NCBI GenBank assembly: GCA_964619365.1
Contig: CAZUDQ010000011.1
Location: 1-46,761 of the forward strand
Direction: 5' to 3'
Length of the DNA: 46,761 bases
Origin: an uncultured archaeon
GTDB lineage: Archaea; Altiarchaeota; Altiarchaeia; JAFGQM01
Shown piece by piece: positions 1 to 46,761 of this stretch; positions within the stretch are counted from its first letter, which is position 1; each line of letters opens with the position of its first letter. Below the pieces are notes generated by a model, which saw nothing but the letters and a program-made list of their open reading frames with translations, searched no databases and was not told the DNA's origin. A program made the position numbers and the translations under genes.

Positions 1-2
1 CT

Positions 3-227
3 GGAGACACAAACGGCAACGGAGTAATCGACGAAGGCGAAATAGCTGGAGACACAAACGGCAACGGAGTAATCGACGAAGGCGAAATCGCTGGTGATAC
101 CAATGGCGATGACGCGATTTGCAATGGTGAGACTGCAGGAGATTCTAACGGAAACGGAGTAATCGACGAAGGTGAAATCGCAGGAGACACAAACGGTAAT
201 GGAGTAATCGACGAAGGCGAAACAGTA
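3..227 (+). repeat. Five tandem 45-nt (15-aa) coding repeats GDTNGNGVIDEGEIA
   Basis: Repeated ggagacacaaacggcaacggagtaatcgacgaaggcgaa; third copy degenerate (GDTNGDDAICNGETA). Confidence 0.9.
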
Positions 228-2618
228 CAGGAAGATCTTTCTCCAATTTATTGTGGTAATGACTCTTATGGAGGTTTTTGTGGCTCATGCAGCGACGGGC
301 TTGTATGCGTAAATGGGACTTGCGTGTCCTGTGTACCCGATTGTGAAGGAAAAGAATGTGGAGATGACAGCTGCGGAGGATCATGTGGGTCCTGCCCTTA
401 TCTATGCGTTAACTTTGATGACGATGCCCATATTTGTGTCGATCCCGGTCTTTGCTACTGTGTGGTAGGGGAATGTGGGAGTGGACTATGTAATCTCATA
501 TGTGGTAACTACTGTTCTGAAGGCGAGGTATGTGTTGACAGCTCATGCTGCACTCCAAATTGCATCGGAAAAGAGTGTGGTGATGATGGCTGCGAAGGAA
601 CCTGTGGAAGCTGTGCTGCCGGGACGACTTGCGAGAACAATGCTTGCGAGCCTTGTGTTCCGTATTGTGTAAATATTGAATGTGGAAGCGACTCATGCGG
701 TGGAACTTGCGGCTCATGCTCTGAAGGCGAAGCATGTTCAGACGGAACTTGTGATCCTTGCACTCCAGACTGCACGGGAATAGAGTGCGGTGATGACGGT
801 TGCGGCGGCTCCTGCGGAACTTGTCCTGTGGGCTACGCATGCTCTGACAGCTCCTGCGAACTATGTTTGCCGGATTGTGACGGCAAATCTTGCGGCTCAG
901 ACGGTTGCGGAGGCTCCTGCGGAACTTGCGAAGACGGATATATCTGCCAAGGTGTAACTTGTACGATTTGCACTCCAGACTGTGACGGCAAATCTTGCGG
1001 CTCAGACGGTTGCGGAGGCTCCTGCGGAACTTGCGCAGAAGGTGAGGTCTGCACTGACGGGGCATGTGTCTGTCAACCAGACTGTGACGGTAAATCCTGC
1101 GGAAGCAACGGCTGCGGAGGCTCATGCGGAACTTGCGCAGAAGGTGAGGTCTGCACTGACAGGGTATGTGTCTGTCAACCAGACTGTGACGGAAAAGAAT
1201 GCGGTGCTGATGGCTGCGAGGGTTCTTGTGGAAATTGCACAAGTCCTGATGTGTGTACTGACGGGGTATGTGTCTGTCAACCAGACTGTGACGGAAAAGA
1301 ATGTGGTTCAGACGGTTGTGAGGGTTCTTGTGGAAATTGCACAAGTCCTGATGTGTGTACTGACGGGGCATGTGTCTGTCAACCAGACTGTGACGGAAAA
1401 AATTGCGGAAGCGACGGCTGCGACGGCTCATGCGGAACCTGCACAGGTACCGAGGTCTGTTCGGGTGGAACTTGTGTTCCGTGCACCCCTGATTGCGATG
1501 GAAAGTCCTGCGGAAGTGACGGCTGCGACGGCTCATGCGGCAATTGTTCAGAAAACGAGACGTGTGATGGTGGTGTCTGTACTAGTTATGCAGTCTTTAA
1601 TGTATGTGAAAAATGCCCTAGCTCATGCCAATCAACTATAGCTGGAACGGTACTTACCATTCGAGATGGCAACGTTGATGCGCTCGCTTCAGGAATCATA
1701 CCTCTTAACGACACGCGCGAAGGAATAGGCGATTGTATCTATTCTGTCGTCCAGAAGTCGAGCAGTTATCCCTCGCAGTTAGATATGGATTTGTATGATG
1801 CCCAAAACCAGTATACTCCAGCGGAATGGAGTGCAATTGCTCAAAATGATTGTTGTGCAAGGGCAGATGTCACTTTTGAAAAATATAGTTTTAGCTCAGC
1901 AATTTTTCCAATGTCCTCGATTTGTGATATGATTACCTTCAATTATACCGATCCGGAGACTGGCGAAGTATTTGAATGGGAGGACTGTGATTGGGATACG
2001 ATGCAAGAAGCAATGACGGCTGATTTTTCGGACGGAAGTGGCGAGCGTGGAGGTGACTTCGCATGCGTACTCCCTTCAGGGTATGGTGAAGAAGAATGGA
2101 ACGAGTATCATGCCGCCGCCGCCGCGTGTACTGCCACTTATCTTGGAGTATGGGAAGCACGAAAGTCAAATCTCGAGCTTTCTTCAACAGGAGACTGTGA
2201 ATCTTGTTCTTCTACCTCGTGGAGCTATGGCTCAGGATACGCTAACTACCAATCTTCTTCATTTTATCCACCCACCCATTGGTGGCGAAATATCCATTAT
2301 GGGAAAATAATCCTAAAGAGCAATGAAGGTACTCCTGACTGGGCAACAGGAGGCGTTATACACTTAAATATTACGCGGCAAACGCGCGACTTAGACAGAA
2401 ATCTCCTTCCAGAAGAAAACTTTTTTGAAGGCGACGTAACGTTGGGCCTTGATGGAGCATTTGTCCTCCCGATTGCAGACGATTTACCTGTTTATGAGCA
2501 TCAACCTTGGGGAAATTACTGGGATGGTAACCAGTATACTTTTTTACCATCAGGACTTGGATGGTCATCGTACTGGGAAAGATATAAGACAGATTACACT
2601 TGGATGCGTTATGTTTAA
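3..2618 (+). CDS. 5'-partial Cys-rich repetitive extracellular protein: EF-hand-loop repeats, many CxPDCxGKxCGxDGCGGSCGxC repeats, unique C-terminal domain
   Basis: Frame 3 is open from the window edge (GDTNGNGVIDEGEIA...) and in frame with the listed 324..2618 ORF, so the true start lies upstream. No C-terminal TM helix (ends ...TWMRYV). Confidence 0.85.
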   Translation, partial: GDTNGNGVIDEGEIAGDTNGNGVIDEGEIAGDTNGDDAICNGETAGDSNGNGVIDEGEIAGDTNGNGVIDEGETVQEDLSPIYCGNDSYGGFCGSCSDGLVCVNGTCVSCVPDCEGKECGDDSCGGSCGSCPYLCVNFDDDAHICVDPGLCYCVVGECGSGLCNLICGNYCSEGEVCVDSSCCTPNCIGKECGDDGCEGTCGSCAAGTTCENNACEPCVPYCVNIECGSDSCGGTCGSCSEGEACSDGTCDPCTPDCTGIECGDDGCGGSCGTCPVGYACSDSSCELCLPDCDGKSCGSDGCGGSCGTCEDGYICQGVTCTICTPDCDGKSCGSDGCGGSCGTCAEGEVCTDGACVCQPDCDGKSCGSNGCGGSCGTCAEGEVCTDRVCVCQPDCDGKECGADGCEGSCGNCTSPDVCTDGVCVCQPDCDGKECGSDGCEGSCGNCTSPDVCTDGACVCQPDCDGKNCGSDGCDGSCGTCTGTEVCSGGTCVPCTPDCDGKSCGSDGCDGSCGNCSENETCDGGVCTSYAVFNVCEKCPSSCQSTIAGTVLTIRDGNVDALASGIIPLNDTREGIGDCIYSVVQKSSSYPSQLDMDLYDAQNQYTPAEWSAIAQNDCCARADVTFEKYSFSSAIFPMSSICDMITFNYTDPETGEVFEWEDCDWDTMQEAMTADFSDGSGERGGDFACVLPSGYGEEEWNEYHAAAAACTATYLGVWEARKSNLELSSTGDCESCSSTSWSYGSGYANYQSSSFYPPTHWWRNIHYGKIILKSNEGTPDWATGGVIHLNITRQTRDLDRNLLPEENFFEGDVTLGLDGAFVLPIADDLPVYEHQPWGNYWDGNQYTFLPSGLGWSSYWERYKTDYTWMRYV
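969..1478 (+). repeat. Tandem 102-nt (34-aa) Cys-rich coding repeats
   Basis: tgtcaaccagactgtgacgg recurs at 1071, 1173, 1275 and 1377 (exact 102-nt period); more diverged copies flank these. Confidence 0.9.
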
Positions 2619-2633
2619 ACAAAATAAAGCAAA

Positions 2634-4025
2634 ATGGCTAGAGTAGAGATAAACGGCGTAAGGAAAAAGGCATTCCTCCAATTCCCTGCGTTAGTCATAA
2701 TTCTCGTTCTTACTCCCTTAGCTTCAGCCACATTCATCATTGGAAACTCCCCTTCAAACGACTCATTTACAGGAAGTATGGCAAATCCTTATCTAGTCTC
2801 AGGGCGCACCTTAAGCGAGCAAGAAATCTCCGCAGCATACTCAGCAGCCCTCCTTTTGATATCTCAAGATAACTGGAGCTTTAGCGCGCAAGTAACAGAC
2901 TTAGAATTAGGCAGTTATTACTACAATGCCACGGCAACTGACTCTTCAAACAACTCAAATTCAACAGAGACCCGTATCTTAACTATAATAGAATCCAGCG
3001 GACAAGATGAGGTGGGGGGAGACGAGACTCCGATTGTACCTTCAACTTGTGAGAAGGCATGGTCCTGCGGAGAGTGGAGTGCTTGTGCGGACGGAGTCCA
3101 GACACGTGAATGTTCCTGTGGATGCTCTAAGGACTCGCAGTGCACAGGTGCCCACGAAACGCAACAGACTTGTGACGCCTGCGAAGGAATTATCTGCGTG
3201 GACGACGGTAACCCGTGCACAAGCGTTGCATGTGCTAATGGTATATGTGTCACAACGCCACTAACTGGAAAGTCCTGTGATGACGGTGATATTTGTACTA
3301 AAGGGGACACTTGCTCAGATGGAGTATGTACTCCTGGAAACTATGTTTGTGATTGCCAGAGTGCAAGCGATTGCCCGACCCCAGAATGTTTCACCGCAGA
3401 GTGTATTGCCGGCGCATGTGAATTCACATATGATGAGACTTGCGGTAATGAGGAAAAATGCGAAGAAGACTGGTCTTGCGGGAGCTGGAGTGACTGCGAA
3501 GGAGGTCTTAAGACAAGAGAGTGTTCATGCTCTTGTGAGAACGGCAAGTGCCAGGGTGACTCCCAGATGGTAGAAAAATGCGAGATAAACACAACAGATA
3601 AGGCTTTGGATATAGTCCTTGAAGGCGGCGAACTCGTAGGGGATGATGTTAGTGTTACTGTTGTTGATGACAATGGAAACGAAGTCAAAGACGCTACAAT
3701 ACAGTTCATCACACCGGAAGGAATTATAGTATCATATGAAGATGGCTTTAAGGCGTATGAGCGCGGCAAGTGGGCTGTTATGGCTGACAAAAGCGGATAC
3801 GCCGGAGACTACGAACTTTTTGACGTTGACGAGCTTAATGGCAAAGAACCGGAAGGAGAAGGCGCGCTTGCTTCAGTATCCCAGACCATAAGCGACTTTG
3901 TAAACTGGATTGCCGAGTCGGCCTCGCGTTCGGTCTTGCTTCTTGTAGCAGTCATAATCGCAGCAGTATTAATCGTTGTCTTTGCTTCAAAGACCAAGAA
4001 ATCTATGAAGCCCGAGAAGATATAG
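2634..4025 (+). CDS. Membrane-anchored Cys-rich surface protein: LamG/Ig remnant, TSP1-like WSxC and DDxNPCT Cys modules, Ig-like domain, C-terminal TM
   Basis: Signal peptide (..VIILVLTPLASA); motifs CGEWSACADGVQTREC and CVDDGNPCTS; TM VLLLVAVIIAAVLIVVFA followed by a basic tail. Confidence 0.85.
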   Translation: MARVEINGVRKKAFLQFPALVIILVLTPLASATFIIGNSPSNDSFTGSMANPYLVSGRTLSEQEISAAYSAALLLISQDNWSFSAQVTDLELGSYYYNATATDSSNNSNSTETRILTIIESSGQDEVGGDETPIVPSTCEKAWSCGEWSACADGVQTRECSCGCSKDSQCTGAHETQQTCDACEGIICVDDGNPCTSVACANGICVTTPLTGKSCDDGDICTKGDTCSDGVCTPGNYVCDCQSASDCPTPECFTAECIAGACEFTYDETCGNEEKCEEDWSCGSWSDCEGGLKTRECSCSCENGKCQGDSQMVEKCEINTTDKALDIVLEGGELVGDDVSVTVVDDNGNEVKDATIQFITPEGIIVSYEDGFKAYERGKWAVMADKSGYAGDYELFDVDELNGKEPEGEGALASVSQTISDFVNWIAESASRSVLLLVAVIIAAVLIVVFASKTKKSMKPEKI

Positions 4026-4142
4026 TTAGTGGCAACATCGACTCATTTATATTAACCATAAGCCTAGATTAAATTGAAATCCCACATCAAAATAGTCTAC
4101 AAATTGGAACAAGTCACTCATTTTAAAAATTCGCAGAAAATA

Positions 4143-7100
4143 ATGTCCCACCCATCACACATATTACTTGTTTTAGTAGTGGTTCTAACATTTTCTTCAT
4201 TATCAAGTGCCGCAGTCGATGAAGAAGAAGTTTATGAGTATTTTGTCGCACCTCCAGAGTCAAACGATACTGTAGCGGACTTAGGGAATGAGACTGACAC
4301 TGGAAACGAAACAGAAACTGAAGTTGGAAACGAGACGGAACCAAATCCCGAACCTACTCAAGACCCTGTTTCACAACTAATGGGTGACTCAACAACAGAC
4401 TGCTGGGATGACAACACCGTTCCACACCCCATATGTTCCTGTGACGACTTAAATAGAATGCGAACACAGGCCTTATGGGAATACGAACTACAAAACGATA
4501 TAGATTTCTCAGCTTGTGATGTGAGTTACACAACTGGCGAGGGGTGGGATCCACTTGATAATGATGGTAGTGGTTCTTTCAGAGGAAGTTTTTATGGAAA
4601 CAATCACACGATAACAGGTCTTTACATCAACCGCCCAACTGAAAATAATGTGGGTCTTTTTGGGAAGGCCCATGGCGCCCTAATAACCGATTTAGCCTTA
4701 GAGTCAGTTAATGTCACCAGTGACAGTCAGTATGTGGGTGGTCTTGCAGGCGATTTAACTTATTCAATAATTTTAAATTCACATGTAACGGGAAATGTCC
4801 TAGGAACATTCTATCACACTGGCGGTTTTGCTGGATACATGTCTTATTCAACAATCTTAAATTCTTATTTTTCCGGGAACGTTACAGGAGACATCATAGT
4901 AGGTGGCTTTGCCGGGCGCATATACCATGAATCATTAATATCAAATTCTTACTCCACGGGAACTGTCACAGGAAACGGCACAGTAGGAGGGTTTATAGGT
5001 GACACATATTATTACTCGGTAATCAGGGACTCTTACTCCACAGCAAATGTCACAGGAAACGAAGACAAGGTGGGTGGGTTTGCCGGAGTTTTAAATCACG
5101 AAGCAATAATCCTTAACTCTTACTCCACGGGAAACGTCATAGGAAACATAGAAACAGGCGGTTTTGCCGGATATATGGCTAACGAAGCAATACTTTCAAA
5201 CTCTTACTCCACGGGAAACGTCACTGGAACAGTTACTACTGGAGGCCTCGTAGGACTCTTACGAAGTGACGCAACACTCATAGACTCTTACTGGCTAAAC
5301 CATACGGGTGATGATGCCATTGATTGTCACTCTGCCGGGAACGTTAACTGCACAGCAGAACCTTTAGAATCTTATTTCTTTGACTATTCAAATGAACCTG
5401 AAGCATCCTGGGACTTTACAAACATTTGGAATGACTCAAACGACGGTGTTAATTACCCCATTTTACAATCCACAATATTACTTTGTCCAAATTCCATGGG
5501 TGGGGATGGAAGCCTGGCCAATCCCTGTATTATAAGCAGTCTTTTTGATCTTAGGAACATGGTTTCGCGTTTAGATTGCAATTATTCCTTAAGCGTGGAC
5601 TTAGACCTTAACACCCCTCCATTTAATTATGATTACGGTTGGACCCCACTAGGTTCGGAAGCAAGACCATTAAACGGGAACTTTGACGGAGCAAATCACA
5701 CGATAAGCAATCTTTACATAGACCTCCCAACTAGCGAGTATAGTGGCCTTTTTGGGGTCGTTAACAATTCAAATATAAACAACTTAGCTCTACTCTCAGC
5801 TGATGTAACTGGCGGACCCAATACCGGAGGTCTTGTGGGCAAGCTAAGCTCTGGAACAATCCAGGATTCCTATCTTGTAGGTATAATTTCAGGAAATACT
5901 AGTGTCGGAGGTCTCGCAGGAGACTTAAACGAAGGTACTATACAAGATTCTTATGTAATTGCTCTTATTTCAGGAGACTCGAGTGTGGGTGGCATAACAG
6001 GAGACCTCAACGGAGGCACAATAAGAGATTCCTACGCCGTGGGCAGAGTTTCAGGAACATCTAAAGTAGGAGGTCTCGCCGGAGACCTCAACGGAGGCAC
6101 AATAACAGACTCTTACGCGTCAGAAAACATCTCAGGAACATCTAACACTGGCGGCATAACAGGAGACCTCAACGGAGGCACAATAACAGACTCTTACTGG
6201 CTAAACTCAAGTGACGATGCGTCGTCTTGTTATCCCGGTGGCAATGTGGGTTGCAGTCCAGAAGATAACAAAACTTACTTTTTTGAAGTCGCTAATTCGC
6301 CCACAGACTCATGGGATTTTCCCCCATGGGACAATTTTTGCGATAATGTCGGGTACTCGCCACTTGAGTGGGAAGATGTAAACGATACTGCAGACTGCAG
6401 AACCGATTATCCCTATATTGGTTGCCCCGAGGGAATTAGTGGAGCTGGGAGCATAGAAGACCCTTGCCTGATAACAAACGTCTCTAATCTTAATGCGCTA
6501 CGCATGTGTCCTACCTGTAATTACACGCTAACAGCGGATTTAGACCTTGATGTTGCCCCCTATAACGCTGGAGAAGGATGGCTCCCACTATGTAACTCAA
6601 CAACCCCCTTTAGCGGAAGTTTTGACGGGGCAAATCACACGATAGAGAACCTTTACATAAATCGCCCAAGCACTGATGCTAATGGTCTTTTTGCAGTTAT
6701 TGAATATGCTGCGATATCTAATTTGGGTCTAAATTCAGTCAATATCAACGGAAAATCTGATAATGGCGCTATTACAGCAAAGTTAGGAATGAATTCAAGC
6801 ATTTCAAATTCTTACTCCACAGGAAGCGTCACGGGAGCCGTTTTTAATACTGGGGGCCTTATAGGGTCTGTATCCCAATCAACAATCTCAGATTCTTACT
6901 CCACAGCGAATGTTACAGGACTCTATTTCACTGGCGGCCTCACAGGTAGCTTGTCGACAGAGTCAACAGTCTCAAACTCTTACTCCACAGGAACTATCAT
7001 AGGATCCTATTATACTGGCGGTATGGCGGGACGTCATATCTCAGGAACAGTCAATAACTCGTATTCCACAGGAAGCGTCACAGGAGGCTCCTCTACTGGC

Positions 7101-9632
7101 GGCTTTATAGGGAATGTATACGTTGGAGTTATAATCAATAACGCTTACTGGTTAAACCATACTGGTGATGATGCCACCGAATGCTATTCAGGAGGCAATG
7201 AAAACTGTACTGTAAAAACTGATGAACGCTACTTTTTTGCAAGCACAGAGTCCCCTATCTCAAACTGGAGCTTCCCGCCATGGGATTCTTTTTGTAACGG
7301 TGTTGGAAACCAGCCACTTGCATGGCAGGATTTAACGGACCTGAGCAACTGCCCAAATTACCTACCACTTACCTGTCCTGATAATATGTTTGGCGCCGGA
7401 ACCAGTTCGTATCCATGTCAGATAACAAACGTCTCAAACCTTAACGCTTCACGCCTTTGCCTTAACTGCAGTTATTCCTTAACAACGGATTTAGACCTGG
7501 ACATAGCTCCGTACAATACAGGCTCTGGATGGCTTCCAATAGGCAACAACTCAAATCAATTTAGAGGTAACTTTGAGGGGAATAACAACACGATAACAGA
7601 TCTTTACATAAACCGCCCATCTGAACGTTATATGAGCTTTTTTGGATATATCAATAATTCAAATATAAGCAACCTGCATTTAATTTTAATAGGCCTCACA
7701 GGAGACATATACACAGCTGGCCTTGCAGGGGCTGTTTATAGTTCAACAATCTCAAATTCTTCTGTGACGGGAGATATTGCAGGGAGCGGGGGTTCCGGCG
7801 GCCTCACAGGATATTTAGAAAATTCAGCAATCAAAAATTCACATGTAACTGGAAACCTCATAGGGGACGCGGGATCCGGCGGCCTCAGTGGATATGTAAT
7901 GGCCTCCACAATCACAAACTCTTATGCAACTGGGAACATCACAGCAACAAACACTATAGGCGTCCTTGCAGGATATGTGGTTTCTTCATCAATCATAAAC
8001 TCCTATGCCATAGGAAACATCACAGGAACAAATAGCATAGGCGGCCTCACAGGATATTTATATCTGAGTTCACTTACAAACACATATGCCGCAGTAAACG
8101 TAGTTGGAACAAATCATTTAGGTGGCCTCAGTGGATATGTAAGGACCTCCACAGTCACAAACTCTTATGCAACCGGGAACGTCACAGGAACTTCTAGTCT
8201 CGGCGGTCTGACAAGCTCCATATCCGGTTCCACAATCTCAAATTTCTATTGGTTAAACCACACTGACGACAATGCAAGCTCTTGTTACCCTGGCGGAAAC
8301 GTTAACTGCACAACAATTGAAAACGTCTCATACTTCTTTAAGGCCGCAAACACGCCAATTTCAAGCTGGAGCTTCCCGCCATGGGACGCGTTCTGCGAGA
8401 ATGTAGGTTACCAGCCCTTGGCTTGGCAGAACTTGACAAACGAGACAGAGTGCCCAGGATATATCGCCCCTAACTTCACAGTAGACTTCAGGGTCAGTCC
8501 AAGATACATCTCAGAAACAGGAAAGTCTTACTGGAACCTCACAGTTACTAACCTTGTTGCAAGTTCCGCCTTATTGGCAACAATAACAAACCCGAGTGGC
8601 AATGATTACAATGTGAGCATAAACCCTGGAGAGTATTATACGCACTCGTGGGAGCGAGGCGTATCCTGTCCGACAAGAACTCTTACTCAAAGTGTTAGTG
8701 TAAGTTCAATCACACCAGCTCCCGTAACAAAATCAGCTTCAGCAACAGTTTCAGTAAGCTGTTCCTCATCATCATGCAAAAAGTCCTGGGAATGTGACCC
8801 GTGGAGTGCTTGCGAAAACGGAGTCCAGACGCGGGATTGTTCCTGCGCCTGCTCACACAACTCAGATTGTACGGGCGATCATGACGAGAAGCGCGCCTGT
8901 GACCTTTGCGGAGATGTGACCTGCACAGATGACAACAATCCGTGCACAAGTACGTCATGCATTGATGGGGTATGCATAACCCAACTCCTTAGCGGCAGTT
9001 CCTGCGATGACGCAGACCCTTGCACGCTAAATGATTATTGCAAAGAAGGCGTTTGTATCCCAGGTGAAGTTTCAACAGACCCAGCGTGCAGTGAATGCGA
9101 GTTTGAGTGGATATGTGGTAACTGGAGCGACTGCGAAGAAGGTCTTAAAACAAGACTATGTGTTTGCGTGTGCGAAAACAACGACTGCAAAGGCGACTCC
9201 CAAATGGTTGATACCTGTGACCCCTCTGCAGACAAAGGAGAACTTGAAATCGTCATAAAGGGCGGTGAGTTTACAGGAGAGGATATCAAGGTCACAATCC
9301 TTGATGAGGCCGGAAACCCTGTTAATGGCGCAACAATAGAATTCATGGCACCAAACGGTCAAGTGTTCTCATATGAAAAGGGCACTCTTCTTTATGACGC
9401 TGGGACCTGGACTGTTATGGCAGAAAAAGCAGGTTACGCAGGAAACTATATAGAATTTGACGTTGATACCGGGGACGCTGTGGAAAGTTCCAACACGTCA
9501 AAGGACATAAGTACAGGGTCTGATTCAACACCCTTATTAGTAATAATAATTCTAATCGTTATCGTGGCAGCCGTATTAATCCTAAGCTTTGCAACAAAGA
9601 GCAAAGGCTTTAATATTGCCAAGAAAACCTGA
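4143..9632 (+). CDS. Giant GLUG-motif beta-helix surface protein (four modules) with Cys-rich stalk and C-terminal TM anchor
   Basis: Repeated NSYSTGNVTG...VGGFAG units; four modules with GWxP..F.G.F.G.N.TI..LYI and YWLNxxDDA..C. ATG 4143 gives a good signal peptide (the track starts at TTG 4074). Many N-x-S/T sequons. Confidence 0.85.
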   Translation: MSHPSHILLVLVVVLTFSSLSSAAVDEEEVYEYFVAPPESNDTVADLGNETDTGNETETEVGNETEPNPEPTQDPVSQLMGDSTTDCWDDNTVPHPICSCDDLNRMRTQALWEYELQNDIDFSACDVSYTTGEGWDPLDNDGSGSFRGSFYGNNHTITGLYINRPTENNVGLFGKAHGALITDLALESVNVTSDSQYVGGLAGDLTYSIILNSHVTGNVLGTFYHTGGFAGYMSYSTILNSYFSGNVTGDIIVGGFAGRIYHESLISNSYSTGTVTGNGTVGGFIGDTYYYSVIRDSYSTANVTGNEDKVGGFAGVLNHEAIILNSYSTGNVIGNIETGGFAGYMANEAILSNSYSTGNVTGTVTTGGLVGLLRSDATLIDSYWLNHTGDDAIDCHSAGNVNCTAEPLESYFFDYSNEPEASWDFTNIWNDSNDGVNYPILQSTILLCPNSMGGDGSLANPCIISSLFDLRNMVSRLDCNYSLSVDLDLNTPPFNYDYGWTPLGSEARPLNGNFDGANHTISNLYIDLPTSEYSGLFGVVNNSNINNLALLSADVTGGPNTGGLVGKLSSGTIQDSYLVGIISGNTSVGGLAGDLNEGTIQDSYVIALISGDSSVGGITGDLNGGTIRDSYAVGRVSGTSKVGGLAGDLNGGTITDSYASENISGTSNTGGITGDLNGGTITDSYWLNSSDDASSCYPGGNVGCSPEDNKTYFFEVANSPTDSWDFPPWDNFCDNVGYSPLEWEDVNDTADCRTDYPYIGCPEGISGAGSIEDPCLITNVSNLNALRMCPTCNYTLTADLDLDVAPYNAGEGWLPLCNSTTPFSGSFDGANHTIENLYINRPSTDANGLFAVIEYAAISNLGLNSVNINGKSDNGAITAKLGMNSSISNSYSTGSVTGAVFNTGGLIGSVSQSTISDSYSTANVTGLYFTGGLTGSLSTESTVSNSYSTGTIIGSYYTGGMAGRHISGTVNNSYSTGSVTGGSSTGGFIGNVYVGVIINNAYWLNHTGDDATECYSGGNENCTVKTDERYFFASTESPISNWSFPPWDSFCNGVGNQPLAWQDLTDLSNCPNYLPLTCPDNMFGAGTSSYPCQITNVSNLNASRLCLNCSYSLTTDLDLDIAPYNTGSGWLPIGNNSNQFRGNFEGNNNTITDLYINRPSERYMSFFGYINNSNISNLHLILIGLTGDIYTAGLAGAVYSSTISNSSVTGDIAGSGGSGGLTGYLENSAIKNSHVTGNLIGDAGSGGLSGYVMASTITNSYATGNITATNTIGVLAGYVVSSSIINSYAIGNITGTNSIGGLTGYLYLSSLTNTYAAVNVVGTNHLGGLSGYVRTSTVTNSYATGNVTGTSSLGGLTSSISGSTISNFYWLNHTDDNASSCYPGGNVNCTTIENVSYFFKAANTPISSWSFPPWDAFCENVGYQPLAWQNLTNETECPGYIAPNFTVDFRVSPRYISETGKSYWNLTVTNLVASSALLATITNPSGNDYNVSINPGEYYTHSWERGVSCPTRTLTQSVSVSSITPAPVTKSASATVSVSCSSSSCKKSWECDPWSACENGVQTRDCSCACSHNSDCTGDHDEKRACDLCGDVTCTDDNNPCTSTSCIDGVCITQLLSGSSCDDADPCTLNDYCKEGVCIPGEVSTDPACSECEFEWICGNWSDCEEGLKTRLCVCVCENNDCKGDSQMVDTCDPSADKGELEIVIKGGEFTGEDIKVTILDEAGNPVNGATIEFMAPNGQVFSYEKGTLLYDAGTWTVMAEKAGYAGNYIEFDVDTGDAVESSNTSKDISTGSDSTPLLVIIILIVIVAAVLILSFATKSKGFNIAKKT

Positions 9633-9640
9633 AAATAAAC

Positions 9641-9748
9641 AAAAGTAAGATTTTCTTACTTTTTAACATTTCTATTACGTTGAGTTACAAAGTAACCCGA
9701 CCATACTCATCGGGTATTTCGGAATAAAGTAAGATTTTCTTACTTTTT
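9641..9748. promoter_or_regulatory. Duplicated palindrome AAAGTAAGA-ttt-TCTTACTTT, candidate operator pair or terminators
   Basis: Identical 23-mer aaagtaagattttcttacttttt starts at 9642 and 9726, in the intergenic region upstream of a TATA-like tttttatata and the 9857 gene. Confidence 0.55.
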
Positions 9749-9856
9749 TATTTTGAGCACAAAAACTGCGATATGTCGCCTTAATTCTCCCTTTTTGAGC
9801 ATAATATGGCTTTTTATATAAGTAACCACTAAATAGTAGTAACAAAGGTGGGTGGA

Positions 9857-11749
9857 ATGAAAATAAACAACGTTTTTAAAACTGGTATATTGGCAGCAAT
9901 CTTGCTTCTTGTAGCAATGCCTCTTGCATCTGCGTTTGAATTAAGCGTAGGGTGGGGGACAGGATACGGCTATGGATACGGTGGCTATGGATACGGAACT
10001 GGCTATGGATACGGAACTGGCTATGGATACGGAACTGGCTATGGATACGGAACTGGCTATGGATATGGTGGCTATCCCTATTACCCTTATGCAGTTAACG
10101 ATTATTACTCCGGTACAACCTATTATGGAACTGGATACGGAGATTACAGCTATTATTACCCCAGTCCGGACTATACGTTTGGATACGGTACGGGATATGC
10201 CCAGGACACAAGTCAGTATGTGGACAGTAGCTCAACAGTATATGTAGAAACACCCACATACACTGATTACTCAAGTAACTCTCTTTCCCATGCAACCACC
10301 CAAACTTACTGTGGAGACGGAATGTGCTCTGCAAGTGAGTCACAACAAAGCTGCCCCGCAGACTGCACCCCCGGATCCTATTGTGGTGACGGGGTTTGTG
10401 CAGGAGGGGAAACCTACGAATCATGCAGCTACGATTGCGAGAAGAAGAATAACTATTATTGTGGAGACGGCATCTGTTATGGCGGCGAGACAAAGTACTC
10501 CTGCCCGACAGATTGTGGCGCCCCTTCTTACTGTGGAGACGGAACTTGCGATAAAGACGAAACAAAACTTTCCTGTCCAAAAGACTGCGGTCTTGAGTCG
10601 TATTGCGGAAACGGAGTCTGTGACAAGGATGAGTCAAGTTACAATTGCGCAACAGACTGCGGTCTCCCGAATTTCTGCGGAGACGGAACTTGTGACAAAG
10701 ATGAGTCAAAGTATTCCTGCCCGACAGACTGCGGTTACCCTTCCTGTTCAAAGCCTTATGGTAACGAAGGCCAGAAGACCTGCTCAGGCCAGGAGATTCT
10801 CACATGTATGAGTGGTCTTTGGGATTTTGAGCGCTCGGTTCAGTGTTGCGGCGATTACGATTGTCCAAACGGATATTCCTGCAGTGGTTACTCCTGTGTA
10901 AAGGATGTAGCGATAATCTGTGGGGACGGACGCTGTTCTGACGGCGAAACGTCTTACAACTGCCCTTATGACTGTGGCATGCTCCCATGCACCGGATGCG
11001 AGTCCTCAGTAGTGTGTGGTGATGGTTATTGTGATTTTTCAAGAGGCGAATCATGTTCAAGCTGTCCTTATGACTGCGGTTCATGTGCGCCTAAAAACTA
11101 TTGTGGAGACGGTATATGTGACCTTAACACAGAATCTCAATATACTTGTCCACAGGATTGTGGGGACCCCATAAGCCACGAAGTCACGATGATTGCAGCA
11201 GATGACTGCATGGAAATTGTGCGCGGTAATAATGGCGAGTACCAGATACTTCTTACAAACAGAGGCGATGCTACAGAAACATTATCGATAATAATCTCAG
11301 GAGAGGCGGCTTCTTGGACGAGTGTGGCAGAAAGCCAGGTGACGCTTCTTCCAGAACAGAGTCGCGACCTTGATGTCTTTGTACATGTTCCAAGCGGACA
11401 GTCACCGGGACTTTACACACTTAATGTTAAGGCGAGAAACTCGAACCTTGAAGTTACAGATGAGCTTAAAGTGGATGTAAAGCTTCTAGACTTACAGACT
11501 TCAGTCAATGCTACAGAGACTGGAAGTGAGAATGAGGGCAACAATACACAAAGCGGAGTCATCCTTAGTCCGACAGGAGCTGTGATAGGTGGGATAGAAA
11601 TACCTATCTTGTGGATTGCAGTCGTGCTTGTTGTGGCGTGTGCGCTTCTTGGAGCCTACATTATAACAAAAAAGAGTCCCAAGTCTATGCCCGCTGCAGA
11701 AGTCACATACAAGAAATACGTCTCAAGCCATAATGTAACTGGCAAGTAA
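9857..11749 (+). CDS. Surface protein: Gly-Tyr repeat head, nine CG[D/N]GxC...CPxDC-type Cys repeats, Ig-like domain, C-terminal TM
   Basis: ATG 9857 follows a GGTGG SD-like sequence; signal peptide ..AMPLASA; GYGTGY repeats; YCGDGxC repeats; PTGAVI then TM. Confidence 0.85.
   Translation: MKINNVFKTGILAAILLLVAMPLASAFELSVGWGTGYGYGYGGYGYGTGYGYGTGYGYGTGYGYGTGYGYGGYPYYPYAVNDYYSGTTYYGTGYGDYSYYYPSPDYTFGYGTGYAQDTSQYVDSSSTVYVETPTYTDYSSNSLSHATTQTYCGDGMCSASESQQSCPADCTPGSYCGDGVCAGGETYESCSYDCEKKNNYYCGDGICYGGETKYSCPTDCGAPSYCGDGTCDKDETKLSCPKDCGLESYCGNGVCDKDESSYNCATDCGLPNFCGDGTCDKDESKYSCPTDCGYPSCSKPYGNEGQKTCSGQEILTCMSGLWDFERSVQCCGDYDCPNGYSCSGYSCVKDVAIICGDGRCSDGETSYNCPYDCGMLPCTGCESSVVCGDGYCDFSRGESCSSCPYDCGSCAPKNYCGDGICDLNTESQYTCPQDCGDPISHEVTMIAADDCMEIVRGNNGEYQILLTNRGDATETLSIIISGEAASWTSVAESQVTLLPEQSRDLDVFVHVPSGQSPGLYTLNVKARNSNLEVTDELKVDVKLLDLQTSVNATETGSENEGNNTQSGVILSPTGAVIGGIEIPILWIAVVLVVACALLGAYIITKKSPKSMPAAEVTYKKYVSSHNVTGK
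9983..10065 (+). repeat. Perfect 18-nt tandem repeat ggctatggatacggaact x4 plus a partial copy (GYGYGT)
   Basis: Copies start at 9983, 10001, 10019 and 10037, with a partial copy at 10055. Confidence 0.92.
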
Positions 11750-11755
11750 AAAACG

Positions 11756-12358
11756 ATGAAACAAATAACAGTATTCCTTGTTGTGCTAGCGGCAATAATG
11801 TTTAGTGCTTCTGCACTATCAGAGCTGGACATCGAACCCGTTTCGACAGAGGCTTGTTGCGGCACTGTAAAGTACGTATTATTGGTATCAAATGACCAGC
11901 CTTACCAGCGTTTTTACTCACTAAAGGCAACAGCTGATGAGGGAATAACGGTTGAACTGGCCCCAGACGTAATTTCAGTCGATGCAAACTCAAAAGAGAC
12001 GCTGATGCTTGTTGCCCGCCACAATTGCGACGAGAACAGACTAGCACCAGGAGCGTATTCAATACAGGTAACTGCAAAATGCGAAGTATGTGCAAATGAG
12101 ACTTATATCGCGAGTGCAAAACTCGTTGTTCCGGATTCATGTACATTACCAGTTCGTGTGAGCGAGCCAAAACCTGAAGAGAATAATACTACAGTTCAAA
12201 CTGAAGTGAATGAAACAGAGCCAACTAAACTCATCGCACCCACAGGAATGGCAGTAAGTTCCAAAGAGCCATCCAGCGAGACAACATTACCATGGACTCT
12301 TGCAGGGGTGTTTGCGTGTCTTAGTATTGCACTGGCCATAATCATAATAAAAAAATAA
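11756..12358 (+). CDS. Small anchored surface protein with one Cys-containing Ig-like domain
   Basis: Signal peptide, one beta-sandwich-like segment, Pro/Thr/Glu linker, PTGMAV, C-terminal TM ending KK; starts 6 bp after the previous gene. Confidence 0.8.
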   Translation: MKQITVFLVVLAAIMFSASALSELDIEPVSTEACCGTVKYVLLVSNDQPYQRFYSLKATADEGITVELAPDVISVDANSKETLMLVARHNCDENRLAPGAYSIQVTAKCEVCANETYIASAKLVVPDSCTLPVRVSEPKPEENNTTVQTEVNETEPTKLIAPTGMAVSSKEPSSETTLPWTLAGVFACLSIALAIIIIKK

Positions 12359-12359
12359 G

Positions 12360-14357
12360 ATGGAGACAAAGAACCTTGCTATATTTGTTTTAGCACTCAT
12401 TGGACTTACCGGTTTTGTCAGTGGTGCATGCAATGATTGCAGCCTTCAGGTAATCCCTGTAGCAAACAGTGTTTGTGCCGGTGAGCCTGCGCTCTTTGAC
12501 CTTGAGTTAACAAACATCTACGACGCTCCAAAAGAAATAAGTCTTAGTGCGGAAGGAGATGTTGCAATGAAAACGAATATGTCTTCAGCCGTAATGGTTG
12601 ATGCGTACGGGACAAAGGTTTTAAGGACTTCTTTTAGTCCATCAGAATATCCTTCTATTGGCGAGCACAGGCTTCGTATAACCGCAGAAGGATACGGCGT
12701 ACTAGATTCTGATGATGCTCTTTTTTACGTCAATGACTGCCACGCAGCTGGTCTCACACTTTCTTCAGACAAAGTAAGCTTATGTCAGGACGCAGTTGGA
12801 CGAGTCGATGTACTAGTGTCAAACACAGGTGACCGAAAGGACACATATTCAGTTGGCGTTGGCGGGATACCAAAGGCGCTTAAGGTAACTCTTGGAACTG
12901 GCACATTTGTCCTTGCTCCAGGCGAATCAAGAACATTTTCTCTTACAATAGAAGCGCTTAATAATGCATTTGGCGACTATGATCTTAGCGTCAGTGTCGA
13001 TTCACAATCAGGAAAGACTGTTAAAAGGAACCTTGGAGTAAGCCTTACAAACTGTTATCGCGTCAAGTTAGATGCCCCAGAAGAATTCAAGACCTGTCCA
13101 AGTGCAGGCCTCAGTTACACAGTAACTCTAAAGAACGGCGGATGCGCTAAGGACAATTACGAGATAGAAGTGGCAGGATGTGGCGCAAGAGTATCCAAAA
13201 CTAATCTTGACCTCGCGCCCGGAGAAGAAACAGAAATCATTGTGAGCGTTCCTGCGTCGGCAAAAGACTGCGTTACCACGGTATTTGCAAGAAGTGAGTA
13301 TGACGTGACAAGCGCGAGTACACATGTACGTGTCCTTGATTGCTATGACGTTGATATCGAAATAATCCCTGGTGAAGTATCAGCATGCCGTGGTGAACCG
13401 ATAGATTATATCTTAAATGTTACAAACACGGGTTTTTACGCAGATTCATATTCCCTGCTCCTAAGCGGGCTTAATGTGAACTTAGACCCAAATCAGATTT
13501 ATCTGACTTCAGAAGAAAGCAAACAGATTCCTTTTACTATGTGGGGACTTTGGTGTGTTCCAACTGATGATGCCAGCTTCTATGCCTTTGCAAAGGGACA
13601 GAGCTCTGATAAGGCTGAAGGGAAGCTCCATTTCATAACAGCAAAAGACGGCGTATGTTCCGGACTTGAGCTGATGCCTTCAATAGACTCACAGGAAATA
13701 AACTGCGACTCTGGCGCTTATGAGTTCTACGTCAAAAACACAGGTTATACAATTCAGGAAGTCGTTATAACAAGCTCATCCGATGGTGTTACCATACAGC
13801 CACAGAAAATCAAGATTCAGCCGTATGAAGCAAGACCTATTGCCGCGTACATAACACATGGCACAACAGCAGACAAGATAACAATAAGTGCGGAGAGCGA
13901 AGATAAGCGTGCGTTCCTAGAGCTTGAAATTAATGAAACAAACGGCGTTTGCACAGTCTCAAGACCCAAAGCTCCAGAGGAGTCAGTAGACACCCTCTTA
14001 GAATTACCAGAAGGTTCATTTGGCATTGATAATTCAACAACAAATAACACAGTAAAGAATAACACGACAGGTGCGGCAATATTCTTTGACGAAAAATCAG
14101 TTCAGCTGATTGTTGTGGGCTGTATTGCAGCTGTGACCCTTGCATTACTCGCACTTATCCTCAGGCCAAAAAAAGTCTGCCCGGCCAAAGTAAAAAAGAC
14201 CTCGCATTCTCTTGAAGCCGCAAGGCGCATCAAGGAGAACGCCAAAAAGGCAAAGCTCCCTGTAAAGAAAGCAACAAAAGGCAAATCCTCTGAAAAAGAC
14301 GAGGACAAAGACCACATAAAAAAGATAAAAAGCGCCATATCAAAGGCCGAGAAATAA
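12360..14357 (+). CDS. Anchored surface protein with about five tandem Cys-pinned Ig-like (NEW3/CARDB-like) domains and a Lys-rich cytoplasmic tail
   Basis: Repeated C..G....L.N.G...D.Y.l pattern; TTGAAI then TM; 1-bp gap from the previous gene. Confidence 0.8.
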   Translation: METKNLAIFVLALIGLTGFVSGACNDCSLQVIPVANSVCAGEPALFDLELTNIYDAPKEISLSAEGDVAMKTNMSSAVMVDAYGTKVLRTSFSPSEYPSIGEHRLRITAEGYGVLDSDDALFYVNDCHAAGLTLSSDKVSLCQDAVGRVDVLVSNTGDRKDTYSVGVGGIPKALKVTLGTGTFVLAPGESRTFSLTIEALNNAFGDYDLSVSVDSQSGKTVKRNLGVSLTNCYRVKLDAPEEFKTCPSAGLSYTVTLKNGGCAKDNYEIEVAGCGARVSKTNLDLAPGEETEIIVSVPASAKDCVTTVFARSEYDVTSASTHVRVLDCYDVDIEIIPGEVSACRGEPIDYILNVTNTGFYADSYSLLLSGLNVNLDPNQIYLTSEESKQIPFTMWGLWCVPTDDASFYAFAKGQSSDKAEGKLHFITAKDGVCSGLELMPSIDSQEINCDSGAYEFYVKNTGYTIQEVVITSSSDGVTIQPQKIKIQPYEARPIAAYITHGTTADKITISAESEDKRAFLELEINETNGVCTVSRPKAPEESVDTLLELPEGSFGIDNSTTNNTVKNNTTGAAIFFDEKSVQLIVVGCIAAVTLALLALILRPKKVCPAKVKKTSHSLEAARRIKENAKKAKLPVKKATKGKSSEKDEDKDHIKKIKSAISKAEK

Positions 14358-14607
14358 GCGCATCCTAATTCACTCTAACGCCCCCCGTACATCCCATTTA
14401 AACGGTTCTTTAGAAAGTTCTATACTTATTTCCTTACAATAATTACATCCACCTTCTTAGCTTGTGCTTGCGACTTTTTTTGATAAGAAAATAAGACAAA
14501 AGTAAGAAAGTAAGAAAAAAGTGCGTTTCTTTTTATACTTTCCACAAAAATAGTTCATTGTATTCCCAAACTAGTCCGCCGTAATAAGTTGACAACACGA
14601 AAATAAA

Positions 14608-15624
14608 ATGAAAACTAGGTTTGCGATTGGACTCGCAATAATCACACTGGTGTTTCTTGCTCTTGTGCTACCTGCACAGGCAACCTACTACTATACGGAC
14701 GAATACTTTGGCGCGCGCTTTGGCGATTCAAACCTAAGACCTGTTGTTAAGCAAAGTTCAAACACCATGCACTTTGTCGACTCAGACGCGTTCCATGACG
14801 GCTTTGGAAAAAGCAATCTTAAGACAGGTAATACTGGCACATCAAAAATCGTAACGATAAATCAAACAGATTCCGATTCATCAAGCCCACAAATCATTGA
14901 AAACAAAAGTTTAGAAACAAATAAAACCAAAGTCGAGGACTTTGTTGTGCTAAACGAAAGCAACGAAACAAATACCACAAACAAAACCTCGGCTAAACTT
15001 GAACTCTCTTTTGATGAGGATGAGCTAGATTCTGCAAACGAGTCAGAAGGTCCAATATTATTAGGTGATGGCAACAAAACCCTAATCGTGCTATCTGAAG
15101 CTAATGGAACTGTTATAGAAAAAACTCCTGAACTAACTGGGGATGATCTCACTCTTGGAATTCCAGAGGAAGTCAAGAGTCTAGCACCCACTGGTGCACT
15201 CCTCACGCACATGCGTTCTTCTCAGCAGTTAATGGCAGTAGGCATGCTCTTTGTTGTTGTAATCATAATGTTGGCAGTTCTCTTTACCCGCAACAAAAAG
15301 CCAAAGAAAAAAGCGAAGAAGATAACAAACAAAGCAGAGAAAAAAGAGCTCAAAGCCGACAAGGAAGCAGAAAAGCCCGCGCCAAAAACAAAAGAAGATT
15401 CTGAGAACACCAAAGAAGTTTCCGAACCTGTAAAGAAAAACAGTGCTTGGGTCGAAGGAGACTTTTTCAGTCAGGCAAAGACCAAGAAAATTGCTTCAGA
15501 GAAAAAGAAGGAAGAATCCGCAAAAAAACAGGTAAAAGAAACTTCATCACCAAAGGCAAAAGAACCCAAAAAGGAATCCAAGCTTGAGACAAAGCCTTTC
15601 CTCCTTAAGATAAGTGAGGACTAA
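14608..15624 (+). CDS. Single-pass low-complexity surface protein with a long Lys/Glu-rich cytoplasmic tail
   Basis: Signal peptide, N-glycosylation sequons (NQT, NKS, NKT, NES, NET, NTT), PTGALL, TM, roughly 110-aa charged tail. Confidence 0.75.
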   Translation: MKTRFAIGLAIITLVFLALVLPAQATYYYTDEYFGARFGDSNLRPVVKQSSNTMHFVDSDAFHDGFGKSNLKTGNTGTSKIVTINQTDSDSSSPQIIENKSLETNKTKVEDFVVLNESNETNTTNKTSAKLELSFDEDELDSANESEGPILLGDGNKTLIVLSEANGTVIEKTPELTGDDLTLGIPEEVKSLAPTGALLTHMRSSQQLMAVGMLFVVVIIMLAVLFTRNKKPKKKAKKITNKAEKKELKADKEAEKPAPKTKEDSENTKEVSEPVKKNSAWVEGDFFSQAKTKKIASEKKKEESAKKQVKETSSPKAKEPKKESKLETKPFLLKISED

Positions 15625-15733
15625 TTCCACTAGTCTTTTAAGTGTTTGTCACATCTCTTCCTTAATATCTTCCCTTTTTATTTTCTCTCCCATTTACCTT
15701 AGCACTTTCCTTTCATAAGGGGTGGAAGAAATA

Positions 15734-17518
15734 ATGAACAAAAAAAGTTTAGTCGGGGCATTTGCCTTGGCCGTATTAATCGTATCGATGTTTGCAGGCG
15801 TTTCTGCACTCGTCTATCCAGCAACAGATATTGAGATTGTTGTTGTAGACAAGTATGACAGCCCAATTAAGGGCGCGACAGTGAAATTTAGAACCAGTAG
15901 CGGAGGCACAGCCTGCTCAAATGGCGGAACACTCACAACAGACTCAAAAGGAAGGGTCTATTGCGATAACGTTGACATGTATTATAACTATAAAATAGAA
16001 GTCACAGCGAACAAGTACCAAAAGATTTCCAATTATAGGGACCTTAAGGATTTTGACTGCGATGACTGCACATTGAAAGTGGTTATGCGTCCGGATACCG
16101 CGCGCCTGAGAATTTATGTCCAGGACGAAGATGGATATTCAGTAAGCGCCGCTTCAGTCAAGATAGAAAGCGATGACTCCAGCCGTTCAAAAAGCAAATT
16201 CGGCGGTTATGACATGATAATCTTCCCGGACAGTGCAAGCAAGTATGAAGGGTATGAATATACAAACACGATAAAGACCGATTCCAGTGGAAAGGCGACC
16301 TTTGAAGATATTGAGTCCGACTGTGACTACGAAGTACGCGCATCAAAAAGCGGCTATGATTCAACCGATCGCACAGTACATCTTGATCTCGACTCAAACC
16401 GTGAAAGGACAATGACTCTTGACGGTGGAAGTTCTTCATACGGTCAGGCAACATATACTACAATAACTTATGATGCCACCACGAGAACGCCCATTGAAGG
16501 TGCAACAGTTACTGTGATGGACAGGCGAAGCTACTCAAAATGGACGCTTACCTCAAACACAGACGGTATTGCAGTATTTAATGTCCCGCCAGCCTGTTAT
16601 GATTCAGCATCCACAAAGACAGGCTATGGCACAGATGCCGAGACTAATTTCTGCCTTTCAGACGGTTCAGCAACAACAAAGAGCTTTTACATCCAGAGTT
16701 TAAAGCGCCCGCCGATTGCAGACGCAGGAGCAGACCAGTATGCGACACCAGGTCAAGTATTTACTCTTGATGGAAGTGAATCTGTTGACCCCAACGGAGA
16801 CCCGCTTACTTACGCGTGGACAGACTCTCTGGGCGAATCCATAAAGGCCGGAGAAGTTGTCGAAGCATCATTCCAGAAAGCTGGAACGCATGTTGTGACA
16901 CTCACCGTTGATGATGGTTACAACACAGACTCTGACTCGTGCAACATTTATGTCTCAAATCCACAGAACTGTGGTGACGGCGTATGTGACGAGATAAAAC
17001 AGGAGACTGGAAGCTGTCCGCAGGATTGCCCAATATGTGGTGATGGAGTATGTGGAAAGAACGCAGATGAGCAGGAGGACAACGCTCAGAATTCAGCGTA
17101 CTGTCCGGTGGATTGTGATATCGCAGTCGAGATTCTTGTCATGACAAACTCCGAGCCGATAACAAAAGGCCAGAGTGCGACAGTCGAGATTGTCGACCCA
17201 CAGACAAAGCAACCAATCGGAAAAGGCGGGGAAGCAATAATCACAAACCCACAAGGGACTGTATTTAACGAGGATCTTGTTGGCGGTAAAGTACAGGGAT
17301 CCTTTGATTATGCGGGGACGTATACGATAAAGGCGAGTGCAACAGACTATGCCGGCGCGACAAAGACCTTGCAGGTGGCAGAGGAGCCTTCTGACTGGAC
17401 TATGTTGATAGTCGCTCTAGTGATTATCATTGCAATAATTGCCATCTATATGTTTCTTTCCTCGAAGAAAAAGCATTATCCGATAGAAGGTGACCACCCA
17501 GCAGAACACACCCCTTAA
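15734..17518 (+). CDS. Surface protein: carboxypeptidase-regulatory-like domains, PKD domain, CGDG Cys repeats, Ig domain, TM
   Basis: ATG 15734 after ggggtgga; motifs TTDSKGRV, PPIADAGADQ...LDGSESVDPNGDPLTYAW and CGDGVC; C-terminal TM. Confidence 0.85.
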   Translation: MNKKSLVGAFALAVLIVSMFAGVSALVYPATDIEIVVVDKYDSPIKGATVKFRTSSGGTACSNGGTLTTDSKGRVYCDNVDMYYNYKIEVTANKYQKISNYRDLKDFDCDDCTLKVVMRPDTARLRIYVQDEDGYSVSAASVKIESDDSSRSKSKFGGYDMIIFPDSASKYEGYEYTNTIKTDSSGKATFEDIESDCDYEVRASKSGYDSTDRTVHLDLDSNRERTMTLDGGSSSYGQATYTTITYDATTRTPIEGATVTVMDRRSYSKWTLTSNTDGIAVFNVPPACYDSASTKTGYGTDAETNFCLSDGSATTKSFYIQSLKRPPIADAGADQYATPGQVFTLDGSESVDPNGDPLTYAWTDSLGESIKAGEVVEASFQKAGTHVVTLTVDDGYNTDSDSCNIYVSNPQNCGDGVCDEIKQETGSCPQDCPICGDGVCGKNADEQEDNAQNSAYCPVDCDIAVEILVMTNSEPITKGQSATVEIVDPQTKQPIGKGGEAIITNPQGTVFNEDLVGGKVQGSFDYAGTYTIKASATDYAGATKTLQVAEEPSDWTMLIVALVIIIAIIAIYMFLSSKKKHYPIEGDHPAEHTP

Positions 17519-17539
17519 TTTATGAGATAGCGTGTATTT

Positions 17540-17622
17540 CCGTGCCTTTGGCACGGGTATAATCTTATTTTGTAAATTCACATCCAGCTATTTTGGGGCT
17601 GGATGTGTTAATTTTTTGTTTT
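17540..17622 (+). terminator. Two perfect hairpins followed by a T-rich tract
   Basis: ccgtgcc-ttt-ggcacgg (17540-17556) and cacatccagc-9nt-gctggatgtg (17579-17607), then ttaattttttgtttt. Confidence 0.5.
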
Positions 17623-17770
17623 GCCCCGTCACGAATTTAAGGCGGGATTACTACCTTTTTATACCTCTTTTTTTAGGGAACCTAAATTCTGCTCAAAAAC
17701 AGTAACGTTTTTATAGGTCGAGACCTTAACGTATGCGAAAATATTCAACTCGTAAAAAATTGTTGTTAAA

Positions 17771-19645
17771 ATGGATTCCAAAAAAATAGTTCTCGCATTT
17801 GCGCTTGTCGCAGTATTGATGATTCCAGCTGCCCTGGCGTCATCAGAATATATGAACGTCAAAGTAGTAGGTAAAAGTGTCGATTCAGACGGTGACCTTA
17901 AGATTGTCGACCTTGAAGATGCTGAAGTCACGATAAAATTTGAGGATGACGGCGATACAAACACATCCTGCCATAAAGTTAAGACGGATGGCGACGGTTG
18001 GATAGACTCCGAAGGTGATTGCGATAAGATTCCAGATGAGGCAGATATTGTAGAACTAAAAGTCGAGCACGATGATTACTTAACAACAGATGTTGATAAC
18101 GATGATTATGATTTTTTAGATGACTGGGATGATAATAAGAATGAGATACTCATCGTTCTTAGCCCAAAAGACGAGCTCTCAATAGAGATAGTCGTAGTTG
18201 ATGACGATGACGATGAAATCTCAAATGTAGATGTCACTGTCGAATCACTTGACAAAGATTGGGATGCAGATGATTTCAGGGACGTCGCAGATTATGAGGA
18301 TGCAGACCTTGTGGCGTTTATAGGTGGCGAAGAAGAATATCCCAAGTTTGATTATGATGAAGACGAGTCGTCAGACTCTGACGGGATAACAAACTTTGAC
18401 AGTCTTGCATTTGGCACGCGTTATAAGATAGTCGCAGAAAAAAGCAAATACCGCTCTAATGAAAAGTTCATAGTACTGGGTAAAAATGATGATGAAAAGG
18501 ATTACGAGCTTGAACTTGAGCGCACAGGAACTGCAGTTGCAACAGTTACTGTAAAAGATAACGAAGGCTTACTTGTATCCAATGCAGAAGTGACTCTTGT
18601 TAACAAGAGGACCGATGCCGAATATGTCGAGCTTACCAGTGCAGGAGGCTCCGCAGTATTCAGGAATGTTGTTGCACCCGACTCCTATGATATTGCAATA
18701 ACAAAGAGTGGGTACTCAACAGCATCAGACACAGATTACTACATATCCCTTGACGGTATGTCGCGGACATTCATACTCCAGAAACTAACTCCTGATAACC
18801 GTCCGCCGGTTCTTGTACTCGTAAAGGAGACCTATGAAGTCATGCTTGGAACAGAACTTGATTTCGCAGATGCAATAGATGTTTCCGACCCAGATGACGA
18901 CGAGCTTGTCATTGTTTGGATGGACTCTGGGATTCAGATTGCAACAGGTCTTACTCCAAAGCTTCTTTTTGATACGGCTGGCGAGCATAAAATCACAGTA
19001 AAAGTCTCTGACGGCTATGACGAAGTGATAAAGATAATAACAATCAATGTCATCTCGCCTGATGATTGTGGTGACGGTATTTGCTCCATTGCTGAAAAAG
19101 AAGCAGGGACTTGTCCAGAGGATTGTCCCGTATGTGCTGACGGCATTTGCGGAGCTGGAGAAGGTGTTTCCGACTCGCCAGAATACTGCCCGGAGGATTG
19201 CAACATATCACTTACAATAACTTTAGGTGTTTCTCTTTCAGAGACGCTTTATGTGGGCAACGAGACAACAATATCTGCAATCGACCCTGCGACAAAAGCA
19301 CCGATATTGGGGGCCACAGTAAAAATAATCACGCCAAACGGCTCTGAAGAGATGCTCAGTACGGTTGCAGGAAGTGTTGATTACACTTTTACGACAGCAG
19401 GAACTTATGTTGTGGCAATCAGCGCTGACAGATACATGGGAGACCTGGTTGAAGTCAAGGTAGAAGCAAAAGGTAATGACCTGATTTTATGGATTGTAGT
19501 AATCATAGTTATTGTCGTTGCGGTCTTTTTCATAATCCGTTATATGAACGAGAACGGAGGCTTTAAGTTCGGCGGAAAAAAGAGTAAAGGTTATCGCACG
19601 GGTGGCAATTACAAACGCAATAAATCAACACTCGGGTCAATTTAA
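17771..19645 (+). CDS. Highly acidic paralog of the 15734 protein with the same domain order
   Basis: Signal peptide, Asp-rich N-terminal half, NRPP..DPDDDEL..W PKD-like segment, CGDGIC x2, Ig domain, TM. Confidence 0.85.
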   Translation: MDSKKIVLAFALVAVLMIPAALASSEYMNVKVVGKSVDSDGDLKIVDLEDAEVTIKFEDDGDTNTSCHKVKTDGDGWIDSEGDCDKIPDEADIVELKVEHDDYLTTDVDNDDYDFLDDWDDNKNEILIVLSPKDELSIEIVVVDDDDDEISNVDVTVESLDKDWDADDFRDVADYEDADLVAFIGGEEEYPKFDYDEDESSDSDGITNFDSLAFGTRYKIVAEKSKYRSNEKFIVLGKNDDEKDYELELERTGTAVATVTVKDNEGLLVSNAEVTLVNKRTDAEYVELTSAGGSAVFRNVVAPDSYDIAITKSGYSTASDTDYYISLDGMSRTFILQKLTPDNRPPVLVLVKETYEVMLGTELDFADAIDVSDPDDDELVIVWMDSGIQIATGLTPKLLFDTAGEHKITVKVSDGYDEVIKIITINVISPDDCGDGICSIAEKEAGTCPEDCPVCADGICGAGEGVSDSPEYCPEDCNISLTITLGVSLSETLYVGNETTISAIDPATKAPILGATVKIITPNGSEEMLSTVAGSVDYTFTTAGTYVVAISADRYMGDLVEVKVEAKGNDLILWIVVIIVIVVAVFFIIRYMNENGGFKFGGKKSKGYRTGGNYKRNKSTLGSI

Positions 19646-19740
19646 ACTACACAAAGGGTCAATAATTTTGGCTCTTTCCTTTATATTCTTTTTTATTATA
19701 ATATCAATAGTTATACCCAAAGTCCAAAATAGGAAAAGAA

Positions 19741-19893
19741 ATGGCTAGATTTGAAGAAGCAGAAAGTAGGAATCTTGATGTCCTCATATGCAGAAAATGC
19801 AATGCACGCAACCCGAAAGGCGCCAAGCGTTGCAGGAAGTGCTCAAGCACACAGTTAAGGAGAAAGCACAAAGAGTCAAAAGCTGGGAAATAA
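19741..19893 (+). CDS. rpl40e: 50S ribosomal protein L40e
   Basis: Manual translation [50 protein letters not shown], with the [15 protein letters not shown] zinc-ribbon signature. Too short to appear in the ORF track. Confidence 0.95.
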
Positions 19894-19900
19894 GATTAAA

Positions 19901-22900
19901 ATGGGTATTGGGGAGTCCCTTTCAGATGCGTGGCATGCGCTTGAGGACAAGACATGGAGCATTGCCGATGCGTTTGAGGATAAGGGGGTTCCTATGGCAT
20001 CCTTTTGTGATTCCCGTGGCATATCTCCTGCAATAATAATTATAGGAATAATAATAGCAGTAGCCTTGCTTTTAGTGTTTGTCATGGCAAGCCCTGGTGG
20101 CCCATCAGGTAATGCCATCGTCTCAGTTAAGGTTGTTGATGAGAGTGGCAATCCTGTAAAAGGACAGTATGTGGTATTGACTACGCCCGGTGGAGTGGCT
20201 TTACCTAATGTTAAGACCGACCAAAGCGGAAAAGCAAGTTTTGACGAGGTTCCTATGGGTCAAAGTGAAATTTCTATATCATCTGATATCTATTCAGGTT
20301 CAAAAACAGTTGATGTCACGAGTAACACGGTCTCAACAACTCTTGAAGTAAAAGCTGGCAACGGCAAGATTGAGCTTGTTGTGACAGATGAATCGGGTGC
20401 TCCGATAAGTGTAGGCTATGTTGAAGCAAGGACGCTTTCAGGCGATGAAGTGGCAAAAGTCACTCTTGACGGCTCCACTGAATACACTATGGATGTTCCT
20501 GCGGGCTCTTATTATGTTAAAGTATACTCCAATTCAGGAGGTCTCCTTAAACAGGCAACAACAGTTGTTGCAGTCGACGGGACCCAATCTGTAGAGTTTG
20601 AAGTCAGTGCAGACGAGGCAAATTCAGCAACAGTCACAGTAATCATAACAGATGAGACTGGAAGCGCAGTATATGGTGCATATATCGCTCTTTATAATTC
20701 ACGCAACCAAGAGCAGTATGGGGCTCAGCAGATGACAGATGCACAAGGAAAAAGCGCGTTTAGTAACATTCCGACAGGAGCTCAAGTCTACCCCACAGTT
20801 TACGTTCCAAATGACAGGCGTTATGCCACACTTGATGAACTTACAGCACAAAAAGATTACAAAACAACCGTAAGAGATGCACAAACCGAGATTCCGGTAA
20901 CATTAAGTCTTAACGGGCGCGTTTCGGTTTATGTCAGGGACGCAGAATCAAAAGCGGCGATTTCAGGCGCGCAGGTCACAATAATGAATCTTGCGAGTGA
21001 ATCGCTCTCAGAAACAGAGTCTACGAATTCAGACGGCCTTGCCTCATTTGTAGGTTTCGAAGAACTCACAGACATTTATCCACAGGTTGTTGCACAGGGC
21101 TTTTTGGAGTATGACAATAGCCAAGATGTAAGAACCGTCAGATATGACGACCCATATATCACATTCTATGCGGACCTTGAACGCGATGGCTCTGCGATAT
21201 CCTCCGAGATAACACTTAATACTGAGGATTATTACAATGACCCGATTTCAGGTGCGACAGGAACACTTTCAGAATATGGCGGAACTTTCATCAGAAGAAT
21301 AGTCGCTGATTCAGATTCTCTGACATTTGCAGTAGACGCAAACAAGGATTATACGGTTTCCTTATGGAAAAACGCCTACCAGCGCCTTTTACTTTCAGGA
21401 ATCGAAGTGGGAACCCAGACTGCAAAGATGGAAACTGCAAACTCGGCAAACTCGGCAACCGTGCGCGTATGTTCTTTCCTGGAAATAAATGGCATAAATT
21501 CCCCCGCAAGCTCACAAGTGGAACTCCATTACCTTGACCGTGAACTTATATCACGAGCAGAAACTGTCGGTGGTACAGATGGAGACAATTGTATTACATT
21601 TACCAATGTTCCGATAAGCTGGAGTGTTTATGCGACAGCAATCATGGACGGATATTCTCTCTTGGAAAGTGATGTCATCTCAGTCATACCTGTCGAAGCC
21701 GGAATAACGGAAATAAACCTTACATTTGGCAATATAAACCCCTCAATGTCTGAATCGGGCTCTATAAAGGTCTGCGCGCTCGGAGATTCTGATTTGCCAG
21801 TAAGCGGCGCAGAGGTAATACTTTATGATATAGATCTTGACGGGCCAAGCTGGTCTGGCGACTACCGCAAAACAACAGGCTCTAGCGGATGTGCGACCTT
21901 TGAAGATATTCCTTCTGAAAAAGCCGATTACGAGGGAGTATTGACTCCGGTTAACGTCTATCCGATAATAACTGCACAGGACTATGCGACATTTAATGGT
22001 AAAACAGAAGGCAAAGTCGTTGAAGTACAAGGTGGACGCATAACGCCGATAAATGTCAGGCTTTCAACAGGAAACCAGATTTGTATTGCAGTGACCTCAG
22101 GCGGAAATCCTTTGACTGGCGCCGCCGTTTCAATCTGCGGAAACGCCCAGTGTGGGGAATACATAGAGACTAAGCTTACAGATTCTGATGGCCATGCAAT
22201 GTTCTCGGTTTCCATGAGTTCAATTAGCGCAAAAGCAGTTTCAAACCAGGCAGGAATTCAGGCAGAAGCTACAGAGAATTTTGCCTTATCTCAAGTATCT
22301 GCCGGGAGCTGCGGAACAATAGAACTCGAACCCGTTTCCAATTATGCAAGCGTTTCTATAGACGCAATAAGTTCTCTTGAGAATGTAGAACCTGGCGAGA
22401 GTTCTGAAATAAAATTTACAGCACGCCTTGACGGGGAGCTTGCAACAGGCGGAACCTATGACGGGCAGAACATACTTGGTTCGGACGGTCTGACAAAAAT
22501 AGAGATTGATTTTGAGTCTGCGGCAATGGACGGCGGACTTTTGAGGGAAGCTGATGCCAACGATGGCGAATATGCAATGCCCTTTATTGCTCCGACGCAA
22601 GCAGGCAATTATTACGCTTACCTTACAGCAGCGCTTCCCGACTGCGACTCATGCGGCCAGTCAAGAACTTCAGTAACGATTGTTGTAGGTTATGATGATG
22701 AAGACTCTGACGGAGTTAAAAACGAGTACGATCTTTGTTCAAATACACCAGTAGGAACTCTGGTTGATTCAAATGGATGTCCAGTCGCCTCATCAACAGA
22801 TACTGACGGAGATGGTGTTCCTGATGATGTAGATTCATGTCCCGGAACTCCATCAGGCGTGCAGGTGGACACGTATGGATGCGAGCAGGCGAGTTCACTG

Positions 22901-24373
22901 TTGGACGTAGACAATGACGGGTATCCGGACATATACGACGCTTACCCACAGAATTCAGAGTATTATTATCCAGGGCAACTAGAAGCCGTTACAGGGGGCT
23001 TACTGGGGGCAGACTATAGCCAGATGTCAATACAAATATGTCTTATAGATTCTGACTCAAAAGAGCCGATATATGATTTCACAGACATCAAAGTCTATAA
23101 CGTACGCCAAGGGACTTCGTCAGGCGCAAATCCGTACAGACCAGAGTATGGGCCGACATCAACACCTTACACTCCACAAGGGCAGATGTGGTCAGGCGTA
23201 AGAACTATAGATAATTGTCGCCTCTTTATGGGTTATGAGTCTGAATCAATATCCCAGTCTTCCATGTCAAACTTCCAGATAAGTGCGAGCGCAGACGGAT
23301 ACGAGTCGTATTCAGGAAGCGGCCTTGCAGGCGAGCTTGAATATGGAAGTAGCGGATACGGAAGTTACATGACTCTTAACATAAGGCTTAGCAGGTCCGG
23401 GATTGCAACACATGGTGGCGGAACAATAGTAAATCCATATCGCAAGATAACCCTAAAGTCCCCAAGCTGGAAAGCTCAGACTTCAAAATCAAACAAAGAA
23501 AATATCTATCCTGCAATATCAACAAACAACCAGGAAGCAACATTGCAAGTAGAATATGGAATTTCAAGCCCTGCAAAGTCAGACCTTGAGTACTCAATAG
23601 ATTATAGGCTAAAAGGTGCATATTGTTATGAGATAGACAATGATGACGGCCTGAGTGAGACGGATTCCTTTGGCAAGCGCACGCTCACAATAAGAAGCGG
23701 CCAGAGTTCTGTTATTGATACAGTCACCCTTAAGACAAAATCAGAGTGTCTTGCTAAAAACGACCCGAACCTTGAGGGCACGATAACACTTAGCGCCGAA
23801 GGAGTACTCTTCCAACAGGGCAACCGCGAGGCAAAAGCGACAAAATTCATTCCCGTAACAATAAAGATGACGCCTGAAATAGTCGCAACAAATGAAATCA
23901 GGAGTTCAGCGGACTTACCCGAACTCAAGAACAAGATGACGCTTTCAGACGGCGTAATAACAAGTGGAACTCTTCCTTATTGTATCTCCAAAACAGCCAA
24001 TACGGCAGATAGCAAGCTTGCAAAAGACAGGAGCGCTCTAGCCAATAAGATTGTTCTTGAGTTTGAGGCAGGGGAAGCCAAATTCACAGACTCGGCACAG
24101 TCAATTGTTTCAACAGTATCAAAGTACATTATCGACCGCCTGAAAAAGACGCCTGAGAATTGTCAGATATATATGAAGATTCTTGATGATTACAAGGGTC
24201 ATGTGGTTGTCGGTCAAAGCGGATTTGGCTGCAACGATGCTGCAGAGGCCACAAAAGAAGGTACAAAAAACGTCCAGCCTTGGGAAAAGCTATTTTGCGA
24301 GGCTGTTAATTCGGGAACGACTGAAGGCATGCTTGCACTTGGAGGAAGCTATGCTGTAGAACTCAAATCATAA
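19901..24373 (+). CDS. 1490-aa N-terminally anchored surface protein with tandem carboxypeptidase-regulatory-like Ig domains and TSP3-like Ca-binding repeats
   Basis: About 40-aa leader then TM IIIIGIIIAVALLLVFV; repeated V.D..G.PI.GA.V...TD..G.A.F; DTDGDGVPDDVDSCPGTP at about 22800. Confidence 0.85.
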   Translation: MGIGESLSDAWHALEDKTWSIADAFEDKGVPMASFCDSRGISPAIIIIGIIIAVALLLVFVMASPGGPSGNAIVSVKVVDESGNPVKGQYVVLTTPGGVALPNVKTDQSGKASFDEVPMGQSEISISSDIYSGSKTVDVTSNTVSTTLEVKAGNGKIELVVTDESGAPISVGYVEARTLSGDEVAKVTLDGSTEYTMDVPAGSYYVKVYSNSGGLLKQATTVVAVDGTQSVEFEVSADEANSATVTVIITDETGSAVYGAYIALYNSRNQEQYGAQQMTDAQGKSAFSNIPTGAQVYPTVYVPNDRRYATLDELTAQKDYKTTVRDAQTEIPVTLSLNGRVSVYVRDAESKAAISGAQVTIMNLASESLSETESTNSDGLASFVGFEELTDIYPQVVAQGFLEYDNSQDVRTVRYDDPYITFYADLERDGSAISSEITLNTEDYYNDPISGATGTLSEYGGTFIRRIVADSDSLTFAVDANKDYTVSLWKNAYQRLLLSGIEVGTQTAKMETANSANSATVRVCSFLEINGINSPASSQVELHYLDRELISRAETVGGTDGDNCITFTNVPISWSVYATAIMDGYSLLESDVISVIPVEAGITEINLTFGNINPSMSESGSIKVCALGDSDLPVSGAEVILYDIDLDGPSWSGDYRKTTGSSGCATFEDIPSEKADYEGVLTPVNVYPIITAQDYATFNGKTEGKVVEVQGGRITPINVRLSTGNQICIAVTSGGNPLTGAAVSICGNAQCGEYIETKLTDSDGHAMFSVSMSSISAKAVSNQAGIQAEATENFALSQVSAGSCGTIELEPVSNYASVSIDAISSLENVEPGESSEIKFTARLDGELATGGTYDGQNILGSDGLTKIEIDFESAAMDGGLLREADANDGEYAMPFIAPTQAGNYYAYLTAALPDCDSCGQSRTSVTIVVGYDDEDSDGVKNEYDLCSNTPVGTLVDSNGCPVASSTDTDGDGVPDDVDSCPGTPSGVQVDTYGCEQASSLLDVDNDGYPDIYDAYPQNSEYYYPGQLEAVTGGLLGADYSQMSIQICLIDSDSKEPIYDFTDIKVYNVRQGTSSGANPYRPEYGPTSTPYTPQGQMWSGVRTIDNCRLFMGYESESISQSSMSNFQISASADGYESYSGSGLAGELEYGSSGYGSYMTLNIRLSRSGIATHGGGTIVNPYRKITLKSPSWKAQTSKSNKENIYPAISTNNQEATLQVEYGISSPAKSDLEYSIDYRLKGAYCYEIDNDDGLSETDSFGKRTLTIRSGQSSVIDTVTLKTKSECLAKNDPNLEGTITLSAEGVLFQQGNREAKATKFIPVTIKMTPEIVATNEIRSSADLPELKNKMTLSDGVITSGTLPYCISKTANTADSKLAKDRSALANKIVLEFEAGEAKFTDSAQSIVSTVSKYIIDRLKKTPENCQIYMKILDDYKGHVVVGQSGFGCNDAAEATKEGTKNVQPWEKLFCEAVNSGTTEGMLALGGSYAVELKS

Positions 24374-27267
24374 TGAAAAAAACAATATCCTTACTATCGG
24401 TTGCAATACTCCTTGTTTCCATGGTTTATTTACCCATGGTTCTCGCCGAAGAAACAATAGTTGGTGTCGTCTATCGTGGGTGGACTGCAGCGGAGTGCAA
24501 ATCAAAGTTTGGCAAGTATGATTATATAACGATTCAAAGCGAGCTTGCCGCACTTGGGATACCTCCCGAACTTCGTGGCGAAGGCGATGGCAAAGGCCCC
24601 CTTTCATATAGTATAACAGGTTCGCCGCAGGTCACAGGATGTTATTGTGGTAGAATGGGAACCGGAGACAAGGCGGTAAACTATATTGTTTCAGAAAAAG
24701 GCGATAAATGTGTCACCTGCGCTCTGAGAACTGGTGATTCAAATGCAGTCTATGTCGTAGATAAGGGAGCTGTAGATGACCCTTCAGCAGTCCTTAAAGT
24801 AAAAGTCAATGGGAAGGATGTTGATACGGGGTGCCGATGTGCTGCAGAATCTAGTGGAAAGAAGTTTGATAAGGTCGTAAACGGTAAGTGTACCTACATT
24901 GACAGGACGGCCCAAACAAATGCTTGTAAAACTGTCTTTAAAGGCGACGGGGTAACTGTGTGTTCAGGGCTTTCAACAGAGTCCGAACTTGGAATAACTG
25001 GGGACGGGACAAAGTGTTGTTGCTCTTCAGGATATGCAGCCTCCGATGACAAGCTTATGTGCGTTGCGATAAAAGGGACTGTTACAGATTATGCTTGCTC
25101 CCAGGCAGGAAAAGCACAAGGATACGGCGAAAACTTAATTACTTGCCCTGAAAATGTCATAAATTATGCTCAAGGAAAAGACTCAAGCGAAGCCGCTAAA
25201 AAGGTGTGGCAGACAAGTTATCTTGGTCAGCCGATTTCAACAACGGAAGGCGAGAAGTATTGTTGTTGCTCCAGTGGCTTTATCTACGATTCAACTTCAA
25301 GAAGGTGTGTTTCGACAAGTGACGCATGCACGGCAATAGTACCTGGAAGCGTTAAAACCAGTAGCCCAACTGCAGATGAGAACTATATAGTAGGAAAGGA
25401 ATCTTTTGGCATGCTATGGGACTCAAAACTGACAAAGCAGCTCAGCGAAAAGAATTTGGAATGTGCATGTATAGAAGGCAACCTTCCAGACGGAAATGGG
25501 ACTCTGCTCAATAAATGTGCTACAGGAACTGTAAAAACAGATGTTGCATTATTAGGTCTTAGAGCAAGTGATTTTTATGACTGGATGAATAAAGATGTCC
25601 TTCCAGTAGTAAGAGACTCTCCAGAAACTGGAGTTTCTGTAACGCCAGTTGAATATAAAATAGTCTCAGAAGGAAAATACTCGGGAGTAGTACTTCTTGA
25701 GGAAGGCAAAAACGTACTGGAGTTCTACAATGAGGATACTTCAAGAGCAGGCCAAGCCGCAGCCGAAGCAGCAACCTTAATTGCAAGCGTTATCGCAGGA
25801 GGGCTTGCGACAAAGGCAACAAAGTTCTTTACAAAGGGCAACACCGTTGCGATGCAAGCGGCACTAAAATCAAATTTAAAGAATCTTGCAGGAATGTCTG
25901 ATGAGGCTTTAAATGCAATGTCGGTTTATGGGGACGATGCACTTAAGGCTGCAATCGCATCTGGAAACTTAGATGATGTGACTTCAGCCTTTTGGAGACT
26001 CAATTCACAGCAGCAAGCACAGATATTTAGATCTCTCTCCGGTGCGAGCCTGGATGACGTTGCAGGTTCTGCCGCATCTGCACTCTATGGTTCACAAGGA
26101 GTCACAACTGCAGTAGAGTCTCTTAGTGATGACGCGGCCCAGGTTCTATTTGGCCAGATTAATAGGCAGTTTGGTACTTCCCTTGATGATGTGCTTGCAA
26201 TTGGACCCTTATTTGATTCATTTAGTCTTGCAAATAAAGACTTATTAAGAAGAGCAGTTACAAACCATCTTTTACTTGACGCGACAGCAAGAGGGAGTTC
26301 AAGCTCTGCAGCAACAATACTTTTATCAGATGCATATAAAGACTTTATTGCAGCCAATCCAAGCATTGCTACAGCGTTAACAACAGTCGCAAGCGCCGCA
26401 ACAGGCACTGTGGCTGCAGCAAAATGGACAATTGATGCTGTTGCAAACTTCTTAGGTGGGACTCCAAAAGAGCGTTTAATCTCCATTATAACAATGGGTG
26501 CTGTTGTAACGACTGCAAGGGCGCTTAACGACGCAAATTATGAGGGGCAGCCCGCATCAGAAATGGCAAGTTTTGGACAGGCTACAATTAGCGCCTTAAA
26601 AGATACTGGGACAGGTATGGGTGTTACTCTCGGTCTTGCGCTTGTCGCAGGATTAATCCCTGGAATTGGTTGGGCAGCAGCACCTGCAATACTTGCGTCT
26701 GGTGCGATTTCATCGGTAATCAGCGGTTTAGGACGAGGTCTTATGGAGTCTGGAGTTATGACGGATGCAACTGAAATGCAACTCAGGCTAAATGATGCTA
26801 ACGTCGGCGCAGATTTCTTAAACATCGTTGTTACAAATGATGTAAATGCGTGTGAAGAGGTTAAGGATAACAGCGGATACAGATTCATAACATCAATTTA
26901 TGATTCAGCAAAAGGAACCTACCAGGGATGGATGATTGATGCAAGTGCCTTTGCAAAGAACCATTGCCAGTTCCTAGGCGACTTCAGGCTTTCTGCAGCT
27001 GGTGGATATTCGAAGGTAGTCCCGTTCTTTGCAGGTGAGAAAATATCCTGCACTGGATGCAGTACTGTAAGTACGATAGGGTCTTGTGGAAGTAATGACC
27101 TCGCCTCGGATTTCACAAATAAGATTGCGGCAAAGTTTAGTAGTGAATCAGCCCTATGCTGTGAAGTATGTACCTTTGTTTCGGCAGATAGGAACATCCT
27201 AGTGCCCTTTGGTTTCCCAAGCACAAATAATAAAGGTCCGACATCAAGTCAACCGGCTGTAATGTAA
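24373..27267 (+). CDS. Secreted protein with Cys-rich N-terminal domain and an Ala-rich helical region containing a hydrophobic hairpin (putative membrane-inserting protein)
   Basis: TAATG overlap with the previous gene; signal peptide; CCCSSG x2; GMGVTLGLALVAGLIPGIGWAAAPAILASGAISSVISGLG. Confidence 0.75.
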   Translation: MKKTISLLSVAILLVSMVYLPMVLAEETIVGVVYRGWTAAECKSKFGKYDYITIQSELAALGIPPELRGEGDGKGPLSYSITGSPQVTGCYCGRMGTGDKAVNYIVSEKGDKCVTCALRTGDSNAVYVVDKGAVDDPSAVLKVKVNGKDVDTGCRCAAESSGKKFDKVVNGKCTYIDRTAQTNACKTVFKGDGVTVCSGLSTESELGITGDGTKCCCSSGYAASDDKLMCVAIKGTVTDYACSQAGKAQGYGENLITCPENVINYAQGKDSSEAAKKVWQTSYLGQPISTTEGEKYCCCSSGFIYDSTSRRCVSTSDACTAIVPGSVKTSSPTADENYIVGKESFGMLWDSKLTKQLSEKNLECACIEGNLPDGNGTLLNKCATGTVKTDVALLGLRASDFYDWMNKDVLPVVRDSPETGVSVTPVEYKIVSEGKYSGVVLLEEGKNVLEFYNEDTSRAGQAAAEAATLIASVIAGGLATKATKFFTKGNTVAMQAALKSNLKNLAGMSDEALNAMSVYGDDALKAAIASGNLDDVTSAFWRLNSQQQAQIFRSLSGASLDDVAGSAASALYGSQGVTTAVESLSDDAAQVLFGQINRQFGTSLDDVLAIGPLFDSFSLANKDLLRRAVTNHLLLDATARGSSSSAATILLSDAYKDFIAANPSIATALTTVASAATGTVAAAKWTIDAVANFLGGTPKERLISIITMGAVVTTARALNDANYEGQPASEMASFGQATISALKDTGTGMGVTLGLALVAGLIPGIGWAAAPAILASGAISSVISGLGRGLMESGVMTDATEMQLRLNDANVGADFLNIVVTNDVNACEEVKDNSGYRFITSIYDSAKGTYQGWMIDASAFAKNHCQFLGDFRLSAAGGYSKVVPFFAGEKISCTGCSTVSTIGSCGSNDLASDFTNKIAAKFSSESALCCEVCTFVSADRNILVPFGFPSTNNKGPTSSQPAVM

Positions 27268-27270
27268 AAG

Positions 27271-28536
27271 ATGAAACAAAAGGCGATATTTGTAGTACTC
27301 TCAATCTTATTTTTAGTTATTACAGTTTCAGCTGCACCATCTGCAGATATAATCTTGGATAATGGAGGCAATGCTGAACTAAATCTGATTACAGAAAGCA
27401 GTTCTGATATAGATTCGGCAGACATACAGATAACCCTTGATTCGGATGGGTCAGTAACCGAAAAAGTTTTGTATTCAGATTATTCATTCACATCAATTCC
27501 AGATTATAACCTCGAGATTGAGTCCTCAAAAACCGGTATTGTCTTAACTGCAGTGATAGACCCCACACAGATATCTTCAGAAAATGCATGGAACGGACTT
27601 TTAGCAGATTGCCAGATTATGACTCTTGCAGGCAATATGGAGATATCATGCGACCTTACAATAACAGAAGAACTTTTTGGGAATCTGACTCCATTTTCTC
27701 TTGAGGCGATAGCAAATAATAGCTCAGGATTTATAGCGTTTTCAGATGAGCTAGTCGGCGTTCTTTTTGATTCTTCAACTAGCCTCATAAAGCCGTATGT
27801 GGACATATCCAGTTTAACAATAACTGGGAATAATCCTTATGATGTTTCAATAGATCTGTCAATTACAGGACTTGGCGAAGTACTCATTGATTCTTTGGCT
27901 TCCCAAAACCTTGGAGTTGAAAGCTGCAGCGCATCCAATATCAATTCACTAATCTCACAGATACTCTTTTCAGAGTCACAAATAAATTTGCTCGCAGAAG
28001 AAACTCCTGCTGGCGTTTCGATAACTATCAACGCGCAAAGTTCCTTAGATTCGGACATAGGCAAGACTTCAATTACAAAAAGCGCAGATTCGTACTCCGC
28101 CCAAACGGCATTAACGACGAGTAACCCATTTAAAATCCTTTCATGTCTTTCTGATTCAGAACTCTTAACTGAAGGAGATTTAAATTCCTTTAGTTATTCA
28201 CTTAAAAAAACTGCTGGTCGCAGCCAAGTAATTGAAAAGCTTAAGGTCAAACTTGATAATTACGCCCAGAAAACGGGCGACAAGTGGGTTGTTGATACGC
28301 CTGCTGATTCTAACTCATTTTTTAACGTGCAGTTGACTACGCCCCAAGGATACTCAATCACATCGGTAACTGGTGGTGAAAAGTTAAGTTCCACCGAAGC
28401 CGTGGCAACGCCGGATGAGAACTTTACTGTAACATATAAAGAAGGCACATCCGAGTCAGAACTCGACTGGACGATGATAATTGTTGCAGCAGTCGTACTG
28501 ATACTTATTATTGCAATAATTGCCAAAAAACACTAA
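27271..28536 (+). CDS. Membrane-anchored surface protein of unknown function
   Basis: 3 bp after the previous gene; signal peptide; Ser/Thr/Ile-rich; C-terminal TM DWTMIIVAAVVLILIIAIIAKKH. Confidence 0.8.
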   Translation: MKQKAIFVVLSILFLVITVSAAPSADIILDNGGNAELNLITESSSDIDSADIQITLDSDGSVTEKVLYSDYSFTSIPDYNLEIESSKTGIVLTAVIDPTQISSENAWNGLLADCQIMTLAGNMEISCDLTITEELFGNLTPFSLEAIANNSSGFIAFSDELVGVLFDSSTSLIKPYVDISSLTITGNNPYDVSIDLSITGLGEVLIDSLASQNLGVESCSASNINSLISQILFSESQINLLAEETPAGVSITINAQSSLDSDIGKTSITKSADSYSAQTALTTSNPFKILSCLSDSELLTEGDLNSFSYSLKKTAGRSQVIEKLKVKLDNYAQKTGDKWVVDTPADSNSFFNVQLTTPQGYSITSVTGGEKLSSTEAVATPDENFTVTYKEGTSESELDWTMIIVAAVVLILIIAIIAKKH

Positions 28537-28617
28537 CCTTTTTCTGTCCACGAATTCTAAGGTTTTAATATATGCAACTTGTAATCTCTCGCTAATAATT
28601 TTAAATATTTTCATACG

Positions 28618-31503
28618 ATGAACAGAACAATGTACCAAAAGAGTCTTTTTGGAATATGTATGGTTTTTGCACTAGTGCTGGTTTCTGGCGCTATGGCTAC
28701 CCCCTCAATAGATATAATATCACCTATAAACGACTTGAATACCACAAATACCTCAGTTTTAATAAACGTCTCGATTGACGAAGACGACTTAAAGGAGCTT
28801 AGCTTTGATTGGGACGGGGATTTAACAACAATTACAGTTTCCTCAAGCGGCACGCCCAAGCTTGCATCATATGACTCAGGATATTCTAATACACAGGGCC
28901 AGGACAACTGGTACTATGAGTATTATGACGGAGACTTTAACAATCTGACTTGGAACGCCAACATAAACGGCTGGACTGAAGACAATTCTTGCGTTGATGA
29001 ACCAGACTGCGAATTCATGTTAGTTTATGGTGACCGCGTTCATCCCAGATATGATTCCGATGCAGTGATTGCTTGGAAATCGGATTTTGATGGTAAGGTA
29101 CTTGTTAATATTACTTTCTCAGATGCGGGCGGCACTTGCTGGAAAGATGGTGTGACTGCAAAGCTCCTGCTTAATGACAATGTCCTTTTTTCAGAGGATT
29201 ATCCTGAAGAGTTTAGTTCAACAAACATACTTTCATTTAACGGCACTCCTGAAAATGGTGACCCTGTAGAATCTTCAATCTCAGAAGATGTTATTGTCTG
29301 TGAGGCAAACGTCTCAGCTCTAAAAGTAAACATGACAGTATACACAGCAAGCCAGGGTGGAATTGTAAGCTACGAAGTAAACGTCACAAACACAGGCTAT
29401 GTCAGTTTAAATGATGTCACTGTAGTTGATTACCTACCAGATAAATTGTTCTTCAATGCCACAAACTCTACCATCACACCGCAGATTAACTTAACTGCAA
29501 ATACCCTTACTTGGGAGATTGGAACGCTTTCTTCCGGAGAAACCTGGTTAATTTCACTTGACACAAAAGTCGTTGAGGGAATAGACGGGTGCATCCCGCA
29601 AACAAATATCCTGGGCGTAAACGGAACTCCAGACAACGGCGATCCCGTTTATAGCATGGTTTCAGTGACACTTGACGTATGTGAAGCAAACATTTCCGCC
29701 TTAAAGGTGAATATGACAAGCCACATTGCAAGCCAGGGTGGTATTGTCAGCTACGAGATGAATGTTACAAACACAGGTAATGTGACTTTATATGATGTTA
29801 TGGTGGTTGATCAGTTACCAAGTGATTTGACATTCAACTCGAGTAATCCGATTCCACAAATAAATTCCAGCACAAACACACTTACCTGGAACGCGGGCGA
29901 CCTTAGTCCAGGCGAAGTCTGGAGTGTTTTGCTTGACACTAAAGTAGCAGACGGCATTGTTGCTTGTATCAACGAAACAAACCTCTTAACAGTCAATGGG
30001 ACGCCTCTAAACGGCGACCCCGTTTATAGCAGCGATTCGATTACTCTTGAAGTCTGCGAGGCAAACATGTCTGCGATTAAAGCTGACATAACCGCATACC
30101 AGGCAAGCCAGGGTGGTATTGTAACCTATGAGATAAATGTCACAAACTCTGGATATGTCGACCTTTATAATCTTACAATGGTTGATTACCTGCCTGATGA
30201 ACTCTTGTTCGAGTCAGCAAATATCACTCCAGACATCAACTCAAGTTCAAAGAACCTTACTTGGTATCTGACGTCTCTTGCTCCAGGCGAAGTTTGGCAG
30301 CTTTCACTCGACACAAAGGTAATCCCTGGCATTGAAGGATGTTTACTTGAGACAAACTTCCTTACGTTTAATGCAACGCCTGCAAACGGAGATTCCGTGG
30401 GTGCAAACATATCAGTCAATACCACGATTTGTGAGGCAAATGTCAGCTCGATAAAGCTTGATGTCACACCTTCACCTCCAGCACCTGGCGGATGGCTTTG
30501 GTACGAGATAAACGTCACAAACAATGGTGATATTCCCTTAAGTCAAGTTATCCTAATTGATTACCTGCCAAATGGAACTTACCTAGACTCCACTTCACAC
30601 AATGGAACACTGCAGGCTGATAACACTACCATACTTTGGAATCTTGGAGTGCTTAACGCAAGTGAATCAGTAATAGTAGAGCTTAATATAACAGTCGACA
30701 TGAACGCGACAAATGGTACACTCCTTAGAAACAATATTACAGTCGTTGGTGTCCCATACAACGGAGACAACGTGACTGACGCGTCAACAACAGTCGTTGG
30801 TGTTCACGTTCCAGCAGTAGACATACAAAAGACAGCATCAAGCGTGCGCATTTACACTAAGGAAAAGGTCACTTATACGATAAAGGTGACAAACACAGGA
30901 TGGCTTAACTTCACATGGATGTATGTCGAGGACAAGATTCCTGCGGGAATGACTTTTATCTCGGCAAACAATAACGCAACAGTTAATGGGTCTACAATCT
31001 GGTGGAATTTATCAGACGTCACAATCGGCGAGTCTGTTACATTTAAGGTGATACTGAAGTCAAAGACAGTTGGTACAAAGACAAATGCCGCCCTGGCTTT
31101 AGCGCTTCCGACAAATGGTCCTAGAATAAACGCAACAGTGTCTAAGGACATACTTGTGATAAACAGGCCGACAACTGGCGGTGGCGGCTCAGGCATGCTT
31201 CTCTTTGGACCGGCAGCAGCTCCTTCACCACAGCCTTCACCACAGCCAGCACAGCAGCCAAATAACCCAAGCTCAGGTGATTCCGGAACGCCGGATTCAG
31301 GTACTGGAGATAACACCCCCCCGGGCGCACCAAGTCTGACACCTAGCTCAAATCCTGGTCCAACAGGTGCAGCAGTAAGTGGAGACTCAGGACTGCTTTG
31401 GATAGTCGGTTTCTTACTTATCATAGGTATCCTTGGAGCAACCTTCTTTTTCTACGGTACGAAAAAAGGAAAAACTTATCGCGAAAAAGCGCGAGAGGAA
31501 TAA
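28618..31503 (+). CDS. DUF11-type (five repeats) glycoprotein-like surface protein with Pro-rich linker and C-terminal TM
   Basis: GGIVSYE.NVTNTG...L..V.VVDYLP-type units x5; dense N-x-S/T sequons; PSPQPSPQPAQQP linker; PTGAAV; TM. Confidence 0.88.
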   Translation: MNRTMYQKSLFGICMVFALVLVSGAMATPSIDIISPINDLNTTNTSVLINVSIDEDDLKELSFDWDGDLTTITVSSSGTPKLASYDSGYSNTQGQDNWYYEYYDGDFNNLTWNANINGWTEDNSCVDEPDCEFMLVYGDRVHPRYDSDAVIAWKSDFDGKVLVNITFSDAGGTCWKDGVTAKLLLNDNVLFSEDYPEEFSSTNILSFNGTPENGDPVESSISEDVIVCEANVSALKVNMTVYTASQGGIVSYEVNVTNTGYVSLNDVTVVDYLPDKLFFNATNSTITPQINLTANTLTWEIGTLSSGETWLISLDTKVVEGIDGCIPQTNILGVNGTPDNGDPVYSMVSVTLDVCEANISALKVNMTSHIASQGGIVSYEMNVTNTGNVTLYDVMVVDQLPSDLTFNSSNPIPQINSSTNTLTWNAGDLSPGEVWSVLLDTKVADGIVACINETNLLTVNGTPLNGDPVYSSDSITLEVCEANMSAIKADITAYQASQGGIVTYEINVTNSGYVDLYNLTMVDYLPDELLFESANITPDINSSSKNLTWYLTSLAPGEVWQLSLDTKVIPGIEGCLLETNFLTFNATPANGDSVGANISVNTTICEANVSSIKLDVTPSPPAPGGWLWYEINVTNNGDIPLSQVILIDYLPNGTYLDSTSHNGTLQADNTTILWNLGVLNASESVIVELNITVDMNATNGTLLRNNITVVGVPYNGDNVTDASTTVVGVHVPAVDIQKTASSVRIYTKEKVTYTIKVTNTGWLNFTWMYVEDKIPAGMTFISANNNATVNGSTIWWNLSDVTIGESVTFKVILKSKTVGTKTNAALALALPTNGPRINATVSKDILVINRPTTGGGGSGMLLFGPAAAPSPQPSPQPAQQPNNPSSGDSGTPDSGTGDNTPPGAPSLTPSSNPGPTGAAVSGDSGLLWIVGFLLIIGILGATFFFYGTKKGKTYREKAREE

Positions 31504-31544
31504 GCCTTTTTTAAGTTCCGTTTTTCAAAATAGCCGAAAAAGAA

Positions 31545-32033
31545 ATGGCAGAGAAAAAAGAGCGTCCTGAAGGAATATTAGTTGTTAAAGGGAGTGATAA
31601 GAAAGCAGATTCCGCCTTAAGGCAGGGTGGTATTGCAGCAACATTCTTTATAGAATCGCATGGCAACGACCAGGAAGCAGTTGCCGAGGGATTAAAAAAT
31701 ACTCTTCTAAAGGACCTTAAGGCCGAAGACGGTGTTACTTTAAGAATTGTCAATTTTCACCCCGTTGTTGAAAAAGAAGAGCTTTATTCAGGGTTTGTTG
31801 AATGCGATTTTGTCGCGCGTGACCCCCAGGTGCTATTGTATCTTGCAATACGCTTTGGTCCATCAGCAGTTGAAGTAACTTCACCCGATGAGATAAAAGT
31901 GACTGCAGCTGAGATGCAGAATATGGCCGCAGACACAAGTGCTGCCGTCCAAGGCCTTATTTCCAAGGTTCTTGAGAAGATGATTCCTGAGGAAAAGACA
32001 AAGCTCTTTAAAGAGCATTTAATGCTTGACTAA
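31545..32033 (+). CDS. Conserved-looking archaeal hypothetical protein
   Basis: The pattern YSGFVECDF...RFGPSAVEV..P resembles an uncharacterised archaeal family (from memory, unverified). Confidence 0.65.
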   Translation: MAEKKERPEGILVVKGSDKKADSALRQGGIAATFFIESHGNDQEAVAEGLKNTLLKDLKAEDGVTLRIVNFHPVVEKEELYSGFVECDFVARDPQVLLYLAIRFGPSAVEVTSPDEIKVTAAEMQNMAADTSAAVQGLISKVLEKMIPEEKTKLFKEHLMLD

Positions 32034-32050
32034 ACAAAAGAGTTTCCTTT

Positions 32051-33313
32051 TTAGAAAAGCTCATCAGGCTTAAGGATTATTGTTTGGCTTCTTTTTGGGC
32101 CTATTGATAGTATTGATACGGGAACGCCAGCTAGTTCTTCAATTCGTTTTACATACGATTGAGCTTCTCCCGGCAAGTCGCCAAAGGAGGTCGCACCCGA
32201 CATGTCAATTCCCTTCCAACCGGGCATTTCTTCATAAATTGGCTTTGCAGCCTTAATTTTTTCTAGCTCCTGCGGGAAATCACGGGTTTCTTCCCCGTTG
32301 ATATCATATGCGACACACAGTTTTACCTTATCAAAATCAGGGAAGCAGTCAAGCTTTGTTAAGGCAAGCGAACTAAGTCCGTTAACTCTGCTTGCGTATC
32401 TTGCAATCACACCGTCAAACCAGCCCGTTCTTCTGGCACGACCAGTTGTTGTACCGTATTCGCTGCCACACTTCCTTAAGACTTTTCCTGCGTTGTATTC
32501 GTCTCCAGCGTTAGCTGAATTGATTTCTTCTCTTGTTATCGGGCTTTTTGAATCTTCATCCATTGTGGATTCATCAGTCCCAAGTTCTGTTGGGAATGGT
32601 CCGCGACCGACACGAGTAGTATAAGCCTTGATTATCCCGATGACTGAGTCTATTTTTGTAGGCCCTATTCCAAGTCCGGTACATACGCCTCCTGCTGTTG
32701 GGTTTGAAGACGTGACAAAAGGATAGGTCCCGTGGTCAATATCCAGAAGGGTGCCTTGTGCGCCCTCTACAAGTATGTTCTTATTTGCCTCTATTGCCTC
32801 GTTAAGATTGACATAGGTGTCAGCAACAAAAGGTGCAAGGGTCTTTGCATCTGAACTCTCACCTTTGACAAAATCAGACATACGAGTTCCCGTGCGTTCA
32901 ATTTTTGCCATGTAACATGGACCTATACCACGACCAGTAGTCCCGACTTTCTTTCCTGTTTTTTGGTCTTGTTTTATTTGCTCTTTTGTTATGACATGCG
33001 CGCAAGAACTTATCAGGAGGTCGTTTGGGGAAAAATCAAAGCCACGTTCCTTGAGGCCTGAAATCTCCTTTATTATCTGAGGTGGGTAAATCACCATTCC
33101 ATTTCCACACACTGAAAGCTTATCGCTGTGGATAACACCAGACGGGAGTATATGAAATTTAAAAGTCTCGTTTCCAACAATTACAGTGTGTCCTGCGTTA
33201 TTGCCGCCAGTTGCGCGTGCGACAACATCAGCACCTTCTGCTAAGAAGTCAACTATTTTACCTTTACCCTCATCGCCCCATTGTGCGCCGATTGCTGCAA
33301 TTACCTTTCCCAT
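32051..33313 (-). CDS. purA: Adenylosuccinate synthetase
   Basis: QWGDEGKGK, GGNNAGHT, EGAQGTLLDIDHGTYPFVTSS, EYGTTTGR.RR.GWFD. Start placed at ATG 33313, downstream of a GGAGGG SD. Confidence 0.97.
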   Translation of the reverse strand: MGKVIAAIGAQWGDEGKGKIVDFLAEGADVVARATGGNNAGHTVIVGNETFKFHILPSGVIHSDKLSVCGNGMVIYPPQIIKEISGLKERGFDFSPNDLLISSCAHVITKEQIKQDQKTGKKVGTTGRGIGPCYMAKIERTGTRMSDFVKGESSDAKTLAPFVADTYVNLNEAIEANKNILVEGAQGTLLDIDHGTYPFVTSSNPTAGGVCTGLGIGPTKIDSVIGIIKAYTTRVGRGPFPTELGTDESTMDEDSKSPITREEINSANAGDEYNAGKVLRKCGSEYGTTTGRARRTGWFDGVIARYASRVNGLSSLALTKLDCFPDFDKVKLCVAYDINGEETRDFPQELEKIKAAKPIYEEMPGWKGIDMSGATSFGDLPGEAQSYVKRIEELAGVPVSILSIGPKRSQTIILKPDELF

Positions 33314-33340
33314 TTTTGCCCCTCCATTTAGAAGGTGCAT

Positions 33341-33390
33341 AAAAAAAAGGTGAAGGGACCCACCTCGATATGGGTGGGTGTGTTCCCTCC
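33341..33390 (-). terminator. GC-rich hairpin plus U8 tract directly upstream of purA
   Basis: Minus strand reads GGAGGG-AACAC-ACCCACC-CATATCGA-GGTGGGT-CCCTTC-ACC-TTTTTTTT. Confidence 0.6.
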
Positions 33391-33410
33391 GTTCTCCTTG
33401 CTAATGGGCG

Positions 33411-33680
33411 CTAAGCCGGGACTGCTTGTTTGCACTCTTCAAATTCATCCATAACGCGGAAGAGTTCATCGCGTTCTTTTCTTGCAGCGTTTTCGAATAC
33501 CACAACCGTTTCGCTTTTTTGACTATCCTCTATAATTTCGTCCCTGGCACGTTCGATATCTTCCTCGAATCGCTCGCATGCTTCTATTGCACGCTGTAAC
33601 ATCACATACTCGTCGCCAATTTGTCTAAGGTCACGAACTAAGTGTTCGAACCTTCCCCTTGCTGTTTTGGCTTGTTTCAT
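33411..33680 (-). CDS. Small charged helical/coiled-coil hypothetical protein
   Basis: ATG 33680 preceded by a GGGGTGG SD-like sequence; E/R/D-rich helical sequence that fills the gap between purA and the regulator. Confidence 0.65.
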   Translation of the reverse strand: MKQAKTARGRFEHLVRDLRQIGDEYVMLQRAIEACERFEEDIERARDEIIEDSQKSETVVVFENAARKERDELFRVMDEFEECKQAVPA

Positions 33681-33796
33681 TTCTACCACCCCGATAATAT
33701 CTTCAAAAGCGCCCTATATAAAGGGGGTACGTAAAGGGGTATCTAGTGTTAAAACGTACTACCATTTTTAATAGTCGTACTACTAAGTATACTACA

Positions 33797-34801
33797 ATGG
33801 AAGAGGATCTTAATGAGCTTTGCAGTTGGCTTGGGATAACTTCACAGCAGGGAAGAATCATAGAAGCATTGACTATGATTAATTCAAAGGGTGTAAAAGC
33901 AAGCCCTGTTGCGATTATTAGAAAAGAAGCCGAACTCAGGCTGGGTCCACCCATTCAAAAATCGAATTTTTTCTCACAACTAAAACATTTACAAGCCAAG
34001 GGTTTTGTTAGGAAGACAGGCAATGCCGCATACGTCGTGAATATTGAGGGTATAAGAGAATCTCTTGAATCAAGAAGAACTGCGGCAAACAATGTAATGG
34101 GAAGGATAGGAAATGAGCTTGAATACATACAAAGGAAAGGTCTGATACTTTTCCCTGAGAAAAAAGAGCTTGAGGCAACATTCTTTGAATACGATGCCAT
34201 GCAAAAAAAGATAGCAACGGCTCTTGCGACATCCTCAAAATGTTATCTGACAGGATTTTTCCCAAAGATCCTTTATGCATATTCGCCTTCACTTATGAAA
34301 CAGCCCGGCGGGCGGGCATATGCCATGAACTTATGGGATCGTTGCATACGCGAAAAAGAGCTTGAGGTTCATTACATCTCTCATTTTGACATGGACTACC
34401 TATTTGAGAAGTTAAACAGTTCATACGAATCTCCAAAACACGCTTATGAAGAAGCAAAGTCAATCCTCCAGAATCTAAAGATGCTTCTTGACGAAGTTCC
34501 AAACCTTAAGATATTCTACGTGGACACACCATATGGGGTTGACCTTTTCATACCGGACGCCGAAAACCTTGGTCAGTTATTCTTACCCATGCGAGACATG
34601 AAGCACAAGGGGCTGGGTGGTGTTTTGCTCCATTCGCCAAAGCTTGCATTAAAATTCTCAGAACTCTTTGAGGAACAGACAAAAAATTCAATAGATATGC
34701 GCTCTGAAAAAGGAAAACAGGCAATTGAATTTTTTGAGCGCAGGCTGACTGTTTTATACGAAAAGAGGCAAAAAAAATCAAAAGAAGAAGAAACTGTTTA
34801 G
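33797..34801 (+). CDS. TrmB-like transcriptional regulator (N-terminal wHTH, C-terminal effector-type domain)
   Basis: LGITSQQGRIIEAL...KSNFFSQLKHLQAKGFVRK wHTH pattern, coiled linker, alpha/beta C-terminal domain; likely start ATG 33797. Confidence 0.65.
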   Translation: MEEDLNELCSWLGITSQQGRIIEALTMINSKGVKASPVAIIRKEAELRLGPPIQKSNFFSQLKHLQAKGFVRKTGNAAYVVNIEGIRESLESRRTAANNVMGRIGNELEYIQRKGLILFPEKKELEATFFEYDAMQKKIATALATSSKCYLTGFFPKILYAYSPSLMKQPGGRAYAMNLWDRCIREKELEVHYISHFDMDYLFEKLNSSYESPKHAYEEAKSILQNLKMLLDEVPNLKIFYVDTPYGVDLFIPDAENLGQLFLPMRDMKHKGLGGVLLHSPKLALKFSELFEEQTKNSIDMRSEKGKQAIEFFERRLTVLYEKRQKKSKEEETV

Positions 34802-35733
34802 AACTTTTCCCCAGTCAACCTTTCAAAGATTCCTGCATATAATTCTTCAGTCTTTGTTTTCATTGAGTCTGAAAGAGGTGGAATCCCAACCTGTGGCGCG
34901 TCATCTTCTCTTAGTTTATCAAGGAAGTCCTTATACGAAAATTTGCAGTCTTCACATGATGGACAGCTATAAATGACATCGTTCTCATACCACTTGCGCA
35001 CAAACTCCTTTGATATCTCGACAATCTCGCCGTTTGCGTATTTTTCAGCGTCCCACCAGCGGTCTTCGTCAGCAGTTCCAAACGTATCGATTATCATAAG
35101 ATTACGATTTGCGTCCATTGCAAACTCCTTTTTACCGTCAACATGGATTAGTCCGCGCTTTCCGACCTCTCTTTGAATTATCGAGTCGACCTTAAGGCAG
35201 AGTTTTTTCATATCTTCTAGTTCAGCTTCGCTTAGGCCTGAAATCTCAAGAGCCTCTTTTATACTAAGTTTTCTGTCGACATGCTCGAACTTTGTTGTGA
35301 CTTCAAGAAGTGGGGTAGGAAGCTTCTCGCCGTATTCGGGCATATGCGAAAGACCAAAATCTTCAGGCTTATTTTTGCCCTTTTTAAGGGCGCGGTAAAG
35401 GCTCCCGGCACAATAGTGCCTTATTATTACTTCAAGCGGGATTTGATAGTTTGTCGTGTCTGAGGTCATCCTCGCATAATCATGGATGACATTAACCCGC
35501 GCGACTTTCATCTCATCGACAGCAGGCATTCCGATAAAATGGGTCTTTATCCCTTCCTTTTCCAAAAGATTGAACCAAAACGTGCTTGTGCGGCATAATG
35601 ATTCTCCCTTCCTTTTTATTTCAGATGGAATTATCTGGTCAAAAACCGATATTCTGTTTGAAAACTTAAACAAAAGCTCATCATCATTTAAAGCATATAC
35701 ATCCTTTACTTTCCCCCTATTTATAAGCTCCAT
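34798..35733 (-). CDS. purC: Phosphoribosylaminoimidazole-succinocarboxamide (SAICAR) synthase
   Basis: GKVKDVY, FSNRISVFD, IPLEVIIRHY.AGSL, VDGKKEF, DTFGTADEDRWW, SKEFVR. Confidence 0.95.
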   Translation of the reverse strand: MELINRGKVKDVYALNDDELLFKFSNRISVFDQIIPSEIKRKGESLCRTSTFWFNLLEKEGIKTHFIGMPAVDEMKVARVNVIHDYARMTSDTTNYQIPLEVIIRHYCAGSLYRALKKGKNKPEDFGLSHMPEYGEKLPTPLLEVTTKFEHVDRKLSIKEALEISGLSEAELEDMKKLCLKVDSIIQREVGKRGLIHVDGKKEFAMDANRNLMIIDTFGTADEDRWWDAEKYANGEIVEISKEFVRKWYENDVIYSCPSCEDCKFSYKDFLDKLREDDAPQVGIPPLSDSMKTKTEELYAGIFERLTGEKF

Positions 35734-35818
35734 TTTAGCAACTTTTATCCGTGGTTATTTTTACTCTAAAAACTCTTAATTTAGCAGAGGGTTTCTAAAA
35801 AGCCATCCACATAAGTAA

Positions 35819-36910
35819 ATGCCAGCCAAAAAAGCGCTATTATCACGCTATTTCAGAACAGAAGACATAGTTGCAAAGGATGACCAGCTTGAGCAAAAGC
35901 CTTCGCCAAAAGGACTTCGCACATTAAAGGAGCGCCTTGGTGTTTCTGATTGGGAGATGCTTTATGTCGGAGACGGGCATGACGATTATTCTGCGGCGTC
36001 TGGGGCCAACTGTTTTTTTTCACTCATCGCACAGGGATTAATTAAGGACACCGAAACGATTCGTGCAATGAAAACGGATTCGGAGTTTGGCGCCGATTTT
36101 CTAAAGGATGGAACGAAAAAACTCCCCAAATTCATAGTAATGTTCACTTATGACGAGCTTCTCTGGTGGCTAAAAGATAACCCCCAGTTCCTAAAGCGAT
36201 TAAAGGCAGTATGTTTTGACTTGGGCGACACCCTCATAATCGGGGGCAGAGCAGAAGCATATTCCCTGACAGATAAGGCTTGGCCAACATGGGAAGTCGA
36301 TAATCTCATACAGGAAAGAAAAGTCGATAAGAAACTCAAAAAAGCCATAGTATCACTAAGAATAGCCGACAGATGGAGGCGCTTAAGCGACCTCCCCTCA
36401 ATGAATTCGTCTGAAGCAAGGATAACATCCTTTTTCATGCTTGAACTATTTTCTTTGAGTGAAAAGAATCTGGCATCAGCACTTTATTCTGAGATGACCA
36501 AGGAAATAAAAGCACTAGCCATGGACATAGCTGAAAGTGCAGGAATCGCTCTTGCTTCAGCAGCGATTACTCCAGACGCGCGAGTTCGAGACCTTGCAGA
36601 GATTCTTGATGCCAGACAGTTTGCAGTAGTCCTTGGTGCGGCACTAACCGAAACTGTAAAACAGACAGGCAAAAACGCCCCCCCAAAGGAGGATGAGATG
36701 GCAACAGCAATCCTTGCAGCCTCTATATGGCTTGCAGACTACAGGAAGCATGAGACTGAAGCTTACAGGCGCCATTGCAAGATTCCGCGCGGGCTTCCCG
36801 AGCTTCTTGAGTTCCTAAAAAAGAAGAAAAAGCGTCTTTGCATATACACATCCAAAAGCCGGAGCGTTGTAGAAACTGCCCTTGCATATGAGAAGGATGT
36901 TGAGCAGTAA
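35819..36910 (+). CDS. HAD-superfamily hydrolase with circularly permuted motif order
   Basis: KPSP (motif III, K27) and YVGDGHDD (IV) precede FDLGDTL (I, D134) and IYTSK (II, T344). Confidence 0.8.
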   Translation: MPAKKALLSRYFRTEDIVAKDDQLEQKPSPKGLRTLKERLGVSDWEMLYVGDGHDDYSAASGANCFFSLIAQGLIKDTETIRAMKTDSEFGADFLKDGTKKLPKFIVMFTYDELLWWLKDNPQFLKRLKAVCFDLGDTLIIGGRAEAYSLTDKAWPTWEVDNLIQERKVDKKLKKAIVSLRIADRWRRLSDLPSMNSSEARITSFFMLELFSLSEKNLASALYSEMTKEIKALAMDIAESAGIALASAAITPDARVRDLAEILDARQFAVVLGAALTETVKQTGKNAPPKEDEMATAILAASIWLADYRKHETEAYRRHCKIPRGLPELLEFLKKKKKRLCIYTSKSRSVVETALAYEKDVEQ

Positions 36911-36970
36911 GTACCCAAGTACTATTTTTTTACATCACAACCTCAAATTAGCCTTGAGATAAAAGCCAAG

Positions 36971-38455
36971 ATGACCTCAATTAAGATATTCGATACGACT
37001 CTTAGAGACGGCGAGCAGACGCCCGGAGTATCATTAAACAAAGATGATAAGCTGGCAATAGCAGCTATGCTTTCAGATATGGGTGTCAATATTATTGAGG
37101 CGGGATTCCCGCGCGTTTCAGAAGGGGATTTTAATGCCGTCAAGGCAATGGTGGAGTCAGGCTTTAAGTCAACTATCTGCGGATTTGGAAGGTGTGTCCC
37201 CGAAGATATTGATGCATGTGTTGATACGGGATGCTCATGGATGCATATATTCATAGGGACAAGTCCCTTACATAGAGAATTCAAACTGAATATGTCTAAG
37301 GACGAGATTCTAAAAAAGGCAGTAGACTCAATTACATACGCAAAAGAAAGAGGTTTAAACGTCCATTTTTCGCCTGAAGATGCATGCAGAACAGAATTCG
37401 ACTACTTAATGGAGTTTTGCAAGGCAATAGAAGATGCCGGCGCAAAGATAATCGATATACCTGATACTGTGGGCATCATGATTCCTGAATCAATGTTCCG
37501 ATTGATATCAGATATAAAAAAAGAGATAAAAGTACCGCTAGCGTCCCATTGTCATAACGATTACGGGCTTGCAGTTGCAAACACGGTCTTTGCAGTAAAG
37601 GCAGGTGTTGAGTACCCCCATACTACGATAAACGGCCTGGGTGAGCGCGCAGGCAACGCAGATATGGCAGAAGTGTCAATGATACTTGAGCGCCTGGAAG
37701 GTATTGGGACCGGAATAAATTCAAGAAAGCTAGTTGAAGCCTCTCGCCTGGTTGAATCTTTATCCGGAGTGCGTGTAATGCCAAATTACCCCATAGTCGG
37801 TGAAAACGCATTTGCGCATGAATCAGGGATTCACGTCCATGGATTATTGAAAAATACGGGGACATATGAACCCTTTGAACCCGAGCTTGTCGGCGCAAGA
37901 AGACGCTTAGTCCTAGGAAAGCATGTCGGCGCCCACGGCGTATCAGCAAAGCTTAACGAGTTAAGCATCAAAGCAAGTCCTGAGCAGTTAAAGGAGATAA
38001 CTAAAAAGGTCAAGGAGCTTGGCGACAAGCGCAAGAAAGTCACAGAAGAAGACTTAAAGGCAATAGCGCAGGGGATAATTGGCATGTTGCCTAAGGAAGC
38101 CCGCGCAGTCGACTTAACCGGCCTTGAGATAATAAGTAAACTTGGAGAGCCCCCTGTAGCCAAAGTCACGCTTGTTGTCCATGGAAAGAAAAAGATTGCA
38201 GAAGCAAAGGGAGTCGGACCTGTCGATGCCAGTCTTAACGCGATTAAAAAAGCGGCAGAAGAATATGCAGATATCAGTCTTGATGAGTTCCGCCTTGACG
38301 CTATAACAGGTGGTTCTGACGCTCTGGCTGAAGTGACAGTAAAGCTCTCTGAAAAAGGAAAGCCTGCGACATTTTCACATGGCGTCCATGAAGACATAAA
38401 CATGGCGGCGGCAATAGCTTTTGTAAACGGCATAAACCGTCTTCTTTCAAAATAG
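36971..38455 (+). CDS. leuA: 2-isopropylmalate/citramalate synthase family protein (LeuA/CimA) with regulatory domain
   Basis: DTTLRDGEQTPG, HCHNDYGLAVAN, NGLGERAGNA, HESGIH, GVGPVDA. LeuA versus CimA cannot be resolved by eye. Confidence 0.85.
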   Translation: MTSIKIFDTTLRDGEQTPGVSLNKDDKLAIAAMLSDMGVNIIEAGFPRVSEGDFNAVKAMVESGFKSTICGFGRCVPEDIDACVDTGCSWMHIFIGTSPLHREFKLNMSKDEILKKAVDSITYAKERGLNVHFSPEDACRTEFDYLMEFCKAIEDAGAKIIDIPDTVGIMIPESMFRLISDIKKEIKVPLASHCHNDYGLAVANTVFAVKAGVEYPHTTINGLGERAGNADMAEVSMILERLEGIGTGINSRKLVEASRLVESLSGVRVMPNYPIVGENAFAHESGIHVHGLLKNTGTYEPFEPELVGARRRLVLGKHVGAHGVSAKLNELSIKASPEQLKEITKKVKELGDKRKKVTEEDLKAIAQGIIGMLPKEARAVDLTGLEIISKLGEPPVAKVTLVVHGKKKIAEAKGVGPVDASLNAIKKAAEEYADISLDEFRLDAITGGSDALAEVTVKLSEKGKPATFSHGVHEDINMAAAIAFVNGINRLLSK

Positions 38456-38466
38456 GATAAGAAAGA

Positions 38467-39117
38467 ATGGGAAAACTTCTTGCGGGGGTAGATGAGGCCG
38501 GGCGCGGTCCTGTACTGGGTCCAATGGTATTTGCAGTCGCAGTAATGGACGAGTCAAGACTTGGCGAACTTGAAGAGCTGGGCGTTACAGATTCTAAACT
38601 CATACCAAAAGAGAAAAGAGAAGAGCTCCTGCCAGTTTTAAACGAGATATGTGTGGAGTATAAGGAACTCAGCGTCAGCGCAAAAGAAATAACTGAGTGG
38701 ATGTGTGGGGCTTCCTTAAACGACCTTGAGCAGGTAAAGACAATAGAGTTACTAGACTCCTTAGAGTGCACGCCCCATAAATGTATTGTGGATTGTCCCG
38801 ATCCTGTCGCGTCACGCTATGGTGAAGGAATAAGCGCCCTTCTAAAAAAAGATACCCAAATAATATCAGAACACAAAGCAGATCTTAATCACCGTATAGT
38901 TGGTGCCGCCTCGATTCTTGCCAAAGTAACGCGTGACTCGGCAATTGAAGAACTCTCTAAGGAACACGGGGAGCTGGGGTGTGGGTATCCAAGTGACCCA
39001 AAAACCCAGGCCTGGATTGCGTTACAATGGGAGAAAAATAAAAGCTTTCCAGATTTTGTCAGGATGCGTTGGGCAACAATTCGAAGGCTTGCCCAGACGT
39101 CCCTTGACGATTTTTAG
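38467..39117 (+). CDS. rnhB: Ribonuclease HII
   Basis: GVDEAGRGPVLGP, DSK, AASILAKV.RD, GYPSDP; C-terminal PIP-box-like QTSLDDF. Confidence 0.97.
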   Translation: MGKLLAGVDEAGRGPVLGPMVFAVAVMDESRLGELEELGVTDSKLIPKEKREELLPVLNEICVEYKELSVSAKEITEWMCGASLNDLEQVKTIELLDSLECTPHKCIVDCPDPVASRYGEGISALLKKDTQIISEHKADLNHRIVGAASILAKVTRDSAIEELSKEHGELGCGYPSDPKTQAWIALQWEKNKSFPDFVRMRWATIRRLAQTSLDDF

Positions 39118-40055
39118 TCACTTACTCCATTCTCAGTTATTGAGAATAGGCATTCTGCTTCCGGAAGGTGTGGTGAATCGACAAGTTTTGCAACACGCTT
39201 ATCAGCCTTTCCTTTCCTTAGATATAATCTGAATGTGCTTTTGTGCCCCACTATGTGCCCTCCGATTGGTGCTGTTGGATCACCAAACAAAAGGCCGGGC
39301 TGTGCCATGACTTGGTTTGTGATAACAACTGGCAGGTTCCGTGAGTCTGCTATCTTGCCAAGTGTTGCCAGATGGCGGTTTAGCTTCTGCTGTCTATCTG
39401 CAAGTGTCCCACGACCAACATATTCGCTTCTGAAATGTCCCATCAGGGAATCAACAACTATCAGCTTTATGTTCTCTGTTTTTGCCATTTCGCCTGCTTT
39501 TTCTGCCAAAAGCATTTGATGGTCGCTATTATAGGCTTTTCCCACCATGATATTTGCAAGGGCTTCTTCAGTATCAAGATTAAGTGCGCTTGCCATCTGG
39601 TTTATCCTTTCTGGCCTAAACGTACCTTCAGTATCAATATAAAGCGCTTTCCCATCTAGACCCCCTTCTGAGACTGGGAGCTGTACGTTTACTGATAACT
39701 GATGAGTAAGCTGGGTTTTACCTGCCGCAAATTTCCCATAGAGTTCGGTTATTGCCTGTGATTCTACTCCACCCCCTAGTATCTTATTGAATTCGGAGCT
39801 TCCAGTAGTTAGTTTTCCTACCAGCTCACGTTTTTTCATAACCTCTGTACCAGTCTCAAAACCCATATCACACGAGTCCTGAGCCGCCATGATAAGTTTT
39901 TTTGCCGCGGCTTCACCCATTCCTGTCGCGTCTCTTAATTCGCCGACAGATGCCGCCGCAATCGACATGACGTCTTTATATCCAGCTTCCCCTAACTTGT
40001 CAACCATTGCTGGCCCAACACCGGGTAGGTCCTCTATTTTTTGTACTTTTGCCAT
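39114..40055 (-). CDS. radA: DNA repair and recombination protein RadA
   Basis: N-terminal HhH IEDLPGVG, Walker A G..AAGKTQ, YIDTEGTFRPER, RGTLADRQQKL. Start could be 40055 or 40073. Confidence 0.97.
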   Translation of the reverse strand: MAKVQKIEDLPGVGPAMVDKLGEAGYKDVMSIAAASVGELRDATGMGEAAAKKLIMAAQDSCDMGFETGTEVMKKRELVGKLTTGSSEFNKILGGGVESQAITELYGKFAAGKTQLTHQLSVNVQLPVSEGGLDGKALYIDTEGTFRPERINQMASALNLDTEEALANIMVGKAYNSDHQMLLAEKAGEMAKTENIKLIVVDSLMGHFRSEYVGRGTLADRQQKLNRHLATLGKIADSRNLPVVITNQVMAQPGLLFGDPTAPIGGHIVGHKSTFRLYLRKGKADKRVAKLVDSPHLPEAECLFSITENGVSD

Positions 40056-40065
40056 TTCCTTTTCC

Positions 40066-41856
40066 TTAGTCATCAAGACTTATTTCTTCGATTTTTATCT
40101 CTTCGTCTGGAAGTGGGGACTCGTCGTCTTTTAGGACCTCTTTAGCGACATCATCAGGGATATCATTTCCTATTGACTTTTCTTGTGGGGATGAGCGTTT
40201 TATATTGGATATTGCAGACACCATAAGTTCAAGGCTGTCTTGGTAGTCATTATAGCGTATGTGGCCGCTTATCTGTATCTCTGAACCAAGAAGAATATCC
40301 TTTATTCTCCTTGAAGGTTCGAGTTCATCGCCGCTTTCCCCTATGATATTAAGTGCATCAGGCACACTTAGCCCACAGAGTTCTTCAGCGGCGTCTCGAT
40401 AGAAGACGGCGCGTATACTACCCGTATCATCCTTTATGGTACAGGAAATAACCATACAGTATGCAGGGCTTGCTTCACCACAAAGGTCACAAAGCCATTC
40501 TCCTGCGACATTTTCTATCCTTGAGCCGCACTCAGAGCAGACTTCAAACATTATGGTAGATTCTGAAACATCGCTTATGAGTCCTGAAATACTGATGTTT
40601 CTTTCATCTGGCCCCAGTTCTGATATCTTCTTTTCAGTAGAATGTTTTGCTATGAGATGAGGCATCTCACCAATTTCGATTCCGCTTGGATTGACTTGCA
40701 GACTCCCTCTGCTTGAAAGATGAATTTCAGCCTCGCCATTCATGTTTTGTTTCGAATAAGCGTTCTTAATTAGGACAATATCGCCCTGAGTCAAATCCTT
40801 TGCAATATCTGCCTTTTCGTTCCAGAGAACCGCCCTTGTAATACCTGTTTCATCAACAAGGATAAGGGGGAGCAGTTTTCCAGTCCTTCCGTTAGCTTCA
40901 AATTCCCTTGGCGGTAAAATTCTCATGAGTCTTGCGGCTACCGAGAAATTGCCGGATTCGGGTGTAACTTCTGCTATCTTAAGTGATTTTTCAGAGCCGT
41001 CATGGTATTCTTCGACGTTTATCTGGGCATCAGAAGGTATCATCCTGCCTCGTGAGCCTATATGCAGTTCCGAGCCGCGTTCACCCGTCCTGACTTGCGC
41101 GTTTTCCAGTTTTACAATATCACCCTCATTAAATCGCTCCATAAGGTCTGCTGCTGCGTCCCATAACACTGCACGGGTCTTTCCTGCATCGTCTGCTAAT
41201 ATCAAACTTGCGCGCTGACCTGTTTTGCCGTCGTTTCGCTGGAACTCTGATTTTGGATATGCATAAAGTATTTTACCATGGACTGAGACAATTTCACCTT
41301 CCTCAAGCTCACTCGTCTTCTTTACATTTTCAAGAATTTCAGGAATATCTAAGTCACCGGAAGTTTTGGGATCAATTATGATACGTGAGAGTCCCCCCAC
41401 ATGAACTTCGGGTTCTCCGTTTAAGGACTCTTTGGTGTATGCGTTCCTGACATGAAGAATCTTTCCGAGTGACAACTTGTCACTTGCGGCAATCTCGGCG
41501 TTTTTGTCCCAAAGAATAACATGTACTTCACCTGTGGAATCAACAAGGACTATCCTTGCGACTTGTCCTGATCTTTTTGGAGTCGTGAATTTCTTTATGG
41601 GGCGGATTTCTTTTATTGCACCCACCACACTCACGTTGCTCATGTTCTTTTTGAGCTCTGAGATGGCAGTGCATTCCTCTATTGAGGGGCTGGAATTTCC
41701 TGTGACGCCATATTCTTTTTCTAAGGCGTAGACTGCCCCCAAATCCGTAAGGAGTCCTGCTGCGTCCTCCTTCTTTTTCTCTAGTGCTTCCCTAATCTCT
41801 TCTTCACTAAGGCCACTTGCCTCACTGATATTCTTTAACCTGTCTTCTAGAGTCAT
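40066..41856 (-). CDS. rpa: Replication protein A (multiple OB folds, Zn finger, acidic tail)
   Basis: Repeated L.D.TG....LW OB motifs; CSEC...CDLC; tail EEIKIEEISLDD; directly upstream of radA. Confidence 0.92.
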   Translation of the reverse strand: MTLEDRLKNISEASGLSEEEIREALEKKKEDAAGLLTDLGAVYALEKEYGVTGNSSPSIEECTAISELKKNMSNVSVVGAIKEIRPIKKFTTPKRSGQVARIVLVDSTGEVHVILWDKNAEIAASDKLSLGKILHVRNAYTKESLNGEPEVHVGGLSRIIIDPKTSGDLDIPEILENVKKTSELEEGEIVSVHGKILYAYPKSEFQRNDGKTGQRASLILADDAGKTRAVLWDAAADLMERFNEGDIVKLENAQVRTGERGSELHIGSRGRMIPSDAQINVEEYHDGSEKSLKIAEVTPESGNFSVAARLMRILPPREFEANGRTGKLLPLILVDETGITRAVLWNEKADIAKDLTQGDIVLIKNAYSKQNMNGEAEIHLSSRGSLQVNPSGIEIGEMPHLIAKHSTEKKISELGPDERNISISGLISDVSESTIMFEVCSECGSRIENVAGEWLCDLCGEASPAYCMVISCTIKDDTGSIRAVFYRDAAEELCGLSVPDALNIIGESGDELEPSRRIKDILLGSEIQISGHIRYNDYQDSLELMVSAISNIKRSSPQEKSIGNDIPDDVAKEVLKDDESPLPDEEIKIEEISLDD

Positions 41857-41934
41857 TTCGCCACCCATATATTTCAAAGTACTGTATATAAGAGTGATAA
41901 GTAAGGGAGCGATGGGCGGTGGTTTATCCGGCCC

Positions 41935-42819
41935 CTATTCCATTAGTGCTTCGTCAGGTAAGACTATTGAGAATTTAGTCTCATAATCAAAATCGCCTTC
42001 TGCAATGATGGCTATCTCTGAATCGACAACACCGCTTCCCGCCGGGTTTATTGCATTTGTTTCAAGTTCTATTACAAACTTGACTCTTGCTGGGAGATAG
42101 GTTTTAGTATCTATCCAAATATCCATCTCGATTGCGCGTACTCCTTCACCAAGTGAGGCGCCGTATTGTGAAAAATCACCAACCTGCCCCAAGAAGCCTG
42201 GATCTATCATAGTCAGGAACTCTGCAAGTTCTTCTATGGTGGGTGTAATCTTAACTTTATAAGTTTCCTTACCGTTTATTGTCTCTTTCTTTGACAAATC
42301 AGGTTCAAAGCTCTGCATTAGCTGTGTAATGCTCTCAGAGAATCTTGTTGTATCCCATGAGCCGTTTGGAAGCTCATACATAACCCATTCTTCCCCAACC
42401 TTGTTATAGACCTCGTTGTCAATCATGTAAGATTCTAAAGTGAGGGCTTCACCATCCTCAATTATCGGTTCAAGTGTTATTTTTGAATACATGCGCTTGT
42501 TTTCTTCATCAACCCTCATAAGCCCGCTAAATGGTATTGAGAACTGGACGCCTCCTGCATCCATCTCAAGAGAACCCTGGAAATTTACCGATTCTGTCGG
42601 GACTTTAGATGCTACAGCTTCAGCTTGAACCAAAAGAGCTCTTGCATCAGATACATTTGAACCCGATGGGCCTGAGAATATGGCAAAAAGGACTGCTATG
42701 ATAAGAATTACGGCTATTGCCACAAGGATGATTCCACCCTTGTTTGGACTTGGAAGTGTGTTTGTCGACGAATTCCTGTAATTGTTCCCGCTTATACTGG
42801 GCTTTCTTTCCTTAGGCAT
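41935..42819 (-). CDS. N-terminally anchored LolA/LppX-like (DUF6612-like) protein
   Basis: TM after a basic leader; Y..DNEVY.K..E.W, ETINGKETYKV, IWIDTKTYLP, FDYETKFSIVLP. Confidence 0.65.
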   Translation of the reverse strand: MPKERKPSISGNNYRNSSTNTLPSPNKGGIILVAIAVILIIAVLFAIFSGPSGSNVSDARALLVQAEAVASKVPTESVNFQGSLEMDAGGVQFSIPFSGLMRVDEENKRMYSKITLEPIIEDGEALTLESYMIDNEVYNKVGEEWVMYELPNGSWDTTRFSESITQLMQSFEPDLSKKETINGKETYKVKITPTIEELAEFLTMIDPGFLGQVGDFSQYGASLGEGVRAIEMDIWIDTKTYLPARVKFVIELETNAINPAGSGVVDSEIAIIAEGDFDYETKFSIVLPDEALME

Positions 42820-42820
42820 C

Positions 42821-43798
42821 TTAAATTATCCCCCCTACATCTATTGCATTCTTAGCTTCATCAGGTAATGTTATGTCAACAGGGGTGTTCCACACTGCGC
42901 TTAAATCAAAACTTATTGACATTGTTATATCGCCCATAGCGGGCAGTCCGAGTTCTGACCCATCGCCCATATTCATTTTAATGTCTCCCTGTACACTCAC
43001 AGGCAAGCTGCTTGTCTTGTCAATGAGAACTGTCATATCACTTATCTCAACCATCTTTGCGAATTCAGAGACTGCGTCTTTGATGTCTGATTCATTTAGT
43101 CCAAAAGACTCAAAATCCTCGCCACCCATACTAATGACATATTCCATAATGGTCTTTATGTCGGGATCAAGTGTGACAACATAGGCTTCAGAACCTTTAT
43201 AGTTTGTTGTTCCAGTTACTTGCCCGTTTGATGAAGTGATTAATTTTATTAAGAAAGTGGCGTCCATGAGGTCACTGTTCCAATCGCTTGGCACTTCTTG
43301 CCTGACCCATATAGTGTTACCATCAAGGTCAGGGCTTTCCGAATAAATCTCATCGCCCAGTATAAATGTAGTAAAACTTGTTTGTCCAAGTCCCGGGATG
43401 CCACTTAGTTCCATTTTCATTTCCATCTCATTTTTTGGAATGTCTATTTTGCTCTCAATTGCAACACTGGCGTTTATTCCTAAACCCATGGCACTTATGC
43501 CCAAGTCTACATCGCCCGATACTTCCGCAGTATTGATACTCGTTGCGGCAATGAGTGTTTTTGCAGTAATTGCGCTAAAACTTGGAACCTGTTCTGATAT
43601 TGTGCCTTGATTATCGGTTAGGATTGCTATTACAACGATTGTGATAAGAATTATTGCGATTATGACAAAAAGACCGATGTACCTAATGTCACGGGCGGGT
43701 TCATTAACATTGGCTACTTTTGCCTGAGCCTTCTTAGGACCACTTGGCTTTGTCCCCTTCTTCTTTTGGACTATTGGTTTTGTCTTTTTTACAGCCAT
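42821..43798 (-). CDS. N-terminally anchored LolA/LppX-like (DUF6612-like) protein, paralog
   Basis: Same layout: GDEIY...W, YKGSEAYVV, LIDKTSSLP, WNTPVDITLPDEA; 1-bp gap to its paralog. Confidence 0.65.
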   Translation of the reverse strand: MAVKKTKPIVQKKKGTKPSGPKKAQAKVANVNEPARDIRYIGLFVIIAIILITIVVIAILTDNQGTISEQVPSFSAITAKTLIAATSINTAEVSGDVDLGISAMGLGINASVAIESKIDIPKNEMEMKMELSGIPGLGQTSFTTFILGDEIYSESPDLDGNTIWVRQEVPSDWNSDLMDATFLIKLITSSNGQVTGTTNYKGSEAYVVTLDPDIKTIMEYVISMGGEDFESFGLNESDIKDAVSEFAKMVEISDMTVLIDKTSSLPVSVQGDIKMNMGDGSELGLPAMGDITMSISFDLSAVWNTPVDITLPDEAKNAIDVGGII

Positions 43799-43847
43799 TC
43801 TTTAGAGCTAGGATTAGTGGATAATATTTGGTTTAAGCGTATAAAAA

Positions 43848-44783
43848 CTATTTTATGACACGTGCTTTTTCATTGTTGGTCTGAGTTGTTAATATTTCAC
43901 CCGCGCTGATTTTAGACCACGCCTCAACAATCTTGTTTCCAGTCCCTTTCTTTGCAAGGGCGACAATCGCGGGTCCCGTTCCTGATAGGCCTGCTGCAAT
44001 AGCGCCAGCCTTCATTGCAATGCGTGTCACCTTTATTGCAAGTTCATTTCCAAGGGCGCTTGAATATATGAGGCCGTTTAAGGTCATTGCGGGATAAAGG
44101 TCGCCGGAGAGTGCAAGATTCCATGCACAGTTTATTTCCTTAGAAAAAGCCTTTGGACTCTCGCGGTCAAAGTCCTTAGTGTATTCCTTTTTTTCTGGAA
44201 CAAGAGCTATGACATCTAAACTTTCAAGGCCGCCTTTTCGTAGAACGTTATTCTTCTGGTTGTCTGTTACGCAAAACCCTCCAAAGTATGTCGCGGAGGT
44301 ATCATCAAGAGCGCCAGTTATTGTTACGCCTGCCGCCTTAGACGCTTCGATGCTAATCCCAAGGACAGTTTCGTCCTGTACAAGGTCTTCGCCAATCATA
44401 AGCTGCTGAATAGAAATCTCCTTATCTATTCTTAGCATCTTGATTTTTCCATGCCTTTTTGCAAGAGCACCAAATGTAGCAAGAGTTGTTGCATTTGCGA
44501 CAATGCTCGAACTTTTAAGTCCACGGGCGATAGGGACCTCAGTTTTAGGAACGGTTATTCTTGCGCCGTATTTATACTCAGGAAACAGTTCTAAGACTTT
44601 TTCCACGCAACCCTCAAAGAGCCTTGGGCACTCAACGCCTTCAGCTGTTATCCTCTTTGAGTCCTCAAGGAGTTCTACAGTAACTTCAGTCTCAAGTCCG
44701 ATTCCAAAAGCGGCGCCTTTACCTGTGGCTATAGCGTTGACAATCGTTGCCGCACCAAAGCAGCGCGCAGTCGCAGAAACCAT
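43848..44783 (-). CDS. aroK: Archaeal (GHMP-family) shikimate kinase
   Basis: GAATIVNAIATGKGAAFGI, PIARGLKSSS, TITGALDD, GLSGTGPA. Confidence 0.93.
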   Translation of the reverse strand: MVSATARCFGAATIVNAIATGKGAAFGIGLETEVTVELLEDSKRITAEGVECPRLFEGCVEKVLELFPEYKYGARITVPKTEVPIARGLKSSSIVANATTLATFGALAKRHGKIKMLRIDKEISIQQLMIGEDLVQDETVLGISIEASKAAGVTITGALDDTSATYFGGFCVTDNQKNNVLRKGGLESLDVIALVPEKKEYTKDFDRESPKAFSKEINCAWNLALSGDLYPAMTLNGLIYSSALGNELAIKVTRIAMKAGAIAAGLSGTGPAIVALAKKGTGNKIVEAWSKISAGEILTTQTNNEKARVIK

Positions 44784-44855
44784 TTTATTATTAAATTATT
44801 AATTAAACCCTTCTTTTGAGCGAGCAGAAATAAAAGGCATAGGTTTTAGCGTATT

Positions 44856-45206
44856 TTAGATTACAAAAGACCGCGCTTTCTTAAGGCTGCCTGATACTCC
44901 AATGACTTTTAGGGCAACCGGAGTCTTGTCTCTGCCCGCACTTGACACAAATGCCAAGGCCATGCGCCCGTCTTCGACATGACTTCTTTCTACCTTTATT
45001 ACCCCTTTCCCCGAATTTTCCTCAAAATCAACGAGTCGCAGGTTCATCTCCGAAACGCCAATCTCGCCATAAAGCGAAAGGGCACCTGACATAATAGCTC
45101 CGCTAAGATCCTCCTTTGACGTGCTTCCTTCCATAAGTTCAAATGCAAGGTATCTATTCTTCTCCCGCCACGCCGGTGGCAGGGGCTTAAGCGCAGTTTT
45201 TACCAT
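44856..45206 (-). CDS. rnp2: Ribonuclease P protein component 2 (Pop5/Rpp14 family)
   Basis: LPP..REKNRYLAFE, LYGEIG, VSGSLKKA. Confidence 0.92.
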   Translation of the reverse strand: MVKTALKPLPPAWREKNRYLAFELMEGSTSKEDLSGAIMSGALSLYGEIGVSEMNLRLVDFEENSGKGVIKVERSHVEDGRMALAFVSSAGRDKTPVALKVIGVSGSLKKARSFVI

Positions 45207-45238
45207 ATCGTTTAATTTAACGTTTATGTAATATTAAT

Positions 45239-46219
45239 ATGGGCGTTAACCTAAAGGACCTTTTTGAAGCAGAGCCCCTAAGCTGGGACAATCTCCGCGG
45301 GGAAAAGATAGGGATAGACGCGATGAATGCGCTATACCAGTTTCTTGCAACAATACGCCAGCCTGACGGCACGCCGCTTATGGGCATATCAGGCGAAATA
45401 ACAAGCCATCTAGCCGGGCTTTTCTACAGGACGACTCGAGTCCTTGAAGCTGGAGTAAAACCAGTTTATGTATTTGACGGAAAACCCCCTGATTTAAAGG
45501 CGCGTGAACTCGCGACAAGAAAGGAAAGAAAGATTATTGCCGAGGAGAAATGGGCACGCGCTAAGGAAGCAGGAGATATTGAAGCGGCCAGGAAATACGC
45601 ACAACAAACATCACGATTTACTCCAGAGATGATAGCTGGCGCAAAAGAGCTTCTTTTGGCAATGGGTGTTCCGATTGTAAACGCCCCTTCCGAAGGCGAG
45701 GTGCAATCTGCCTTTATGGTACAGGAAGGTGACCTATGGGCATCAGCCTCCCAAGACTACGATTCAATTGTCGCAGGATGCCCAAGGACGATTCGCAACT
45801 TAACAATGCAGGAAAAATATTCCTTAGAGCTTTTAGACTTAGAAAAGTGTTTATACCATCTTAGTATAACTCACGAGCAACTGGTTGACCTGGCAATACT
45901 TGTCGGAACCGACTTTAACCCTGGCGGAGTAAAGGGAATCGGCCCTAAAAAAGGCCTGAAAGTAGTAAAAGAGGGAAAGATGAAAGAATACCAAGAAGCC
46001 CTTGGAGACAAGTATGAAATGATTCGCGAGCTCTTTTTGCATCCGCAAACAAGCAAGGATTATTCCCTTGAATGGAAGCCCCCAAACGCGTCAAAAATAG
46101 AGGCGATACTTGTCGAAAAGCATGGCTTCTCAGAAATGCGTATTTCCCGCGGAATAAAGCGTTTAAACGATGCGCATGATAAAAATATAGCGCAGTCTTC
46201 CCTTTCCAATTGGGTTTAA
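45239..46219 (+). CDS. fen: Flap endonuclease 1
   Basis: MGV, IDAMNALYQFL.TIRQPDGTPL, VFDGKPP, APSEGE, SQDYDS, GTDFNPGG; PIP-box-like QSSLSNW. Confidence 0.97.
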   Translation: MGVNLKDLFEAEPLSWDNLRGEKIGIDAMNALYQFLATIRQPDGTPLMGISGEITSHLAGLFYRTTRVLEAGVKPVYVFDGKPPDLKARELATRKERKIIAEEKWARAKEAGDIEAARKYAQQTSRFTPEMIAGAKELLLAMGVPIVNAPSEGEVQSAFMVQEGDLWASASQDYDSIVAGCPRTIRNLTMQEKYSLELLDLEKCLYHLSITHEQLVDLAILVGTDFNPGGVKGIGPKKGLKVVKEGKMKEYQEALGDKYEMIRELFLHPQTSKDYSLEWKPPNASKIEAILVEKHGFSEMRISRGIKRLNDAHDKNIAQSSLSNWV

Positions 46220-46381
46220 TCCAAAACATACTTTACAGGCTCAACCCTCGGGTATGCGAGTCTTGATTTTTTATGACGCAAAAACAAGAGAATTAATACT
46301 AATTATCCCGGCAATATCTCCCAGTGCAAAAAATTACAAAAAAACTAAGCTTTTTATTCTTTATTCGGTTATATTCCCAGC

Positions 46382-46761
46382 ATGAGCCCAGAGGGAGAAA
46401 GGAAAAACTCTGATTCATCCTATAAGATGAAGCCAAAACTGGTAATAGCGCTAGTTGCCCTTGCGTTAGTTCTAGGTTTTTCCATGCTTGTTTTTGAACT
46501 GCCCTCCCTTAAGGGAGTAAGCGCTCAGGGCCCAACTGGGATGGCAATAGATGCCGACGAGCTTTACGAGTACTTTATCACACCCATAGAATCAAACGAA
46601 TCTGGTGGAGACGCTCCCCTACTTGGATTGCAAGAGGAACTAAATGTCACTGGTGGGGATGGCTTTGGAACAAACGCATCTTCAGAAGACGGTATAATCA
46701 GGCTTTTATCGAGCGCTTCAGTCCCTTACGACTCACTTGTTGCCTACTGGAGCTTTGATGC
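46382..46761 (+). CDS. 3'-partial surface protein, probably LamG-like
   Basis: Open frame MSPEGE...MKPKLVIALVALALVLGFSMLVF...QGPTGMAIDADELYEYF...SLVAYWSFD runs off the window; LVAYWSFD is a typical first strand of a LamG-like domain. Confidence 0.8.
   Translation, partial: MSPEGERKNSDSSYKMKPKLVIALVALALVLGFSMLVFELPSLKGVSAQGPTGMAIDADELYEYFITPIESNESGGDAPLLGLQEELNVTGGDGFGTNASSEDGIIRLLSSASVPYDSLVAYWSFD

Follow-up and report, generated by a model that had tools for sequence, protein, structure and literature searches.

The described systems closest to the element reported here are the Sec/signal peptidase I peptides of donor-strand subunits (AbpA, cannula proteins, TasA/SipW), the LPxTG signals of sortase A, the PGF-CTERM/ArtA, GlyGly-CTERM/rhombosortase and CGP-CTERM signals, and the LapG/LapA and DvhG/DvhA systems. 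Our analysis concerns a window of 46,761 nucleotides (the whole stretch analyzed, contig CAZUDQ010000011.1) from an uncultured Altiarchaeota archaeon. In this window, a preliminary description had reported a candidate surface-protein signal, the hexapeptide [P/T]TG[A/M][A/V/L][V/I/L] (hereafter the strict pattern), next to membrane helices of six proteins. As it had claimed, the motif matches none of the LPxTG, archaeosortase and GlyGly signals exactly, and no Pfam or NCBIfam model covers it.

Like the signal peptidase I peptides, the motif has, downstream of a hydrophobic helix, small residues in positions -3 and -1 and would define a mature N-terminus, and one motif-bearing family is nearest in fold to the donor-strand subunits (Z 5-7). 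However, the motif can sit 10-18 residues from the helix, keeps T-G, also precedes C-terminal anchors and occurs in internal linkers; furthermore, unlike in those donor-strand systems, there is no dedicated peptidase gene beside the substrates in the window. With the LPxTG signal, as its source presents it, the motif shares the T-G core, the hydrophilic spacer, the helix and the basic tail, but it lacks the L-P-x-T-G spacing, is conserved past the Gly, accepts replacement of the Thr and has N-side copies. A sortase signal was rejected on this consensus and on the lack of sortase (PF04203) matches at E<=0.1 in the five genomes searched (controls positive in three; genome of the archaeon, hereafter the source genome, 85% complete).

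The PGF-CTERM/ArtA, GlyGly-CTERM/rhombosortase, CGP-CTERM and other tripartite signals resemble the motif in that a Ser/Thr-rich linker leads to a short motif, a helix and basic residues, and they likewise have several clients per genome, but in the accounts consulted their motifs adjoin the helix and are C-terminal only, whereas ours has a spacer and both polarities. Archaeosortase signals (PGF/PEF/VPXXXP-CTERM) were rejected on the spacer of 4-13 residues and the lack of any NCBIfam match to such models; moreover, archaeosortase-family genes do not track the motif, being present in the source genome and in six of seven relatives, yet not found in the motif-bearing genomes G082, G083 and G063. 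For GlyGly-CTERM/rhombosortase, the rhomboid of the source genome scores 43 against a cut-off of 84, and GG is present in some relatives only, with a spacer. Cys-containing signals (MYXO-, CGP-CTERM) handled by CPBP proteases were discarded because the motif has no Cys (CPBP family in three of five genomes), and a GPI-type anchor swap because a C13-family transamidase is over the cut-off in none of five genomes and the C-side copies carry charged tails. LapG/LapA and DvhG/DvhA share with our case a short small-residue site near the retention element of a large surface protein and, in the source genome, a candidate transglutaminase-fold Cys protease (PF01841) on the outer face. They differ by their T/P-A-A-G site, which does not correspond to our consensus, while here the proteins are archaeal Sec substrates with helical anchors and many clients.

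Six motif copies in the window

The six hexapeptides, all on the + strand, translate exactly as first described and each lies inside a called gene. Five are located 5-12 residues upstream of a hydrophobic helix that lies near the C-terminus and is followed by a basic tail, and the sixth 12 residues downstream of an N-terminal helix, the helices being those of a hydropathy scan rather than of a trained predictor. PTGAVI (11570..11587) precedes by six residues the helix (11606-11662) of a 633-aa type I surface protein (9848..11749) composed of a signal peptide, Gly/Tyr repeats, Cys-rich repeats, an Ig-like domain and the linker that leads to the motif. PTGMAV (12239..12256) belongs to a 200-aa type I protein (11756..12358) with a helix 12 residues on (12293-12349) and a KK tail; its structural model shows one complete Ig-like domain and a disordered linker carrying the motif (pLDDT<50 segment 138-177). 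TTGAAI (14064..14081) and PTGALL (15187..15204) both lie eight residues before their helices, the former (helix 14106-14162, basic tail) in a 665-aa type I protein with tandem Ig-like domains (12360..14357), the latter (helix 15229-15285, long Lys-rich cytoplasmic tail) in a 338-aa type I protein with a low-complexity ectodomain (14608..15624). PTGAAV (31360..31377) is five residues from the helix (31393-31449) of a 961-aa type I protein (28618..31503) with five DUF11 repeats and a Pro/Gly/Ser linker. The sixth copy, PTGMAI (46532..46549), is found in the start of a surface protein whose gene runs off the contig (46382..46759), between an N-terminal helix (46439-46495) with its linker and a conserved acidic/aromatic start module common to 13 paralogues; the cut would probably follow its Ala.

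Four of these six genes are adjacent. Recent duplication of the DNA does not account for the copies, whose flanks agree at 5-13 of 30 bases. The ectodomains, initially considered as dissimilar, are not all so, three having weak FixG_C-type Ig matches in common. The same hexapeptide, PTGMA followed by V or I, is present on both anchor sides within this one window, two C-side copies are followed by cytoplasmic tails of 64 and 112 residues, and a dialanine is present in two of the six copies.

Enrichment and conservation

Among the 1146 called ORFs of the source genome, the strict pattern occurs nine times, with eight juxtamembrane copies compared to 0.15 expected, and one copy is internal, its linker being separated by 600 residues from the nearest helix. 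Outside this contig, two of three occurrences are juxtamembrane (0.05 expected, p 7.5e-4), one of them in a paralogue of the sixth protein. When the juxtamembrane zones themselves were shuffled 2000 times, preserving their S/T/G-rich composition, the observed counts (6/79 C-side zones and 2/208 N-side zones, compared to 0.01 each in shuffles) were never equaled; without this contig, the remaining counts (one C-side and one N-side) were equaled in 17 and 30 of the 2000 shuffles. The strict pattern is lineage-specific, with no occurrence in 434 zones sampled from seven other DPANN genomes. A broader pattern, [IPLT]-T-G-x-[AVS]-[VILT], shaped like the other broad patterns after some matches had already been seen, was found in 13 zones of these samples compared to about one in shuffles, on both anchor sides. 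These zones, all from other phyla, are 8/329 on the N-side (0.66 in shuffles) and 5/105 on the C-side (0.28), values equaled in none of 2000 shuffles each. Four control patterns gave 1/38, 0/61, 0/55 and 0/40, and the one strictly held-out test was marginal (2/24 compared to 0.36, p 0.049). The enrichment beside membrane helices anticipated by the preliminary description is found in the source genome and in other DPANN samples. Of the 45 proteins of the source genome predicted to have two helices (type I-like), just seven, a PSGAFV variant included, carry the motif, which is therefore not a general anchor signal.

The motif is kept in 20 of 27 orthologue rows, within unalignable linkers. In the C-side rows (n = 35), the spacer to the helix is 4-13 residues and G-x-[AS] is present in 19; in the others, the bond would have to be either shifted upstream by one residue or placed behind the Gly. 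Recognition of TG, as initially proposed, is too narrow since, among the 13 paralogues of the sixth protein, 11 have Q, L or S in place of the Thr, and many relatives have A or S; the constant core is a Gly and a small residue before a hydrophobic one. Other contexts include helix-motif-helix miniproteins (77 and 84 aa) and a helix-motif protein (52 aa); one copy follows a lipobox-like Cys, and some are internal and in tandem. Overall, the motif is positionally enriched and conserved in orthologues, and several DPANN lineages have it beside anchors of either polarity. It marks surface proteins in at least four lineages of our sample, by label Altiarchaeota (a label given by inference), Woesearchaeota/Nanoarchaeota, Iainarchaeum and Aenigmatarchaeota.

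Paralogues of the sixth protein and a pilin-like family

In all 13 paralogues of the sixth protein in the source genome, the shared start module is preceded by small residues, with A (n = 12) or S (n = 1) at -1, G (n = 11) or S (n = 2) at -3 and P at -5 in nine. The motif slot stands directly at the end of the hydrophobic stretch, as in an ordinary signal peptide, in four of them and behind a longer linker in the nine others, including the sixth copy of the window. One paralogue, overlooked in the preliminary description, lies in the window: LSSAAV (4200..4217, + strand), in a 1852-aa GLUG protein, has the same register directly at an ordinary signal-peptide end. The N-side copies are in a signal peptidase I register (G-x-A|I/V), and the small residues at -1 and -3 fit the -1/-3 rule of this enzyme. 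They also fit the cut reported for the archaeal bundling pilin AbpA, AMA|TL (PMC9245690). Ordinary signal peptidase I accounts for the N-side register, and no new enzyme is needed for these copies.

The second line of evidence comes from a Woesearchaeota family of 217-aa pilin-like proteins, searched for but not found in the source genome. Its 28 members, gathered by whole-protein homology, have a gappy linker in which T and G are each present in 27 and Ala two residues on in 22, with V, N or I at the supposed -1 in six. In the structural model, the motif starts inside a pLDDT<50 segment (31-41), and in both this model and that of the 200-aa protein the motif is unpacked against its own domain. 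Structurally, the model comes closest to donor-strand filament subunits, and the motif aligns with their first residue: 9ikk (Z 7.3, rmsd 4.0, 147 aligned, model residue 40 with chain residue 1), 9bac (Z 6.9, rmsd 4.3, 138 aligned, 38 with 1) and 9h8b (Z 5.9, rmsd 4.7, 140 aligned, 38 with 1), with Z scores below 8, a range that the tool calls common; Foldseek gave no match for this model at E<=0.001. For subunits of this kind, processing by signal peptidase I has been reported or predicted (PMC12518558, PMC9245690, PMC11494351). An 89-aa ORF matches this family in the helix, motif and strand only. Taken together, the register of the paralogues and, in this family, the conservation of T-G-x-Ala and the alignment with donor-strand starts lend indirect support to the processing role initially proposed.

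Predicted release and alternative readings

From the position, enrichment, conservation, register and model disorder described above, we tentatively infer that the motif is a release site of the signal peptidase type that would also serve in front of C-terminal anchors. This is our preferred reading, though somewhat less likely than not to be right; the predicted cleavage, its bond and its enzyme are part of this proposal, and the reading of C-side copies by signal peptidase is its most conjectural part. The site would begin with a turn residue, often Pro, and have a small residue such as Gly at -3 and Ala (sometimes Ser or Gly) at -1, with a cut before the hydrophobic residue in an exposed linker on the outer membrane face. 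On the N-side, it would act as a long, delayed signal-peptide end, export being followed by retention by the helix, then by a release exposing a defined N-terminus, which in pilin-like families would be the donor strand. On the C-side, this site would allow some of the type I proteins to be separated from their anchor; the simplest agent would be the same enzyme, the spacer of 4-13 residues looping back to the membrane. Signal peptidase is not known to need T-G, strongly conserved here in 27 of 28 proteins. No single register suits all copies, and the presence of some compatible bond in every row is partly built into the search pattern. Furthermore, the miniproteins, the copy behind the lipobox-like Cys and the internal tandem copies have little to release. 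Signal peptidase I, encoded by one gene in the source genome and present in 32 of 33 other genomes, is the sole tested candidate found almost everywhere; since it is universal, its presence is no evidence of co-occurrence. A spacer between motif and helix indicates a peripheral rather than an intramembrane enzyme (10.1101/2023.06.07.544157). In the description available for signal peptidase I, the cut lies on the downstream side of a hydrophobic domain (PMC6098224). The five C-side copies are upstream of their helix and are not signal peptides, though they could work similarly; among the papers listed by our literature search, there was no precedent for a cut by signal peptidase I ahead of a C-terminal anchor.

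That the motif has no function and reflects linker composition and the common ancestry of a few adjacent paralogues is very improbable: the adjacency of four genes, some sharing Ig-like domains, the marginal held-out test and the post hoc shaping of the broad patterns agree with it, but the composition-preserving shuffles, the control patterns and the conservation, both in orthologues and in an unrelated family (27 of 28 members), largely refute it. The motif could instead be an uncut docking or structural element (a turn and a short strand) that binds a putative partner or lies on the membrane surface, which we consider rather unlikely. Possible partners would be an outer layer, a filament base or a modifying enzyme, bound by membrane-held stalks. 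Polarity indifference is natural for a binding motif, T-G is near-invariant while the supposed -1 varies, and the miniproteins, the tandem copies, the copy behind the lipobox-like Cys and the 89-aa ORF all suit docking. However, docking does not account for the slot being exchangeable, within one family of paralogues, for the end of an ordinary signal peptide, nor for its coincidence with the mature start of donor-strand subunits, and the lack of packing of the motif on its own domain in both structural models also argues against it. Two look-alike signals, with signal-peptidase sites on the N-side and, on the C-side, a tripartite sorting signal whose helix is swapped for a lipid by an intramembrane enzyme, are improbable. 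This enzyme would be a rhomboid or archaeosortase-like. The C-side copies do show motif, helix and basic tail, the source genome has two exosortase/archaeosortase-family genes over the cut-off and one rhomboid, and a rhomboid is present in four of five genomes; the low rhomboid score, the distribution of archaeosortases and the spacer, unlike in known signals as their source describes them, argue against it, as do the two long cytoplasmic tails and the presence of PTGMA followed by V or I on both sides.

A dedicated membrane-tethered transglutaminase-fold Cys enzyme that reads either polarity and sheds or transacylates the ectodomain, in a LapG-like manner, seems doubtful. It is the reading closest to the idea of the preliminary description. 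For the transglutaminase-like proteases LapG and DvhG, the reported cleavage sites in adhesins are TAAG and PAAG, and a membrane-bound state is predicted for DvhG (PMC10690286). The candidate, a type I protein of the source genome encoded outside the window (G000:C4:85108-87018), combines a signal peptide and a C-terminal helix with a Cys-His-Asp set that looks intact and that its Woesearchaeota orthologue shares, and such a peripheral enzyme would be independent of anchor polarity. Orthologues (E<=1e-26) are present in the source genome, in 7/7 family relatives, in 4/28 other genomes of the phylum and in 18/23 genomes labelled Woesearchaeota, Nanoarchaeota or similar, but in 0/9 labelled non-DPANN, related genomes in this distribution not being independent. 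Outside the taxonomic family, two of three frame-verified motif copies among the matches listed are in G016 and G044, two of those four genomes, in a census of 12 by-eye picks from the matches listed in a noisy list and one locus. However, this query did not find the candidate in the motif-bearing genomes G061 and G063 (0.7 and 0.5 Mb, probably incomplete) nor in G021 (87% complete), which gave weak PF01841 matches only. Furthermore, the candidate gene, assigned by its match to PF01841, is near no motif gene, and dialanine is present in only some motif copies.

Beyond the signal-peptidase-type release site, it is possible, but on balance unlikely, that one peripheral enzyme cuts the same motif whether it follows an N-terminal anchor, precedes a C-terminal one or separates domains of giant proteins, in a polarity-independent DPANN code. 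Its enzyme would be a signal peptidase in a new role or the tethered transglutaminase-fold protein. If true, this code would serve to release adhesins, to make donor strands available for the growth of filaments and possibly to re-ligate the new C-terminus of one protein to the new N-terminus of another. Attachment, surface building and host departure of DPANN archaea are largely unexplained and most of their surface proteins lack annotation. A six-residue mark singling out a subset of surface proteins in at least four lineages predicts a mature terminus and makes clients searchable; it also comes with two named candidate enzymes, for which peptide assays are feasible although the organism is uncultivated. 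Prokaryotic sorting signals are C-terminal in the account given by one overview, a scheme that a signal on both polarities would extend. If the N-side copies were merely long signal peptides and the C-side copies uncut, the result would be a useful lineage-specific annotation rule. Finally, the window carries a possible variant, PSGNAI (20102..20119, + strand), five residues past the N-terminal anchor helix of a 1490-aa protein.

Distribution of the motif next to membrane helices

Surface-protein genes in a run fill the first 31.5 kb of the window, which is one entire 46.8-kb contig of an assembly of 1.21 Mb that is 85% complete. The RadA of this genome is closest to sequences labelled Altiarchaeota and Iainarchaeum (62-65%), leaving aside one unclassified archaeon at 74%; the genome probably belongs to the Altiarchaeota, a DPANN lineage. 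By translation, all six copies of the juxtamembrane hexapeptide (strict form [P/T]TG[A/M][A/V/L][V/I/L]) were reproduced exactly as in the preliminary description, five ahead of a C-terminal helix (C-side) and one after an N-terminal helix (N-side). The latter, PTGMAI (46532-46549), belongs to an ORF that runs off the contig (46382..46759, + strand). The scan of the whole proteome that had been proposed was based on our own gene calls (1146 ORFs) and on a hydropathy search for helices. It bore out the suspected link with membrane anchors: the strict pattern occurs nine times and eight of these copies adjoin a helix, compared to 0.15 expected. Beyond the window, two of three copies are juxtamembrane; one copy of the genome lies in an internal linker. 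Shuffling the juxtamembrane zones left the conclusion of enrichment unchanged. Since the motif is present in seven of the 45 predicted type I-like proteins of this genome, it marks a subset of them.

The view that this signal differs from those already described was upheld by comparison with the sorting-signal models of Pfam and NCBIfam, which gave no match for 13 whole proteins of the window or for 13 motif-plus-helix segments. By their membership criteria, the motif belongs neither to the LPxTG, archaeosortase and rhombosortase systems nor to Cys-containing ones. When the motif alignment was compared with PDB sequences, only helices matched; the single ESM Atlas match, at 0.77, fell short of the threshold. 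The literature yielded no account of the motif, although short motifs are hard to search there, so that one could be missed. New here are the counts for either polarity, the argument from the register and the survey of enzymes.

In the samples of other DPANN genomes, the strict pattern gave no copy and it is a more general form, [IPLT]-T-G-x-[AVS]-[VILT], that is enriched. This broader pattern is enriched on both the N-side and the C-side, in agreement with the two anchor polarities noticed initially. In 1.44 Mb from seven genomes, 12 of 64 matches are juxtamembrane, six N-side and six C-side (one of the latter being a false helix in an enzyme), versus 1.2 expected and versus 1/38, 0/61, 0/55 and 0/40 for four control patterns in the same sample; it should be emphasized that two of the 12 were known beforehand and steered the choice of contigs, and that the pattern was shaped after some matches had been seen. 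Once fixed, it gave two juxtamembrane matches out of 24 in 0.4 Mb fetched later (0.36 expected, p 0.049; controls 0/78). Furthermore, a test anchored on T-G, own genome included, found the joint pattern at 11 of 77 positions on the N-side and at 11 of 42 on the C-side, versus 73 of 4121 elsewhere, and zone shuffles in the other DPANN genomes gave 0.66 N-side and 0.28 C-side copies against eight and five observed.

All these enrichment samples are from DPANN, the comparison with non-DPANN genomes being a weak control of eight loci, one per genome. Among the loci retrieved by DNA pattern and checked, three of 30 are juxtamembrane by rule (one doubtful), and 0 of 8 in genomes labelled non-DPANN, with one locus per genome; the DNA pattern scans themselves (49 and 61 genomes) are too noisy for presence/absence calls. 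A motif-plus-helix profile run against 1.84 billion representatives retrieved 17 proteins, and the 11 examined comprise 10 close relatives and one unrelated Ig-repeat protein: short motif profiles do not reach other phyla. Copies of the broader motif also occur in miniproteins of helix-motif-helix layout and behind a lipobox-like Cys, and a single internal Pro-rich linker holds two. No homologue was retrieved with a 77-aa miniprotein as query, and a promoter and terminator scan remained at chance level.

Retention among relatives

Within the own-phylum set (61 genomes of one class), the scan of related genomes called for earlier yielded, by profile search, motif-plus-helix matches in each of the seven genomes that share the family. 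The relaxed pattern is present in 20 of 27 family rows with a complete anchor, rows being assigned by ectodomain alone and three truncated ones left out, a figure biased upward since the family contigs were fetched for holding a profile hit. By eye, the seven remaining rows correspond to five variants, one degenerate copy and one low-score stray. The orthologues of two motif-less neighbours never carry the relaxed pattern (0/4). The motif linkers are unalignable among relatives, and Ser or Ala often replaces Thr. Outside this family but within the phylum, profile matches mostly covered the helix alone; reading 13 loci verified three copies of I-T-G type in frame (in G016, G021 and G044).

The block 9848-19645, made of motif genes and of a neighbour with PKD and carboxypeptidase-regulatory domains, recurs whole or partly in five relatives (G002, G004, G005, G006 and G007), which suggests a conserved envelope module of this genome family. 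Elsewhere in the window, 24373-27267 encodes a 964-aa exported protein without clear family match; its N-terminal part is rich in Cys, and its hydrophobic centre, rich in Ala and Gly, gives the impression of a membrane-inserting or fusion-type segment. In two relatives, G002 (contig C85) and G026 (contig C79), a long in-frame insert, probably an intein, interrupts RadA (839-aa ORFs).

N-side and C-side copies

The protein with the N-side copy has 13 paralogues in its genome, itself included, that share a start module. This acidic/aromatic segment (46547-46576 and 4215-4244 in the window) heads 13 large surface proteins, six of them over 1,400 aa, and its window copy has no match in Pfam or NCBIfam. 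The residues at -1 and -3 of the module are small in all 13 paralogues, and small residues at these positions are the rule for signal peptidase I. In four paralogues (including 4200-4217 in the window) an ordinary signal peptide ends at this slot; in the other nine a longer linker comes before it and Pro stands at -5. Gln occupies the Thr position in six. These residues place the slot in the signal-peptidase-I register; for comparison, the archaeal pilin AbpA is reported to be cut at AMA|TL (PMC9245690).

Independently of these paralogues, T-G-x-A is conserved about twelve residues past the N-terminal helix in a family of Woesearchaeota (28 members). Residues 31-41 of the family model are disordered. 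Structurally, this model is closest to donor-strand filament subunits, and their first residue aligns with its residues 38-40. Such subunits are described as having no signal peptide, cleaved or predicted, and as polymerising via an N-terminal strand (PMC11494351, PMC12518558, PMC9245690). Since the Z scores are middling and a Foldseek search with the family model gave nothing significant, the modelled likeness to these subunits is only a lead. In another genome, G083, a cluster at about 406-428 kb of contig C1 (L328-L329) encodes a giant of 4936 aa, a pair of pilin-like paralogues, several Ig proteins and an 86-aa protein with a helix plus a strand. The motif or variants of it occur in many of these products, and the cluster is possibly an undescribed donor-strand filament locus.

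On the C-side, 4-13 residues separate the motif from the helix. The signals of intramembrane enzymes abut the helix and LPxTG has a spacer, as noted in 10.1101/2023.06.07.544157; the spacer seen here, unlike these abutting signals, points by analogy to a peripheral enzyme as the reader of C-side copies. G-x-[AS] is found in only 19 of 35 C-side rows. In most of the others, Ala directly follows Gly, ahead of the hydrophobic run, so that a cut after this Ala would be possible, with a floating register. A profile comparison of N-side and C-side alignments matched helices and nothing else. In its model, the 200-aa protein of the window (11756..12358, + strand) folds as a full Ig domain, and its linker, where the motif lies, is disordered; on this model (alignment of four rows) a self-complementing strand was dropped. 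Thr-linked glycosylation was also dropped as the motif's function because Ala or Gln replaces Thr in many copies. Another juxtamembrane element, amphipathic, with F-x-x-W and then S-A-x-R-S before the helix (2634-4025 in the window; contigs C2, C6, C15 and C16 of the genome), ends several large proteins devoid of the motif.

Readings of the motif and candidate enzymes

Taken over three readings, cleavage of some kind appears fairly probable. The most economical single reading, though somewhat short of an even chance, is a signal-peptidase-type site that would be used late and distant from the helix, and used again ahead of C-terminal anchors. Geometry is where this reading is weakest, because signal peptidase I is described as cutting on the downstream side of a helix (PMC6098224). 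A dedicated tethered Cys enzyme reading the motif would solve this geometry, but its co-occurrence with the motif is only loose and we consider it unlikely. An uncut docking motif, which would best account for the miniproteins, is rather unlikely.

Signal peptidase I is encoded by a single gene in the own assembly (G000:C2:61581-62519) and present in 32 of 33 other genomes. In G002, G004, G006 and G007 (L383, L384, L387 and L388), its ORF reaches ~490 aa, with an extra ~240-aa N-terminal domain before the helix that resembles an endonuclease V/DUF99-type domain; the own-genome and G001 enzymes keep only the first few residues of this leader. A second, divergent signal-peptidase paralogue, with strong matches in 17 of 72 genomes and in none of the 29 searched in the own phylum, was rejected as general partner. 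Members of the divergent signal-peptidase-like family (L372, L375, L377, L379 and L381; alignment A3) have 150-200 aa, an N-terminal helix and a long tether; they are mostly from Woesearchaeota/Nanoarchaeota-type genomes, and one bears the motif itself.

The transglutaminase-fold candidate (G000:C4:85108-87018) is a membrane protein of type I that carries a Cys-His-Asp domain. Strong matches were obtained in all eight family genomes, in four of the 28 others searched in the phylum, in 18 of 23 genomes of Woesearchaeota/Nanoarchaeota type and in none of nine non-DPANN genomes; it was not found in three motif-bearing genomes. LapG and DvhG, which have this fold, are reported to release adhesins at TAAG and PAAG (PMC10690286); they provide a precedent for such release, their likeness to our candidate being one of fold. 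Two other loci of this genome (C2:68828-70099 and C2:94686-95987) each encode a membrane protein whose zinc ribbon is cytoplasmic and whose transglutaminase-like Cys domain is on the outside, in one case on a coiled-coil stalk. The stalked enzyme was rejected as general partner (6 of 80 genomes and 0 of 7 relatives with a single query).

Other enzymes were also rejected as general partners: sortase (0/5 genomes), C13 (0/5 over the cut-off) and CPBP/Rce1 (3/5). Rhomboid is present in 4/5 genomes, where it is not of rhombosortase type. The archaeosortase family, with two genes in the own genome, was not found in three motif-bearing genomes and was discarded as general partner. The own genome encodes two short members of the exosortase/archaeosortase family that fall into none of the named subfamilies, at G000:C1:231102-231722 (L111) and G000:C6:73384-73911. 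The former is flanked by a pilin-like gene on one side and by one for a probable secretion ATPase on the other; the latter comes immediately after the gene of a type I surface protein and may be the dedicated enzyme of that protein.
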